Origin: an uncultured Clostridia bacterium | Lineage (GTDB): Bacteria; Bacillota; Clostridia; Christensenellales; Borkfalkiaceae | Reading direction: 5' to 3' | NCBI GenBank assembly: GCA_947629875.1 | Contig: CANRFK010000001.1 | Span: 1 to 40,242, forward strand | DNA: 40,242 nucleotides | In this document: positions 1 to 40,242 of the stretch, in pieces | Layout of the letters: each line of letters opens with the position of its first letter | How positions within the stretch are numbered: position 1 is the first letter of the stretch | The notes under the pieces: generated by a model | What the model was told of the DNA's origin: nothing | What the model saw: only the letters and a program-made list of their open reading frames with translations | Database searches by the model: none | Program-made: the position numbers and the translations under genes

Positions 1-474
1 CTGCCCGCCAAGCAGAACGGCTCCTCCATCATGCCGGGGAAGATCAACCCCGTCATTCCCGAGGTCGTCAACCAGGTGTGTTTCCTCGTCATCGGGCACG
101 ACGTCACGGTGACGATGGCGGCGGAGGCGGGGCAACTCGAGCTCAACGCCTTCGAGCCCGTCATCTTCTACCAACTCTTTGAATCGCTCCGCTCGCTCAC
201 GGGCGCCATCAAAACGCTCACCGACAACTGCATCGAGGGCATCGAGGCGAGCCGCGAACGGTGCGCGGAGTGGGTGAACAGGAGCGTCGGCATCGTCACC
301 GCCCTCAACCCCTATATCGGGTACCTGAAAGCCGCCGAGATCGCCAAGGAATCGCTGAAAACGGGGGAGCCCATCAAGGAGATCGTGCTCCGCGAGGGGC
401 TCATGGACGCCGAGACGCTGGATAAGGTTTTGGATCCGCTCGTCCTCACCGAGCCCTGCGGCGGGAGATTGTAA
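1..474 (+). CDS. aspA: aspartate ammonia-lyase, C-terminal part (5' end lies outside the window)
   Basis: Frame 1 is open from base 1. The translation starts LPAKQNGSSIMPGKINPVIPEVVNQVCFLVIGHD. That is the fumarate-lyase signature GSxxMxxKxN followed by the AspA-type PVxPEVVNQVCF block. TAA at 472-474. Confidence 0.85.
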   Translation: MPAKQNGSSIMPGKINPVIPEVVNQVCFLVIGHDVTVTMAAEAGQLELNAFEPVIFYQLFESLRSLTGAIKTLTDNCIEGIEASRERCAEWVNRSVGIVTALNPYIGYLKAAEIAKESLKTGEPIKEIVLREGLMDAETLDKVLDPLVLTEPCGGRL

Positions 475-503
475 GAGGAATGTTGCACAAATATTGATAC
501 GAA

Positions 504-543
504 CAAAAATGAGCAGGGCAATTTTGCCTTGCTCATACTTTTT
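504..543. terminator. bidirectional rho-independent terminator between aspA (+) and the RHH gene (-)
   Basis: Hairpin atgagcagggcaa / ttgccttgctcat (509-536, one G-T wobble). It is preceded by an A-run (acaaaaa) and followed by a T-run (acttttt). Confidence 0.6.
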
Positions 544-577
544 CATTTCGCTGAAAAAAAAGGGGAGAAGTAAAAAA

Positions 578-730
578 TCAACACTCCTCTTTTTTCTCTT
601 TCATGTGCTTGCGCAGAACGAGATTGATAAATTGCGAGAGAGAGCGGTCGTCCTTTTCCGCTTCGGCTTTCAATTCAGACAAAAGATCGCTGTCGATTGT
701 AATGCTGATTTTTTCTTTCAAAGGTTTCAT
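578..730 (-). CDS. ribbon-helix-helix (CopG/Arc/MetJ-like) DNA-binding protein, about 50 aa
   Basis: MKPLKEKISITIDSDLLSELKAEAEKDDRSLSQFINLVLRKHMKEKKEEC shows the typical RHH pattern (beta strand ISITID, then two helices). I chose the internal ATG at 730 because AGGAGA lies 6 nt upstream. The track ORF extends to 781. Confidence 0.6.
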   Translation of the reverse strand: MKPLKEKISITIDSDLLSELKAEAEKDDRSLSQFINLVLRKHMKEKKEEC

Positions 731-774
731 GGACTCTCCTTTCAAGAAAATTATAACCGAAATACGACTTTTTC

Positions 775-803
775 TTGACAAATGCTATAAAGTAGGATAA
801 AAT
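775..803 (+). promoter_or_regulatory. sigma70-type promoter for the lipoprotein / zinc-ribbon gene pair
   Basis: TTGACA 775-780, 17-nt spacer, TAAAAT 798-803, about 28 nt upstream of the ATG at 831. Confidence 0.5.
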
Positions 804-830
804 ACTACTATACAAGGAAGTGAACAGGTA

Positions 831-1268
831 ATGAAATACAGAAAGAAAAAGCGTCTCGCGTGGCTGTTGCTCGCGGCACTAACAGTATTATTGATGGCCT
901 TCGGGTTTACGGGTTGCAATCTCGGCGGGGGAGAAACGCCCGAAGGGGACGATGAACCGCAATCGATTGAACTCACGATAGACAACTACGAATATTATTT
1001 GTCCATCGACACGGTGTGCACCTCGTCAAATGTGTATGGGGGTGGGTACTTTCACATATCTTCCTATAAAGTTACGATAATGGGCGCCATAAGCGGGATA
1101 TATGAGAATTGCAGTTTATTCTATCAGCAGAACGGGGAAGAAATTGAGCACGAAGTAAAATTGAATGCGGCGGGATATGCCACGTTCAGCTATAGCATAA
1201 CAAGTGGTTTGGGCGATGATAGAGGATCGATTTCCTATGTCCGCGTGCAGGGAAAAATATTGGTTTGA
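831..1268 (+). CDS. small lipoprotein, function unknown
   Basis: Signal peptide with lipobox (MKYRKKKRLAWLLLAALTVLLMAFGFTGC). Purine-rich SD-like AAGGAAG upstream. I recognise no family. Confidence 0.6.
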   Translation: MKYRKKKRLAWLLLAALTVLLMAFGFTGCNLGGGETPEGDDEPQSIELTIDNYEYYLSIDTVCTSSNVYGGGYFHISSYKVTIMGAISGIYENCSLFYQQNGEEIEHEVKLNAAGYATFSYSITSGLGDDRGSISYVRVQGKILV

Positions 1269-1286
1269 GGAAAGAAGAAAGGAGGA

Positions 1287-1664
1287 ATGATGAAAGCGTT
1301 GATAAAATGCTCGAATTGCGGCGGAACGGATTTTAAGCGCACAACAATCGGAACGATTCTTGCAACGGAGGGGCACTTTCACGTAAACGCGTATGCCTGC
1401 GGGGCTTGCGGACATATTGAATTGTTCGCGCCTGAATCAGACCGCTATGCCGAAGAACTGCGGAGACAAGAAGCGATCCGTCGTGAAGAAGAAGCGCAAC
1501 GGCGGAAACGGGAAGAAGAAGCGAAGCAAAAACGCCGAGAAGAATTGATGAAAATCATCAACGACGAAAACAGCACTATGAAACAAGTAAAAGAAGCGCA
1601 GGAAGAATTGAATAGCATGTCAGGAAAGTTCACTATGGGGAAGAAGCCTTTTTGGGGTTGGTGA
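1287..1664 (+). CDS. zinc-ribbon protein with a highly charged coiled-coil tail, function unknown
   Basis: CSNCGG...(31 residues)...CGACGH is a CxxC...CxxC zinc ribbon. It is followed by an E/R/K-rich helix (EELRRQEAIRREEEAQRRKREEEAKQKRREEL) and an aromatic C-terminus KKPFWGW. AGGAGG at 1280-1285. The true start could be the second ATG at 1290. Confidence 0.55.
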   Translation: MMKALIKCSNCGGTDFKRTTIGTILATEGHFHVNAYACGACGHIELFAPESDRYAEELRRQEAIRREEEAQRRKREEEAKQKRREELMKIINDENSTMKQVKEAQEELNSMSGKFTMGKKPFWGW

Positions 1665-1715
1665 CAGCGGCGAGTTGTTTGCATCTATTCCCGGAATCGT
1701 ATTCTCCCAACACAA

Positions 1716-1746
1716 AAGCCGCCCGCGCGGAGAGCGCGGGCGGCTT
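1716..1746 (-). terminator. GC-rich hairpin terminator downstream of the M18 aminopeptidase gene; may also stop the convergent + strand pair
   Basis: Arms aagccgcccgcgc (1716-1728) and gcgcgggcggctt (1734-1746) with a 5-nt loop. On the minus strand the hairpin is followed by TTTTG. Confidence 0.6.
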
Positions 1747-1760
1747 CATAAAAATAGGAA

Positions 1761-2999
1761 CTACCCGATTGTCGCTTCGCCCTCTTTGAGGGCGATTTTG
1801 CTGCTGTAATAGGCGGAAAGCGCCTTTTCAAGTTCAAAATAGTCGCTCCTTGCCATCGTCTCCACGGCGGAGTGCATCGCGAGCTGGGCGATGCCGATAT
1901 CGGCGGAGGGGATGCTCGCCTGCGTCAGGGAGATGGCGCCGAGGGTGGAGCCGCTCGGCATATCCGAACGGTTGCAGAAGGTCTGCACTTTCACGCCCGC
2001 GCGCGCGAACACCGTCTTGACGACGGCGGAAGTGAACCCGTCCGTCGTGTACGCGCCGCCCGCGTGGCTCTTCACGACGACGCCCCCGCCCAAAACGGCG
2101 CGGTTCGTGGGGTCGCACTTCTCGGGGTGATTGGGGTGGAGCGCGTGTGCGTTGTCGAGGGAGAGAACAAAGGACGAAGAAAGGAAGGCGAGAAATTCCT
2201 CCTCATCCTTGCCCTGTGCGGCGGCGATGCGGCGAAGAACGCCGCGCAGGAACCCGCTTCCCGCGCCCCCGTAGGTGCGGCTTCCGATCTCCTCGCTGCA
2301 AAGGCAGGCGGCAACGCACAGCCCCTCGCCGCCCTCGGCGATCGCGCGGAGGGAGGCATACACGCCCACAAGGTCGTCGAGGCGGGGCGAGGAGAGAAAT
2401 TCGCCGTCCTTGCCGCTCTCAAAGGGGGCTTCGGCGGGCGTCAAAAAGAGATCGTAGGAAATTGCGCCGCCGACGATCTGCCCGAAGTCGGCTTCCCCGA
2501 GGCTCAAGAGGGGGAGTTCGGTCTGCAAATTGGGCGAGAACTTCTCGTTGGCGTCGCGCTGCTGGTGGATGGCGAGGGAGGGGAGCACGCAGCAAAAATC
2601 GCTCGTAAAGGTCTCCGATGCGAGTTTGCCGCCTCTCTCCCGCACGACGCGCCCCGCAAGTTTCAAGGGGCGGTCGAAGAAGGTATACCACAGCCCGCCG
2701 CCGTAGGGCTCGGTGTTGAGACGGGTGTAAATTTTGTCCGAAGTGGCGGCGCTCTCCTTGCATTTGAGGCAGGGGGAATCGGTGTGCGAGGCAATAATTT
2801 TCGCGCTCCCCGCGCCGTAGCGGAAGGCGATGAGGCTGTTTCCGCCGCGGAGGACATAGTACTTTCCGCCCTCTTCAAGCTTCCACGGCTCCCCCTCGGC
2901 AAGGGGCGAAAAGCCGTGCGCTTCCAAATATTCTGCGGCGTGCTTTGCGGCATGGTAGGCGGTGTAGGAGGTTGCAAGAAATTGTTTCAATTCTTCCAT
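1761..2999 (-). CDS. M18-family aminopeptidase (aspartyl-aminopeptidase-like)
   Basis: 412 aa. N-terminal YHAAKHAAEYLEAHGF, then IASHTDSPCLK and LDNAHALHPN-type metal-ligand blocks typical of peptidase M18. Confidence 0.8.
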   Translation of the reverse strand: MEELKQFLATSYTAYHAAKHAAEYLEAHGFSPLAEGEPWKLEEGGKYYVLRGGNSLIAFRYGAGSAKIIASHTDSPCLKCKESAATSDKIYTRLNTEPYGGGLWYTFFDRPLKLAGRVVRERGGKLASETFTSDFCCVLPSLAIHQQRDANEKFSPNLQTELPLLSLGEADFGQIVGGAISYDLFLTPAEAPFESGKDGEFLSSPRLDDLVGVYASLRAIAEGGEGLCVAACLCSEEIGSRTYGGAGSGFLRGVLRRIAAAQGKDEEEFLAFLSSSFVLSLDNAHALHPNHPEKCDPTNRAVLGGGVVVKSHAGGAYTTDGFTSAVVKTVFARAGVKVQTFCNRSDMPSGSTLGAISLTQASIPSADIGIAQLAMHSAVETMARSDYFELEKALSAYYSSKIALKEGEATIG

Positions 3000-3064
3000 G
3001 GTTCTATCCTTTTTGTGTTGTCCCCCGTATTATACACCCGCGGCGGCAAAATTGCAAGCGCGGA

Positions 3065-3093
3065 TTGACAGGTTTCCCACGCCATGGTATAAT
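3065..3093 (+). promoter_or_regulatory. near-consensus sigma70 promoter for the GH3-GH13 pair
   Basis: TTGACA 3065-3070, 17-nt spacer, TATAAT 3088-3093, with TG at 3085-3086 (extended -10). GGAGG at 3101-3105 precedes the ATG at 3111. Confidence 0.65.
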
Positions 3094-3110
3094 ATTTCAC
3101 GGAGGTTGCA

Positions 3111-5411
3111 ATGGGCTGGGCGAAGTTTCAACAGAGGTGCAAAAATTTTGCGGCGAAGCTGTATTTCTCCATTTCGGGAAGCGCCTTGAAGCAGGGCGAA
3201 AATCTCTCCTCGGACGGCGAGAACAACACGTCGCCCGCGATGTCCGAGACGCTGCGGCGCGCGGCGCGCGAGGGGGCGGTCTTACTCAAAAACCGCAATA
3301 CATTGCCGATTTCGGGCAAGTTCGCCCTCTTCGGGCGGGGGCAGACGGACACCTTTTACACGGGCTACGGCTCGGGCGGCGACGTCATCAAGCCCTACCG
3401 CGTGAGCATTCTTCAAGGGCTCGAAAGGGGTGGCGCGGCGCTCGTGGAGCCCGTAAAAGAGGCCTACCTCAAATTCTCCGAACAGCACCCCGTCTCGCAC
3501 GGGTGCTGGGGGAACTGGCCGCGGTATTTTCCCGAGATGCCTCTCTCTTCGGAGCTCGTGGAAGCCGCGCGGGCAGAGACGGAGACCGCCGTCGTCGTTT
3601 TGGGCAGGGCAGCGGGCGAAGATCGGGAAAATGAGCTGAAAGCGGGCAGTTTTTACCTCACGGAGGAGGAAAAAGCCATGCTCGCCCGCGTCACCGCGGC
3701 TTTTCCGCGCGTCGCCGTCGTGCTCAACATCGGCAGCGTCATCGATCTTTCCTTTTTGGAGGAATATAACATCTCCGCCGCGCTCCTTTTGTGGCAGGGC
3801 GGCATGGAGGCGGGCAACGCCTGCGCCGACCTTCTTCTCGGGAAGGCGAACCCCTGCGGCAAGCTCGCGGATACCGTCGCCCGCGCCTACTCGGCGTATC
3901 CTTCCTCCCAAAATTTCGGCAACGCCGCCTACAACGACTACGCCGAGGATATCTTTGTCGGCTACCGCCATTTCGAGACGAGGGCAAAGGGGGACGTGCG
4001 CTTCCCGTTCGGCTTCGGGCTCTCCTATACGACCTTTGCAATTTCCGCAAATTATGGGAATGGGGTGGTGAAATTCTGTGTCAAGAACACGGGAGAGCGC
4101 GCGGGGCGCGAGGTCGTACAGGTGTATGCGGAGAAGCCTGCGGCGGCGCATGCACCCGCGCGGGAGCTCGTTGGCTTTTTTAAGACGAAGGAACTTGCGC
4201 CCGCCGAAGAGGAGCAGGGGGAGATCGTGCTTGATGATCGCGCCTTTTCGGTGTATGCGGAGGGATGCGGGTTTGTGCAGTTCGGCGGCACCTACCGCCT
4301 GTACGTGGGTGCGGACGTGCGGAGCGCGGAGGAGATCGCCTCCTTTGAACTTCAAGAGCGCATTGCGGAGCATGCGTCGCCCCTTTCTTACGCGGTGAAA
4401 ATTCCGCCCGAACTTGCAAAAACAGCAAAACACTGTGCGTTTTCCGACGTTGCGGCGGGCAAAGCGACGCTCACGGAGTTCGTCGCAAGCCTTTCCGACC
4501 GCGAACTCGAAGCACTTGCCTACGGCGCGATGAAGATGGACAGCCCCCTCGGCGCAAGCGGCAATGCGGGCGTCATGGGCGGCACCACGGCGGAACTGCG
4601 CGCGCGGGGCGTTCCGCCCGTCACCATGACGGACGGCCCCTCGGGCATCCGCCTCAAGACCTCGTCGTCCCTTTTGCCCATTGCAACGCTGCTCGCGTGT
4701 ACCTTCGACCCCGCCCTCGTGGAGGAGGTCTACCGCGGCGTGGGGGAGGAGATGAGGGCGCGCGGCTCGCACGTGCTTTTGGCGCCCGCCATGAACATGC
4801 ACCGCGACCCCCTGTGCGGGCGGAACTTCGAATATTATTCCGAAGACCCCTTGCTTTCGGGGAAAATTGCGGCGGCGGCCGTGCGCGGTCTGCAAAATGC
4901 GGGCGTTTCGGCGTGCCCCAAGCACTTCGCGTGCAACAACCAGGAGTTCAACCGCAGCCACAACGACAGCCGCGTCTCCGAGAGAGCCCTCCGCGAAATT
5001 TATCTGCGCGGGTTCGAAATCTGCGTGAAGGAAGCGCGGCCGCATTTTCTCATGACGAGCTACAACAAGATAAACGGCGTGTACGCGCACTACAATGCAG
5101 CCCTCGTAAACGGCATTTTGCGCGGCGAGTGGGGCTTTGAGGGGTGCGTTATCACCGATTGGTGGATGCAGAAGGGCAGCTGCCCCGAGGCGGGCAAACG
5201 CAAGAATAACGCCGCGCGCGTGTATGCAGGCGTCAACGTGCTGATGCCGGGCGGCGGGTACCTCGGCAAGAAGTATCAGCACGGCGGGCTTCTCAAAAAA
5301 TTAAACAAAAAGGGACACCTGACCCGCGGGGAGTTGCAGAAAAACGCCTGCGAAATTTTGGGCGCAATTTTGAAAACTGCGGCAATGGGGTCGGAAAAAT
5401 CGGAAAAATAG
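3111..5411 (+). CDS. glycoside hydrolase family 3 (beta-glucosidase/beta-xylosidase-like), domain order reversed, no signal peptide
   Basis: The GH3 alpha/beta-sandwich block comes first (AAREGAVLLKN...LFGRG...). Next is GFGLSYTTF plus an Fn3-like segment. The TIM-barrel block comes last (MTDGPSGIRL, APAMNMHRDPLCGRNFEYYSEDP, KHFACNNQE, GFEGCVITDWW with the nucleophile Asp). The start at 3111 is supported by the SD and promoter. An alternative ATG lies at 3240. Confidence 0.85.
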   Translation: MGWAKFQQRCKNFAAKLYFSISGSALKQGENLSSDGENNTSPAMSETLRRAAREGAVLLKNRNTLPISGKFALFGRGQTDTFYTGYGSGGDVIKPYRVSILQGLERGGAALVEPVKEAYLKFSEQHPVSHGCWGNWPRYFPEMPLSSELVEAARAETETAVVVLGRAAGEDRENELKAGSFYLTEEEKAMLARVTAAFPRVAVVLNIGSVIDLSFLEEYNISAALLLWQGGMEAGNACADLLLGKANPCGKLADTVARAYSAYPSSQNFGNAAYNDYAEDIFVGYRHFETRAKGDVRFPFGFGLSYTTFAISANYGNGVVKFCVKNTGERAGREVVQVYAEKPAAAHAPARELVGFFKTKELAPAEEEQGEIVLDDRAFSVYAEGCGFVQFGGTYRLYVGADVRSAEEIASFELQERIAEHASPLSYAVKIPPELAKTAKHCAFSDVAAGKATLTEFVASLSDRELEALAYGAMKMDSPLGASGNAGVMGGTTAELRARGVPPVTMTDGPSGIRLKTSSSLLPIATLLACTFDPALVEEVYRGVGEEMRARGSHVLLAPAMNMHRDPLCGRNFEYYSEDPLLSGKIAAAAVRGLQNAGVSACPKHFACNNQEFNRSHNDSRVSERALREIYLRGFEICVKEARPHFLMTSYNKINGVYAHYNAALVNGILRGEWGFEGCVITDWWMQKGSCPEAGKRKNNAARVYAGVNVLMPGGGYLGKKYQHGGLLKKLNKKGHLTRGELQKNACEILGAILKTAAMGSEKSEK

Positions 5412-5427
5412 GGGAGAAATAAGCAAT

Positions 5428-6753
5428 ATGTGGTTCGACGAGGCGGTATTTTATCAAATCTATCCCTTGGGTTTTTGCGGGGCGGAAAAAGCGAACGACT
5501 TCGGCGAAATTCGCCACCGCTTTCATAAAATCGAGGCGGAAATTCCGCGGCTGCAAGCGCTCGGCGTGACGGCGGTGCTCTTCAACCCGCTCTTCGAGAG
5601 CGAGCGGCACGGCTACGACACGGTGGATTTTTTCACCGTCGACCGGCGGCTTGGCACAAACGGGGAGTTCAAAGCCCTCGTGCAAAAGTTCCACGCGGCG
5701 GGCATCCGCGTCGTTTTGGACGGCGTCTTCAACCACGTCGGCCGCGCCTTTCCGCCCTTCAAAAAGGTGCAGACGTATCGGGAAAATGCGCCCGAACGGT
5801 TCTTCTTCCACATAAATTTTCAGGGAAATTCACGCTACGGTGACGGGTTTTTCTACGCCGACTGGGAGGGGCACTCCGAGCTCGTGAAGCTCAACCTCGA
5901 GAACGCCGAACTTCAAGGGTATCTCATGGATGCCGTGCGGTTTTGGATCAAGGAGTTCGACATCGACGGGCTGCGGCTGGACGTGAGCTATCTCCTGCCG
6001 CCGTGGTTTTTGGAACTTTTGCGCCGCACGGTGAATGCGCAAAAGCCCGAGTTTTTCCTCGTGGGCGAGGTCATCCACCTCAACAATTTCGAGAAGAATG
6101 TGACGCCAGCGCGGCTCGACTCCGCCACCAACTACGAGGGGTTCCGCAGTATGCTCTCGGCGTTCAACAGCCGCAATCTCTTTGAGATCGAGTACTCCAT
6201 GACACGCCTCTTCGGCGATTTTCCGTGGTGCCTCTTCCGCGGAAAACACCTGCTGAATTTCGTGGATAACCACGATGTGGAGCGCGCCGCCACTGCCTTA
6301 AAGGAGCCGAGAAACCTCAAAAACCTCTATACATTGCTGTTTACGATGCCCGGCATCCCCTGCGTTTACTACGGTTCGGAGTTCGGCGTAAAGGGCAAAA
6401 AGGGAAATTTGGACTACGACCTGCGCCCGTGCATCGACGACATTGACAAGGGCGCAAACGCCGAACTTTCCGCGCATATTGCGAGGCTTTCGGGGATCAG
6501 AAGGGGGAGCCGCGCGCTCGCCTACGGGAGCTATCGGAAGGCCGCCGTGCAAAACGGGTGGCTCGCCTTTGTGCGGGAGTTCGAGGGGGAGGAGATCGTT
6601 GTTGCCATCAACATTACGGAGGATGACCCCACCGTTCGCGTGGAGGAGGCAGAGGGCGTCGACCTTCTGACGGGCGAGGTGCGGAGTTTGAAAGATATCC
6701 ACCTGCGGCCGTTCTCTGCGTGCATTTACAGGAAGAATGCGGCGGGGAAATAG
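5428..6753 (+). CDS. GH13 alpha-amylase-family enzyme (catalytic-domain-only type), cytoplasmic
   Basis: All four GH13 conserved regions are present: VLDGVFNHV, DGLRLDVSY, FFLVGEVIH and NFVDNHDVER. It lies 17 nt after the GH3 stop. Confidence 0.85.
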   Translation: MWFDEAVFYQIYPLGFCGAEKANDFGEIRHRFHKIEAEIPRLQALGVTAVLFNPLFESERHGYDTVDFFTVDRRLGTNGEFKALVQKFHAAGIRVVLDGVFNHVGRAFPPFKKVQTYRENAPERFFFHINFQGNSRYGDGFFYADWEGHSELVKLNLENAELQGYLMDAVRFWIKEFDIDGLRLDVSYLLPPWFLELLRRTVNAQKPEFFLVGEVIHLNNFEKNVTPARLDSATNYEGFRSMLSAFNSRNLFEIEYSMTRLFGDFPWCLFRGKHLLNFVDNHDVERAATALKEPRNLKNLYTLLFTMPGIPCVYYGSEFGVKGKKGNLDYDLRPCIDDIDKGANAELSAHIARLSGIRRGSRALAYGSYRKAAVQNGWLAFVREFEGEEIVVAINITEDDPTVRVEEAEGVDLLTGEVRSLKDIHLRPFSACIYRKNAAGK

Positions 6754-6793
6754 GTTTTTTTCGGAGCTTTTTGGAATAAAAGATGCACTCGTT

Positions 6794-6824
6794 TGCGCCC
6801 CCGCGGCAGAGCCGCGGGGGCGCA
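6794..6824. other. perfect 14-bp GC hairpin downstream of the GH13 gene (possible terminator without a U-tract)
   Basis: tgcgcccccgcggc-aga-gccgcgggggcgca. No T-run follows it on the + strand. Confidence 0.35.
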
Positions 6825-6920
6825 TATAAGGCAAAGTCCCCCTCGACTGCGCTACTTTGTACGCCGCAATGCGTCGGGCGGGATGACATTATTATAGCGC
6901 GGGGCGGAGGCCTCGGCATG

Positions 6921-7101
6921 AGGACACCCCCTCACCCGCTACGCGGGAGCTCCCCCTCGAGGGGGAGCCAAGCCCCACCCCCCTACCCCCCCTCCCGGGA
7001 GGGGGAGAGTAACGGAGGCTCTCGAAGAGGGCAATATGGTGGGCGATTATGCACACCTCATCCGTCCGCCTGTGGCGGACACCTTCCCCTCGAGGGGAAG
7101 G
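6921..7101. repeat. cluster of REP-like GC-rich palindromic units
   Basis: Three consecutive units each end in a (c/t)cccctc..gagggg(a/g) palindrome: ctccccctcgagggggag, ccccctcccgggaggggg and ccttcccctcgaggggaagg. The last unit (7048-7101) shares the 17-mer tatgcacRcctcatccg and the cttcccct/aggggaag hairpin with 37743-37804. Confidence 0.55.
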
Positions 7102-7117
7102 GTGGGGGAAGCGTGCG

Positions 7118-7285
7118 GGTGGGTGGGTTTTGCACGGGTTTGGGACGGGTTTTGGGGTGGGTTTTGCACGGGTTTGGGACGGGTTTTGGATGGCTTTGGG
7201 ACGTCGTTTTGCACGGCTTTGGGGCGGGTTTTGGACGTCCTTGGGGACGTCGTTTTGCACGGCTTTGGGGCGGTTTTTGCGCGTT
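7118..7285 (+). repeat. degenerate GT-rich tandem repeat (two units of about 34 bp, then two of about 45 bp)
   Basis: The anchor ttttgcacgg recurs at 7128, 7162, 7207 and 7253, giving spacings of 34, 45 and 46. Many GGG runs are separated by 1-4 nt, for example gggtttgggacgggttttgggg, which occurs twice. Confidence 0.75.
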
Positions 7286-7401
7286 GCATCGAAAAAATAC
7301 GTATATATTTGGAAAAATGAATAAACCACAAAGAATTTTCATTTATTTTGGAATTTCTTTGAAATTTCACAGTATAAATTTATAAAATAACGTGAATTTG
7401 C

Positions 7402-7431
7402 TTGACATTTTCACGGGGGGGGGTGTATTAT
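7402..7431 (+). promoter_or_regulatory. candidate promoter of the 1003-aa/1714-aa lipoprotein genes, with a G9 tract in its spacer
   Basis: TTGACA 7402-7407, 18-nt spacer containing G9 (7415-7423), TATTAT 7426-7431. AT-rich upstream region. The ATG is at 7465. Confidence 0.45.
7415..7423 (+). repeat. poly-G (G9) homopolymer
   Basis: Counted directly: tcac-ggggggggg-tgtattat. Confidence 0.95.
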
Positions 7432-7464
7432 GCGGGATAGATAAGAAACAGTGAGGTATTATCT

Positions 7465-10400
7465 ATGAAATTACGCAAAATTTTCATGCTATTTGCGGTA
7501 CTCGCTCTCACGCTCGGCATCTGCGCCGCCTGCCGCGACACGCAGGATCCCGTTTATTACACGGTGGAAACGCAGTACGACGAGACGCTGGGCAGCGTTA
7601 CCGTGAGCGATCCTGCTTCGGCAAACGGCTATGAGGCCGGGGAGCGGGTCACGGTGACCGTTACCCCCAACAGCGGCGTGGAAGTGAAAAAGGTCACTTT
7701 GAACGGCGCAGAGAAGGAACTCGCCGAGAACAAACTTGTCTTTGAAGTGAGCCAAAACACGACGGTCGCGGTGACGTTTGAGGAAACCGCCGCACAGCCC
7801 CAAGTGGTGACGCTTACGCTGCCGACGGATGGGACGGTTGCCGCGGCGCCCGCGGGCCCCTACCACGCGGGGGATAAAGTCACGCTGACGATCACGGCGC
7901 CGAGCGGACAGAAGTTGAAGTCCATTAAGGTGAATGGCACGGAGAAGTTCTCGGAAGTGACGGAGAACACGTTGCAGATCGAACTCACCACGGATACCAC
8001 CGTTGCGGTGGAGTATGAAGCCGACACGCCGACGCCGCAGGTGGTGACGCTCACGCTGCCGACGGATGGGACGGTTGCCGCGGCGCCCGCGGGCCCCTAC
8101 CACGCGGGGGATACCGTCACGCTTACGATCACGGCGCCGAGCGGACAGAAGTTGAAGTCCATCAAAGTGAACAACGTGGAAAAGGTCACGGAAGTGACGG
8201 AGAACGCGTTGCAGATCGAACTCACCACGGATACCACCGTTACGGTGGAGTATGAAGCCGACACGCCTTCGCCGCAAGTGGTGACGCTCACGCTGCCGAC
8301 GGATGGGACGGTTGCCGCGGCGCCCGCGGGGCCCTACCATGCGGGGGACACCGTCACGCTTACAATCACCGCACCGAGCGGACAGAAGTTGAAGTCCATC
8401 AAAGTGAACAACGTGGAAAAGGTCACGGAAGTGTCGGAGAACACGTTGGAGATTGAGCTCACCACGGATACCACCGTGACGGTGGAGTATGAAACTGATA
8501 CGCCGGAGGTCATCGAAATCGGCGAAGAGTGGTGGGGATACTACGAGGGGTCGAGGAGCAGTGTTAAATATGCTCTGCGCATCGGCGCAACGAAGGTGGA
8601 ACTCAAGATCGGCGACGAAATATTTGCCGCGGGCACGTTGACGGAATACAAGGCGGACTATCACATCAAATTTACACTCTCGGGCGGCACGTGGACGATT
8701 GAAGCGCCGCTTTCCGGTAACCCGTATCAGTCGGTCATGCTCAGCGGCGGTCCCAATAACCTTGGAAATATCAATTGCTTGCGCGCAGAGGACCCGGGGC
8801 TTGGCGTGGACGATGAACTTGTGGGCGTATGGACTGCCACGGGTCACACGTTGACGATTACCAAACAAACCATCGATTTGGACGGCAAGCAGGCGACTAC
8901 GTATAATAAGCAAACTATGTTGATCTTTACCACCTATTCGTTTACGGTGGAAGGCGTGGCGTACTCCGGTGAGTTGGAAGGCGACACCTTTACTCTTTCG
9001 GGAGGCACGCTGGATAAAGTTGCATTCACGCGCCAAGGCGGGCAAACGGAGATCCCCGAACTCTCCATCCCCGACAACCTTGTGGGCGTGTGGACGACGG
9101 CAGCCGGCGATCACACGATGACTATCACGAAAACGGCGCTCACCCTCGACGGCGAGTCCGCAACGGAGTTTGAAACGCTACAAGAGGCAAACAAAGTGTA
9201 CTACAACTTTACGGCGGGCGGCAAGGACTACACCATGCTGTTCGGCGCTGACAATACGCTCAGCGTTTCGGAGAAGGAGAACACGGGCGCGAGCATTCAA
9301 TTTACGGTGAAGGACGGCAAGCCCATCGCGCCGCCGGAAGTGGAAATTTTAGAGGAATATAAGGGCGAATTCGAGGGCGAAAAGAGCGGCACCAAGTACC
9401 ATGTATCGGTGAAAGACGAGGGCATCTTCGTGACGATCGGCGAGACCGAGCCCGTAAAAGCGACGCTTATAGGGTACAACCTTTCGAAGCTTGGATACAC
9501 CTTTACGCTTGGAGACGACGAGACAGAATACCGTTTGGTAAATAAGGGTACCGGTTACGATCAAATGGATTTCTATTACGGTACTTGGATCACGGATTAT
9601 GTCACTTTGGATCGCGTAACGGAGACGGAGCCGAGCACGGATTTGAACGTGGACGATGAACTCATCGGCGAATGGGTCGCAGATGGGCATACGTTGACGA
9701 TCACCAAGACGTCCATTGTATTGGACGGCAAATATGCAACCGAATACAAAAAGGTTGCCTACGTTTTTGCCACCACATATACGTTTAAAATTGAAGGCGT
9801 CGAGTACACCGGTACGTTGGAAGATGACGGGTCTATTCATCTTACAGGGGGAGATATTGTCACATATATTGCGTTTACCCTTAAAAGCGAGCCCGAAATT
9901 CCCGAACTCACTGTCGATTCCGAAATCATCGGCGAATGGATCGCCGACGGGCACACCTTGACGATCACCGCAACCTCTATCGAATTGGACGGCAAATATG
10001 CGACCGAGTACAGCAAAGAGCCGGACGGGGTGTTTACCACATACTCGTTTACGGTGGAAAGTGTTTCGTACTCCGGTGTGTTGAAATCCAGCAACACGGT
10101 TTTTACGCTTACGGGGTTTGACGGTGGTCCGATCGACTTCACCCGCAAGAGCGAGTCGGGCGAACCCGATGTCGGCGGCGATGTTACTATTTCCGATAGG
10201 TATTGCGGTGTGTTTAGCGGTACAAACGGAGATGATACTTATGTGATCACGGTGGAGGCTCACAAGGTTTCCATTACGATCAATGGCGCGGAACAGACAG
10301 TCGTGCTTGAGGGCGAGGACGGTGGTGAACCTGTCACAGTTTCCATTACTATGAACGGAAAAAAGTATGTGTTGGCGTGGGCAACGACCGGAGCTAAAAA

Positions 10401-10476
10401 TGTTCGGTTGAAGGACGTTGATGAAAACGGCGATACCGGCAATGAGCTCAATGTAAAAGCCGAAAGGCAATCATAA
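7465..10476 (+). CDS. large repeat-built cell-surface lipoprotein, function unknown
   Basis: Signal peptide MKLRKIFMLFAVLALTLGICAAC with a probable lipobox. GAGG lies 8 nt upstream. One divergent unit plus three near-identical 79-aa beta-rich units follow, of the Ig-like / InlB-B-repeat type (xVTLTITAPSGQKLKSIKVNG...). After them, two further module types alternate. Confidence 0.8.
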   Translation: MKLRKIFMLFAVLALTLGICAACRDTQDPVYYTVETQYDETLGSVTVSDPASANGYEAGERVTVTVTPNSGVEVKKVTLNGAEKELAENKLVFEVSQNTTVAVTFEETAAQPQVVTLTLPTDGTVAAAPAGPYHAGDKVTLTITAPSGQKLKSIKVNGTEKFSEVTENTLQIELTTDTTVAVEYEADTPTPQVVTLTLPTDGTVAAAPAGPYHAGDTVTLTITAPSGQKLKSIKVNNVEKVTEVTENALQIELTTDTTVTVEYEADTPSPQVVTLTLPTDGTVAAAPAGPYHAGDTVTLTITAPSGQKLKSIKVNNVEKVTEVSENTLEIELTTDTTVTVEYETDTPEVIEIGEEWWGYYEGSRSSVKYALRIGATKVELKIGDEIFAAGTLTEYKADYHIKFTLSGGTWTIEAPLSGNPYQSVMLSGGPNNLGNINCLRAEDPGLGVDDELVGVWTATGHTLTITKQTIDLDGKQATTYNKQTMLIFTTYSFTVEGVAYSGELEGDTFTLSGGTLDKVAFTRQGGQTEIPELSIPDNLVGVWTTAAGDHTMTITKTALTLDGESATEFETLQEANKVYYNFTAGGKDYTMLFGADNTLSVSEKENTGASIQFTVKDGKPIAPPEVEILEEYKGEFEGEKSGTKYHVSVKDEGIFVTIGETEPVKATLIGYNLSKLGYTFTLGDDETEYRLVNKGTGYDQMDFYYGTWITDYVTLDRVTETEPSTDLNVDDELIGEWVADGHTLTITKTSIVLDGKYATEYKKVAYVFATTYTFKIEGVEYTGTLEDDGSIHLTGGDIVTYIAFTLKSEPEIPELTVDSEIIGEWIADGHTLTITATSIELDGKYATEYSKEPDGVFTTYSFTVESVSYSGVLKSSNTVFTLTGFDGGPIDFTRKSESGEPDVGGDVTISDRYCGVFSGTNGDDTYVITVEAHKVSITINGAEQTVVLEGEDGGEPVTVSITMNGKKYVLAWATTGAKNVRLKDVDENGDTGNELNVKAERQS
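7798..8508 (+). repeat. three intragenic tandem copies of a 237-bp (79-codon) unit
   Basis: gtggtgacgc recurs at 7804, 8041 and 8278, an exact 237-nt period. By eye the copies differ at only scattered positions. Confidence 0.9.
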
Positions 10477-10497
10477 GTTCAACAGTAATAACACCCG

Positions 10498-10537
10498 GCG
10501 CCCGACCGCTCACGCGGTTGGGCGCATCGGCATTTTT
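10498..10537 (+). terminator. weak or partial terminator-like hairpin between the two giant genes
   Basis: gcgcccgaccgc-tcac-gcggttgggcgc (one G-U pair). The T5 run begins only 7 nt after the stem. Confidence 0.3.
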
Positions 10538-10588
10538 GACCGCGGCGGGGCAGAGACCTTCCGAGGACGCTCCGCAGAGGAGGAAACC

Positions 10589-13500
10589 ATGAAAAGATCA
10601 TTCCCGATTTTGGCAAAGATTTTACTGCCCATATGTCTCTTGTGCGCGGGCATTGCGCTCGCGGCGTGCGGCGGTTCCAAGACGCCGGAGACGCCGCCGC
10701 CCACGCCTCCCACGACAACCACGGCGACGCTCACGCTGGACGCGGGCGAGGGCGGCACGCTCTCGCAGACGGAGTACAGCGTGGAAGTCGGGCAGAACGT
10801 TTCGCAATTCTTGCAGGACAAGACGCCGCAGACCAAGGACGGCTTCGAGTTTGCGGGGTGGTACAACGGCGGAAAGGCGCTCTCCCAAAGTTTTACCATG
10901 CCGGGCGAGGACTGTACGCTTGCGGCAAAATACCTCGTTTCCTACACGGCGCGGCTGTACTTCGAGGCATTGGACGGCAGTTACGGCGACTATGAGACGC
11001 GCACGGGCAAGGCGATGTACGGCGAGGCGTTCACCTATACCGTGCAGGAGCCGCACTTCACCGTGGACGCGGCGAAGGAGAACAAATTGTCCGTTGCCAA
11101 ACTGGGCGCGGGCGAAGTGTTCGAGGCCTACCTTGCGCGCGGGCAGATCACGGTGACGCTGTGGAATAATCTGCCCGAGAGCGATGCGGAGACGGTATCC
11201 GTGCGCTACGGCGAGGGGTTCATGCTTCCCGCCGCCCCCGAAGGCGCGGGGGAGGACTTCCGCTTTGCGGGGTGGTCTTCCTCCGCCAACGGGGAAGTTA
11301 TGTATGCTGCGGGCGAAAACGTTACCCCTGACCCGGAAGGGGAGTTTTTGGAACTCTTTGCGCGCTGGGAGGTGGCCGTCCATGACTTTTTCGACGGCGA
11401 CGACCGCATCTTTGTCTCCGCGACGCAGCAGGGCGTCGTCTATTTGCAGCGGTACGGCCTCGGGGAGAAAGAGGGCAGTTACGACCCCGATACGGGCATA
11501 TTTGTATTCTCCGAAGGGGAGGAGGAGATCCTCACCGGCAAGCTCTTCGAGCAGGGATTTTACTACTTCAAGGACACCATGGAGCGGGAATACCTGCCCT
11601 ACGGCGGCGGCGTCGATCGTCTCTCCCTTATGAGCGGCGGCGAGGCGGAGTACCGCGACGCGGCGGGGAACCGCTTCAACGGAAGCTATGACGTGGAGCC
11701 CGAGACGGGTGATTTCTTCTTTGACGGGGGCACCTTGCGGTTTGCGTTCCGCATCGTGGAGGGCGCGGGCAGCGATCTTGTGTTCCGCATCCAAGGCGAG
11801 GAGGCGGGAAGCTATCGGGCAAAGAATTCCTCCGACCGTTTGACCCTTGACGGCTTCGGCGGCTTTGAGGGCCTGATGAACGGCGACAGGTGCTCCGGCC
11901 TGTACATGTATGACAATTCCGACCAAACTTTGCTGTATCTGATGGTGCGCGACAACTATAACATCGTGACGAGCGCCTTCTACATCCGCTACGGTGGGGA
12001 CGGCTACTTTGCGATGGACGACGGCCTCGGAGGCACTTATCCCACGGCGGACGGCGGCGAACTCATGCTGGACGGCTTCGGGCAGGGCACCTTCAACGGC
12101 GCGGAGATAGAGTACGAGACCTATTTTGAGATGTGGTACGCGGTCAGCGGCTTCGATATGTCGCTGTATTCGATCACCGAAGTTTCCTTCGGCGACACGC
12201 GCGGCGTTCTCAAGTCGGTGGACGGCGTTACCACCTTTGCGGAAGTCACCGAAAAGCTGTACGGCGTGTACGATATCGACAATGCGGTGGAGATCGACGG
12301 CATTCTGTACACGCAGGCGTTTGTATACTGCTACGGCGACGGCACTTGCGACGTGTGGGTGCCCTACGGCGCCACAACCGAGGGTTACGGGGTGTTCATC
12401 CTTCTGATCCCCAACGCAAACGTTGCCCTTGACGCGGCAGGGGAGAAGGTTTCCGTTACCGATGAGGACTACGACCTCACCTTCGACCTTTTGGGCAGAA
12501 GGCTGTACGCGCCCCAATCCGTTACGGTGGTGGATGAATTTTTGCACCTTACCATCGACTCCAACGGCGACGCGTACATAAACGGAACGACGCCCGTGGA
12601 CTACTATTCCGAACCCGGTTATTACTACGTCTATCACTTCCTCGTGAACGGCGCGTGGTGCCACTATATCTATGCCGGCGAGACGTTCGTTGCGGCAACG
12701 CTCTATACGGAGAGCCTCGCGCACCCCAACCGTCAGGGCGACTGGCTGTTGAGCGTGCTTCAATTCGATGACCGCTACGCCGTGGGCGTTTACACCAACT
12801 CGGAAGTGTTCGCATACGTGCTCGTGGGCGACTGCACCCCGTTGGGCGGCGGCGAATATCAATTTGAAATGACGCAGAACAACGCGACGCAGTCTGTTCT
12901 CGATCTGTTCGGGCGTCTGCGCTTCCGCATTACGGGAGATATGTTTGAACGCTACGACGGTGCCGTGCAGGCGGCGGGGCTCACGCTGGACGGCTACGGC
13001 CACGGCGAATATAACGGCGAGCGGGGCGTTTACTACCCGGAGCGGGATATCATTGTATTTTGCGGCGAGGACGCGGAGTATCGCCTGCGCGTGACGGAGG
13101 ACGGCGTTACACAGCTCGGCGGTGAGGCGGGCGTTTACAGCCTGTTTTTGGACGGTGAACTGTACCCCGACGAGGTGCTGTATCTCGACGGCGAGGGCAA
13201 CGCGACGCTCACGATGCTCGAATACTACGCGGCGGCGGGCGTCTACACCGACCAATATGTCACGGCGCAGGGAAGTTACACCGCGGTGACGGAGTATCCC
13301 ATCGAAAACTTTACAGAGTACTGTCTGGAATTCCCCGCCGATACCGCCTTCTACGGCATCGTGGGAGGGAAACTCTATGTCGCCGCCGAGCGCGTGGAAT
13401 TCACAGATGGTTACAGTTACGGCGGGTTTATCCTGCGAGAGCCGAGCGCGGCCTTCCACCATGCCGTTCAGGGCGGCGGAGAGCTGTACTCCGACGGTTG

Positions 13501-15733
13501 GGAGGAGCCCTACGGCACCGCCTACTACACCGATGCGGACGGCACACGGCACGACGGTGCGCTGGCGCTGTGCGACCTCAACGATAGGGTGTACGAGGAT
13601 CGGGGCTATACCCTCGACCCGCTCGGAAAGACGATCATCTTTACCGAGTACAGAGACGGAGAGGCGGTCAACGAATTTATCTTCGACATCAAGGATGACG
13701 GCTCGGTGACGCTCCGCAAAGAGTTGAGCGGCGCGTATGTGCGCGTTTCGGAAACCGAGCGCACGGGCGAAGTGATGTATTTGGACGGCTACGGCAACGC
13801 GACGCTGTACGACGCGCAGGGCGCTGAAACGGCGCGCGGCAGTGTGCAGAGCATCGACGGCGATACGTACGCCTTCTGGGGCGAACACACCGAGGACAAC
13901 TTTGTGTTCCGCCTCTACGCCGTTTTGCAGGTGGGCGGGCGGTATCTCTATGAATACCGCGAGCAACTTGCGGACGAGACGGTGTTTATCTCCCACAGCG
14001 ATTGGCGGGTGCTCGTGCTGGACGGCTACGGGCTGGCGCGCTACATCGATCGGTACGGCGTCAGTCTCGAAGGCGAGTACACGGTCGCGGACGATGTGCT
14101 TGCCGTGTTCTACCCCAATGAGATCGACGCGCAGCCCATTTACTTCAATCTGGAAGAGGACAGCTTCTCTGTAAACACCGATGAATTTGTGCGGGTGGAG
14201 GATGCCCTGTACGGTTATCAGGGCACGCGCACATCCGTGACCGTGCCGGGGGATATCTCCATTATCAAGAAGAGAGCCTTCTTCAAGAGCGACGTCACGG
14301 AGATAAACCTCGGCAGTGTTACCGCCGTGGAGGCGGAGGCCTTCTACCGCAGCGACTTGCAGAGCGTAACGGGGAACTTGCTGCAAACCGTCGGCGCGCG
14401 CGCATTTTACGATTGCGAATATCTCGTGCGGGCGGATATCCCCGTTGCGACTACGCTCGGCGACAGCGCCTTTTACGGCTGCCAACGCCTGCGCAGCATC
14501 ACGCTACGCGAGGTGGAGAGCATCGGCGCCTATTGCTTCACCCATGAGGAAATGACGAACGACACGTTGAGCATCGACCTTACGGCCTGCCCCGACCCCA
14601 ATGCGGTGCGGGTGGACGCCGATGCGTTCGTAGGCATGGCGGATGGCGTGCTCGGCGGCAGCATCCACGTGCGCCTGCTCCTCAAAGATATCGCAACGGT
14701 GAACGCCGTCTATAACGGCGAAGCGTGGGGCGCGGCAAGCAAGTACGCGCAGCTTTCCATCGCCGATCGGGCGTTCGTGCGCTATGTCGACCTCGCGGGC
14801 GGAAAAGTTTACGCCACGTTGGAGGGCAGGCTTGCCGTATCCGTGGCGACCAAGGCGGATTACGACGAGGTGTGGGGCGACGGCATTGCCATTTACGACG
14901 GCGAAAAACTGTACTTCTTGCAGGCAAGCGGTGGCTATAACGAGGCGGGCGTCGAATTTGCAGACGCATTGAGCGCGAACGGCTATCTGCTCTTTGCGGA
15001 GAACGTCTCCCACGCGCTGACGACAGAGGACGGCAAACAGTTTGTGTTTACGTTGCAACTTCAATACGGCATGAGCACGGGCAATCACCATTACGAATAC
15101 ACCGTTACCGATTGCTCGTTCGACGGCGCGGCGGCGCAATTCGTGTACATCGAGGCGGATACGCTCTTCTTCGGACAGGCGGGCGAGGACTATGTCTCTG
15201 TTTCCGCAACGTCGCTTACGGCGTGCACCGTGCGCAACGACGGCTGTGTGGTGCGCACCGCCGACGGGCTGACGGAACTCGCGGTGCGCTTTGACGAAGA
15301 GGGCAAATTATCCGCGGTGATCTCGTTCCGCTACAAGAAGAGCGCGACGGGCAACTGGCTTTCGCGCTTGTTGGTCGATTGGTACGAAGAGGACGGGCAG
15401 ACCTTTGTGCGCACGGGCAGCGCGGAAAGGCCGGAGTACTGGAAGGTCTCCTTCGACGAACAGCACACATCGGTGCAGGTGGAGCACTACGGCAAACAGG
15501 AGAAGTACAACCCGCGCGACGGCATGCAGACCGTGTACGAGACGGAAGCGGTCATCGTGGTGGAGGGCGGCAAGATTGTGAAACTTGTCAGCTTTGTGTA
15601 CAACGAGCAGGAAGTGGCGTTCACCCGCGTGAAATACGACGGCGCCACCGCGATGGTGTACGCGGAGGGCGCAACGTACCGCATTACGTACGTCGACGCG
15701 ATCAGCGATTACATCACGGTGGAGATCGTCTGA
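10589..15733 (+). CDS. giant (1714 aa) surface lipoprotein with Listeria-Bacteroides (InlB B-type) repeats and BspA-type leucine-rich repeats
   Basis: GGAGG SD. Signal peptide with lipobox IALAAC followed by a PT-rich linker. B-repeat hallmarks are present (TLTLDAGEGG...GFEFAGWY..., FRFAGW...). BspA-like LRRs lie around 14236-14560 (IKKRAFFKSDVTEINL, AEAFYRSDLQSV, GARAFYDCEYLVRADI, GDSAFYGCQRLRSITL). The remainder is an uncharacterised repeat region. Confidence 0.8.
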   Translation: MKRSFPILAKILLPICLLCAGIALAACGGSKTPETPPPTPPTTTTATLTLDAGEGGTLSQTEYSVEVGQNVSQFLQDKTPQTKDGFEFAGWYNGGKALSQSFTMPGEDCTLAAKYLVSYTARLYFEALDGSYGDYETRTGKAMYGEAFTYTVQEPHFTVDAAKENKLSVAKLGAGEVFEAYLARGQITVTLWNNLPESDAETVSVRYGEGFMLPAAPEGAGEDFRFAGWSSSANGEVMYAAGENVTPDPEGEFLELFARWEVAVHDFFDGDDRIFVSATQQGVVYLQRYGLGEKEGSYDPDTGIFVFSEGEEEILTGKLFEQGFYYFKDTMEREYLPYGGGVDRLSLMSGGEAEYRDAAGNRFNGSYDVEPETGDFFFDGGTLRFAFRIVEGAGSDLVFRIQGEEAGSYRAKNSSDRLTLDGFGGFEGLMNGDRCSGLYMYDNSDQTLLYLMVRDNYNIVTSAFYIRYGGDGYFAMDDGLGGTYPTADGGELMLDGFGQGTFNGAEIEYETYFEMWYAVSGFDMSLYSITEVSFGDTRGVLKSVDGVTTFAEVTEKLYGVYDIDNAVEIDGILYTQAFVYCYGDGTCDVWVPYGATTEGYGVFILLIPNANVALDAAGEKVSVTDEDYDLTFDLLGRRLYAPQSVTVVDEFLHLTIDSNGDAYINGTTPVDYYSEPGYYYVYHFLVNGAWCHYIYAGETFVAATLYTESLAHPNRQGDWLLSVLQFDDRYAVGVYTNSEVFAYVLVGDCTPLGGGEYQFEMTQNNATQSVLDLFGRLRFRITGDMFERYDGAVQAAGLTLDGYGHGEYNGERGVYYPERDIIVFCGEDAEYRLRVTEDGVTQLGGEAGVYSLFLDGELYPDEVLYLDGEGNATLTMLEYYAAAGVYTDQYVTAQGSYTAVTEYPIENFTEYCLEFPADTAFYGIVGGKLYVAAERVEFTDGYSYGGFILREPSAAFHHAVQGGGELYSDGWEEPYGTAYYTDADGTRHDGALALCDLNDRVYEDRGYTLDPLGKTIIFTEYRDGEAVNEFIFDIKDDGSVTLRKELSGAYVRVSETERTGEVMYLDGYGNATLYDAQGAETARGSVQSIDGDTYAFWGEHTEDNFVFRLYAVLQVGGRYLYEYREQLADETVFISHSDWRVLVLDGYGLARYIDRYGVSLEGEYTVADDVLAVFYPNEIDAQPIYFNLEEDSFSVNTDEFVRVEDALYGYQGTRTSVTVPGDISIIKKRAFFKSDVTEINLGSVTAVEAEAFYRSDLQSVTGNLLQTVGARAFYDCEYLVRADIPVATTLGDSAFYGCQRLRSITLREVESIGAYCFTHEEMTNDTLSIDLTACPDPNAVRVDADAFVGMADGVLGGSIHVRLLLKDIATVNAVYNGEAWGAASKYAQLSIADRAFVRYVDLAGGKVYATLEGRLAVSVATKADYDEVWGDGIAIYDGEKLYFLQASGGYNEAGVEFADALSANGYLLFAENVSHALTTEDGKQFVFTLQLQYGMSTGNHHYEYTVTDCSFDGAAAQFVYIEADTLFFGQAGEDYVSVSATSLTACTVRNDGCVVRTADGLTELAVRFDEEGKLSAVISFRYKKSATGNWLSRLLVDWYEEDGQTFVRTGSAERPEYWKVSFDEQHTSVQVEHYGKQEKYNPRDGMQTVYETEAVIVVEGGKIVKLVSFVYNEQEVAFTRVKYDGATAMVYAEGATYRITYVDAISDYITVEIV

Positions 15734-15770
15734 AAAAGTCATGTAACAACCGTGATCCCTGCGTAAACGA

Positions 15771-15813
15771 TATGCACCTCAAAAGTCGGACACTTTTGGA
15801 GGTGCATATTTTT
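15771..15813 (+). terminator. rho-independent terminator after the 1714-aa gene
   Basis: tatgcacctcaaaagt...acttttggaggtgcata stem (one bulge) followed by TTTTTAT. Confidence 0.6.
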
Positions 15814-16096
15814 ATGGAAAAGAGGGGAGCGGGCCGAGGGGGGAGCCACCCGAGAAAGAGGCGGAAGATGATCTATCGGCAAAAACCAAGGAATGAGCCC
15901 GACGAAATCCCGAGCTCATTCGCAATTCGGCCGACGGGATCTTTGTCCGATTTTGGGAGATCTGTTTCGTCTGTGCGAGGGGATGGGTATTTACAAAAAT
16001 TCGTGTTCGAGTTGTTAAAATATTGACAAAATTTACACATAAACTTCAAAAAATGAACCAATTAAAAAATTTTTTGAAAAAATTTATCAAAACCTA

Positions 16097-16124
16097 TTGA
16101 CACGGCAATTTTTTATGATATAAT
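16097..16124 (+). promoter_or_regulatory. sigma70 promoter of the GH27 gene
   Basis: TTGACA 16097-16102, 16-nt spacer, TATAAT 16119-16124, with TG at 16116-16117 (extended -10). Confidence 0.6.
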
Positions 16125-16128
16125 GAAG

Positions 16129-16158
16129 GCAGAATATATTAACGTTAACCTATTCTGC
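16129..16158. promoter_or_regulatory. LacI-family operator-like palindrome overlapping the transcription start region of the GH27 gene
   Basis: gcagaatatattaacgttaacctattctgc is a near-perfect 30-bp palindrome centred on CG at 16143-16144. The core atattaacgttaa matches the perfect palindrome at 17544-17563. Confidence 0.55.
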
Positions 16159-16189
16159 GGAAATTTCGCGGCGGGTCGGGAGAACAGAC

Positions 16190-17320
16190 ATGGTCAAAAA
16201 TACGCCTCCGATGGGGTGGAATACCTGGAATACTTTTGCGAAAGATATCAATGAAGAATTGATTCTGCAATCTGCGGACGCGTTGATCGCCACCGGGTTG
16301 AAGGACGCGGGCTATCAATACGTCGTGATAGACGATTGCTGGGCGCTCCGTGAGCGCGGTAAGGACGGAAAGCTCGTTCCCGATCCCGAAAAGTTCCCGC
16401 ACGGCATGAAATATGTCGCGGACGAACTGCACCGCCGCGGGTTGAAGTTCGGCATGTATTCCTGCTGCGGCGCCATGACGTGCGCGGAGTATCCCGGGAG
16501 CCTCAACCGCGAGTATCAGGACGCCAAGACGTTTGCGCGGTGGGGCGTGGACTTTTTGAAATACGATTATTGTTTCAAACCCGCGGGGTTGGAGGGCAAG
16601 ACGCTCTACCGCCGCATGGGGCTTGCGCTCGCGAACTGCGGGCGCGATATCCTGTTCAGCGGATGCAGCTGGGGCGCGGACAACACGCACGAGTGGATCG
16701 GAACGACGGGCGCCAACGCATGGCGCTCCACGCCCGATATCTTCGATACCTTCGATTCCGTGAAGGATCTCATCAAGCGGCAATACAACATCCTGCCTTA
16801 CGGCGGCGTGGGCTGTTTCAACGATATGGATATGCTCATCGTCGGCATGCACGGCAGGGGGAATGTCGGGCTCAAAGGGTGTACGGACGATGAATACCGC
16901 CTGCATTTCGCCGCGTGGTGCCTGCTCGCTTCGCCGCTCATGATCGGCTGCGACATCCGCGATATGGACGAGACGACGAGATCTGTCCTCATGAACAGGG
17001 ATCTCATCGCCATTTCGCAGGACGCCCGCGGGAACAGGCCGTACATCACCCGCTTCTTCGACTGCGACGACCTGCCCATCGTGGTGCGCGCGCTCGGGAA
17101 CGGCGATATCGCGCTCGGGCTCTTCAACATGACGGACGGCGACGCCAATTTCTGGGTGCCCGTGGACGACCTTGGCGTGCCGGAATTCAGCGGAAAGCGA
17201 CTGCGGGGCAAGGAGCTGTACACGGGGCGGGAGATCGCCTCGCAGAACGCGCTCCTGCGCGATAAAGTACCGCCGCACGCCTGCGCCGTATACCGCCTGC
17301 ACCTCGTGGACGCAAAATGA
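16190..17320 (+). CDS. GH27 alpha-galactosidase (melibiase family), cytoplasmic
   Basis: PPMGWNTWNTF, YVVIDDCW, GLKFGMYSCCG..TC and WGVDFLKYDYC (nucleophile Asp) are canonical GH27 blocks. There is no signal peptide. Confidence 0.9.
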   Translation: MVKNTPPMGWNTWNTFAKDINEELILQSADALIATGLKDAGYQYVVIDDCWALRERGKDGKLVPDPEKFPHGMKYVADELHRRGLKFGMYSCCGAMTCAEYPGSLNREYQDAKTFARWGVDFLKYDYCFKPAGLEGKTLYRRMGLALANCGRDILFSGCSWGADNTHEWIGTTGANAWRSTPDIFDTFDSVKDLIKRQYNILPYGGVGCFNDMDMLIVGMHGRGNVGLKGCTDDEYRLHFAAWCLLASPLMIGCDIRDMDETTRSVLMNRDLIAISQDARGNRPYITRFFDCDDLPIVVRALGNGDIALGLFNMTDGDANFWVPVDDLGVPEFSGKRLRGKELYTGREIASQNALLRDKVPPHACAVYRLHLVDAK

Positions 17321-17508
17321 GCTGTGCGCGTTGCGGGCGGGGGCTCACGTTCAACGAACTCGGTTTGAACGCAAAATACAACCCACAGGACAAAAAACTC
17401 TGCATCGGATGCCTTGCGGAGTGGTTGGATGTTCCGCGCGTGCGGCTGGAGGAGAAGATAAAGGAGTTTCTCCGCATCGGCTGCGCGATGTTTGCGGAAG
17501 AACATTGA
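17317..17508 (+). CDS. 63-aa Cys-rich (zinc-ribbon-like) protein, function unknown
   Basis: The ATGA overlap with the GH27 stop (ATG 17317-17319 / TGA 17318-17320) implies translational coupling. The sequence has CARCG...(22 residues)...CIGC plus a C-terminal Cys. Confidence 0.5.
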   Translation: MSCARCGRGLTFNELGLNAKYNPQDKKLCIGCLAEWLDVPRVRLEEKIKEFLRIGCAMFAEEH

Positions 17509-17543
17509 AGGACGGATTTTTCAAATCCGTAAAATTTGCGCCA

Positions 17544-17563
17544 ATATATTAACGTTAATATAT
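17544..17563. promoter_or_regulatory. perfect 20-bp palindrome: candidate LacI-family operator (autoregulatory)
   Basis: atatattaacgttaatatat, centred on CG. It overlaps a candidate promoter (TTGCGC 17536-17541, 17-nt spacer, TATATA 17559-17564) directly upstream of the LacI gene. Confidence 0.6.
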
Positions 17564-17579
17564 ACAAAAAGGAGACCTT

Positions 17580-18557
17580 ATGGCAAGAGGAAGGGTCACG
17601 GTAAAGGATATCGCGCGGGAGGCGGGCGTCACGGCACAGACCGTATCGCGCGTGTTCCGCAATCAGGGATATCTTTCGGAGGACACCAAAAAGAAGGTGC
17701 TCGAAGCGGCGAAATTGCTCAACTACGTGCCCAACCAAACGGCGCGTTCGCTGCGCATCGGCAACGAGAAGAGCATCGCGGTGGTGTTCGACGGGCTCAG
17801 GAACGTCTATTTCTCGGTGATGATCGACTATCTCTACCGCGAGGCGAACCGCCTCGGGTACGCGCTCACCACGGTGTTCCGCGCCTATGAGCATGAGATC
17901 ACGGAAAAGGTGTATCTCGACGCACTTTCCCTGGGCGCGTCGGCGGTCGTCAGTTTCCTCGAGGCCTCGCCAGAACTCGGCGGGGCGGTGCGCAGGTACG
18001 GCGTGCCCGTGCTCGTTCTCGGGCGGCGCACGAACATCCCCGAGCTCGACTATGTGACGACGGACGATGAGAAGGGCGGCAGGCTCGCCGCGGAAAAACT
18101 CATCTCAAAGGGCTGCAAGAAATTCCTGTACGTTGCCGAAGGCATGGGCATGACGTGCGTGCAGGATCGCGGCAAGGGCTTTATCGACGCTCTCGCCGCG
18201 CACGGCCATTCGGCAAAGGTCATCGATATCAACGGCGGATTTGCAGAGCAGATCGCCGCTTTGGAGGCGGAGGGGTTCATCCCGGACGGCGTTTTCTGTT
18301 TTTCGGATATGATCGCCTTCTACGTGCTCACCAATCTGAAGGGCGAAAAGTACGCCTCCATGAAAGTCGTCGGCTACGATGATATCGGGGCGGAGGTACC
18401 GTTCCCGCTGCGGCTCACCTCCGTTGGCGTGGACAAGGCGGAATATACGCGCTATGCTCTGGGCAAGCTCGTGGCGAAGATCGAGAACGACGGGCACGAA
18501 GAACTGGCCATCCGCGAGCGGTACGATGTATTCCTTCATGAGGGAGAAACGGCGTAA
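17580..18557 (+). CDS. LacI/GalR-family transcriptional regulator
   Basis: N-terminal HTH VTVKDIAREAGVTAQTVSRVFRN...KVLEAAKLLNYVPNQTARSLR followed by a periplasmic-binding-protein-like sugar-sensor domain. AGGAG SD. Confidence 0.9.
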   Translation: MARGRVTVKDIAREAGVTAQTVSRVFRNQGYLSEDTKKKVLEAAKLLNYVPNQTARSLRIGNEKSIAVVFDGLRNVYFSVMIDYLYREANRLGYALTTVFRAYEHEITEKVYLDALSLGASAVVSFLEASPELGGAVRRYGVPVLVLGRRTNIPELDYVTTDDEKGGRLAAEKLISKGCKKFLYVAEGMGMTCVQDRGKGFIDALAAHGHSAKVIDINGGFAEQIAALEAEGFIPDGVFCFSDMIAFYVLTNLKGEKYASMKVVGYDDIGAEVPFPLRLTSVGVDKAEYTRYALGKLVAKIENDGHEELAIRERYDVFLHEGETA

Positions 18558-18595
18558 GCCGAGCTGATATAGGAAAATAAGGAGGAAAAAATAGG

Positions 18596-21500
18596 ATGAA
18601 AAAACGCAAGTTGTTGGTCGGGCTCTGTATGGCGGTAACGTTCATACTCTGCGGAGCATTTGTGGCGTGCGGCGGGAAAAAACCCGACACGGACGACGGG
18701 GGGGGGTCATCTTCAACAGCAGTTTGGGATCTCAAACTCGAAGGTGAAAAGACTCGCACGCTGGAGATCGACGAGGCGATCACCGACCCCGTTACCGACA
18801 CGCTCACGTGGACGGTGACGAAGGACGGCGAGACCGTTGCGACGGAGCCCGTTGCCGTGACGCTCTCGGGCACGTCGGTCACGTACGACGAGGCTTCCCA
18901 CACGGTGACCGCCGTCAAGGAAGGCAAGACGACGGTTACACTCACACTCACGGGACATACCGATGTGCTGCCCGTCAGCGTGACGTATGAAGTTGTAGAT
19001 TATTTCTTCTCCCGCGAAGTGCAGAGGGGCACGTTGAATTTCTCGGGAGAATCCACCGGGCAGGTTCGCATCATGGGCGGGCAGGCGACCCTCGTTGCCG
19101 AGCGCAAGGCGACGGCATGGGTCTTCCGCACGACGCTCTCTGCCGTCGATTACAACACGGGAGAGGCGTTCGGCGTCGGTTCTTTCCTCGATAACGGCGA
19201 CCACGCGCTGTGGTTCGGGATGCAGAACAAGGACAGCCAGCCCGACGGAAAGTTCAGCGTCTATTTGAGGGACTTCTATGCGGGCTGGGGCAGCGCCAAA
19301 TATGACGGCAATCCCGAAGGATACAGCAACCGCACATTCGATCTTACAAACGGCGTTGAATGCGAGATTATCCGCAACGGCGACAATTATTATTACACGA
19401 TCGGAACATATTACGGAACTTATACGGCGCAGGAGACTGCGGCGACTTACCCCGGCGTTTTTTCGCAGGAGAGAGTCGTCACGGTCTCCCATTTTTCCGT
19501 GTCTTACGATGAAAATGAGGTGAGCGAGGCGGCCGCAGCGTATGCGACAAAGGGCGTCGCTTCCGTCGTCATCAATGAGACGAGAGCGGTGCGCCTTCTC
19601 AAGGGTTCGACGCAGAAGTACACCGCGAACTGCTATCCCGCAGACAAGAGCGCGGGCGCGACGGTCGCTTGGTCGCTCGACAAGGAAGGCATGACCGCGG
19701 GACAGGAGGGCACCACCATCGATGCGGACGGCACGCTGCACCTTTCCGATGATGCGGCGGGGAAAGTGACCGTCGTATGCACGGCGGGCGACGCGAAGGA
19801 TACCCTCACCGTGACCATCATCGCAGCGTCCGAGGACAAGGAAAACAGTCAGCTCTCCGTGAAGGGCGGCGTCATTCTCGAGGACGACAGCGGCGACATC
19901 GTATTTCCCGACTACATGGCTTCGACGAACGGCGTCGGCAACGAACAGAGCTATGAGGATGCGGGCTACGGCGCCATTCTCAAACAAAAGGTGACGGGCA
20001 ACTTCTCCGTGGAGTTCACCGTCTCCGAATATGTCGCCTATGCGCAAAATCCCAAACTCATGATCTCGCTCGGCGCGGATCACAACCAGTTCTATGTCGT
20101 CTATACATCGGGCTACTGCCGCATCGAAACGTACACCCGTCATGTCTATGACAATGCGGTGCACGACAACGACTGGGTGAACAGCGGCAGTTTTGAAAAA
20201 TTCGATGCGAACGCTTCCCATACCTTCAAGATCGAAGTGCGCAACGGCATTTACAATGTGACGGTGGACGGAACCGCGCTCACCTTCACGCCGTTCAACG
20301 GCGGAAACGGCGGACCGGAATCCACCCTTGTGCGCAGTTACGAACACTGCGCTGCCGAACTTCCCATCCGCATTGCGACGAACGGCGTCTCGGCGCGCGT
20401 CAGCGACATCACCGTGACGCAGAATGAAAGGACGCTTCCCGAATACTTCCACTTCGGCAATGCGACGACGGTAGAAAACGGCATTGAGATGCAGTGCTAC
20501 GACGGCACTCCCGACAGCTTGGCTTGGGCGCAGGCGCGCACCCGCGTCATCCGCACGGCGGCAAACAGGACGGGCGATTGCAACCTCACGATGAACATCA
20601 CATTCAGCGCGGCGATGCACGACGGCAAGGCGATCGTCCTTCTCGGGAATACGCAGGAACTGCAATTCTGCAACAAGATCGCGGCAGGGCAGGGGATCGT
20701 CCTGCAACTCGTTGACGGACCCGCCTTCGGCAAAACGTACGCCGTGCCCTGCGAAGCGGGCGCGGGCGGCACCTACACCATTGCCCTCCGCATCGAGCGG
20801 AAGGGGAACGAAAACCGCATCATTGCGAACGGCGAGGAGATCTGCCGCACCGACTATGCGTTCGGCGAGCACCTGCAATTCTCCGTGTTCAATATGCGCA
20901 GCGACGAAAACTCCGTCACCGTGAAGTTCACCGATATTGTGTTCGGCGACTATGAGGAGACCAAGGTCTACACAGTTGAGGATCTCACCAAGGACGTCAC
21001 GCTCTCCGTCACAGGACAGCATGAAGTAACGTTCACGGTGCACTGCAACGGCACCCCCATACACGATGAGGACTACACCGTTGAAGTGACGACGGAGGAG
21101 AAGAACTTTATTTCCTACGACGAGGGCAGCAAGAAGGTCACGGCGCTTGCGGCGGGCGAGGAGACGCTTACGATCAACATCAAGGTGGACGATGAAGTCG
21201 TCTGTACGGCGACCGTCACGTTCCACATCACCGCACGCGAGACGGCGGACTCCAACGAGAATTGGCAGGTGAAGGGCGGCGTTGTGCTCTACACCGACGA
21301 TAATTCCATCGAATTCCCCGAAGCATACCAAAGCACGAACGGCGTCGGCGATGAATATAACTATGCGGACGCGGATTACTCCGCCAACTACAAGAAAACC
21401 GTCACGGGCGACTTCTCCATCGAGTTCACCGTGGAGAATTACAAATCGGTGGGCGACTATCCTAAACTCATGATCTCGCTCGGCGGTACGCACAACCAAT

Positions 21501-23779
21501 TCTACGTCGCCTACAACCGCTTGGGAACGATCAACCGCGTCGAGAGCTTCACCGAATCCGTTTCGGGCAACAGTTGGTACGTCGGCGGTTGGATCAACAG
21601 CGCGGAGTTTGCCTCTTTCGATGTAAACGCTTCCCATACTTACAAGATCGAAGTAAAGAACGGCGTGTACACTGTTTCGTTGGACGGCAAGCCGCTTACC
21701 TTCCACGAGGGCGAAAATCTCAACGACGTGCGCACGCCCGTGCGGAAGCTTGCCGATTACGCCACCGAACAGCCCATCCGTATCTCGACGAGCGGCGTCT
21801 CCTGCACAGTCCGCAACATTAAGGTTGAAACGACGCCGACGACCATTCCCGATTACTTCGGCTACGGCGATAAGGCGCAGCCGGAGGAGAACGGCGTTGC
21901 CATGGAGTTCACCACTGGCACTTGGGATCAGGCGCGCAACCGCGTTGTCCGCAAGGAGCCCATCCAAAAAGGCGACTTCACGCTCACGATGAACCTTGTG
22001 TTCAGCGCGGCGATGGAGGACGGCAAGGCGATCGTCAACCTCGGCGGAAGAAAGGAACTTCACTTCTGCAACAAGATCAAGTCGGGACAACTCTGTCTTG
22101 AACTTGTCAATCTCGGCGACGACTTTGAGAATATCACTTGGCCTGCGGTGGGTGACTACAATATTCCCTATGAGGCAGGCGAGGACGGCACCTACACCGT
22201 TGCGCTTCGCATCGAGCGGAGCGGGAACATCAACCGCATCATTGCGAACGGCGTAGAACTCTGCAAGCCCGATTACGAGATCGGCTCCTACCTTCGCTTC
22301 TCGATCTTCAACGAGAAGGGAGACGATGCCTCCGCTACCGTGAAGTTCACCGATATTACGTTCGGCGAATATGAAGAACTCGATATCTACACCATCGAAG
22401 AGCTCAACAGGAAGGTCACGATCTCCAAGGGAAAAGAGCAGGAACTTACCTATACGGTGTACCGCAACGGCACCCCCATCCATGACGGCTACACCGTTGA
22501 AGTGACGACGGAGGAGAAGGACTTTGTCTCCTACGCGGACGGCAAGATCAAGGCGGTCGCTGTCGGCGAAGAGAACGTGACGATCACAATCAAGGTGAAC
22601 GGCGACGTCGTCTGCACGGCGGTCGTTCAGGTCACCGTCAGCGAGCGTCCCACGGCGACGGAGAACAGCGATTGGACGGTGAAAGTCGGTGATAAAGGCG
22701 GAATTACGCTCTATACCGATGATAACTCCTTTGAGTTCACCACCACGGAGGACGGCGTCGTCAATGAGTTTGATTATGTGGAAGCGGATTACTCCGTCGA
22801 CTACAAACACAAAGTGATCGGCGACTTCTCCATTGAGTTTACCGTAAAGAACTATACGGCGAAAGAAAATTTCCCCAAACTCATGATCTCCCTCGGCGGC
22901 TCGAACAATCAGTTCTATGTGGTCTACAACCGCGAAGGACACGTCAACCGCATTGAGACGCTCACAAAGTCCGTCAACGCAAGCAAAGAGATGTTTTGGG
23001 ACGGTTCGTGGCTCAGTTCGGATGAATTCGCCGAATTTGATACCGCAGCAGACCATACTTACAAGATCGCGGTCGTGGAGGGGATATACCATATCTATCT
23101 CGACAATCAGGAATTGACGAAATTCCATTTGGATAACAGTCAGGATATGCGTACCCTCATCCGCCGCTATGAGGATTGGTCTACCGAACAACCCATCCGC
23201 ATTGCGACAAAGGGAGCCACCTGCACGGTAAGCGATATCAAGGTGACGAACGGCTCGATCGAGGACGTGACGAAGAACAAGTTCTTCTCCTTCACCAAGG
23301 GCGCGTCGAACCTCACCGAGGACGGCTTCACGATGGCATTTGAGGTTCATAGCTTTGATGCAAATGACAAGTGCCAAAACAAGGTGTTCTATACGGGAAC
23401 GTTGTCCGAAAATTTCACGTTGGAATACACGCTCAAATTCTCCGACGATATGACGGACTCCAAGTGGATGACGGTCATCGGCGGATATACGTTCGGTATT
23501 GAAAACAAAATCAAAGGCTCTGCGGCAAAATTGAATTTCATCCTGAATGGCGCAGGTGCCGATTGGGGCGATTGTCCGATCACCGTTGAAAAAACGGACA
23601 CTTATACCGTAAAAATCACTCGTGCAGACGGGCAGATGAAGTTCTTCGTCAACGATACGGAAGTGAAGAGCGCCGCCGCCAACAATGCCACTACACTCGC
23701 TTTTTGGACGTTCAACAGCAACGACTATGCAGGCGAGGCGGGCGTCACCGCGACCGTCTCCAACCTCACCATTTCGTAA
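18596..23779 (+). CDS. giant (1727 aa) surface lipoprotein with Ig-like (Big_2-like) domains and three tandem supermodules of about 470 aa each
   Basis: AGGAGG SD. Signal peptide with lipobox AFVAC. Big_2-like segments are present (for example KEGKTTVTLTL). The repeated blocks VKGG...TGNFSVEFTV...PKLMISLG...NQFYVVY...HTFKIEV.NG.Y.V..DG...PIRIAT.G recur three times. Confidence 0.8.
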   Translation: MKKRKLLVGLCMAVTFILCGAFVACGGKKPDTDDGGGSSSTAVWDLKLEGEKTRTLEIDEAITDPVTDTLTWTVTKDGETVATEPVAVTLSGTSVTYDEASHTVTAVKEGKTTVTLTLTGHTDVLPVSVTYEVVDYFFSREVQRGTLNFSGESTGQVRIMGGQATLVAERKATAWVFRTTLSAVDYNTGEAFGVGSFLDNGDHALWFGMQNKDSQPDGKFSVYLRDFYAGWGSAKYDGNPEGYSNRTFDLTNGVECEIIRNGDNYYYTIGTYYGTYTAQETAATYPGVFSQERVVTVSHFSVSYDENEVSEAAAAYATKGVASVVINETRAVRLLKGSTQKYTANCYPADKSAGATVAWSLDKEGMTAGQEGTTIDADGTLHLSDDAAGKVTVVCTAGDAKDTLTVTIIAASEDKENSQLSVKGGVILEDDSGDIVFPDYMASTNGVGNEQSYEDAGYGAILKQKVTGNFSVEFTVSEYVAYAQNPKLMISLGADHNQFYVVYTSGYCRIETYTRHVYDNAVHDNDWVNSGSFEKFDANASHTFKIEVRNGIYNVTVDGTALTFTPFNGGNGGPESTLVRSYEHCAAELPIRIATNGVSARVSDITVTQNERTLPEYFHFGNATTVENGIEMQCYDGTPDSLAWAQARTRVIRTAANRTGDCNLTMNITFSAAMHDGKAIVLLGNTQELQFCNKIAAGQGIVLQLVDGPAFGKTYAVPCEAGAGGTYTIALRIERKGNENRIIANGEEICRTDYAFGEHLQFSVFNMRSDENSVTVKFTDIVFGDYEETKVYTVEDLTKDVTLSVTGQHEVTFTVHCNGTPIHDEDYTVEVTTEEKNFISYDEGSKKVTALAAGEETLTINIKVDDEVVCTATVTFHITARETADSNENWQVKGGVVLYTDDNSIEFPEAYQSTNGVGDEYNYADADYSANYKKTVTGDFSIEFTVENYKSVGDYPKLMISLGGTHNQFYVAYNRLGTINRVESFTESVSGNSWYVGGWINSAEFASFDVNASHTYKIEVKNGVYTVSLDGKPLTFHEGENLNDVRTPVRKLADYATEQPIRISTSGVSCTVRNIKVETTPTTIPDYFGYGDKAQPEENGVAMEFTTGTWDQARNRVVRKEPIQKGDFTLTMNLVFSAAMEDGKAIVNLGGRKELHFCNKIKSGQLCLELVNLGDDFENITWPAVGDYNIPYEAGEDGTYTVALRIERSGNINRIIANGVELCKPDYEIGSYLRFSIFNEKGDDASATVKFTDITFGEYEELDIYTIEELNRKVTISKGKEQELTYTVYRNGTPIHDGYTVEVTTEEKDFVSYADGKIKAVAVGEENVTITIKVNGDVVCTAVVQVTVSERPTATENSDWTVKVGDKGGITLYTDDNSFEFTTTEDGVVNEFDYVEADYSVDYKHKVIGDFSIEFTVKNYTAKENFPKLMISLGGSNNQFYVVYNREGHVNRIETLTKSVNASKEMFWDGSWLSSDEFAEFDTAADHTYKIAVVEGIYHIYLDNQELTKFHLDNSQDMRTLIRRYEDWSTEQPIRIATKGATCTVSDIKVTNGSIEDVTKNKFFSFTKGASNLTEDGFTMAFEVHSFDANDKCQNKVFYTGTLSENFTLEYTLKFSDDMTDSKWMTVIGGYTFGIENKIKGSAAKLNFILNGAGADWGDCPITVEKTDTYTVKITRADGQMKFFVNDTEVKSAAANNATTLAFWTFNSNDYAGEAGVTATVSNLTIS
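18698..18706 (+). repeat. poly-G (G9) homopolymer in the 5' coding region (codons 35-37, GGG GGG GGG)
   Basis: Counted directly: gacgac-ggggggggg-tcatct, 10 codons after the lipobox Cys. Confidence 0.95.
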
Positions 23780-23800
23780 CGCATGGCAAACGGAGGTATC

Positions 23801-26101
23801 ATGAAAAAATTTATCAGCATTTTATGTTCGGTCGTGTTGGCGTGCGTGTTCCTCCTTGCGGGGTGCGGCGGGTCCGCCGCGCCCCCTGCGGGGACGCCGT
23901 CGCTCCGCCTGCGCAGTGAAAAAGAGCAGGCGCTCAAAGTGGGCGAGGGGATCACGCTCGTCTGGACGACAGCAAACACCGAGGAAGGCGTGACGTTCGC
24001 TTCCTCCGATAAAGCCGTCGTCACGGTGGATAACTACGGCTCGGTGGAAGCCGTCGGCACGGGCGAGGCGGATGTCACCATCACCCTCGTCGAGGATACG
24101 TCGGTCTCCGAGAAGGTGCATTTCACGGTCACGCGCAACTTCTTCATGCAGGAAAACGGCTATAAGAACGGCACCATCGATTTCACGAACGCCGAAACGG
24201 GCGGCACCGTCCTCATCAAGGACGGACAGGCGCAGCTCCTCGTCGAGCGTCCCGGGCAGGCGTGGTTCTTCAAGTGCCACTTGAAGCGCACGGGCTGCAC
24301 GAACGGCGATACATGGGGCAGATGGGGCGTGGGCTCCTTCCTCGTGAACGCGGGTACCCCCATCGGCGAAGTCATGCTGTGGGCGGGCTTCCAAAACAGG
24401 GATGAAAACGCAAATACATGCGTTCCCTACTACGGCGGCTGGCGCACGACGGGCAACGCGCAGGAGACGGAGGTCGAACTCACAACCTCTCCCATCGAGA
24501 TGGGCGGGGAAGCGGACGTCACCATCATCCGCCTCGGCACCAAACACTACGTCATCTTCGAGTGCGGCGACGAAGTTGTCAAGACGGTCGTCGACATCGA
24601 AAAATTTGCGGGCAAGGATACCTTCCCGGGCGTGTTCGGACAAAATCAGGTCATCGAAGTCTCAAATTACGACGCTTCCAACGAGGAAGACGAAGTGCTC
24701 GCCGCGCTCGATACCTTCCAGCTCGCCGAAGAAGTGGAAGTCAACGGGCTCGACAATCGCCTCATCGCGGGCAGAGAATACGACCTCACCGCGTCCGTCT
24801 ATCCCGCGGTCACCGTCAACAAAAACGTGACATGGGGTATGGAAACTGCGAAGGAGGGCGTCACGCTCACCCCCGCGGGACACCTCACCGTGGGCGCAAA
24901 TGTGCGCGGCGATATCACCGTGCGCGTCACGGCGCAGTCGGGCGAGAACGTCACAAAGACCCGCACCTTCACCGTCGTCGCCCCGCCGACCTCATCCTCG
25001 TCTCTCTTCGAGACGGAGATGTACATCGGCGAGAGCGGCAACATGACCGCAGAGGCGGCGGGTGCAACATTCACCGCGGGAGAGAATTACCTTCCCCTGA
25101 AAACGAGCGGGGAAACGTGGTACGTCTCGGCGACCGTACAGGGCGCAGAGCAGAAAGACGGCGTGCGCGCGGGATTTTTGAGCGCGGCGGCGGGCTATAC
25201 GAAGTACTTCCGCTACGGCATTGCGGGCAGTGGCGGCACGGCGCGCCATGCCGAATACGGCGACGGGTACGGGGAAACGTTCACCCTCAATTACGCCGCC
25301 AACGGCGATACGGCGCACGGCTTTATGGGCGCCAACACCATCGGGCTTCTGAAAGACGGCGCGTCTTACTATCTCTTCGCGAACGGCAAACTGATCGCCA
25401 AAAAAGAGGCAGCGTTTGCGGGTGAGACCTTCCTCGTCCTCTATGCGGAGGGATGCGGCGTGACCTTCTCCAACGTCACCGTCAAGACGGGCACAGAGGC
25501 GGCCGCAGAGCTCGAAAAGCATGCCTTCTATGTCGGCGGCTACGTCACCAAGACGGGGAACGTCTACAAGCTCGCAGGCGAGGACTTCGGCGAGGCGAAC
25601 AACATGAACTGGCCTCCCGATAACGACTACATGAACGGGCTCAAATTCGCCCAAGCGATCAAGGGCGACTACACCATAGAGTTCACCATGTCCGAGATAA
25701 AGCCCTACGGCAGCTCCTATGACGGAAAGGTGCTCGTCTATCTCAAGAGCGAACGGGTGACGGCCTCCATCCAATTCGTCATCAAGGGCAACAGTTCGTT
25801 CCCCACGGTCGCCCTCTGCACCAACCTCGACGACAATTCCTGGGACGAATACACGTTGCCCGCGGGCGTCGATCTGCTCAACGGCGAAACGCAGGTGAAG
25901 ATCGTCAAGAAGGCGGCGGGGGCGGAGCTCTGGCTCAACGGCACGCAGATAACTGCGGTCACGAAGAGCGGCGCCACGGTGGATGTGGACACGCTCCTGC
26001 GCAACAACGGGTATTGGAATGCGGACACCGCCTGCACGCCCGGCATTGGGTCGTTCAAGTGCGGCGTCACCATCACGAACCCCGTCATCACCCAATCATA
26101 A
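23801..26101 (+). CDS. surface lipoprotein (about 766 aa), paralogous to the N-terminal part of the 1727-aa protein
   Basis: GGAGG at 23792-23796 supports the ATG at 23801; the track ORF starts at 23783. Lipobox LLAGC. A Big_2-like domain (KVGEGITLVW...GTGEADVTITL) is followed by a module alignable by eye with the upstream protein (GQAQLLVERPGQAWFFK...WGVGSFL...GFQNRD versus GQATLVAERKATAWVFR...FGVGSFL...GMQNKD). Confidence 0.8.
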   Translation: MKKFISILCSVVLACVFLLAGCGGSAAPPAGTPSLRLRSEKEQALKVGEGITLVWTTANTEEGVTFASSDKAVVTVDNYGSVEAVGTGEADVTITLVEDTSVSEKVHFTVTRNFFMQENGYKNGTIDFTNAETGGTVLIKDGQAQLLVERPGQAWFFKCHLKRTGCTNGDTWGRWGVGSFLVNAGTPIGEVMLWAGFQNRDENANTCVPYYGGWRTTGNAQETEVELTTSPIEMGGEADVTIIRLGTKHYVIFECGDEVVKTVVDIEKFAGKDTFPGVFGQNQVIEVSNYDASNEEDEVLAALDTFQLAEEVEVNGLDNRLIAGREYDLTASVYPAVTVNKNVTWGMETAKEGVTLTPAGHLTVGANVRGDITVRVTAQSGENVTKTRTFTVVAPPTSSSSLFETEMYIGESGNMTAEAAGATFTAGENYLPLKTSGETWYVSATVQGAEQKDGVRAGFLSAAAGYTKYFRYGIAGSGGTARHAEYGDGYGETFTLNYAANGDTAHGFMGANTIGLLKDGASYYLFANGKLIAKKEAAFAGETFLVLYAEGCGVTFSNVTVKTGTEAAAELEKHAFYVGGYVTKTGNVYKLAGEDFGEANNMNWPPDNDYMNGLKFAQAIKGDYTIEFTMSEIKPYGSSYDGKVLVYLKSERVTASIQFVIKGNSSFPTVALCTNLDDNSWDEYTLPAGVDLLNGETQVKIVKKAAGAELWLNGTQITAVTKSGATVDVDTLLRNNGYWNADTACTPGIGSFKCGVTITNPVITQS

Positions 26102-26110
26102 GGAGGTAGC

Positions 26111-27820
26111 ATGAAAAGAATCGGAATTATCTGCCTTGCACTTGCGTGCGCGGCGGTCGGTGCGCTCGCCGGCTGTGGCAACGAAACGAACCCCGATCAT
26201 ACGGGCGGAAAGATAGAATACGAGACCTACGAAAGCTCCACCGTAAAGTTCACCGACAACGCGGCCGCGGGCGAATACAACACCGACCTGTGGTACCGCA
26301 ACGACCTCACGCGGGACATGGGAGACCCCATGGTCGTCTACGAGGACGGGTACTTCTACGCCTACGGCACGCGCGGCGGGCTCGGCTTCAACTGCTACCG
26401 TTCGGACGATCTCACCAACTGGGAGGATCTCGGCGTGGTATTTTCGGGGGCGAAGGCGGTCGGCTCGACGGAGACGAGCCTCTGGGCGCCCGACTTGCAG
26501 AAGATCGGCGACACGTGGTATCTGTACTACACCGTCAACATCAACTACCCCTCGGGCAACACCGAGCCGAGCTACTGCCAGATCGGCGTTGCGACGGGCG
26601 ACAGCCCCGCAGGCCCGTTTGCGCAGGTGTTCGATCCCTCCATCTCCGAGCAGACGCTCGCCAATACGCCCTTCAAGGACATGAAGGGGAGCACCATTCT
26701 CGACCAGAACGTTTTCGAGGACGATGGCGGCAAATTGTATATGTATTTCAGCTACGATTGCTCCAAGAACCCGTTCAAGTCCGAGCACTACGAGAACAAC
26801 GCGGAGATCTGGGGCGTGGAGTTGAAGAGCCCGACGGAGTGGGATATCTCCACGCTCACGCGCCTCATCCGCCCCGGCTACAAGAAGGTGGACGACGCCG
26901 TTCCCCTCATCCAGTGGGAGAATTGGTCTCCCTCGTTTGCAAACGGCTTTGAGTGCGCGGAGGGCCCGTACATGGTAAAGCACGGCGGGAAATATATTCT
27001 CACCTATTGCGCAAACAGCTTTGTGGATCTCGAATACGCCGTAGGATACGCCGTGGGGGATACCCCGTTCGGGCCCTTCGTAAAGCCCAACGACAGCTAT
27101 CTCCAAAATATGCTTCTCGGCGTGCCGGGCGAGGGCGGAACGTACGTCAGCAACCGCTATAAGGGGTTCATGACGGGCACGGGACACGCCTCCGTCGTGG
27201 ATGTGGAGGGCGAACTCATGTTTGCCTATCATGCGCATCAGGCGCGCGAATGGAACGCCGACATCGAACACGGCAATTGGCGCGCCCTTGCCTTCGACTA
27301 TCTGTACTTCGACGCGCAGGGGATGCCCTATACCAACGGCCCCACGTGGTCGCTCACGCGGCTTCCCGCCGCGGTCAGCGGGTACACAAATCTCGCGCCC
27401 TCGGCAACGGTGCGCGCCGACGGCGAGAATATCGCCTATCTCACCGATAATTTCACCAACCGCGCAATCAAGACGCAGGAAGTCGCGCGCGAGACGACCT
27501 TCAAAGCGGGCAGGCGGAGCATCGAACTCACGTTCGCAAGTCCCGTGCGCATCAAGGCGGTCGTCGTCTGCAATTCTTACGACTACGAGCTGCGCACCCA
27601 ACAGATCGCGCAGATCGACTTCGGAGAGCACAAGGGAATCGTCGGCGCGAACTTCAATTCCGCCTATCTGAAAACGGATGACGAGTTCATTTATCCGCAT
27701 TCTGCCTACAACGTGGAGCTTGAATCGGATATCATCACCGACCGCGTGGTCATCACCTTTGAAAGTGCGGTGGATTTTGCGGTCGGAGAAGTGGAAATCA
27801 TCGGGAGGACAATACAATGA
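26111..27820 (+). CDS. GH43-family glycoside hydrolase lipoprotein with a C-terminal beta-sandwich (discoidin/CBM-like) domain
   Basis: AGGAGG SD and lipobox ALAGC. GH43 blocks are GDPMVVYEDGYFYAYGT (base Asp), SLWAPDLQKIGDTWYLYY and ECAEGPYMVKHGGKYILTY (acid Glu). The subfamily cannot be determined by eye. Confidence 0.8.
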   Translation: MKRIGIICLALACAAVGALAGCGNETNPDHTGGKIEYETYESSTVKFTDNAAAGEYNTDLWYRNDLTRDMGDPMVVYEDGYFYAYGTRGGLGFNCYRSDDLTNWEDLGVVFSGAKAVGSTETSLWAPDLQKIGDTWYLYYTVNINYPSGNTEPSYCQIGVATGDSPAGPFAQVFDPSISEQTLANTPFKDMKGSTILDQNVFEDDGGKLYMYFSYDCSKNPFKSEHYENNAEIWGVELKSPTEWDISTLTRLIRPGYKKVDDAVPLIQWENWSPSFANGFECAEGPYMVKHGGKYILTYCANSFVDLEYAVGYAVGDTPFGPFVKPNDSYLQNMLLGVPGEGGTYVSNRYKGFMTGTGHASVVDVEGELMFAYHAHQAREWNADIEHGNWRALAFDYLYFDAQGMPYTNGPTWSLTRLPAAVSGYTNLAPSATVRADGENIAYLTDNFTNRAIKTQEVARETTFKAGRRSIELTFASPVRIKAVVVCNSYDYELRTQQIAQIDFGEHKGIVGANFNSAYLKTDDEFIYPHSAYNVELESDIITDRVVITFESAVDFAVGEVEIIGRTIQ

Positions 27821-29340
27821 AGAAAGGGAAGATCATCACAAAAATCATCGCCGTGGGGCTCGCCGCCGCGTTTACCGCAGGGATCGCGGCGGGCTGCGGG
27901 AGCGGCTCGAACAATGTGCAGGACGATCTCAAATTCGATGAGTTCGGCGACCCCGTCTTTGAGAACGTCGACCTCAAAGTTTGGTCGATCGTCGGCGACC
28001 CGGACGACGTGTATCTCGAAAAGGTCAACAAGATGTTCAACGACTATTACCGCGAGAACGGCTTGCAGGCGAAGATCACGCCCATCGTCAACGGCGACTT
28101 TTATCAGCAGGTCGCAAACACCATCACCACCGATCCCCGCAACGCGCCCGACGTCATTATCATTCACAGCGAGCGCCTCTCGGGGCTTGCGGCGAACAAC
28201 GTGATCGTGCCCATGTCCGAGTATTTTGAAGCGGCAAAGACGGAATTCGATCCCGATGCCTATCTCGATAACGTCATGGGCGAGTGCTATTACCAGAACA
28301 AGCTGTACGGCGTGCCGCTCGATGTGCACGCGGGCGTATGGTTCGTGCGTTCGGATATCCTCGAAAAGAACGGGCTCGAAAAGCCCACGACGCTCACGGA
28401 GTTCGTCGAAGTGTGCAACGCGCTCGTCGAGAAGTACGAAGCGGGCACCCTTTGGCACCGCGAGATGAACAAGACCAACGAGGCGGCGTGCGTGTGGACG
28501 CAGAGCAAGACGTTCGGCGACAACTACTATCCCGTCGTCATGAGCAAGGACGGCGGCATCGAGCAGGGCTGGATCCCGCAGACGGCGGTATTCCAGAACG
28601 GCGGAAAGCTGACCGACGAAAAGGGCTATCCCGCGTGGAACACGAAGGGGCTCGAGGACGTGATGACGATGTTCCGCAATTGGCAGACGGGGCAGGGCGA
28701 CTTCAAGGGAACGCCCTACAAGGGCGCATTCGTGAGCGGCAAGGATGACGTAAACACCGTCTGGTCCAAGCTCGCGAGCGGCGAAGCGGTATTCAGCTGC
28801 GAAGGCCCGTGGTGGATCGAACAGCGCCTGAATGAGTACGAAGATATTCTCGGGGATCTTCCGGACGATGGGAATAAGACGTACGCCCCCCTCGATATCA
28901 TGAATATGTCCAAGCTGTACGCGCTCGATGAGAACGCAGAGTACGCGGGAGAGATCTACGGCGTGGGGCACTGCTTCTCCATCTGCCGCACGGTGACGAG
29001 CAAGACGAAGCGCGTTGCCGCCGCGCTCTATGCGAAATTCATGACGGAAAACGCCGTCGATTACATGCAGGGCGGGCATCTTCCCGCATGCAAGGCGATC
29101 CTCGAATCGCAGCAGTACAAGGAAAAGCCCTTCTACGACCGCTATCTCAAAGAATTCGGCGACCCCGAAAACTTCGTGATGCTCGGCAATACGCCCCATT
29201 ACAGCGCCGTCTACGAGGGGTTGAAGAACGTCTATTCGGATATCTTCAATTCCAACTTCAAGGATCGCACGGTCGCCCAGATCATCAAGTCGCGCTACGA
29301 TTACGCGGTCAACTTCATCAAAGCGTCGGAGGGACTGTAA
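27817..29340 (+). CDS. ABC transporter extracellular solute-binding lipoprotein (sugar, CUT1 type)
   Basis: ATGA overlap with the GH43 stop. Lipobox IAAGC. Length and composition fit family-1 sugar-binding proteins, and it sits directly upstream of two MalF/MalG-type permeases. Confidence 0.8.
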   Translation: MKKGKIITKIIAVGLAAAFTAGIAAGCGSGSNNVQDDLKFDEFGDPVFENVDLKVWSIVGDPDDVYLEKVNKMFNDYYRENGLQAKITPIVNGDFYQQVANTITTDPRNAPDVIIIHSERLSGLAANNVIVPMSEYFEAAKTEFDPDAYLDNVMGECYYQNKLYGVPLDVHAGVWFVRSDILEKNGLEKPTTLTEFVEVCNALVEKYEAGTLWHREMNKTNEAACVWTQSKTFGDNYYPVVMSKDGGIEQGWIPQTAVFQNGGKLTDEKGYPAWNTKGLEDVMTMFRNWQTGQGDFKGTPYKGAFVSGKDDVNTVWSKLASGEAVFSCEGPWWIEQRLNEYEDILGDLPDDGNKTYAPLDIMNMSKLYALDENAEYAGEIYGVGHCFSICRTVTSKTKRVAAALYAKFMTENAVDYMQGGHLPACKAILESQQYKEKPFYDRYLKEFGDPENFVMLGNTPHYSAVYEGLKNVYSDIFNSNFKDRTVAQIIKSRYDYAVNFIKASEGL

Positions 29341-30396
29341 GTGGCTCGCATGACAACGGCAAGCGAATATGCGCTCAAACGGAGCAAGCGGAAGCAGTTC
29401 TTCAAGAATTACGGCATCGTTTTGCTGTTTCTCGGGCCGTTCATCTTCTTCTTCCTGCTCTTCTGCGTCTATCCGCTCTTTTACGGCATCGTGATGTCGC
29501 TGATGCGGTATAACATCGCCGATCCTTCGAAGAACGAGTGGAGGGGGTTCTCCTATTTTCAGACGCTCCTCTCCAACAGCAACAGCATTTACAACACCGA
29601 GTTTTGGTACTCGATGAAGAATACCGCGCTGTTTGCCGTCATTCTCGTGCCGCTTGCCATTCTCGTGCCGCTCGCCATTGCCGTTCTCGTGAACAGCAAG
29701 CCGCGCGGCTACAAAGTGTTCCGTGCGCTCATCTATTTCCCGTCCATTTTGCCCGTCTCGGCGAGCGGCGTCATCTTCATCTCGCTCTTCGGCACCAACT
29801 TCGGCTACATCAACCAATGGCTGGGACAGACGATCGGATGGCTCGATCAAACGACGACGGCGTGGTTCGTCATCATCCTGCTCTGTCTGTGGGGTGGATG
29901 GGGCGGCAACTTCATCATTTTGAGCGCAGGGCTCAAAAACGTCGATAAGAGCCTCTATGAGGCGGCGAGCGTGGACGGCTGCACGGGCATCCGCCGGATG
30001 TTCGCGGTGACGCTCCCCGCCATCAAGCCGCAGCTCATCGTCTGCCTCTTCACCACCATCATCGGCTATTTCGGGCTGTACGGGCAGGTCTACGTGCTCA
30101 CCAACGGCGGGCCCGCCAACCCCGATACCGGCGTCGGCACGACTGCCACCATCATGTGGTATCTGCAGTCGCTCATGAACTCCGGACAATACGATATTTA
30201 CGGCATGGTGAGTGCGATGGGGCTGACGCTCGGCGTGTTCATCGGCTGCATTACGGGGATCCAACTGTTTCTTACGCGTGAACGCAAGAGCGGCACCAAG
30301 CTCGCCCGCGCCTTTGCCGCATACAAGGCGGAAAAGGCGGAGAAGGCATCGGAGCCCGTGCCCGCCGTGCGGGAGGAGGCAAACGGAAATGAGTAA
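29341..30396 (+). CDS. sugar ABC transporter permease (MalF/UgpA-like)
   Basis: Multi-TM protein with the EAA-loop region (KSLYEAASVDGCTGIRRMFAVTLPAIKP). The GTG start at 29341 lies 7 nt after GGAGGG; an alternative ATG is at 29350. It has an unusual charged C-terminal tail. Confidence 0.85.
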   Translation: MARMTTASEYALKRSKRKQFFKNYGIVLLFLGPFIFFFLLFCVYPLFYGIVMSLMRYNIADPSKNEWRGFSYFQTLLSNSNSIYNTEFWYSMKNTALFAVILVPLAILVPLAIAVLVNSKPRGYKVFRALIYFPSILPVSASGVIFISLFGTNFGYINQWLGQTIGWLDQTTTAWFVIILLCLWGGWGGNFIILSAGLKNVDKSLYEAASVDGCTGIRRMFAVTLPAIKPQLIVCLFTTIIGYFGLYGQVYVLTNGGPANPDTGVGTTATIMWYLQSLMNSGQYDIYGMVSAMGLTLGVFIGCITGIQLFLTRERKSGTKLARAFAAYKAEKAEKASEPVPAVREEANGNE

Positions 30397-31372
30397 AGTT
30401 CTTCTCGCCGCCATTATCGTCGTCTGCACCGTCTGCTTCGCCATGGTCGTGCTCGATTTTGTCGTAGTGGGGTTGAAAAAACGCAAGGAACTCGGCGAAG
30501 GCAGGGTGGCGCGGTATCTCTCCAAAAACCTGTTCCGCCTCAACGCGTTCGTCTTTTTGCTCCTGTTCTGCATCGTATGGCTCGTGCCCATCGTCGTGGG
30601 CGTCATCGGCTCCTTTACGTCGCAGTACGCATTCGAGAACCACCCGGGCGAGCTCATCCCGTCGGACGGGTTTACCTTCGATAACTACATCGCCCTGTTC
30701 AGCAAGTACGATACGAACGGCGTGCGCCTTCCCGTGGAGCGCTGGATCCTCAACAGTTTCATCGTCTCTACGGTCACAACGGTGCTCTATCTCACCATCG
30801 CGGGGTTCGCGGCTTACGCCTTTGTATTTTTGCGCTTCCGCGGACAGAGGATCGTATTTTACGTGCTCATCTTCACGATGGTCATCCCGGGGGTCGCCAC
30901 CATGACGGCGCAGCTCGCAAACATGGCCAACCTCGGCATCTCAAAGTCGCTGTTTGCACTCATCCTGCCGAGCCTCGGCGGCGTGGGGGGACTGTACCTC
31001 ATCCGCCAGTTCTTTTTGGGCATCCCGCAGGACCTCATCGAATCGGCGCGCATCGACGGGTCGAGCAACCTCCGCATCTTCGTCAAAATCGTCTTACCGC
31101 TTGCGAAATCCGTCTTTCTCGTGCAGGGGCTGTTCTGCTTCATGGGCGCGTGGAACGATCTCCTGTGGCCGCAGGTCATCCTCGGCACGGCGGATAAGTC
31201 GCTCTGGACGTTGCAGGTCGGCATCGCGTACATCGCGGGCAGCAAGACGGCGAACAGCATCGGCATCAACCTCGCAAGCGCCATCGTGAGCGCCGTGCCC
31301 ATCCTCATTCTGTATATCTTTACGCAGAACAAGATCATCGAAGGCGTTGCCGCCACGGGCGTCAAACGTTGA
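30389..31372 (+). CDS. sugar ABC transporter permease (MalG/UgpE-like)
   Basis: The ATG at 30389 overlaps the upstream stop by 8 nt and has GGGAGGAGG upstream. EAA loop: DLIESARIDGSSNLRIFVKIVLPLAK. The R-rich N-terminal extension of the track ORF (from 30278) is rejected. Confidence 0.85.
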   Translation: MSKVLLAAIIVVCTVCFAMVVLDFVVVGLKKRKELGEGRVARYLSKNLFRLNAFVFLLLFCIVWLVPIVVGVIGSFTSQYAFENHPGELIPSDGFTFDNYIALFSKYDTNGVRLPVERWILNSFIVSTVTTVLYLTIAGFAAYAFVFLRFRGQRIVFYVLIFTMVIPGVATMTAQLANMANLGISKSLFALILPSLGGVGGLYLIRQFFLGIPQDLIESARIDGSSNLRIFVKIVLPLAKSVFLVQGLFCFMGAWNDLLWPQVILGTADKSLWTLQVGIAYIAGSKTANSIGINLASAIVSAVPILILYIFTQNKIIEGVAATGVKR

Positions 31373-31386
31373 ATTACGGAGCAGAC

Positions 31387-32931
31387 ATGGAAAAAAATAT
31401 CACATTGCAGGAAGCAAGAACCCAATACAAGGAAAACAAGGGAAGAGTCGTAGCGGAAGAGGCGGGCGGCTTTGTCGTGCTGCTACGGGACATCAACAAG
31501 ATTTACGATAACCACGTTCAGGCGGTCTACGATTTCAACCTGTCCATCGAACGGAACGAGTTCATCGTCCTCGTCGGACCCTCGGGCTGCGGCAAGTCGA
31601 CGACGCTCCGCATGATCGCGGGGCTCGAAGAGATCTCCTCGGGCTATCTCTACATCGACGGCGTGCTCGCCAACCACCTCGAAAGCAAGGATAGGGACAT
31701 TGCAATGGTATTCCAGAGCTACGCGCTCTATCCCAACATGACGGTGTACGACAACATCGGCTTCGGGCTTGCCGTCCGCCGTATTCCCAAGGAGGAGATC
31801 AGGCAAAAGGTGTTCGAGGCGGCGGAGATCCTCGACCTCGGCCCCTACCTCGACCGCAAGCCGCGCGAGCTCTCGGGCGGACAGATGCAGCGCGTCGCCC
31901 TCGGGCGGGCGATCGTAAGGAACGCCAAGCTCTTCCTCATGGACGAGCCGCTCTCCAACCTCGATGCCAAACTCCGCGTGCAGATGCGCAGTGAGATCGT
32001 CAAGCTGCACAAGCGCATCTCGGCGACCACCGTCTACGTCACGCACGACCAGACGGAGGCAATGACGATGGCGGACCGCATCGTCGTCATGAACAAGGGC
32101 TTCGTCCAGCAGATCGGAACGCCCTCGGAGATATACAGCGAGCCCGCCAACGTCTTTGTCGCCACCTTTATCGGCAGTCCTCCCATGAACGTGTTCCGCG
32201 CACAGATGCGCGACGGCGCGATTTGGGAAGGGGAGAGCGGCGTCACGCTGCCCGCCGGCACGGACGAGACGTTCGGCGCGTTTGTCGCCCAAAAGATCGC
32301 CTATTTCGGCGAACTCAAAGGGCGGTGCGAGGCGGCGATGAAGGAGGCGGTCTCGCAGGCGTGCGAGGCGTTCGGCGCATCCTCCAAGCGGACGGCGGCG
32401 CTCACCGCGGCATACGAAAGCGGCGAATGGCGCACCGTCATCCGTCTCCTCAAAAAGTACGCGGGCCCGCTCATGGAGGAGGAGCGCGCCGTCGCGGCGT
32501 CCCTGCAACAGGCAGGTTCCGCGGAGGCGTTCGTCAAAAAGGAGGAGGCAGCCGTTCCCGAGAAGAAGCGCAAGCGTAAAGAGGAGAAGCCCGATCTGCA
32601 CACCCAAAACATTGGGCGCATCGAGGCATACCTCAAAGCGTACGAGAGCGCGGCGGCCGAGCGCGAACTCTTCATCGGCATCCGCCCCGAGCACATTCAT
32701 CTCGCGGACGAATTCAAGGGAGCGGCGAGCGAGCCGTTCACCGCCGTCGCCGATTTCGTGGAACTGCTCGGCAGCGAACTGTGCGTCTACTTCAACGCGT
32801 TCGGCGGCCGCCTCATCTGCAAACTCTCCGCCGACCGCCTCATCCGCATGGGCGAGGAAGTGCGGCTCTGTTTCGATATGGAAAAGCTCAAACTGTTCGA
32901 CGGCGTGGGCGGAATGCGGATCGTGAAATAA
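31387..32931 (+). CDS. ABC transporter ATP-binding protein (MalK/MsmK/UgpC-like) with a large insertion in the C-terminal regulatory domain
   Basis: Walker A GPSGCGKST, Q-loop VFQSYALYP, signature LSGGQMQRV, Walker B LFLMDEPLS, H-loop VTHDQ. The FIGSPPMN ... IGIRPEHI regulatory-domain blocks are separated by roughly 135 extra residues. The ATG at 31387 with GGAG upstream is preferred over the track's TTG at 31369. Confidence 0.9.
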   Translation: MEKNITLQEARTQYKENKGRVVAEEAGGFVVLLRDINKIYDNHVQAVYDFNLSIERNEFIVLVGPSGCGKSTTLRMIAGLEEISSGYLYIDGVLANHLESKDRDIAMVFQSYALYPNMTVYDNIGFGLAVRRIPKEEIRQKVFEAAEILDLGPYLDRKPRELSGGQMQRVALGRAIVRNAKLFLMDEPLSNLDAKLRVQMRSEIVKLHKRISATTVYVTHDQTEAMTMADRIVVMNKGFVQQIGTPSEIYSEPANVFVATFIGSPPMNVFRAQMRDGAIWEGESGVTLPAGTDETFGAFVAQKIAYFGELKGRCEAAMKEAVSQACEAFGASSKRTAALTAAYESGEWRTVIRLLKKYAGPLMEEERAVAASLQQAGSAEAFVKKEEAAVPEKKRKRKEEKPDLHTQNIGRIEAYLKAYESAAAERELFIGIRPEHIHLADEFKGAASEPFTAVADFVELLGSELCVYFNAFGGRLICKLSADRLIRMGEEVRLCFDMEKLKLFDGVGGMRIVK

Positions 32932-32949
32932 TTTTTGTGAGGAACGGAT

Positions 32950-33954
32950 ATGAAGAAGATAAATCTGATTGCCGCGGTCGCCTTGAGCGCACTCTTTCTC
33001 TTTGCCGGGTGCGGCGAGGGGCCCGATCCCAACGGCGAAGACCCCGGTCACAACGGAGAGGATCCGCCCGTTCCCGAACAGGTGACCCTCGAGATTGCCG
33101 ACGTCATAGCTTGGATCGACTGCGCGCCCAGCGAGTTCGTTCCCGTGTGGTCGGATTCCGCGCAGGCGGAACCGCTCGAATATGAGTACGACGAAACGCT
33201 CGTCGAGCTCTCGCCCGAGGCGCACACCGTAAAGGCGCTCGCGGAAGGGCTCTGCGAAGTGCGGGCGTATTCGGAAAATTTCTCGGTGGAATTTACCGTG
33301 GATTGCAGGGAGATCGGTATGGATATAGAAGAAAAATGGCGCACCGACGTCACGGGGTGGCATCCCGATTGGCCCACCCGTCTCGAAAATTTCAAAGCGC
33401 TTTGGAAGATGAGCGGCACCCCGGATACGACGGTCTTTGCGGGCGACAGCTTTTTCGACGCGAGCGGGTTCTGGACGAATTTCTACGATACGTACAACGG
33501 GAAAGACGCGCTCTGCTTCGGCATCGGCTCCACGCACTCCTATAATTGGGAATATCTCGCCGATCATCTCCTCGCCGATATGACGCCGCGCAATCTCGTC
33601 ATGCACATCGGCACCAACAACGTCTACGATCAGGGTGACACCGCCGATATGGCAACGGAGGCGCTGCAACGCATGTTCACCGTTCTGCACGACCGCCTTC
33701 CCGATACCCAGATCTGGTGGTTTACGATCACCCAACGCAGTTACGATGAGATGAAGCAGTACGACGTCTCGCTCGTCAACAAGGCGATGATGGCATGGTG
33801 CAAGGACAGGAGTTGGATCACCTGCCTCGATACGTCGCCGCTCTTCACGGCGGATATGCTGAAAGACAGCATCCATCCCAAGCTCGAAGAATACCGCGTT
33901 TTTGTGGACGCATTAAACGCCGCCGGCATCGAGATCGCAGATAGTACCCGTTAA
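32950..33954 (+). CDS. SGNH/GDSL-family esterase lipoprotein (candidate carbohydrate acetylesterase)
   Basis: Lipobox LFAGC. SGNH blocks are FAGDSF (block I), GIGSTH (block II-like), HIGTNNV (block III) and DSIHP (block V). There is an Ig-like N-terminal segment. Confidence 0.75.
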   Translation: MKKINLIAAVALSALFLFAGCGEGPDPNGEDPGHNGEDPPVPEQVTLEIADVIAWIDCAPSEFVPVWSDSAQAEPLEYEYDETLVELSPEAHTVKALAEGLCEVRAYSENFSVEFTVDCREIGMDIEEKWRTDVTGWHPDWPTRLENFKALWKMSGTPDTTVFAGDSFFDASGFWTNFYDTYNGKDALCFGIGSTHSYNWEYLADHLLADMTPRNLVMHIGTNNVYDQGDTADMATEALQRMFTVLHDRLPDTQIWWFTITQRSYDEMKQYDVSLVNKAMMAWCKDRSWITCLDTSPLFTADMLKDSIHPKLEEYRVFVDALNAAGIEIADSTR

Positions 33955-33969
33955 AGCGATCAAGAATGA

Positions 33970-33998
33970 TTGACATCTGCTCTTTTTTCAAGTAAAAT
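33970..33998 (+). promoter_or_regulatory. candidate internal promoter for the GH2 gene
   Basis: TTGACA 33970-33975, 17-nt spacer, TAAAAT 33993-33998, in the 74-nt gap before the ATG at 34029. Confidence 0.45.
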
Positions 33999-34028
33999 GA
34001 GGTATCGACACATCACATAGGAGTCAGA

Positions 34029-35762
34029 ATGAAACCGATGCGTACGGAATATCCGCGCCCGCAGCTGCGGCGCGACGAGTGGCTTTCACTGAACGGCGAA
34101 TGGGAATTTTGCTTCGACGATGACGAGCGGGGCTTTCGGCTGCGCTACGATAGCGGCAAGGTGGCGCTTCCGCTCCGCATCCTCGTGCCGTTTTCCTATC
34201 AATACGAGGCAAGCGGGATCGGGGATACCGCCGACCATGCAATCGTGTGGTACCGCCGCACCTTTTCCGACTGTTCCCGCGGCAAGCGTACCCTTTTGTG
34301 CTTTAACGGAGCGGACCGCGAGACGGACGTCTGGATCAACGGACGCCATGCGGCGCGCCACATCGGCGGATTTGCGCCTTTCAGCGCCGATATCACGCCC
34401 TTCTTGAAGAGCGGCGAGAATACCATCGTCGTGCGTTGCGCCGACCCCAACGATCCCGCCGTGCCCCGCGGCAAACAGAGCTGGAAGGGCGCGTTCGGCT
34501 GTTGGTATGTCCCGAACACGGGCATCTTCCAAAGCGTTTGGCTGGAATATTTCGGCGAGGACGGGCTTTCCGACGTCCGCATCGCAACGGATGTGGATCA
34601 ATGCAGCTTCTTCGGCGAGCTCACAACGTTCTATGGCAAGGCGGATTCCGCCGAGTTTACCGTCACGTTCAACGGCGAGATCTTAAAGAGGAGCGCCTTT
34701 TCCCTCGAAGGGATCACGACGCGCTATACCGTGCAACTCATGGAACCCGATTCCATCGATCCGCTCTATTGCTGGACGCCCGAACACCCCAATCTCTTCT
34801 ATCTCGATATCGTCCTCTTTTGCGGCGGAAAGGAGACCGACCGTCTCCACACCCGCTTCGGGATGCGCAAGATCTCGGTGGACGGCGACGGGAACATCTG
34901 CCTCAACAACGAAAAACTCTATCAGCGGCTCGTTCTCGACCAAGGCTATTGGCGGGAGAGCGGGCTTACGCCGCCGAGCGCCGAGGCGTTGAAGCGGGAT
35001 ATCCTCCTCGCCAAACAGATGGGGTTCAACGGCGCGCGCAAGCATCAGAAATTCGAGGACCCGTACTATTATTATTACGCCGAAGAACTCGGTTTTCTCA
35101 CGTGGTGCGAGATGCCGTCCGCATACTCCTTCTGCACGCGGGAGGAATGCGCCATTCTGCGCGAATGGGAGGAGATCGTCGTTGCCGCACGCAACTTCAC
35201 GAGCATCGTGTGCTATGTCCCGCTCAACGAGAGCTGGGGCGTGCGCAATCTCCGTAGCGACCGCGACCAGCAAAATTTCGCCCGCGCACTCTATTATGCG
35301 ACCAAGTCGCTCGATCCTTACAAACTCGTCTCCGTGAACGACGGCTGGGAAAATCTCGACGAGACGGACTTCATTACCATCCACGACTATGCGAACAGAG
35401 GGGACGGCTTTGCGGAAAAATACCGCACCGAAACGTTGGATTCCGTCTATATCGCGCACAGAAAGATCATGGCGGACGGATGCCGCTATCACGGACAGCC
35501 CGTGCTCCTCACGGAATTCGGCGGCATCGCCATGGCGGAGGAGACGGGCAAGGGCAATTGGGGCTATAACGAGGGAGCGAACGACTGCGAGGAATTTTAC
35601 ACGCGGTATGAAAATCTCATCGACGGCATCCGCAGGGCTCCCTTCTCGGGATATTGCTACACGCAGTTGACCGACGTCCAGCAGGAAGTGAACGGGCTTT
35701 TGTATTCCGACCGTGTGCCGAAATTCGACTTGAAGCGCATCGCCGAGCTCAACAGAAAATAA
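34029..35762 (+). CDS. GH2-family glycoside hydrolase (short, about 577 aa form), cytoplasmic
   Basis: YPRPQLRR...WLSLNGEWEF N-terminus. Sugar-binding domain (LCFNGADRETDVWINGRHAARHIGGFAPFSADIT). TIM barrel with KQMGFNGARKHQK and VPLNESWG (acid/base Glu). Confidence 0.85.
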   Translation: MKPMRTEYPRPQLRRDEWLSLNGEWEFCFDDDERGFRLRYDSGKVALPLRILVPFSYQYEASGIGDTADHAIVWYRRTFSDCSRGKRTLLCFNGADRETDVWINGRHAARHIGGFAPFSADITPFLKSGENTIVVRCADPNDPAVPRGKQSWKGAFGCWYVPNTGIFQSVWLEYFGEDGLSDVRIATDVDQCSFFGELTTFYGKADSAEFTVTFNGEILKRSAFSLEGITTRYTVQLMEPDSIDPLYCWTPEHPNLFYLDIVLFCGGKETDRLHTRFGMRKISVDGDGNICLNNEKLYQRLVLDQGYWRESGLTPPSAEALKRDILLAKQMGFNGARKHQKFEDPYYYYYAEELGFLTWCEMPSAYSFCTREECAILREWEEIVVAARNFTSIVCYVPLNESWGVRNLRSDRDQQNFARALYYATKSLDPYKLVSVNDGWENLDETDFITIHDYANRGDGFAEKYRTETLDSVYIAHRKIMADGCRYHGQPVLLTEFGGIAMAEETGKGNWGYNEGANDCEEFYTRYENLIDGIRRAPFSGYCYTQLTDVQQEVNGLLYSDRVPKFDLKRIAELNRK

Positions 35763-35780
35763 GAATGCCTTGCGGCGCAA

Positions 35781-35808
35781 GAAGGGCGTACAGCCCTTTT
35801 TTGTTTCG
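35781..35808 (+). terminator. rho-independent terminator ending the long + strand gene string
   Basis: gaagggc-gtaca-gccctt followed by TTTTGTTT, 19 nt after the GH2 stop. Confidence 0.6.
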
Positions 35809-35829
35809 CGGAAATCCATCGGCTATACC

Positions 35830-36050
35830 GACGGTGGCCGAAAACGGTTGCCGCGGGGCTATAACCGAAGCCGAGGAGTTCGTAGGAACGAAGGCCGTTT
35901 GGTCGTATGCAACACGCATGTATGGTGTACAGCGCACGGCTTTGGTATACGCAGCTCGAAGTGTTCGCACCCGACACGGGCGCAAGACGGCTCTATGAAA
36001 AATTCGGATTTGAGACGAACTCTCTATTTATCCAAAAGGACGGGAACGGT
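35830..36050 (+). pseudogene. degraded GNAT acetyltransferase remnant (C-terminal motif only, frame-disrupted)
   Basis: LWYTQLEVFAPDTGARRLYEKFGFE is the classic GNAT motif-B end. It is in frame with, and immediately upstream of, the phosphoesterase ATG. The upstream piece AITEAEEFV is in another frame. There is no intact N-terminus. Confidence 0.35.
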
Positions 36051-36752
36051 ATGATCTATATCACAGGCGATACACACGGCCAAAATGATTTTGTGAAGCT
36101 ACTCTATTTCGCAGATGCGCACCCGGAGCTTACGAAGAGGGACTATGTCATCATCGCCGGGGATTTCGGCGGCGTATGGAGCGAGCGGGGCTTGGAGACG
36201 ACGCTCTCACGGTATGCCCGCTTGCCGTTTGCCACGCTGTTCGTGGACGGCAATCATGAAAACTTCGATATGCTGGGTGCCTATCCTGTGGAAATCTGGA
36301 ACGGGGGGAAGGTGCATAAAATCAGCCCGGACATCATTCACCTGATGCGCGGGCAGGTGTTTGAGATAGAAGGAAAAACAATCTTCACATTTGGCGGTGC
36401 GACCAGCATCGACAAGTATTTGCGCATAGAGGGGATAAGCTGGTGGGCCCAGGAATTACCCACCTATGAAGAACTCGACGAGGGAATCGCCAATCTCAAA
36501 AGGTACAATAATACGGTGGATTATATCATCACACATTCCTGCGACGAAAAGGCACTCTGGTATCCGCCGCTCCGCGAACGGGGTGTCAAAATGGAGACAT
36601 TCCCCGAAAATCGGTTGCTTTCCTATTTCGAGGATATCCTAACCTACAAGCATTGGTATTTCGGGCACTATCATTTGGACGGCGACTTGACCGACAGAAA
36701 GACGGTTTTGTTTCAGCGGATACTATCTGTGGGATGCTCCGTTGCCGGATAA
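36051..36752 (+). CDS. calcineurin-like metallophosphoesterase
   Basis: MIYITGDTHG, IIAGDFGG, VDGNHENF, IITHS and FGHYH are the metallophosphoesterase metal-ligand motifs. The start is set at the ATG directly before the GDTHG motif; the track ORF starts at 35907. Confidence 0.8.
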   Translation: MIYITGDTHGQNDFVKLLYFADAHPELTKRDYVIIAGDFGGVWSERGLETTLSRYARLPFATLFVDGNHENFDMLGAYPVEIWNGGKVHKISPDIIHLMRGQVFEIEGKTIFTFGGATSIDKYLRIEGISWWAQELPTYEELDEGIANLKRYNNTVDYIITHSCDEKALWYPPLRERGVKMETFPENRLLSYFEDILTYKHWYFGHYHLDGDLTDRKTVLFQRILSVGCSVAG

Positions 36753-36894
36753 ATGCAGTATGCCGATGAGGGGTTATGCTATCAAAGCCGCAACAGACCC
36801 CCGTTGAACACTTTGTGGGGGAACGAACGCGAAGATCTTCCATGGGAAAGAGGGCGGGTCGCATCCAAAGGGAGACGTTTTTGTGGCAAAACGG

Positions 36895-36923
36895 TTGTAT
36901 TTTGCATGCGAGTAAGCTATAAT
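36895..36923 (+). promoter_or_regulatory. candidate promoter with a roughly 170-nt leader for the FxLYD lipoprotein gene
   Basis: TTGTAT 36895-36900, 17-nt spacer, TATAAT 36918-36923. Confidence 0.4.
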
Positions 36924-37098
36924 GAGTTCGCAACACGATCGAAAAAATGGCGAAGGGCTCTTTCGGCATTGGCGTATCCTCATTTTTCATTCGTCATTTT
37001 TGGGAGATACCGTTTGTGTTGCAACAATACGGGATACTCTCTGCGGGCGTTCCGTATCGGGACATCCTTAATTTTTGCCCGCGGAAGAGGAGATGCCG

Positions 37099-37536
37099 AT
37101 GAAAAAGAAATTTTTGACGGCGCTATTGTGCGTTGTTGCGGCGCTATGCCTGTGCTGCGGCCTCGTCGGGTGTGATTTCGGCAATATGGGATCTGAAAAC
37201 GGTGGTGCGGACGGGACGCAGACGGAAACAGAGAGCACGATAAGCGGAAAGAAAATCGAGGCGGTGGGCGAGCCGCAGGCGACGCTTGACTATAATGAAT
37301 ATCTCGGATATTCCATCAAGATCAAGGGTGCGCTGAAAAACACGGGCAACAAGAATTATTCCTATGTGAGCATCAGTTTTACGCTCTACGATGAGAGCGG
37401 TGCGAACATCGGACAGGCCATGGCGAATATGAACAACCTTGCCGCGGGGGAGATATGGAAATACGAGGCGATCTCATTGGGGTTCTTTGAGGAAAAGCCC
37501 GTGAGGTGGAAGTGCGCGGATATTACCTGTTTTTGA
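37099..37536 (+). CDS. FxLYD-domain lipoprotein
   Basis: GAGGAG lies 6 nt upstream of the ATG at 37099. Lipobox GLVGC. SISFTLYDESGANIG...AAGEIWKYEA matches my recollection of the FxLYD domain motif. Confidence 0.7.
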   Translation: MKKKFLTALLCVVAALCLCCGLVGCDFGNMGSENGGADGTQTETESTISGKKIEAVGEPQATLDYNEYLGYSIKIKGALKNTGNKNYSYVSISFTLYDESGANIGQAMANMNNLAAGEIWKYEAISLGFFEEKPVRWKCADITCF

Positions 37537-37556
37537 TTGCTTTTGGCTTGTTTCAA

Positions 37557-37594
37557 CCGTCCTGCGGTTTTTCGCAGGGCGGTTGTGTTTTTTT
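37557..37594 (+). terminator. rho-independent terminator of the FxLYD gene
   Basis: ccgtcctgcg-gttttt-cgcagggcgg (one G-U pair) followed by TTGTGTTTTTTT. Confidence 0.65.
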
Positions 37595-37687
37595 CGGGGA
37601 GGGGTGGCGGCAGAATGACGCGGGGATGATTTTTTCAGGGGAGAGGAGACGGAATGTTTCTGTTTTTGGCATGGGAAAGATACACTC

Positions 37688-37727
37688 GGCGGCAGTCCCG
37701 TCCGCTTTTGCGGACGGGACTGCCGCC
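37688..37727. repeat. perfect 18-bp-stem GC hairpin (REP-like)
   Basis: ggcggcagtcccgtccgc-tttt-gcggacgggactgccgcc. The inner part resembles ccgtccgcc-tgt-ggcggac at 7062-7080. Confidence 0.7.
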
Positions 37728-37742
37728 AGTAAGGTGGGGCGA

Positions 37743-37804
37743 TATGCACGCCTCATCCGCCTCCTCTTGCCTTCCCCTCATAAGGGGAAGGCAAGAGGAG
37801 GCGG
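37743..37804. repeat. REP-like element with a perfect 22-bp-stem hairpin
   Basis: tatgcacgcctcatccg, then ccgcctcctcttgccttcccct-cata-aggggaaggcaagaggaggcgg (37757-37804). Related to 7048-7101. Confidence 0.7.
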
Positions 37805-37851
37805 GAAAGTAAAAGTGAATTGTCAAACCAAGTGCAACACTTTTTGAGATT

Positions 37852-37891
37852 TTGTTCAAAGAGAAACTGCCCTCCCGAAATGGGAGGGCAG
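37852..37891 (-). terminator. rho-independent terminator for nifJ, located beyond the duplicated 3' segment
   Basis: ctgccctccc-gaaat-gggagggcag (37867-37891). On the minus strand it is followed by TTTCTCTTTG. Confidence 0.5.
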
Positions 37892-37906
37892 CGGTTTCAG
37901 AAATTT

Positions 37907-38080
37907 TTCTCTGCCTGCCATCTTCTTGTAGCCGGTGAGGCGCTCCTTGGGGCTCTCCTCCGTCTTCTTGAAGAGTTCTTCGCGGGCGGGAGAGGGAAAA
38001 GTTATTCTCTGCCTGCCATCTTCTTGTAGCCGGCGAGGCGCTCCTTGGAGCTCTCTTCCGTCTTCTTGAAGAGTTCTTCG
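37907..38080. repeat. tandem direct duplication (76-bp copies, 98-bp period) of the nifJ 3' end
   Basis: 37907-37982 and 38005-38080 align with 4 mismatches by eye. The proximal copy encodes the real C-terminus EELFKKTEESSKERLAGYKKMAGRE-stop. The distal copy would encode EELFKKTEESPKERLTGYKKMAGRE without a stop. Confidence 0.85.
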
Positions 38081-40242
38081 GCGACGGCGGGCTGCGTCTT
38101 TTTGAGGGAAGCGTAGCGCGTTTCGCCCAAAATGAATGCCTGATAGTCGCCCGTCGGATCCTTGCTGTCGAGCGAGAAGGGATTTTCGCCCTTCGCGGCG
38201 AGCTCGGGATTGTAACGGTAAAGCTGCCAATAGCCGCACTCGACCGCGTTCTTCTCTTCCTGCTGGGACTTCGTCATGTTGATGCCGTGGTTGATGCAGG
38301 GAGCATACGCGATGATGAGCGACGGACCCTTATACGCCTCGGCCTCCTTCAAGGCCTTGACGAGCTGACCCTTGTCGGCGCCCATGGCGACCTGTGCGAC
38401 GTACACGTAGCCGTAGCTTGCCGCGATCATGCCGAGATCCTTCTTCTTCACGCGCTTGCCGCTCGATGCGAACTTCGCAACTGCGCCAATGGGGGTGGAT
38501 TTCGATGCCTGACCGCCCGTGTTGGAGTACACCTCGGTGTCGAGGACGAGGACGTTGACGTCTTCGCCGCTCGCGAGGACGTGGTCGAGGCCGCCGTAGC
38601 CGATGTCGTACGCCCAGCCGTCGCCGCCGATGATCCAGAAGGACGGCTTGACGAGGCAATCCTTGTCGGCGAGAATTTCGTCGACGAGGGCGAGCTCTTC
38701 GCCTTCGCACTCCTTGCGGCACTCCTCGAGCTCCTTGACGAGGGCGGCGGCCGTCGTCTTGCTGGCTTCCGCCTCGCCCATCGCCTCGATCCAATCGGTG
38801 AGAGGCTTCACGCACTCGGGATATTCCTTCCACATTTCCGCAAGTTTTGTGACCTTTTCGGCGAGCGTCGTTCTTCTCGCCTTGTAGGCGAGGTGCATGC
38901 CGTAGCCGAACTCGGCGTTGTCCTCAAAGAGGGAGTTCGCCCAAGCGGGGCCCTTGCCCTGCTTGTTTGTCGTGTAGGGGCAGGTGGGCGAGGAGCCGCC
39001 GTAGATGGACGAGCAACCCGTGGCGTTGGCGACGATCATTCTGTCGCCGAAGAGTTGGGTGACGACCTTGACGTAAGGGGTTTCACCGCAACCTGCGCAG
39101 GCGCCCGAGAACTCGAAGAGGGACGGGGTGAACTGCGACTTCTTGACGTCCGCCATCTTGACCTGCGAGAGGTCGACTTCGGGGAGATCGACGGCGTAGT
39201 TCCAATTCTTCGCCTCCTTCTCCTCGAGCTCGGCAAACGGCACCATGACGAGCGCCTTGTTGCCCTTCATGCCGGGGCAGATGTCGGCGCACACGCCGCA
39301 GCCCATGCAGTCGAGCGGGCTCATTTGCATCCTGAACTCGTAGCCGGGGATGCCCGTTGCGGGTTTGGTATCAAACGCTTCGGGCTTCTCTGCGCCCGCA
39401 GCGACGAGGGCGGGGCGGATGCACGCGTGCGGGCAGACGAAGGAGCACTGGTTGCACTGCACGCAGTTTTCCTTCACCCACTTGGGCACCATGACGGCGA
39501 CGCCGCGCTTCTCGTACTTCGTCGTTCCCGTGGGGACGGAGCCGTCCGCATTGAACGCCGAGGAGGGGAGTTTATCGCCTTCGAGGGCGAGGATGGGAGC
39601 GATGACGCTCTTGAAGTAGTCGTTGTCGGCGAGCTTGACCATCTCCGCGCCCTCCGTCGTCGTCTTCCACGAGGCGGGGATGCGGATCTGTTTCAGGTTG
39701 GCCTTTGCGCTGTCGATGGCGTTGTAGTTCATCTGCACGATGGCGTCGCCCTTCCGCGCAAACGACTTATATGCCATCTTCTTCATGTACTCGACGGCGT
39801 CGGTGTAAGGCATGATCTGCTCGTTGATGAGGAAGAACGCCGATTGCAGAATGGTGTTGGTTCTGCCGCCGAGGCCGAGCTTGCGGGCGATCTTGATGGC
39901 GTCGATGACGTACAGCTTCGCCTTCTTCTGGGCGAGGGCGTTCTTCATCTTGGCGGGCAGGTTCTTTTCGAGATCCTTGACCGTTGTCCACGGGCAGTTC
40001 AGAAGGAAGCTGCCGCCCTTTTTCAAGTCGCTCGTCATGTCGTAGCGGATGACGTAGGAGGGGTTGTGGCAGGCGATGAAGTCGGCCGCGTCGATGAGGT
40101 ATTCGCTCTGGATGGGCGTCTTGCCGAAGCGCAGGTGCGAGACGGTGATGCCGCCCGACTTCTTACTGTCGTAGAAGAAGTAAGCCTGCGCGTACATATC
40201 GGTGTGGTCGCCGATGATCTTGATGCTGTTCTTGTTGGCGCC
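38002..40242 (-). CDS. nifJ: pyruvate:ferredoxin (flavodoxin) oxidoreductase, C-terminal part of about 745 aa (5' end outside the window)
   Basis: YFFYDSKKSGGITVSHLRFG; two 4Fe-4S ferredoxin motifs (CVQCNQCSFVCPH, CMGCGVCADICP); TPP motif GGDGWAYDIGYGGLDHV. The frame remains open to the window edge (GANKNSIKIIGDHTDMYAQ...). TAA at 38002-38004. Confidence 0.9.
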   Translation of the reverse strand, partial: GANKNSIKIIGDHTDMYAQAYFFYDSKKSGGITVSHLRFGKTPIQSEYLIDAADFIACHNPSYVIRYDMTSDLKKGGSFLLNCPWTTVKDLEKNLPAKMKNALAQKKAKLYVIDAIKIARKLGLGGRTNTILQSAFFLINEQIMPYTDAVEYMKKMAYKSFARKGDAIVQMNYNAIDSAKANLKQIRIPASWKTTTEGAEMVKLADNDYFKSVIAPILALEGDKLPSSAFNADGSVPTGTTKYEKRGVAVMVPKWVKENCVQCNQCSFVCPHACIRPALVAAGAEKPEAFDTKPATGIPGYEFRMQMSPLDCMGCGVCADICPGMKGNKALVMVPFAELEEKEAKNWNYAVDLPEVDLSQVKMADVKKSQFTPSLFEFSGACAGCGETPYVKVVTQLFGDRMIVANATGCSSIYGGSSPTCPYTTNKQGKGPAWANSLFEDNAEFGYGMHLAYKARRTTLAEKVTKLAEMWKEYPECVKPLTDWIEAMGEAEASKTTAAALVKELEECRKECEGEELALVDEILADKDCLVKPSFWIIGGDGWAYDIGYGGLDHVLASGEDVNVLVLDTEVYSNTGGQASKSTPIGAVAKFASSGKRVKKKDLGMIAASYGYVYVAQVAMGADKGQLVKALKEAEAYKGPSLIIAYAPCINHGINMTKSQQEEKNAVECGYWQLYRYNPELAAKGENPFSLDSKDPTGDYQAFILGETRYASLKKTQPAVAEELFKKTEESSKERLAGYKKMAGRE

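Follow-up and report, generated by a model that had tools for sequence, protein, structure and literature searches.

A nine-G tract in the promoter spacer of a giant-lipoprotein operon: a probable porA-type switch in an uncultured Gallimonas-like bacterium of the gut Clostridia

Why would a promoter that precedes genes for giant surface lipoproteins carry an uninterrupted run of nine G between its -35 and -10 boxes? The question is raised by positions 7402-7431 of a 40,242-nt stretch of DNA from an uncultured Clostridia bacterium (the window, meaning the whole stretch that was analysed, which makes up one complete NCBI contig), where a preliminary description made from the letters alone had proposed a transcriptional switch. 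On re-reading, the -35 hexamer, the G run, the -10 hexamer and the 18-nt spacer were found exactly at the coordinates given there. The elements follow each other in the order TTGACA, TTTTCAC, G9, TG, TATTAT, and the ATG of a gene for a 1003-aa lipoprotein lies 33 nt downstream. TTGACA ends at 7407 and TATTAT starts at 7426, thus the spacer is 18 nt long. The features of the promoter, of the genes behind it and of a second G9 tract are the following:

7290-7401, + strand: A/T-rich, UP-element-like DNA 5' of the -35 box (sequence read)
7359-7388, + strand: weaker promoter-like site, TTGAAA-18-TAAAAT, in the upstream A/T-rich DNA (promoter scan)
7402-7407, + strand: -35 hexamer TTGACA, 6/6 matches (sequence read and consensus scan)
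7408-7425, + strand: spacer of 18 nt, 1 above the clade optimum of 17 (sequence read and clade spacer distribution)
7415-7423, + strand: G9 homopolymer, the proposed slippage-prone element (sequence read and run-length statistics)
7426-7431, + strand: -10 hexamer TATTAT, 5/6 matches (sequence read and consensus scan)
7453-7456, + strand: ribosome-binding site GAGG, 8 nt 5' of the ATG at 7465 (sequence read)
7465-10476, + strand: gene for the 1003-aa lipoprotein, the first behind the promoter (ORF translation, Pfam)
about 10497-10538, + strand: GC-rich hairpin followed by a T-run, between both lipoprotein genes (sequence and terminator scan)
10589-15733, + strand: lipoprotein gene whose 1714-aa product has a Flg_new (Listeria-Bacteroides) repeat and an LRR_5 region of the BspA type (Pfam)
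15770-15814, + strand: hairpin and T-run, likely the operon terminator (sequence)
18698-18706, + strand: second G9, in frame as GGG GGG GGG, codons 35-37 of a 1727-aa lipoprotein gene at 18596-23779 (ORF reading)

We first consider whether the 30-bp element is a promoter at all. It matches the consensus at 11 of 12 positions and was the best promoter-like site of the interval 6700-7700, in which our consensus scan found three such sites when 0.6 were expected from shuffles. The G+C content drops to 0.44 in 7201-7600, the whole window having 57% G+C. Moreover, the element is of the same type as the promoters of relatives, which combine a perfect TTGACA, mostly a 17-nt spacer, a TATAAT-like box and A/T-rich upstream DNA. 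The consensus matches, the same architecture in relatives and the ribosome-binding site and ATG that follow make the promoter call credible, and the identity first proposed for the element holds as far as sequence can tell. An extended -10 element formed by the TG at 7424-7425 was considered and rejected: this TG directly abuts the hexamer, so that the TGn register is off by one.

The DNA further upstream has peculiarities of its own. A G/T-rich tandem repeat (7121-7280), whose periods are 11, 22 and 45 nt and whose units resemble GGGTTTTGGAC, is found 130-290 nt 5' of the promoter. Its T-tracts are phased by about one helical turn and it contains many GGG/GGGG runs on the + strand; it could thereby be curved or form a G-quadruplex. 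The repeat is absent from every other locus that we fetched. To the 710-nt gap 3' of the amylase gene the annotation assigns an ORF of 200 aa (6783-7385), a singleton with no Pfam match. Since it runs through the tandem repeat and through the perfect GC-rich palindromes GCTCCCCCTCGAGGGGGAGC and CCTTCCCCTCGAGGGGAAGG (6949-6968 and 7082-7101), this ORF is probably no gene. Similar GC-rich palindromic sequence, for example CCCTCCCTGTGTAAGGGAGGG, fills an intergenic region of a related locus (L008), and a CCCTCGAGGG-type pattern has three occurrences in another one (L014). An Rfam search of the window gave no matches.

What would this promoter control? The 1003-aa protein has a signal peptide with a ...GICAAC motif and four divergent InlB B-repeat (Flg_new_2) domains according to Pfam. 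Our promoter scan found no separate promoter for the 1714-aa gene between both lipoprotein genes, and a clean hairpin with a T-run, the likely terminator, stands 3' of the second gene, thus a two-gene operon (7465-15733) and co-transcription of the 1003-aa and 1714-aa genes are plausible, yet the hairpin at 10497-10538 may act as a partial terminator or attenuator. The two genes are likewise adjacent in a 93%-identical strain (L086). Both operon proteins are of a surface type, with lipoprotein signal peptides and Flg_new_2 domains or Flg_new and LRR_5 domains. The neighbourhood includes genes for GH3, GH13, an alpha-galactosidase, LacI, GH43, a solute-binding protein and GH2.

The alpha-galactosidase gene has a promoter with the same upstream A/T-rich layout and no tract, a perfect TTGACA-16-TGaTATAAT at 16097-16124. 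The palindrome TTAACGTTAA (16139-16148), located 3' of it within a larger inverted repeat (region 16097-16157), is a candidate operator for the LacI-family regulator encoded at 17580-18557. As for the organism, the closest relatives of the amylase come from gut MAGs of rabbit, chicken and mouse, one of them at 87% identity, and relatives at 64-74% identity include Candidatus Gallimonas and an 'uncultured Christensenella sp.'. NCBI places Gallimonas in Clostridia incertae sedis; its GTDB placement we take to be Christensenellales.

Among the readings that we weighed, a slippage-driven promoter-spacer switch best explains the G9 at 7415-7423, and we favour it at somewhat better than even confidence; a switch of the porA type at 7402-7431 is probable. 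The locus combines a homopolymer of at least about 8 nt within the spacer, an excess of such runs over composition and a surface-protein target, the features by which such a switch would be recognized. According to this model, the 30-bp element would serve the operon 7465-15733, with its two genes for giant surface lipoproteins, as a sigma-70-type promoter, and the G9 tract would be a hypermutable simple-sequence repeat, in which replication slippage gains or loses a G and so shifts the distance between the -35 and -10 boxes. G8 would give the 17-nt clade optimum and high expression; G9, as assembled, would give 18 nt and reduced expression; and with G10 the distance would be 19 nt and expression very low. 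Cells of one clonal population would thus come to differ in the amount of adhesin-like proteins they make. The in-frame G9 at 18698 would act on the other giant lipoprotein as a second switch, of the on/off kind and at the level of translation. We infer that the promoter fires, that slippage occurs at a useful rate and that spacing affects expression. Spacers of 18 nt still work in many promoters, so the effect of the tract on expression may be modest.

The model depends on what spacing is optimal in this lineage. We took a census of 50 promoters of the clade in which TTGACA is perfect and the -10 box has at least 5/6 matches: the spacer was 17 nt in 35 of the 50, 18 nt in five, 16 nt in three and 15 nt in two. 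The statement that 17 nt is the optimum is thus borne out by a clear clade mode, and because this peak is sharp, the prediction that loss of one G leads to optimal spacing holds for the lineage. The tract promoters of the clade have spacers of 18, 18, 15 and 17 nt, so that two of the five promoters with 18 nt and one of the two with 15 nt carry a tract. As evidence that tract promoters lie off the optimum, this excess is no more than suggestive (p = 0.075).

Are such tracts rare enough to require an explanation? The window contains exactly two G runs of at least 7 nt, 7415-7423 and 18698-18706, followed by three G6, and its longest C run is C7. This count agrees with the earlier observation that only two G runs of this length exist in the 40 kb, the next being G6. 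Each G9 is found at the 5' end of a giant lipoprotein gene. When the G-run length distribution of the window is extrapolated log-linearly, 0.09 G runs of at least 9 nt are predicted, and two were observed (P of at least 2 = 0.004); an order-1 Markov estimate is looser, at 0.43.

The same excess is apparent in the clade. We compared 13 Gallimonas-like loci (221 kb, or 261 kb together with the window) with 67 loci of other Clostridia (1.03 Mb). Six G runs of at least 8 nt and no C run of that length were present in the 13 Gallimonas-like loci, whereas the other Clostridia had 0 G runs and 2 C runs; with the window included, the clade total is 8 G runs of at least 8 nt. When both strands of clade and window were counted, run lengths were bimodal (77 G6, 5 G7, 2 G8, 5 G9 and 1 G10), the G9-10 class being about 100-fold over-represented in the clade. 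Position separates the two modes as well: a -10-like hexamer begins 0-4 nt 3' of five of the six G9-10 runs, versus one of the 84 G6-8 runs (Fisher p = 8e-7). The sixth G9-10 run, away from any -10 box, is the coding tract at 18698.

Equivalent G9-10 promoter tracts were identified in the relatives' loci L007, L014, L005, L008, L176 and L212. The promoter of the window and four of these are laid out as follows:

Window: TTGACA-ttttcac-G9-tg-TATTAT, spacer 18, before the giant lipoprotein operon
L007: TTGACA-ggaca-G10-tgt-TATACT, spacer 18, before a SipW/TasA-like operon
L014: TTGACA-aac-G9-tga-TATAAT, spacer 15, before a 548-aa Flg_new lipoprotein
L005: G9-TACAAT, -35 box not clear, before a secreted protein
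L008: G9-tcgt-TATAAT, -35 box not clear, no obvious gene downstream

None of the genes 3' of the tract promoters has an orthologue in the remaining clade loci, as would be expected of accessory surface genes, and a homologue search with the ORF 3' of the L005 tract returned nothing. L005 has, in addition, a TTGACA-18-TATAAT site with a T8 run in its spacer (15177-15206), a possible homopolymer-spacer promoter with a base other than G.

A comparison of the tract in related genomes and MAGs had been proposed at the outset, and it could be carried through in part: relatives do have equivalent G9-10 promoter tracts, with a number of G that differs at one orthologous promoter, but the locus itself has no second copy. 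Variable-gap DNA patterns gave 0 matches to another copy of the promoter in genome and metagenome contig collections, and no record matched the 1003-aa protein, the amylase or the alpha-galactosidase in exact-protein look-ups. In a cluster look-up among 15 billion proteins, the 1003-aa protein, the amylase and the 200-aa intergenic ORF were singletons. Homologue searches with the 1003-aa protein returned only itself and matches at 35% identity or less, whose contigs (L001-L003) belong to unrelated low-GC organisms and are without tracts. The same species is present in two ENA samples at a coverage of 2-2.6x, and the 93%-identical strain in one Logan run; none of these contigs extends to 7415, and L086 begins within the 1003-aa gene and so is without the promoter. 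Synteny 3' of the amylase is not conserved, thus relatives offer no orthologous promoter for the window operon. In the sample ERZ27249343, where coverage is only 2.4-2.6x, the same species has two frameshifting indels that may be real or errors: an apparent 8-nt insertion at window position 16450 splits the alpha-galactosidase gene (L084) and an apparent 25-nt deletion at 21167-21191 splits the 1727-aa lipoprotein gene (L087).

The second tract of the window lies in a coding sequence. The preliminary description had placed a G9 at 18698, at the 5' end of the other giant-lipoprotein gene, and we confirmed it there, in codons 35-37 of the 1727-aa ORF. It encodes Gly35-37, in the linker right after the lipobox cysteine. 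With G8 the frame meets a stop after 73 aa, and with G10 after 50 aa. Of the Gly codons, 19% are GGG, hence a probability of 0.007 for three in a row, and none of the six other Gly-Gly-Gly sites in genes of the window is spelled GGG three times. The tract is also G9 in a 99.7%-identical contig of a second sample (L085), the sole cross-sample datum for the tracts of the window; another contig (L084, coverage 2.6x) stops 13 nt short of it. The companion tract has the layout typical of a translational on/off tract and is a candidate switch of this kind; the two assemblies in which it is included both have the ON frame.

At other promoters, the number of G could be compared between assemblies. One orthologous promoter, available in three assemblies, has G10 in L007, G9 in L176 and G9 in L212. 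In the metagenome contig L176, which aligns with L007 at about 92% identity for more than 7 kb, the tract is G9 instead of G10 and the spacer is 17; L212 was reached via homologues of the TasA-like protein, a route without selection on the tract. The orthologous operon of L211 is preceded by TTGACA-c-G7-agtgtcata-TATAAT, with a spacer of 17, and tract-free TTGACA-17-TATAAT promoters are found in L208, L209 and L210. Two of these loci carry a G10 about 130 nt 5' of the tract-free promoter of the SipW/TasA-like operon (L209, 1357-1366; L210, 1382-1391), outside recognisable hexamers and of equal length in the two samples.

Near-identical strains differ exactly at the tract. L127 and L164 are 99.6% identical over 2,065 nt, L154 and L183 are 99.3% identical over 8,954 nt, and either alignment contains just one indel, which falls in the promoter G tract (G9 vs G10). 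Flank clustering of the matches of a metagenome scan (described below) gave about ten same-locus groups, of which six vary in G number among the matches listed. One of the groups reads G10, G9 and G10 (L089, L131 and L205, respectively), and a group before a prepilin gene has G9 twice and G10 three times, with G11 in a related copy. Three groups, L106/L172/L203, L097/L120 and L138/L170, are constant in length among the matches listed. Some of the differences between assemblies could reflect homopolymer consensus errors.

These data bear on the alternative that the G9 is a fixed and stable spacer sequence in a real promoter, whose expression would be constitutive or set by a regulator, with no meaningful stochastic switching. 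Constancy is indeed what the three groups just named display among the matches listed, as do the G10 shared by L209 and L210 and the coding G9 that is identical in two samples. A stable spacer, however, leaves unexplained why G9-10 runs are in roughly 100-fold excess in the clade with five of six abutting a -10 box, why tract promoters tend to depart from the 17-nt optimum (suggestive only, p = 0.075), and why orthologous promoters and near-identical strains differ precisely at the tract. We consider this alternative unlikely, though it deserves to be kept in mind.

To see the promoter type beyond the clade, metagenomes were scanned with the pattern TTGACA-N2-8-G9-TG-N0-1-TAT (G at least 9), in which tracts shorter than G9 are undetectable. 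At least 120 matches were obtained. The sixth -10 position, left unspecified by the pattern, is T in 107 of 121 among the matches listed, which indicates that the matches are real promoters. Among the matches listed, the tract is followed by a TGn in the extended -10 register in 97 of 121, and the spacers of matches outside a large family (see below) are broadly distributed over 14-20 nt with no peak at 17. Outside that family, 45 of 71 callable first ORFs (about 63%) among the matches listed start with a signal peptide, a lipobox or a prepilin motif. Giant lipoproteins are among the targets, on contigs of 52-57% G+C (L110, L131, L140 and L205).

Other targets were seen on gut contigs of 26-32% GC, where L135, L142, L149, L150, L194 and L201 have TTGACA-AGT-G9/10/11-TG-TATGCT promoters. 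Several of these, together with L094, L104, L143 and L198, precede prepilin-like genes (MKKKGFTLIE...), with a number of G that varies by sample, which suggests that poly-G tracts control type IV pilins or pseudopilins in low-GC gut contigs. In L105, L121 and L141, lipoproteins encoded behind poly-G promoters have Gly runs right after the lipobox cysteine (CGGGGG...), and these loci may contain coding G tracts like the second one of the window.

The large family comprises 37 mostly environmental promoters among the matches listed, on contigs of 30-50% G+C (L096, L102, L108, L109, L133, L137, L144, L151, L163, L179, L185, L200, L206 and about 24 others). Its layout is a conserved A-rich stretch, TTGACAG(C/T)T(T)-G9-TGATATACT and a conserved leader, AAGATTTTGGAAAAACTAAACTATTAC. 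The downstream genes are unrelated and encode binding proteins, dehydrogenases and CoA ligases. With the flanks diverged, the tract is G9 in 32 of 37 and the spacer 16 nt in 26 of 37 among the matches listed, in a scan that is blind below G9. The tract of this family therefore looks conserved rather than variable. No extra unbiased copies of the module were present inside the fetched loci, Rfam had no match in nine loci of the family, and our literature searches found no publication on it.

The 37-member module hints that G9-TGn-TATAAT may be a conserved promoter element with a function of its own. Applied to the window, this would mean that the G tract is functional per se and conserved in length, being contacted by a regulator or RNA polymerase 5' of the -10 box, or forming part of a G-quadruplex with the repeats at 7094-7280. 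A near-fixed G9 beside TGn-TATAAT keeps this reading alive, and the 16-nt spacer peak, the conserved leader and the unrelated genes of the family (all among the matches listed) speak for it, as do the TGn in extended -10 register 3' of most tracts (97/121 among the matches listed) and the G-rich, 11-bp-period repeat on the same strand 130-290 nt upstream of the window promoter. We nevertheless find it doubtful as an account of the window tract: across the clade, the distance from tract to -10 box ranges over 0-4 nt and the position within the spacer is variable, tract length differs between orthologues, and the upstream repeat is absent at the other clade tract promoters. Moreover, the spacers outside the family spread over 14-20 nt among the matches listed, and this reading lacks a known regulator or motif.

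It appears very improbable that the G run arose in sequencing or assembly, be it as the poly-G of two-colour chemistry or through a homopolymer of incorrect length. Homopolymer lengths are error-prone, and the related contigs L084, L085 and L087 come from 2-2.6x assemblies. The G9, however, lies mid-contig in a functionally sensible place with unique sequence on both sides, and this arrangement is also present in assemblies made independently from rabbit, chicken, mouse and many other metagenomes. Likewise, the coding G9 keeps the 1727-aa frame and is identical in an independent assembly, and the L154/L183 pair shows no other indel in 9 kb. Finally, switching by DNA inversion (an inverton) rather than slippage was rejected and is hardly conceivable here: arms do occur on either side of the promoter (7349-7372 and 7463-7486), but they are only 71% complementary over 24 nt of A/T-rich DNA, one overlaps the start codon, and a scan of the 19 larger ORFs yielded no recombinase domain.

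A slippage-driven spacer switch would be no new invention: the mechanism itself is classical, and what would be new is its occurrence in this lineage. The poly-C promoter of opc is of the same type as that of porA. In Neisseria meningitidis, the number of G's in the -35/-10 spacer of porA sets the transcript level in graded steps (PMC3899988). The window promoter resembles that of porA in having a G homopolymer in the -35/-10 spacer of a surface-protein gene, with a similar tract length of 9-11. Unlike porA, which belongs to a proteobacterial pathogen, it comes from uncultured, Gram-positive-type, Gallimonas-like gut Clostridia, and its target would be a two-gene giant-lipoprotein operon with InlB B-repeats and LRRs in a glycoside-hydrolase neighbourhood.

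Spacers with other repeats work in a comparable manner. In the vlp promoters of Mycoplasma hyorhinis, a poly-A tract in the spacer controls variable surface lipoproteins through the distance between the -35 and -10 boxes. The TA-repeat spacer of Haemophilus influenzae hifA/hifB controls fimbriae through the same distance (PMC3899988). Both are experimentally proven on/off systems, and their repeat is A or TA, whereas it is G here. Helicobacter pylori sabA has a T-tract 'rheostat', a homopolymer beside core promoter elements that tunes the adhesin stepwise and not on/off. In contrast to the window promoter, where the tract is in the spacer, that of sabA stands beside the -35 box, and it is thought to act via DNA geometry and UP-like contacts. 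Intragenic poly-G contingency loci are documented in Campylobacter jejuni and in the lgt genes of Neisseria (PMC2192423, PMC3025981). The companion tract at 18698-18706 is like these in its position early in a surface-protein frame, which a one-G change truncates; it is in frame in both assemblies covering it. Our literature searches found nothing relevant on poly-G promoter switches in Clostridia or Christensenellales, in agreement with the initial remark that no description was known for glycan-utilisation loci of gut Clostridia.

Of greater interest than the single locus is the wider pattern, in which poly-G promoters stand before accessory surface genes of uncultured gut Clostridia. For gut commensals, what is known of phase variation comes mostly from the invertible promoters of Bacteroides, and repeat tracts are known mostly from pathogens. 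We propose tentatively, giving it a little less than an even chance, that a poly-G tract 5' of the -10 box is a lineage-wide device for the stochastic control of species-specific surface proteins in Gallimonas-like Clostridia and in many other uncultured bacteria. The proteins under such a device might, with the same reserve, include giant lipoproteins, TasA-like fibres and type IV pilins. If so, commensals would possess a large and unrecognised layer of repeat-based phase variation, distinct from Bacteroides invertons, and, provided that the poly-G promoters switch, uncultured Clostridia of animal guts would diversify their adhesin-like surface proteins through replication slippage. This would change how strain-level variation, escape from phage and immunity, and glycan foraging are read in metagenomes, where single consensus assemblies would hide the expression state. 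The lengths of promoter homopolymers in MAGs would then be information and not noise, and the scan pattern used here is a cheap means of listing candidate loci.

Follow-up and report, generated by a model that had tools for sequence, protein, structure and literature searches.

Two lectin-fold lipoproteins with a putative glycan-binding role in a predicted LacI-repressed Gram-positive PUL of an uncultured gut Clostridia bacterium

The window analyzed here, a 40,242-nucleotide stretch of DNA, carries a predicted LacI-repressed Gram-positive PUL (gpPUL) from an uncultured Clostridia bacterium of the gut. Within this locus, 7.5 kb encode two lipid-anchored proteins of 1727 and 766 aa that combine Ig domains with lectin-fold jelly-rolls and that recur in two classes of uncultured animal-gut Bacillota. 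The two are probably non-catalytic surface glycan-capture proteins serving a furanoside-directed import system, and the glycan they would bind is most likely of plant or microbial origin. Surface glycan capture by stand-alone giant lipoproteins, most likely their role, has so far not been reported from comparable Gram-positive loci. The mapped features are:

15774..15815, +: strong hairpin and T-run, GCACCTCAAAAGT-cggac-ACTTTTGGAGGTGC then ATATTTTTAT, read from the sequence
16097..16157, +: promoter P1 (TTGACA, 16-nt spacer, TATAAT) and operator O1 (ATATTAACGTTAACCT, 16136-16151)
16190..17320, +: GH27 (Pfam Melibiase_2, E = 4e-67), 376 aa, cytoplasmic
17317..17508, +: small ORF of uncertain status, 63 aa, with CxxC...CxxC; its start and the GH27 stop codon share an ATGA overlap
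17536..17564, +: promoter-like P2 (TTGCGC, 17-nt spacer, TATATA), overlapping operator O2
17580..18557, +: LacI-family repressor, 325 aa (Pfam LacI and Peripla_BP domains)
18596..23779, +: giant lipoprotein, 1727 aa (module layout from self-BLAST, DNA repeats, AlphaFold2 and Foldseek)
18596-19801, +: N-module Ig-J1-Ig of the giant (aa 1-402), lipobox Cys25 at the N-terminus
19802-21211, 21212-22624 and 22625-23776, +: three ~470-aa repeats of the giant (jelly-roll A, jelly-roll B, Ig)
23801..26101, +: 766-aa lipoprotein (772 aa if the ORF is read from 23783); AlphaFold2 domains Ig aa 38-118, J1 119-312, Ig 313-402, J2 403-572, J3 573-772
26111..27820, +: GH43 lipoprotein, 569 aa (Pfam 127 bits, cutoff 32; lipobox LAGC)
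27817..29340, +: solute-binding lipoprotein (SBP) of a CUT1-type ABC importer, 507 aa (Pfam SBP_bac_8, SBP_bac_1)
29341-30396 and 30389-31372, +: two ABC permeases (Pfam BPD_transp_1 each)
31369..32931, +: dedicated MalK/UgpC-like ATPase, 520 aa, start TTG 31369 or ATG 31387 (Pfam ABC_tran with OB_MalK and TOBE_2)
32950..33954, +: SGNH/GDSL esterase lipoprotein, 334 aa (Pfam Lipase_GDSL_2)
33970..33998, +: promoter-like site 5' of GH2, within the 74-nt intergenic gap (TTGACA, 17-nt spacer, TAAAAT)
34029..35762, +: accessory GH2 of group III (GH2_18/19), cytoplasmic (Pfam N-terminal, Ig and TIM domains; PDB matches)
35781..35808, +: intrinsic terminator, hairpin with U-run

Ten co-oriented genes run in the order LacI, giant lipoprotein, 766-aa lipoprotein, GH43, SBP, two permeases, ATPase, SGNH and GH2. 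Successive spacings are 38, 3, 9, -4, 0, -8, -4, 18 and 74 nt, including the ATGA overlap at 27817 (-4) and the overlap at 30389 (-8), and the hairpin at 35781-35808 folds with -21 kcal/mol (z = -3.1). Gene string, overlaps, lipoboxes, operator and terminator all lie where an earlier note on this DNA had placed them, and its description of a Gram-positive PUL-like operon stands, with regulator, transporter and CAZymes co-located. Lipoboxes mark five lipoproteins (giant, 766-aa protein, GH43, SBP and SGNH) and are absent from the GH2, GH27, GH3 and GH13 proteins of the window, as the proposed split between extracellular lipoproteins and cytoplasmic enzymes requires; GH27 also has no signal peptide. 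For the second lipoprotein, the likely start is 23801, because a GGAGG ribosome-binding site precedes that ATG and 766 aa is the length of most homologs.

Two boundaries had to be redrawn. The unit had been thought to start at the LacI operator; instead, it starts further upstream, where promoter P1 and a second operator copy precede GH27, and the hairpin at 15774..15815, located 3' of an upstream 1714-aa lipoprotein gene, marks its upstream boundary. GH2, previously counted within the ten-gene string, is accessory: it has its own promoter-like site, at which no operator was found, and is missing from the closest relative (absent from loci L008 and L010-L019). The 63-aa ORF between GH27 and LacI has no Pfam match, and in L008 the corresponding gap is 27 nt, too short to hold it. 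BspA-type LRR and Flg_new giant lipoproteins are also encoded in the window just upstream.

The regulator combines an N-terminal HTH with an effector domain resembling periplasmic binding proteins and lies beside a promoter-proximal palindromic operator that has CG at its centre, features that identify it by sequence as a LacI/GalR-type repressor; its best NCBIfam matches are RbsR-like and fall under cutoff. O2 is a perfect 20-bp palindrome, ATATATTAACGTTAATATAT, at 17544-17563. Allowing up to three mismatches, two operator matches were found where 0.03 would be expected by chance, placing GH27 under the same predicted operator as the LacI-headed genes. An O1-type operator also precedes GH27 in the closest relative (L001/L008), and, across taxa, a ATGTTAACGTTAACAT-type site is kept 5' of LacI and/or the giant gene in L006, L011, L012, L013, L014 and L016. 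Without inducer, LacI would occupy both palindromic operators, before GH27 and before its own gene.

The cassette from LacI through the giant, the ~766-aa protein, GH43, SBP, the two permeases and the MalK-like ATPase to SGNH is present in at least 15 MAG or metagenome loci (examined as L001-L020 and L022). Its hosts are Clostridia and Bacilli, the closest genomes being Bacillota, and locus GC ranges from 26% to 60%. Synteny, which the earlier note had proposed to check in related genomes, is kept in every cassette locus inspected. All homologs of the giant and 766-aa proteins with inspected context lie inside the cassette, except one remnant, and the 766-aa gene is directly 5' of GH43 in all cassette loci that reach that far. 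GH27 lies directly 5' of LacI in L008 and between LacI and the giant gene in L014.

Structure prediction bore out the claim that the 7.5 kb of lipoprotein genes encode Ig and jelly-roll modules with no recognizable catalytic fold. For both proteins, AlphaFold2 and Foldseek revealed two kinds of fold and no others: Big_2 Ig domains and jelly-rolls of the ConA-like type (LamG, galectin, DUF1080-like). The giant comprises seven jelly-rolls spaced by Ig domains, with DNA repeats of 1.41-kb period and 65-84% identity and no Ig domain in the last repeat; the 766-aa protein has three jelly-rolls. The model of giant repeat 2 (pLDDT 88) matched BT3469/DUF1080, tandem galectins, laminin LG and BoNT Hc, and that of the 766-aa protein (pLDDT 85) matched laminin LG, BT3469, galectins, AbnA accessory domains and SGBP-B. 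Foldseek probabilities reached 1.0 for laminin G, galectins, BT3469, BoNT Hc, AbnA accessory domains and SGBP-B, and matches to laminin LG, galectins, BT3469 and neurexin LNS with E-values from 1e-7 to 5e-11 place the modules in the ConA-like lectin/glucanase fold; the low TM-scores arise because multi-domain models were superposed whole. In Pfam, the 1727-aa protein had nothing above threshold and the 772-aa ORF only Big_2. No jelly-roll of either protein passed threshold, the sub-threshold signals being Laminin_G_3, 3keto-disac_hyd, TS_C and Gal-bind_lectin. The two had been described as paralogs, which is true of the N-terminal ~400 aa (31% identity) and does not extend to the remainder; the N-terminal Ig-like stalk of SGNH is in turn 25% identical to the giant's N-terminus.

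Giant homologs span 961 to 1842 aa and differ in module number, as binding or spacer proteins typically do, and every full-length one has a lipobox. In jelly-roll A, the model places the conserved residues K85, N95, R109, E111, W127 and H142 on consecutive strands. The 27 homologs of the 766-aa protein all measure 757-787 aa; their lipobox Cys is invariant, as are ~80 columns, among them D, E, K, R, H, N and Q. The many invariant polar residues are a point against non-catalytic glycan capture, as they would be no less at home in an active site than in a binding site.

The ConA-like fold also occurs in GH16, GH7, GH12 and PL7 enzymes, and at least one jelly-roll might be a new glycoside hydrolase, lyase or 3-keto-glycoside-type enzyme supplying endo-activity, a reading we consider unlikely. 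The core cassette contains no obvious endo-acting enzyme, so one jelly-roll could be the missing depolymerase; the strictly conserved, near-fixed-length 766-aa protein adjoining GH43 would be the most likely candidate. The repeat unit's best Foldseek match, BT3469, is annotated as a DUF1080 'putative glycosyl hydrolase', and weak Pfam 3keto-disac_hyd matches appear in 3 of 20 family members, although repeat 2 scores 16.9 bits against the PF06439 gathering threshold of 26.8. Across the J1 modules of both paralog families, however, the invariant residues are Trp, Arg and Gln, with no common conserved acidic pair, and the GH16-type ExDxxE motif was not seen in the sequences. Most structural neighbors are lectins, the modules are repeated in variable number, and no catalytic domain was found fused to any family member. 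Nor does the locus encode an oxidoreductase or an unsaturated-uronate pathway for a 3-keto or lyase mechanism.

The similar signal-plus-Ig N-termini of the giant, the 766-aa protein and SGNH, together with the strict gene order and tiny gaps, could instead point to scaffolds that join GH43, SGNH and SBP through shared Ig domains and have little affinity for glycan. Such a role appears improbable: on its own it hardly accounts for ten modules of lectin fold in which clusters of Trp, Arg, Gln and His are conserved, and Pfam found no cohesin/dockerin-like interaction modules. That the two serve as adhesins, attaching the cell to host mucus, host proteins or other cells, with an incidental place in the operon, is very improbable, for although big Ig-rich lipoproteins are commonly adhesins and LRR and Flg_new lipoproteins lie nearby, these genes stand under LacI operators, their homologs with inspected context share the same cassette across two bacterial classes, and known adhesin families show no similarity to them.

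The enzymes narrow the likely substrate. GH43, the cassette's single surface glycosidase, is a five-bladed propeller with a ~160-aa C-terminal domain lacking assignment, and resembles exo-acting GH43 enzymes. Its best solved relative is HoAraf43 (4QQS), active on pNP-alpha-L-Araf; visual inspection showed GDP, WAPD and EGP motifs, the Asp/Asp/Glu triad being assigned by motif only. SGNH shows GDSF, GTNN and DSIH blocks. By similarity, GH2 falls with furanosidase group III and not with the β-galactosidases: its PDB matches are 7XYR (2e-82, GH2_19), 7SF2 and 9J6N (2e-60, a GH2_18 galactofuranosidase), and it retains K212, Y228, H401, N463, E464, E530, Y551 and E594 of ORF1110, all of the active-site residues reported for that galactofuranosidase (PMC11627007), including the furanose contacts. 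We predict an alpha-L-arabinofuranosidase or beta-D-galactofuranosidase, the sequence being compatible with either Araf or Galf specificity. Because GH2 falls in this group, the enzyme set points to an arabinofuranose- or galactofuranose-decorated glycan and not to beta-galactosides. SBP lipoprotein, permeases and MalK-type ATPase make up a CUT1 importer; the SBP gives no ligand clue because its PDB relatives are remote only, and the ATPase carries a ~130-aa insertion between OB_MalK and TOBE_2 (homologs, 534-573 aa).

Fold, lipid anchors and synteny suggest how the locus would work. On induction, presumably from co-transcribed genes, the cell would display five membrane-tethered lipoproteins, and the giant and 766-aa proteins would hold a furanoside-decorated glycan at the surface, presenting it to GH43 and the SGNH esterase. 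Judging from family membership, the large SBP would bind trimmed oligosaccharides, the dedicated transporter with its own ATPase would import them, and cytoplasmic GH27, joined in this lineage by the group III GH2 furanosidase, would finish them.

A bolder version is tentative, and we would not yet bet on it: that this is the first dedicated non-catalytic surface glycan-binding apparatus in a Gram-positive PUL, its jelly-rolls (J1/J2, J3/JA/JB) forming at least two new CBM families specific for Araf-/Galf-decorated glycans. In a rarer variant, one module would be a new glycoside hydrolase family. If true, the bolder version would supply a monoderm counterpart of Bacteroidota SGBPs and the utilisome. 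Glycan binding by these proteins, if real, would extend the SGBP concept to monoderm bacteria, add new CBM families and give a handle on the carbohydrate niche of little-known gut lineages, among them Gallimonas, Limihabitans, Borkfalkiaceae and the Bacilli MAG lineages found here. With its furanosidase-type GH43 and GH2, the locus also directs the search for a substrate towards Araf-/Galf-decorated glycans.

Compared with known systems, the locus fits the gpPUL definition of Sheridan et al. 2016 (PMC5320581): a LacI regulator, a CUT1 ABC transporter with SBP lipoprotein, and CAZymes (GH43, SGNH, GH2, GH27) in one co-oriented cluster, with extracellular processing and cytoplasmic finishing. 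Published gpPULs are described as having no dedicated surface glycan-binding proteins and as binding through CBMs on endo-acting enzymes (PMC10318527), whereas here 7.5 kb encode two stand-alone, apparently non-catalytic multi-module lipoproteins and the transporter has its own ATPase gene.

SusE/SusF and SGBP-B of Bacteroidota PULs resemble the two lipoproteins in being lipid-anchored at the N-terminus, in carrying tandem beta-sandwich modules on an Ig-like stalk, and in having their genes inside a utilisation locus beside that of a surface enzyme; Foldseek matches include the B. ovatus MLGUL SGBP-B (PDB 6E57) and the levan utilisome (PDB 8A9Y). The idea of SusE/F-type analogues holds in this architecture and fails as kinship: the window has no SusC/D-like genes, SusE/SusF Pfam families do not match, the modules are ConA/LamG-type and not SusE/F-type, and the two lipoproteins exceed their counterparts two- to fivefold in size and belong to a cell with no outer membrane. 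We regard the two as analogues, not relatives, of SusE/F, with putative glycan binding.

Tandem ConA-like jelly-rolls also link them to DUF1080/3-keto-disaccharide hydrolases (PF06439; BT3469, PDB 4JQT, second-best match of the 766-aa model) and LamG/galectin domains, from which they differ in staying below Pfam thresholds and in a repeat-unit profile that finds ~50 relatives among 1.84 billion representative proteins. Multimodular non-catalytic CBM proteins of marine Bacteroidota PULs (bioRxiv 10.1101/2023.09.07.556657) are likewise described as large surface proteins with several binding modules in glycan loci, but belong to another phylum, use other module families and depend on SusC/D-based import. 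Finally, GH2 has its best PDB matches among group III furanosidases (GH2_18 ORF1110, PDB 9J6M/9J6N; GH2_19, 7XYR), keeping their NE acid/base motif, nucleophile Glu and all reported ligand-contacting residues, and shares its cytoplasmic location with about 90% of GH2_19 members (PMC12243196).

The ten co-oriented genes that the earlier note placed in a single string are all real, with successive gaps of 38, 3, 9, -4, 0, -8, -4, 18, and 74 nt. Pfam recognized LacI, GH43 (127 bits), SBP_bac_1/8, two BPD_transp_1 permeases, a MalK-type ATPase (ABC_tran, OB_MalK, and TOBE_2), Lipase_GDSL_2, and the N-terminal, Ig, and TIM domains of GH2. Each proposed lipoprotein (the 1727-aa giant, the 766-aa protein, GH43, SBP, and SGNH) combines a positively charged N-terminus with a hydrophobic core and a lipobox Cys, features that all four enzymes read as cytoplasmic (GH2, GH27, GH3, and GH13) lack. 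The lipobox Cys is invariant throughout the 766-aa family and found in all full-length giant homologs. The features on which the following analysis depends are:

15774-15815, strong terminator of the preceding gene, farther upstream than the GH27 promoter
16136-16151, second operator copy, ATATTAACGTTAACCT (2 mismatches), upstream of GH27
17317-17508, 63-aa ORF with two CxxC pairs, in ATGA overlap with the GH27 stop codon
17544-17563, operator before LacI, a perfect 20-bp palindrome, ATATATTAACGTTAATATAT
18596-23779 (+), giant lipoprotein, 1727 aa
23801-26101 (+), second lipoprotein, 766 aa
31369-32931, MalK-like ATPase
35781-35808, terminator hairpin, folding at -21 kcal/mol (z = -3.1)

Translation of the second lipoprotein probably begins at 23801, since a GGAGG site precedes that position and the resulting 766 aa is the length of most homologs. 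The ATPase is encoded inside the cassette with its transporter; in many Bacillota CUT1 systems it is shared and encoded elsewhere. A Lys/Glu-rich insertion of ~130 aa (about aa 300-430) separates its OB_MalK and TOBE_2 domains and gave nothing usable from Pfam at E <= 1; the extra length is common to all cassette homologs (534-573 aa). GC content runs at 51-62% along the window and shows no shift in composition at the locus, and a pyruvate:ferredoxin oxidoreductase fragment (38002-40197, - strand) and a fumarase C-terminus (31-474) at the window edges fit an anaerobic Bacillota genome.

Homologs of the two large lipoproteins are rare. Among 5.8 billion proteins, homolog clusters number 18 for the giant and about 28 for the 766-aa protein. 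When 1.84 billion representatives were searched with a profile of the giant's repeat unit, 50 proteins matched at E <= 1e-3, and 40 at E <= 1e-10. The most distant of these matches are DUF1080- and DUF6250-type proteins, and Big_2 is the only domain found beside the jelly-rolls in family members. A scan of species-representative genomes returned 12 loci:

Loci from the species-representative genome scan
Uncultured Clostridia MAG, rabbit: 81% identity
Others: Candidatus Gallimonas, Candidatus Limihabitans, a Borkfalkiaceae MAG, 'Clostridiales' MAGs
Bacilli-type MAGs: labelled Bacillales, Mollicutes, Enteromonas, Bacilli

The synteny check proposed earlier came out positive: wherever a locus extends far enough, the giant is followed in turn by the ~760-aa protein, GH43, SBP, the two permeases, the ATPase, and SGNH, with LacI upstream in most loci. 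The cassette is shared between distant lineages and has adopted each one's base composition. Among the loci inspected, both large-protein families are confined to it, with the single exception of P0018, where LacI and a giant-like gene are followed by a recombinase in what looks like a remnant. At L021 (8436-16023, MAG GCA_965338545.1), LacI and a 1471-aa protein of four N-module-like repeats are followed by a serine recombinase replacing the rest, as if the copy had been disrupted or remodelled. Two cassette variants were noted: L014 (12157-15728, Borkfalkiaceae MAG) has two GH43 genes in tandem, and in L004 (5288-12322, Bacilli MAG) two genes, of 891 aa and 635 aa, stand for the giant, and a weak GH16-like gene lies a few kb upstream of them.

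Sequence searches of both large proteins against Pfam, NCBIfam, and the PDB gave Big_2 alone. The 1727-aa protein had no Pfam match above threshold, the 772-aa ORF had Big_2 only, NCBIfam matched neither, the C-terminal half of the 766-aa protein yielded nothing usable at E <= 1, and profile searches of the PDB added marginal galectin matches (E about 0.07) to Big_2-type ones. Sub-threshold Pfam matches over family members were to Laminin_G_3 (4e-5), 3keto-disac_hyd, TS_C, and Gal-bind_lectin. By BLAST, the giant's N-module (aa 1-402) is 31% identical to the N-terminal half of the 766-aa protein, and the remainder is a ~470-aa unit repeated ~2.8 times (aa 403-872, 873-1343, and 1344-1727; 40-57% identity by self-BLAST). 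At the DNA level this repeat has a 1.41-kb period, and because its copies are just 65-84% identical, the duplication is old, which rules out an assembly artefact or a recent duplication.

We modelled the 766-aa protein and repeat 2 of the giant with AlphaFold2 and family alignments. The 766-aa model (pLDDT 85) reads Ig, J1, Ig, J2, J3, and the repeat (pLDDT 88) reads jelly-roll A (JA), jelly-roll B (JB), Ig. Foldseek matched PDB entries at probability 1.0: laminin LG, BT3469 (4JQT, tandem DUF1080), tandem galectins, neurexin LNS, the BoNT receptor-binding domain, Bacteroides SGBP-B, and the accessory beta-sandwiches of GH43 arabinanase AbnA and GH32 levanase, every one a ConA-like or Ig-like sandwich. 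The proposed Ig-like and jelly-roll-like modules are thereby supported, as is the reported lack of a recognisable catalytic motif: neither model contains a propeller, a TIM-barrel, or another catalytic fold. Profile-profile comparison separates two jelly-roll classes, J3/JA/JB (91-96% probability) and J1/J2 (72% probability).

Two more giant proteins with N-terminal signal peptides lie directly upstream, at 7465-10476 (1003 aa, three Flg_new_2 repeats) and 10589-15733 (1714 aa, a canonical lipobox, Flg_new, and a BspA-type LRR_5 domain). Kinship with the giant and the 766-aa protein was rejected, as BLAST similarity covers the N-terminal signal region only and Pfam content differs. L006 likewise carries a 1660-aa Flg_new protein upstream of LacI.

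On balance, we favour non-catalytic capture as the role of the two large lipoproteins. Module copy number differs between homologs, fusions to catalytic domains are absent among family members, and lectins dominate the structural neighbours. Five J1 residues are kept in both paralog families (W82, W102, R132, Q169, and Q31) with no common acidic pair, and JA conserves K85, N95, R109, E111, W127, and H142 on successive strands of the model, a set resembling the polar-plus-Trp sites typical of galectin-type lectins. Counting against pure capture, no endo-acting enzyme is obvious in the cassette, the 766-aa protein is conserved as tightly as an enzyme would be, and the ConA-like fold also serves GH16, GH7, GH12, and PL7 enzymes; even so, we consider a hidden enzyme among these proteins unlikely. 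Jelly-roll A has a conserved Arg, His, Tyr, and Lys set that could suit a polysaccharide lyase, a reading made unlikely by the absence of PL7 sequence motifs and of uronate-processing genes at the locus. A scaffold and an adhesin are each more improbable still.

Operator matches number 2 against 0.03 expected by chance. Immediately 5' of the copy at 16136-16151, ahead of GH27, lies a TTGACA-16-TATAAT promoter, and in the closest relative (L001/L008) GH27 and LacI are just 27 nt apart, with the sole operator preceding GH27. GH27 is therefore part of the regulon. Thus the proposed terminator end of the string holds, but its start at 17536 does not, as the regulon reaches upstream to GH27. In L006, L011, L012, L013, L014, and L016 (GC 0.26 to 0.54), a ATGTTAACGTTAACAT-type site recurs 5' of LacI, in the interval from LacI to the giant gene, or at both places, a phylogenetic footprint in favour of LacI control. 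The 63-aa ORF has no Pfam match even at E <= 1; the closest relative has no room for it, and the window insertion that holds it also carries the operator and promoter before LacI.

GH2 had been counted among the regular genes of the string. The closest relative, whose operon stops after SGNH, lacks it, as do L010-L019, and it is found in L002/L003, L006, and L009, a patchy presence that makes it an accessory gene. A near-consensus promoter, TTGACA-17-TAAAAT, sits in the 74-nt gap before it, which contains no operator.

The best solved relatives of GH2 are 7XYR (E = 2e-82; GH2_19), 7SF2, and 9J6N/9J6M (E = 2e-60; GH2_18), the last being the Streptomyces galactofuranosidase ORF1110. Positions counted in the printed alignment against residues named in PMC11627007 show that the window GH2 keeps K212, Y228, H401, N463, E464 (acid/base), E530 (nucleophile), Y551, and E594 of ORF1110. 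Given these group III-type relatives and conserved residues, GH2 is predicted to be a cytoplasmic furanosidase, not a beta-galactosidase; GH2_19 members are ~90% non-secreted (PMC12243196). GH43 is distant from all solved structures and appears by sequence to fall among Araf-ase/xylosidase types rather than endo-arabinanases, its nearest being HoAraf43 (4QQS), active on pNP-alpha-L-Araf. Its C-terminal ~160 aa (27338-27817, aa 410-569) have no Pfam match even at E <= 1 and by eye resemble the end of a discoidin/CBM32-type domain (...VGEVEIIGR). SGNH shows GDSF, GTNN, and DSIH catalytic blocks, with one marginal PAF-AH match in the PDB and nothing usable for its N-terminus from Pfam at E <= 1; SBP has only remote PDB relatives, giving no ligand clue. 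In the 3111-6753 region, a cytoplasmic GH3 of permuted order (C-terminal domain, Fn3-like, N-terminal domain) is followed after 16 nt by the cytoplasmic GH13, with no LacI operator copy nearby.

From the GH2, GH43, GH27, and SGNH evidence together, we infer a target glycan with furanosyl decoration (L-Araf or D-Galf), probably also carrying alpha-galactosyl or beta-L-arabinopyranosyl residues (GH27) and ester groups. Possible substrates are arabinogalactan-protein, arabinan, arabinoxylan, or a Galf-containing microbial glycan. The arabinogalactan that the earlier note suggested is among them.

In the mechanism we propose, LacI would repress from two operators. Induction would place on the cell two lipid-anchored proteins, each a long array of lectin-fold modules, to capture polymer, which surface GH43 and SGNH would trim; the large SBP and dedicated ABC system would take the products in, and GH27, plus GH2 where present, would finish them in the cytoplasm.

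By the gpPUL definition, this is a Gram-positive PUL-like locus, as first proposed. Its jelly-roll fold is common and its operon logic standard. The suggested SusE/F analogy would be one of working, not of kinship: the two lipoproteins may act like SusE/F-type SGBPs, yet they stand outside that family, since a SusC/D pair and any sequence match are absent and the modules belong to another type. gpPULs have been described as lacking SGBPs and using CBMs on endo-acting enzymes instead (PMC10318527), and none of the literature searched describes a gpPUL with stand-alone lipoproteins that bind glycans. What is new relative to that literature is the presence, inside a gpPUL, of stand-alone lipoproteins built from lectin-fold modules with predicted glycan binding.

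Follow-up and report, generated by a model that had tools for sequence, protein, structure and literature searches.

A poly-G tract behind the lipobox of a giant surface lipoprotein gene in an uncultured Clostridia bacterium is a probable slipped-strand phase-variation switch

In gut commensals, mapping of phase variation has centred on invertible DNA (Bacteroides, Clostridioides), and most of the repeat-driven switches mapped so far come from Gram-negative pathogens. In the established Neisseria and Campylobacter systems G runs of 8-9 are switching lengths, and pilC of Neisseria is a poly-G contingency gene with a tract in its 5′ part. Homopolymers located in promoter spacers switch further genes, such as porA and opc. 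Phase variation by simple sequence repeats (SSR) has been defined by reversible switching in a clonal population at a rate 100-10,000 times above the basal one and, in the strict sense, by a surface molecule as the product (Bayliss et al. 2025, PMC11868660). The usual mark of such poly-G genes in genomes, e.g. of hmbR/hpuAB, is a tract length that differs between isolates (PMC3786947).

Gram-positive examples have also been described. In Bifidobacterium breve UCC2003 a G tract lies between an ORF encoding a Sec signal and the ORF of a giant pilin (bbr_0113, bbr_1889; Penno et al. 2022, PMC9187656). Each of the two loci opens its pilus cluster, and in the OFF state the genes behind it are affected as well, by polarity (PMC9187656). 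Frameshift alleles of inlA in Listeria monocytogenes recur independently, and the mutation frequency of the inlA tract is ~1000 times the frequency of point mutations (Orsi et al. 2010, PMC2831843).

The window analysed here, a stretch of 40,242 nucleotides from an uncultured Clostridia bacterium, contains a run of nine G residues near the 5′ end of the coding region of a 1727-aa lipoprotein (Table 1). The run is flanked by C18697 on the 5′ side and T18707 on the 3′ side, and since the ATG is at 18596, it coincides exactly with codons 35-37, ten codons past the lipobox Cys25, as had been stated in an earlier note on this DNA. The frame check agreed with the note that the 1727 codons are open with G9, and the same was found for G6 and G12; only with these three lengths do the signal peptide and the lipobox share the frame of the protein body. 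Gain or loss of one G (G10, G8) leads to a frameshift and a truncated product. The TGA codons, which the note had expected by hand translation within about 20 (G10) and about 40 codons (G8), were found within these distances.

Table 1. Features of the G-tract locus and tract alleles of related assemblies
Feature	Position	Strand	Remark
Promoter-like site TTGACA-N18-TATTAT	7402-7407 (TTGACA), 7426-7431 (TATTAT)	+	consensus match only
Other G9 of the window	7415..7423	+	within the 18-nt spacer of the promoter-like site, 5′ of a 1003-aa surface-protein gene
LacI-family regulator	17580..18557	+	directly 5′ of the lipoprotein gene, 38-nt gap
Shine-Dalgarno AAGGAGG	18579..18585	+	10 nt 5′ of ATG; also in L007, L008, L012
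Lipoprotein ORF, 1727 aa	18596..23779	+	repeated ConA-like/LamG-type beta-sandwich and Ig-like modules
Signal peptide and lipobox (MKKRKLLVGLCMAVTFILCGAFVAC, Cys25)	18596..18670	+	lipobox regex, PROSITE-type
G9 homopolymer, codons 35-37 (GGG GGG GGG, Gly-Gly-Gly)	18698..18706	+	proposed slippage-prone switch
TGA of the G10 (+1) OFF state	18745..18747	+	codon 51; 13 codons past the tract
TGA of the G8 (-1) OFF state	18816..18818	+	codon 74; 37 codons past the tract
Co-oriented, tightly packed downstream genes	23783..33954	+	gaps -4 to +18 nt; 772-aa Big_2 paralog, GH43, solute-binding protein, two permeases, two more ORFs
L007, G9, in frame	L007:1791-1799		99.7% nucleotide identity to the window (strain level)
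L012, G9, in frame	L012:6860-6868		86% identity
L008, G8, out of frame	L008:1608-1615		87% identity
L002/L001 (uncultured Clostridia MAG GCA_947630035.1), G7, out of frame	L002:2668-2674		81% identity

The lipobox (TFILCGAFVAC) matches the PROSITE-type pattern, and signal peptide and lipobox are kept throughout the four lineages compared (see below). Pfam and PDB sequence searches identified no domain in the giant protein, and only structure prediction was informative. The AlphaFold model of residues 130-620 had a pLDDT of 89.9, and its Foldseek matches in the PDB were BT3469, laminin LG, galectins and accessory domains of GH43/GH32 enzymes. The signal peptide with its lipobox and the modelled lectin-like and Ig-like folds of extracellular type predict a surface molecule, and the modelled folds make a glycan-binding function probable.

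Five assemblies were compared at this locus (the window, L007, L012, L008 and L002). A G run is present at the homologous position in four lineages that differ at the species level (75-89% nucleotide identity), and it is in frame in three of the five assemblies (the window, L007, L012) and out of frame in L008 and L002. The survey of orthologs for tract-length polymorphism and frameshifted assemblies, which the earlier note had proposed, thus yielded G9/G9/G9 in frame and G8/G7 out of frame, and lends support to its ON/OFF interpretation. Each of the two out-of-frame alleles is one G short of its in-frame length: with one G added, L002 has 1728 codons with a terminal stop only, and L008 has 703 open codons reaching the contig end. 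In gene calling the former appears as an N-truncated protein of 1652 aa, the latter with a start in the wrong frame and without signal peptide. Among these relatives ON and OFF tract-length alleles were therefore found in genes that are otherwise intact, as read from assembly consensus sequences, one of them at ~2x coverage. In the 18.9-kb L002 locus the tract is the sole G or C run of at least 7. The OFF ORFs carry no second lesion across 5.2 kb (L002) and 2.1 kb (L008), which indicates that the inactivation is recent or else has been repeatedly reversed.

Further searches added no alleles. Variable-gap exact flank-pattern scans of genome contigs and of metagenome contigs, a degenerate-pattern scan of viral contigs, a search for proteins matching the N-terminal 163 aa, intended to detect short OFF products or contig-end fragments, and exact-protein look-ups for the giant protein, the 200-aa ORF, the 1003-aa gene and the amylase all gave no match. 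The search for related loci returned the already known close ortholog and distant homologs without G runs, and nothing else. The LacI orthologs L009 (78% identity) and L010 (70%) are followed by a GH2 gene in place of the giant lipoprotein gene, and so gave no tract alleles. The contig of L006 ends 13 nt before the tract; this had been considered as a sign of heterogeneity, and was dropped as uninformative at a coverage of ~2.6x.

The linker around the tract varies between the four lineages (GGKKPDTDD-GGG-SSSTAV, GGGKEPNPDET-GGG-STTEV, GKKEPDPDD-GGG-SSSTEV and REDKPTPPNPDDN-GGG-TTTEV), and the three Gly residues form an island of identity within it. The earlier note had regarded a linker encoded by mixed Gly codons in orthologs as a sign of chance. 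Close orthologs keep the homopolymer; mixed codons occur in one syntenic homolog of 39% identity (P0002/L011), where GGGGG is coded GGC GGT GGC GGA GGC. In most other distant homologs the Gly run at this post-lipobox position is not longer than two. Because the distant homologs lack the homopolymer or mix Gly codons, it is not dictated by the protein, and a Gly3 linker as a requirement of the protein family was rejected on the same observations.

Codon usage also sets the tract apart. The shares of the Gly codons in the window are 0.60 (GGC), 0.21 (GGG), 0.12 (GGA) and 0.07 (GGT), and of its seven Gly-Gly-Gly tripeptides the one at codons 35-37 alone is coded entirely by GGG. Seven columns have Gly in all four lineages and GGG in the window; the two that belong to the tract are GGG in all four lineages, compared with none of the other five, a contrast drawn from only seven columns. 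At 4-fold sites the identity between the window and L002 is 0.69, and at this value passive retention, by common descent alone, is possible.

The number of G runs was less telling. Besides three G6 runs and one C7, the window has two G9 runs and neither G7 nor G8, the G9 at 7415-7423 being the only other plus-strand G run of at least 7. The earlier note was thus right that there are two G9 tracts, but its argument that this points to selection was not supported by shuffling: dinucleotide-preserving shuffles contained on average 0.64 G9/C9 matches per window, and since two or more occurred in 15 of 100 shuffles, the count by itself is not significant. L012 has another G9, which is intergenic and has no evident function; long G runs may form fairly easily in this clade.

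As proposed here, the G9 switch would closely mirror the G-tract switches of the B. breve pili. Both hosts are Gram-positive gut commensals, and in both the tract separates the part encoding the secretion signal from the body of a giant surface protein, the gene of which leads a cluster of closely spaced genes. In both cases annotation splits out-of-frame alleles into a short upstream ORF and an N-truncated long ORF that lacks Shine-Dalgarno sequence and signal peptide. Equivalent tracts recur throughout the genus, and promoter-spacer G tracts are mentioned for UCC2003, too (PMC9187656). The present host belongs, however, to an uncultured Clostridia lineage and is not an actinobacterium, and the gene encodes a lipobox lipoprotein with lectin-like beta-sandwich repeats in a sugar-utilisation operon (LacI/GH43/ABC) instead of an LPXTG pilin accompanied by a sortase. 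Moreover, the reference allele is ON here and OFF in UCC2003, and the switch proposed here is read from assembly sequences.

With the poly-G genes of Neisseria, Haemophilus and Campylobacter (e.g. hmbR/hpuAB, PMC3786947) the locus shares a tract near the 5′ end of a surface-protein gene, in the coding region or the signal-peptide part, at which changes of +1 or -1 toggle translation. Those systems, for which rates have been measured, belong to Gram-negative host-restricted pathogens, and Campylobacter is without mismatch repair, whereas the bacterium studied here is a commensal of Gram-positive type. inlA resembles the locus as a Firmicutes surface-protein gene with a homopolymer near its 5′ end (PMC2831843), but its tract is a poly(A) right at the gene start, whereas the tract described here is a poly(G), lies behind the lipobox and is kept across several species.

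The other G9 of the window is located between the -35 and -10 elements of a promoter-like site and is the only one of the two to which the poly-A tract in the promoter region of N. meningitidis nspA (PMC6389960) is relevant; the G9 at 18698-18706 would work by another mechanism than nspA-type switches. The spacer of this site, recognized by consensus match only, is 18 nt long and would have the optimal 17 nt with G8. On this basis the tract is a candidate for a second, transcriptional switch, and its position would be in keeping with poly-G tracts serving as switches in this organism.

The interval between the LacI gene and the lipoprotein gene contained no terminator-like site, and neither did the gene junctions between 15600 and 27900. 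One of the downstream ORFs has an ABC ATPase as its counterpart in L001, and its assignment comes from L001. From the gene spacing and the B. breve precedent, a polar effect of the OFF state on the genes that follow (paralog, GH43, ABC transporter) is plausible.

Could the length differences be a product of sequencing errors and descent? On this explanation Gly-Gly-Gly was simply inherited, the gene is always in frame, and G8 and G7 stem from miscalled homopolymers in metagenome assemblies made from short reads at low coverage. The coverage of the L008 contig is just ~2.2x, and the B. breve study cautions that G-tract lengths in databases are unreliable, G homopolymers being error-prone in sequencing (PMC9187656). 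Two independent assemblies from different projects would, however, both have to be wrong at one site, whereas all other genes of the L002 locus and the complete genes of L008 (a 63-aa ORF and LacI) are intact and G9 was read cleanly in three other assemblies, in one of them at ~2x coverage. As for a neutral relic, the 4-fold-site identity permits passive retention and two G9 matches often arise in shuffles, but the tract appears to have been kept against codon bias inside a variable linker. We consider artefact combined with neutral descent quite improbable. An unlikely explanation, too, is that the tract is a mutation-prone hotspot, at which some lineages recurrently and largely irreversibly lose a dispensable gene, without the frequent reversible switching of true phase variation. 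This would fall into the category of 'mutation-prone adaptive variation' of Bayliss et al. (2025), who caution against the label 'phase-variable' in the absence of reversibility and rate data (PMC11868660). The OFF alleles are indeed consensus sequences of separate species; against one-way loss speak the lack of any second lesion in the OFF ORFs and the retention of the tract in all four lineages, with no erosion. Tracts of G8-9 are, besides, of a length that switches in the established Neisseria and Campylobacter systems.

Some full-length protein might also be made from out-of-frame alleles by transcriptional slippage of RNA polymerase or by ribosomal frameshifting, with the tract setting the level of expression in place of ON and OFF states. 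Long homopolymers can give rise to transcriptional slippage, and recoding would agree with the OFF alleles staying intact. Programmed sites are normally out of frame in all orthologs, however, whereas the disruption of the frame is not fixed here, three of the five alleles being in frame at the DNA level, and on this ground programmed recoding was rejected. No stimulatory structure was identified, and in B. breve the analogous out-of-frame alleles produced pili only after the DNA had been brought into frame (PMC9187656). Altogether, a contribution of recoding seems very improbable.

The alleles and the coding of the tract are, in our judgement, best explained by an SSR contingency switch operating by slipped-strand phase variation, and the G9 tract is probably such a switch. 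Slipped-strand mispairing in replication would add or remove a G, and such changes of length would occur within populations at high frequency and reversibly. Lengths divisible by three (G9, G6, G12) alone would hold the lectin-like body in the frame of signal peptide and lipobox; with other lengths translation would end after 50 or 73 residues, and so the lipoprotein would be neither made nor exported. Through polarity, the genes that follow (paralog, GH43, ABC transporter) may be expressed less in the OFF state as well. The benefit may be bet-hedging of a large exposed surface protein, for instance where phage, host antibodies or the cost of making it select against the protein.

A wider reading, which we put forward only tentatively and regard as rather unlikely, is that this genus of uncultured gut Clostridia keeps a conserved 'core phasome', made up of a translational poly-G switch heading a LacI-controlled glycan-capture operon (giant lectin-like lipoprotein, paralog, GH43, ABC importer) and at least one transcriptional switch in a promoter spacer, so that slippage would stochastically switch, via polarity, the whole nutrient-acquisition apparatus and more than a single antigen. 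If true, the invertase-driven phase variation of polysaccharide-utilisation and capsule loci in Bacteroides would have an SSR-based counterpart in Gram-positive bacteria. The poly-G switch as such would carry the B. breve finding into another phylum, and would suggest that slippage bet-hedges nutrient-capture machinery, beyond antigens. As OFF alleles are annotated as N-truncated proteins without signal peptide, functional and surface-proteome inventories of metagenome-assembled genomes (MAGs) are skewed.

The G9 tract of the lipoprotein gene lies shortly behind the export signal. The encoded N-terminus, MKKRKLLVGLCMAVTFILCGAFVAC, matches a PROSITE-type lipobox, and Cys25 is located ten codons 5′ of the tract. 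The gene was rebuilt in silico with 5 to 13 G's to read the frame states: the ORF was open at G6, G9 and G12, and the G8 and G10 versions ran into early TGA codons. On re-reading the sequence, everything the earlier note had stated as fact about the tract (position, codons occupied, spacing from the lipobox, stops in the G8 and G10 frames) proved correct.

Coordinates of the G runs and associated features in the window and in related contigs
Feature	Sequence	Position	Strand	Remarks
Lipoprotein ORF, 1727 aa	window	18596-23779	+	ATG 10 nt 3′ of Shine-Dalgarno AAGGAGG
G9 tract	window	18698-18706	+	codons 35-37 (GGG GGG GGG), flanked by C and T
TGA, G10 version	window	18745-18747		codon 51
TGA, G8 version	window	18816-18818		codon 74
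Modelled residues 130-620	window	18983-20455		AlphaFold
Consensus promoter	window	16097-16124		upstream of giant lipoprotein gene
63-aa Cys-rich ORF (MSCARCGRGL...CIGC...)	window	17317-17508		overlaps alpha-galactosidase stop by 4 nt
Companion G9	window	7415-7423		in 18-nt spacer of TTGACA-N18-TATTAT (7402-7431)
C7 run	window	6986-6992		inside 200-aa ORF (6783-7385)
Interrupted GGGGATGGG	window	15979-15987		at place of intergenic G9 of L012
Tract, G9	L007 (ERZ27249608)			in frame; 99.7% nucleotide identity to window
Tract, G9	L012 (ERR14656722)	6860-6868		in frame, 902 open codons; 86% identity
Intergenic G9	L012	4138-4146		~110 nt upstream of alpha-galactosidase promoter
Tract, G8	L008 (ERZ27249358)	1608-1615		out of frame; 87% identity
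No tract	L006 (ERZ27249343)			contig ends 13 nt 5′ of it; 99.5% identity
8-bp insertion TTCTGAAA	L006	621-628		window 16447/16448

The closest ortholog, P0001 (76% identical), is encoded in a fully syntenic locus of the MAG 'uncultured Clostridia bacterium Lapin-023 bin33' (GCA_947630035.1). In its DNA (L001/L002) an ATG opens a signal peptide with lipobox (FAAC), and AAT-GGGGGGG-TACA follows at the homologous position. This G7, the sole G or C run of at least seven across the 18.9 kb locus, puts the lipoprotein body out of frame; one additional G yields 1728 codons with the terminal stop only. Four further contigs were reached via the short LacI gene, using exact look-up, homolog search and cluster members. 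In one of them, L008, the lipoprotein frame ends after 48 codons and one additional G restores 703 open codons. Pairwise identities of 75-89% define four species-level lineages. The earlier note had pointed to polymorphic tract length and frameshifted annotation among orthologs as signs of switching, and both were found. The homologous site carries G9, G9, G8 and G7; the P0001 gene call (1652 aa) starts at the equivalent of residue 74, and the gene caller chose an out-of-frame ATG in L008, creating an N-terminus without signal peptide. Each OFF allele is one G below the in-frame length of its own lineage (G9 for L008, G8 for L002).

The linker around the G run is the most variable N-terminal part of the protein (substitutions, a 9-nt indel), and the G run is present in all lineages. 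In the first ~700 codons seven Gly columns with GGG in the window are conserved in the four lineages; GGG itself is common to all four only in the two tract columns, versus none of the five others (~0.02-0.05 by our own Fisher calculation). At 4-fold sites, the window and L002 have an overall identity of 0.69. These comparisons are suggestive, not conclusive, of conservation of the G run beyond common descent. Mixed Gly codons without a homopolymer, which the earlier note regarded as an indication of chance, do occur in the distant syntenic homolog P0002/L011 (39% identical), where GGGGG is written GGC GGT GGC GGA GGC, but not in the close lineages, which keep the G run. In most of the remaining homologs, Gly runs at this point behind the lipobox do not exceed two residues. 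The protein can therefore do without the homopolymer, which is specific to the clade of the window.

That the window has only two G9 tracts had been taken to indicate selection. By itself this is not significant, because 15 of 100 dinucleotide-preserving shuffles carried at least two G9/C9 matches (mean 0.64). The G run-length census is bimodal (three G6, no G7 or G8, two G9), and of the seven Gly-Gly-Gly tripeptides in the window only that of the G9 tract is all-GGG, despite the minority usage of this codon (0.21 vs 0.60 for GGC). Both features are suggestive. The only C run of at least seven is a C7 in a 200-aa ORF, which matched nothing in Pfam and lacked an exact counterpart in the searched collections.

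The frame logic, the conservation of the site and the ON and OFF lengths among relatives, in otherwise intact ORFs, support the reading as a translational ON/OFF switch. Slipped-strand mispairing at the G run would change tract length and thereby switch on or off the translation of the lipoprotein body in frame with its export signal; this is probably the best explanation of the tract, and the genomic features that define SSR phase variation appear to be present. Switching may also be frequent and reversible, rate and reversibility being the two dynamic traits of the definition; OFF states may be polar on the downstream genes, and a selective agent may act on the locus. In B. breve the predominant productive slippage event, restoring frame, is single-base omission (PMC9187656). 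The OFF alleles of L008 and L002 are likewise single-base omissions.

Sequencing errors in homopolymers, too, most often take the form of a missing base. With L008 at ~2x coverage, and G tracts being error-prone in sequencing (PMC9187656), the OFF alleles might reflect sequencing or assembly error combined with neutral retention of the tract. We consider this quite unlikely: it requires two independent errors at one site, the other genes of the L008 and L002 loci are all intact, and G9 was read in three other assemblies. Bayliss et al. (PMC11868660) stressed the distinction between mutation-prone loci and true phase variation, and one-way gene loss at a hotspot would also produce OFF alleles. 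It is an unlikely reading, because the OFF ORFs have no second lesion over 5.2 kb and 2.1 kb and the tract is retained. Transcriptional or ribosomal recoding is very improbable, since three of the five alleles are in frame.

The companion G9 is situated in the strongest promoter-like site (11/12 matches), upstream of genes for a 1003-aa Flg_new_2 surface protein and a 1714-aa BspA-LRR protein. At G8 the spacer would have the optimal 17 nt, which makes this tract a candidate transcriptional volume switch. Together with the intergenic G9 of L012 it suggests a wider poly-G 'phasome' in the clade.

Pfam and PDB sequence searches detected no domain in the giant lipoprotein, whose family is rare (18 matches among 5.8 billion proteins). 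A confident AlphaFold model (pLDDT 89.9), built on 15 homologs, predicts an Ig-like domain flanked by two beta-sandwiches of the concanavalin-A-like/LamG/galectin type. Its best structural matches in the PDB were BT3469, laminin LG domains, galectins and accessory beta-sandwiches of GH43 and GH32 enzymes. ConA-like/LamG and Ig-like modules recur about three times along the full protein. The gene is preceded by genes for alpha-galactosidase, the Cys-rich ORF and LacI, and followed by those for a 772-aa Big_2 paralog, GH43, a solute-binding protein, two permeases and, judged by its L001 counterpart, an ABC ATPase. Intergenic gaps from the lipoprotein gene onwards are -4 to +18 nt, with no terminator-like sites at the junctions between 15600 and 27900, and the context fits a sugar-capture operon. 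Predicted fold and context therefore make a glycan-binding protein anchored at the surface the most likely product.

An ORF of 62-65 aa, with no precomputed Pfam hit on record, lies between the alpha-galactosidase gene and LacI in every related locus covering that spot. In the more distant L009 and L010 (LacI 78% and 70% identical) the gene after this cassette encodes a GH2 glycosidase, not the giant lipoprotein; the regulator cassette is therefore coupled to different cargo. In L006 the 8-bp insertion breaks the alpha-galactosidase gene into ORFs of 87 and 281 aa.

The closest known system is the pilus switch of B. breve UCC2003, where a G tract at the operon head lies between a short signal-encoding ORF and a giant surface-protein ORF; there the cluster shows polarity in the OFF state, equivalent tracts are found genus-wide and OFF-state database annotation is misleading (PMC9187656). 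The L. monocytogenes inlA poly(A) (PMC2831843) and the Neisseria poly-G genes belong to the same kind. The kind of switch is thus already known; what is new is the host, which is unstudied, and the type of cargo.
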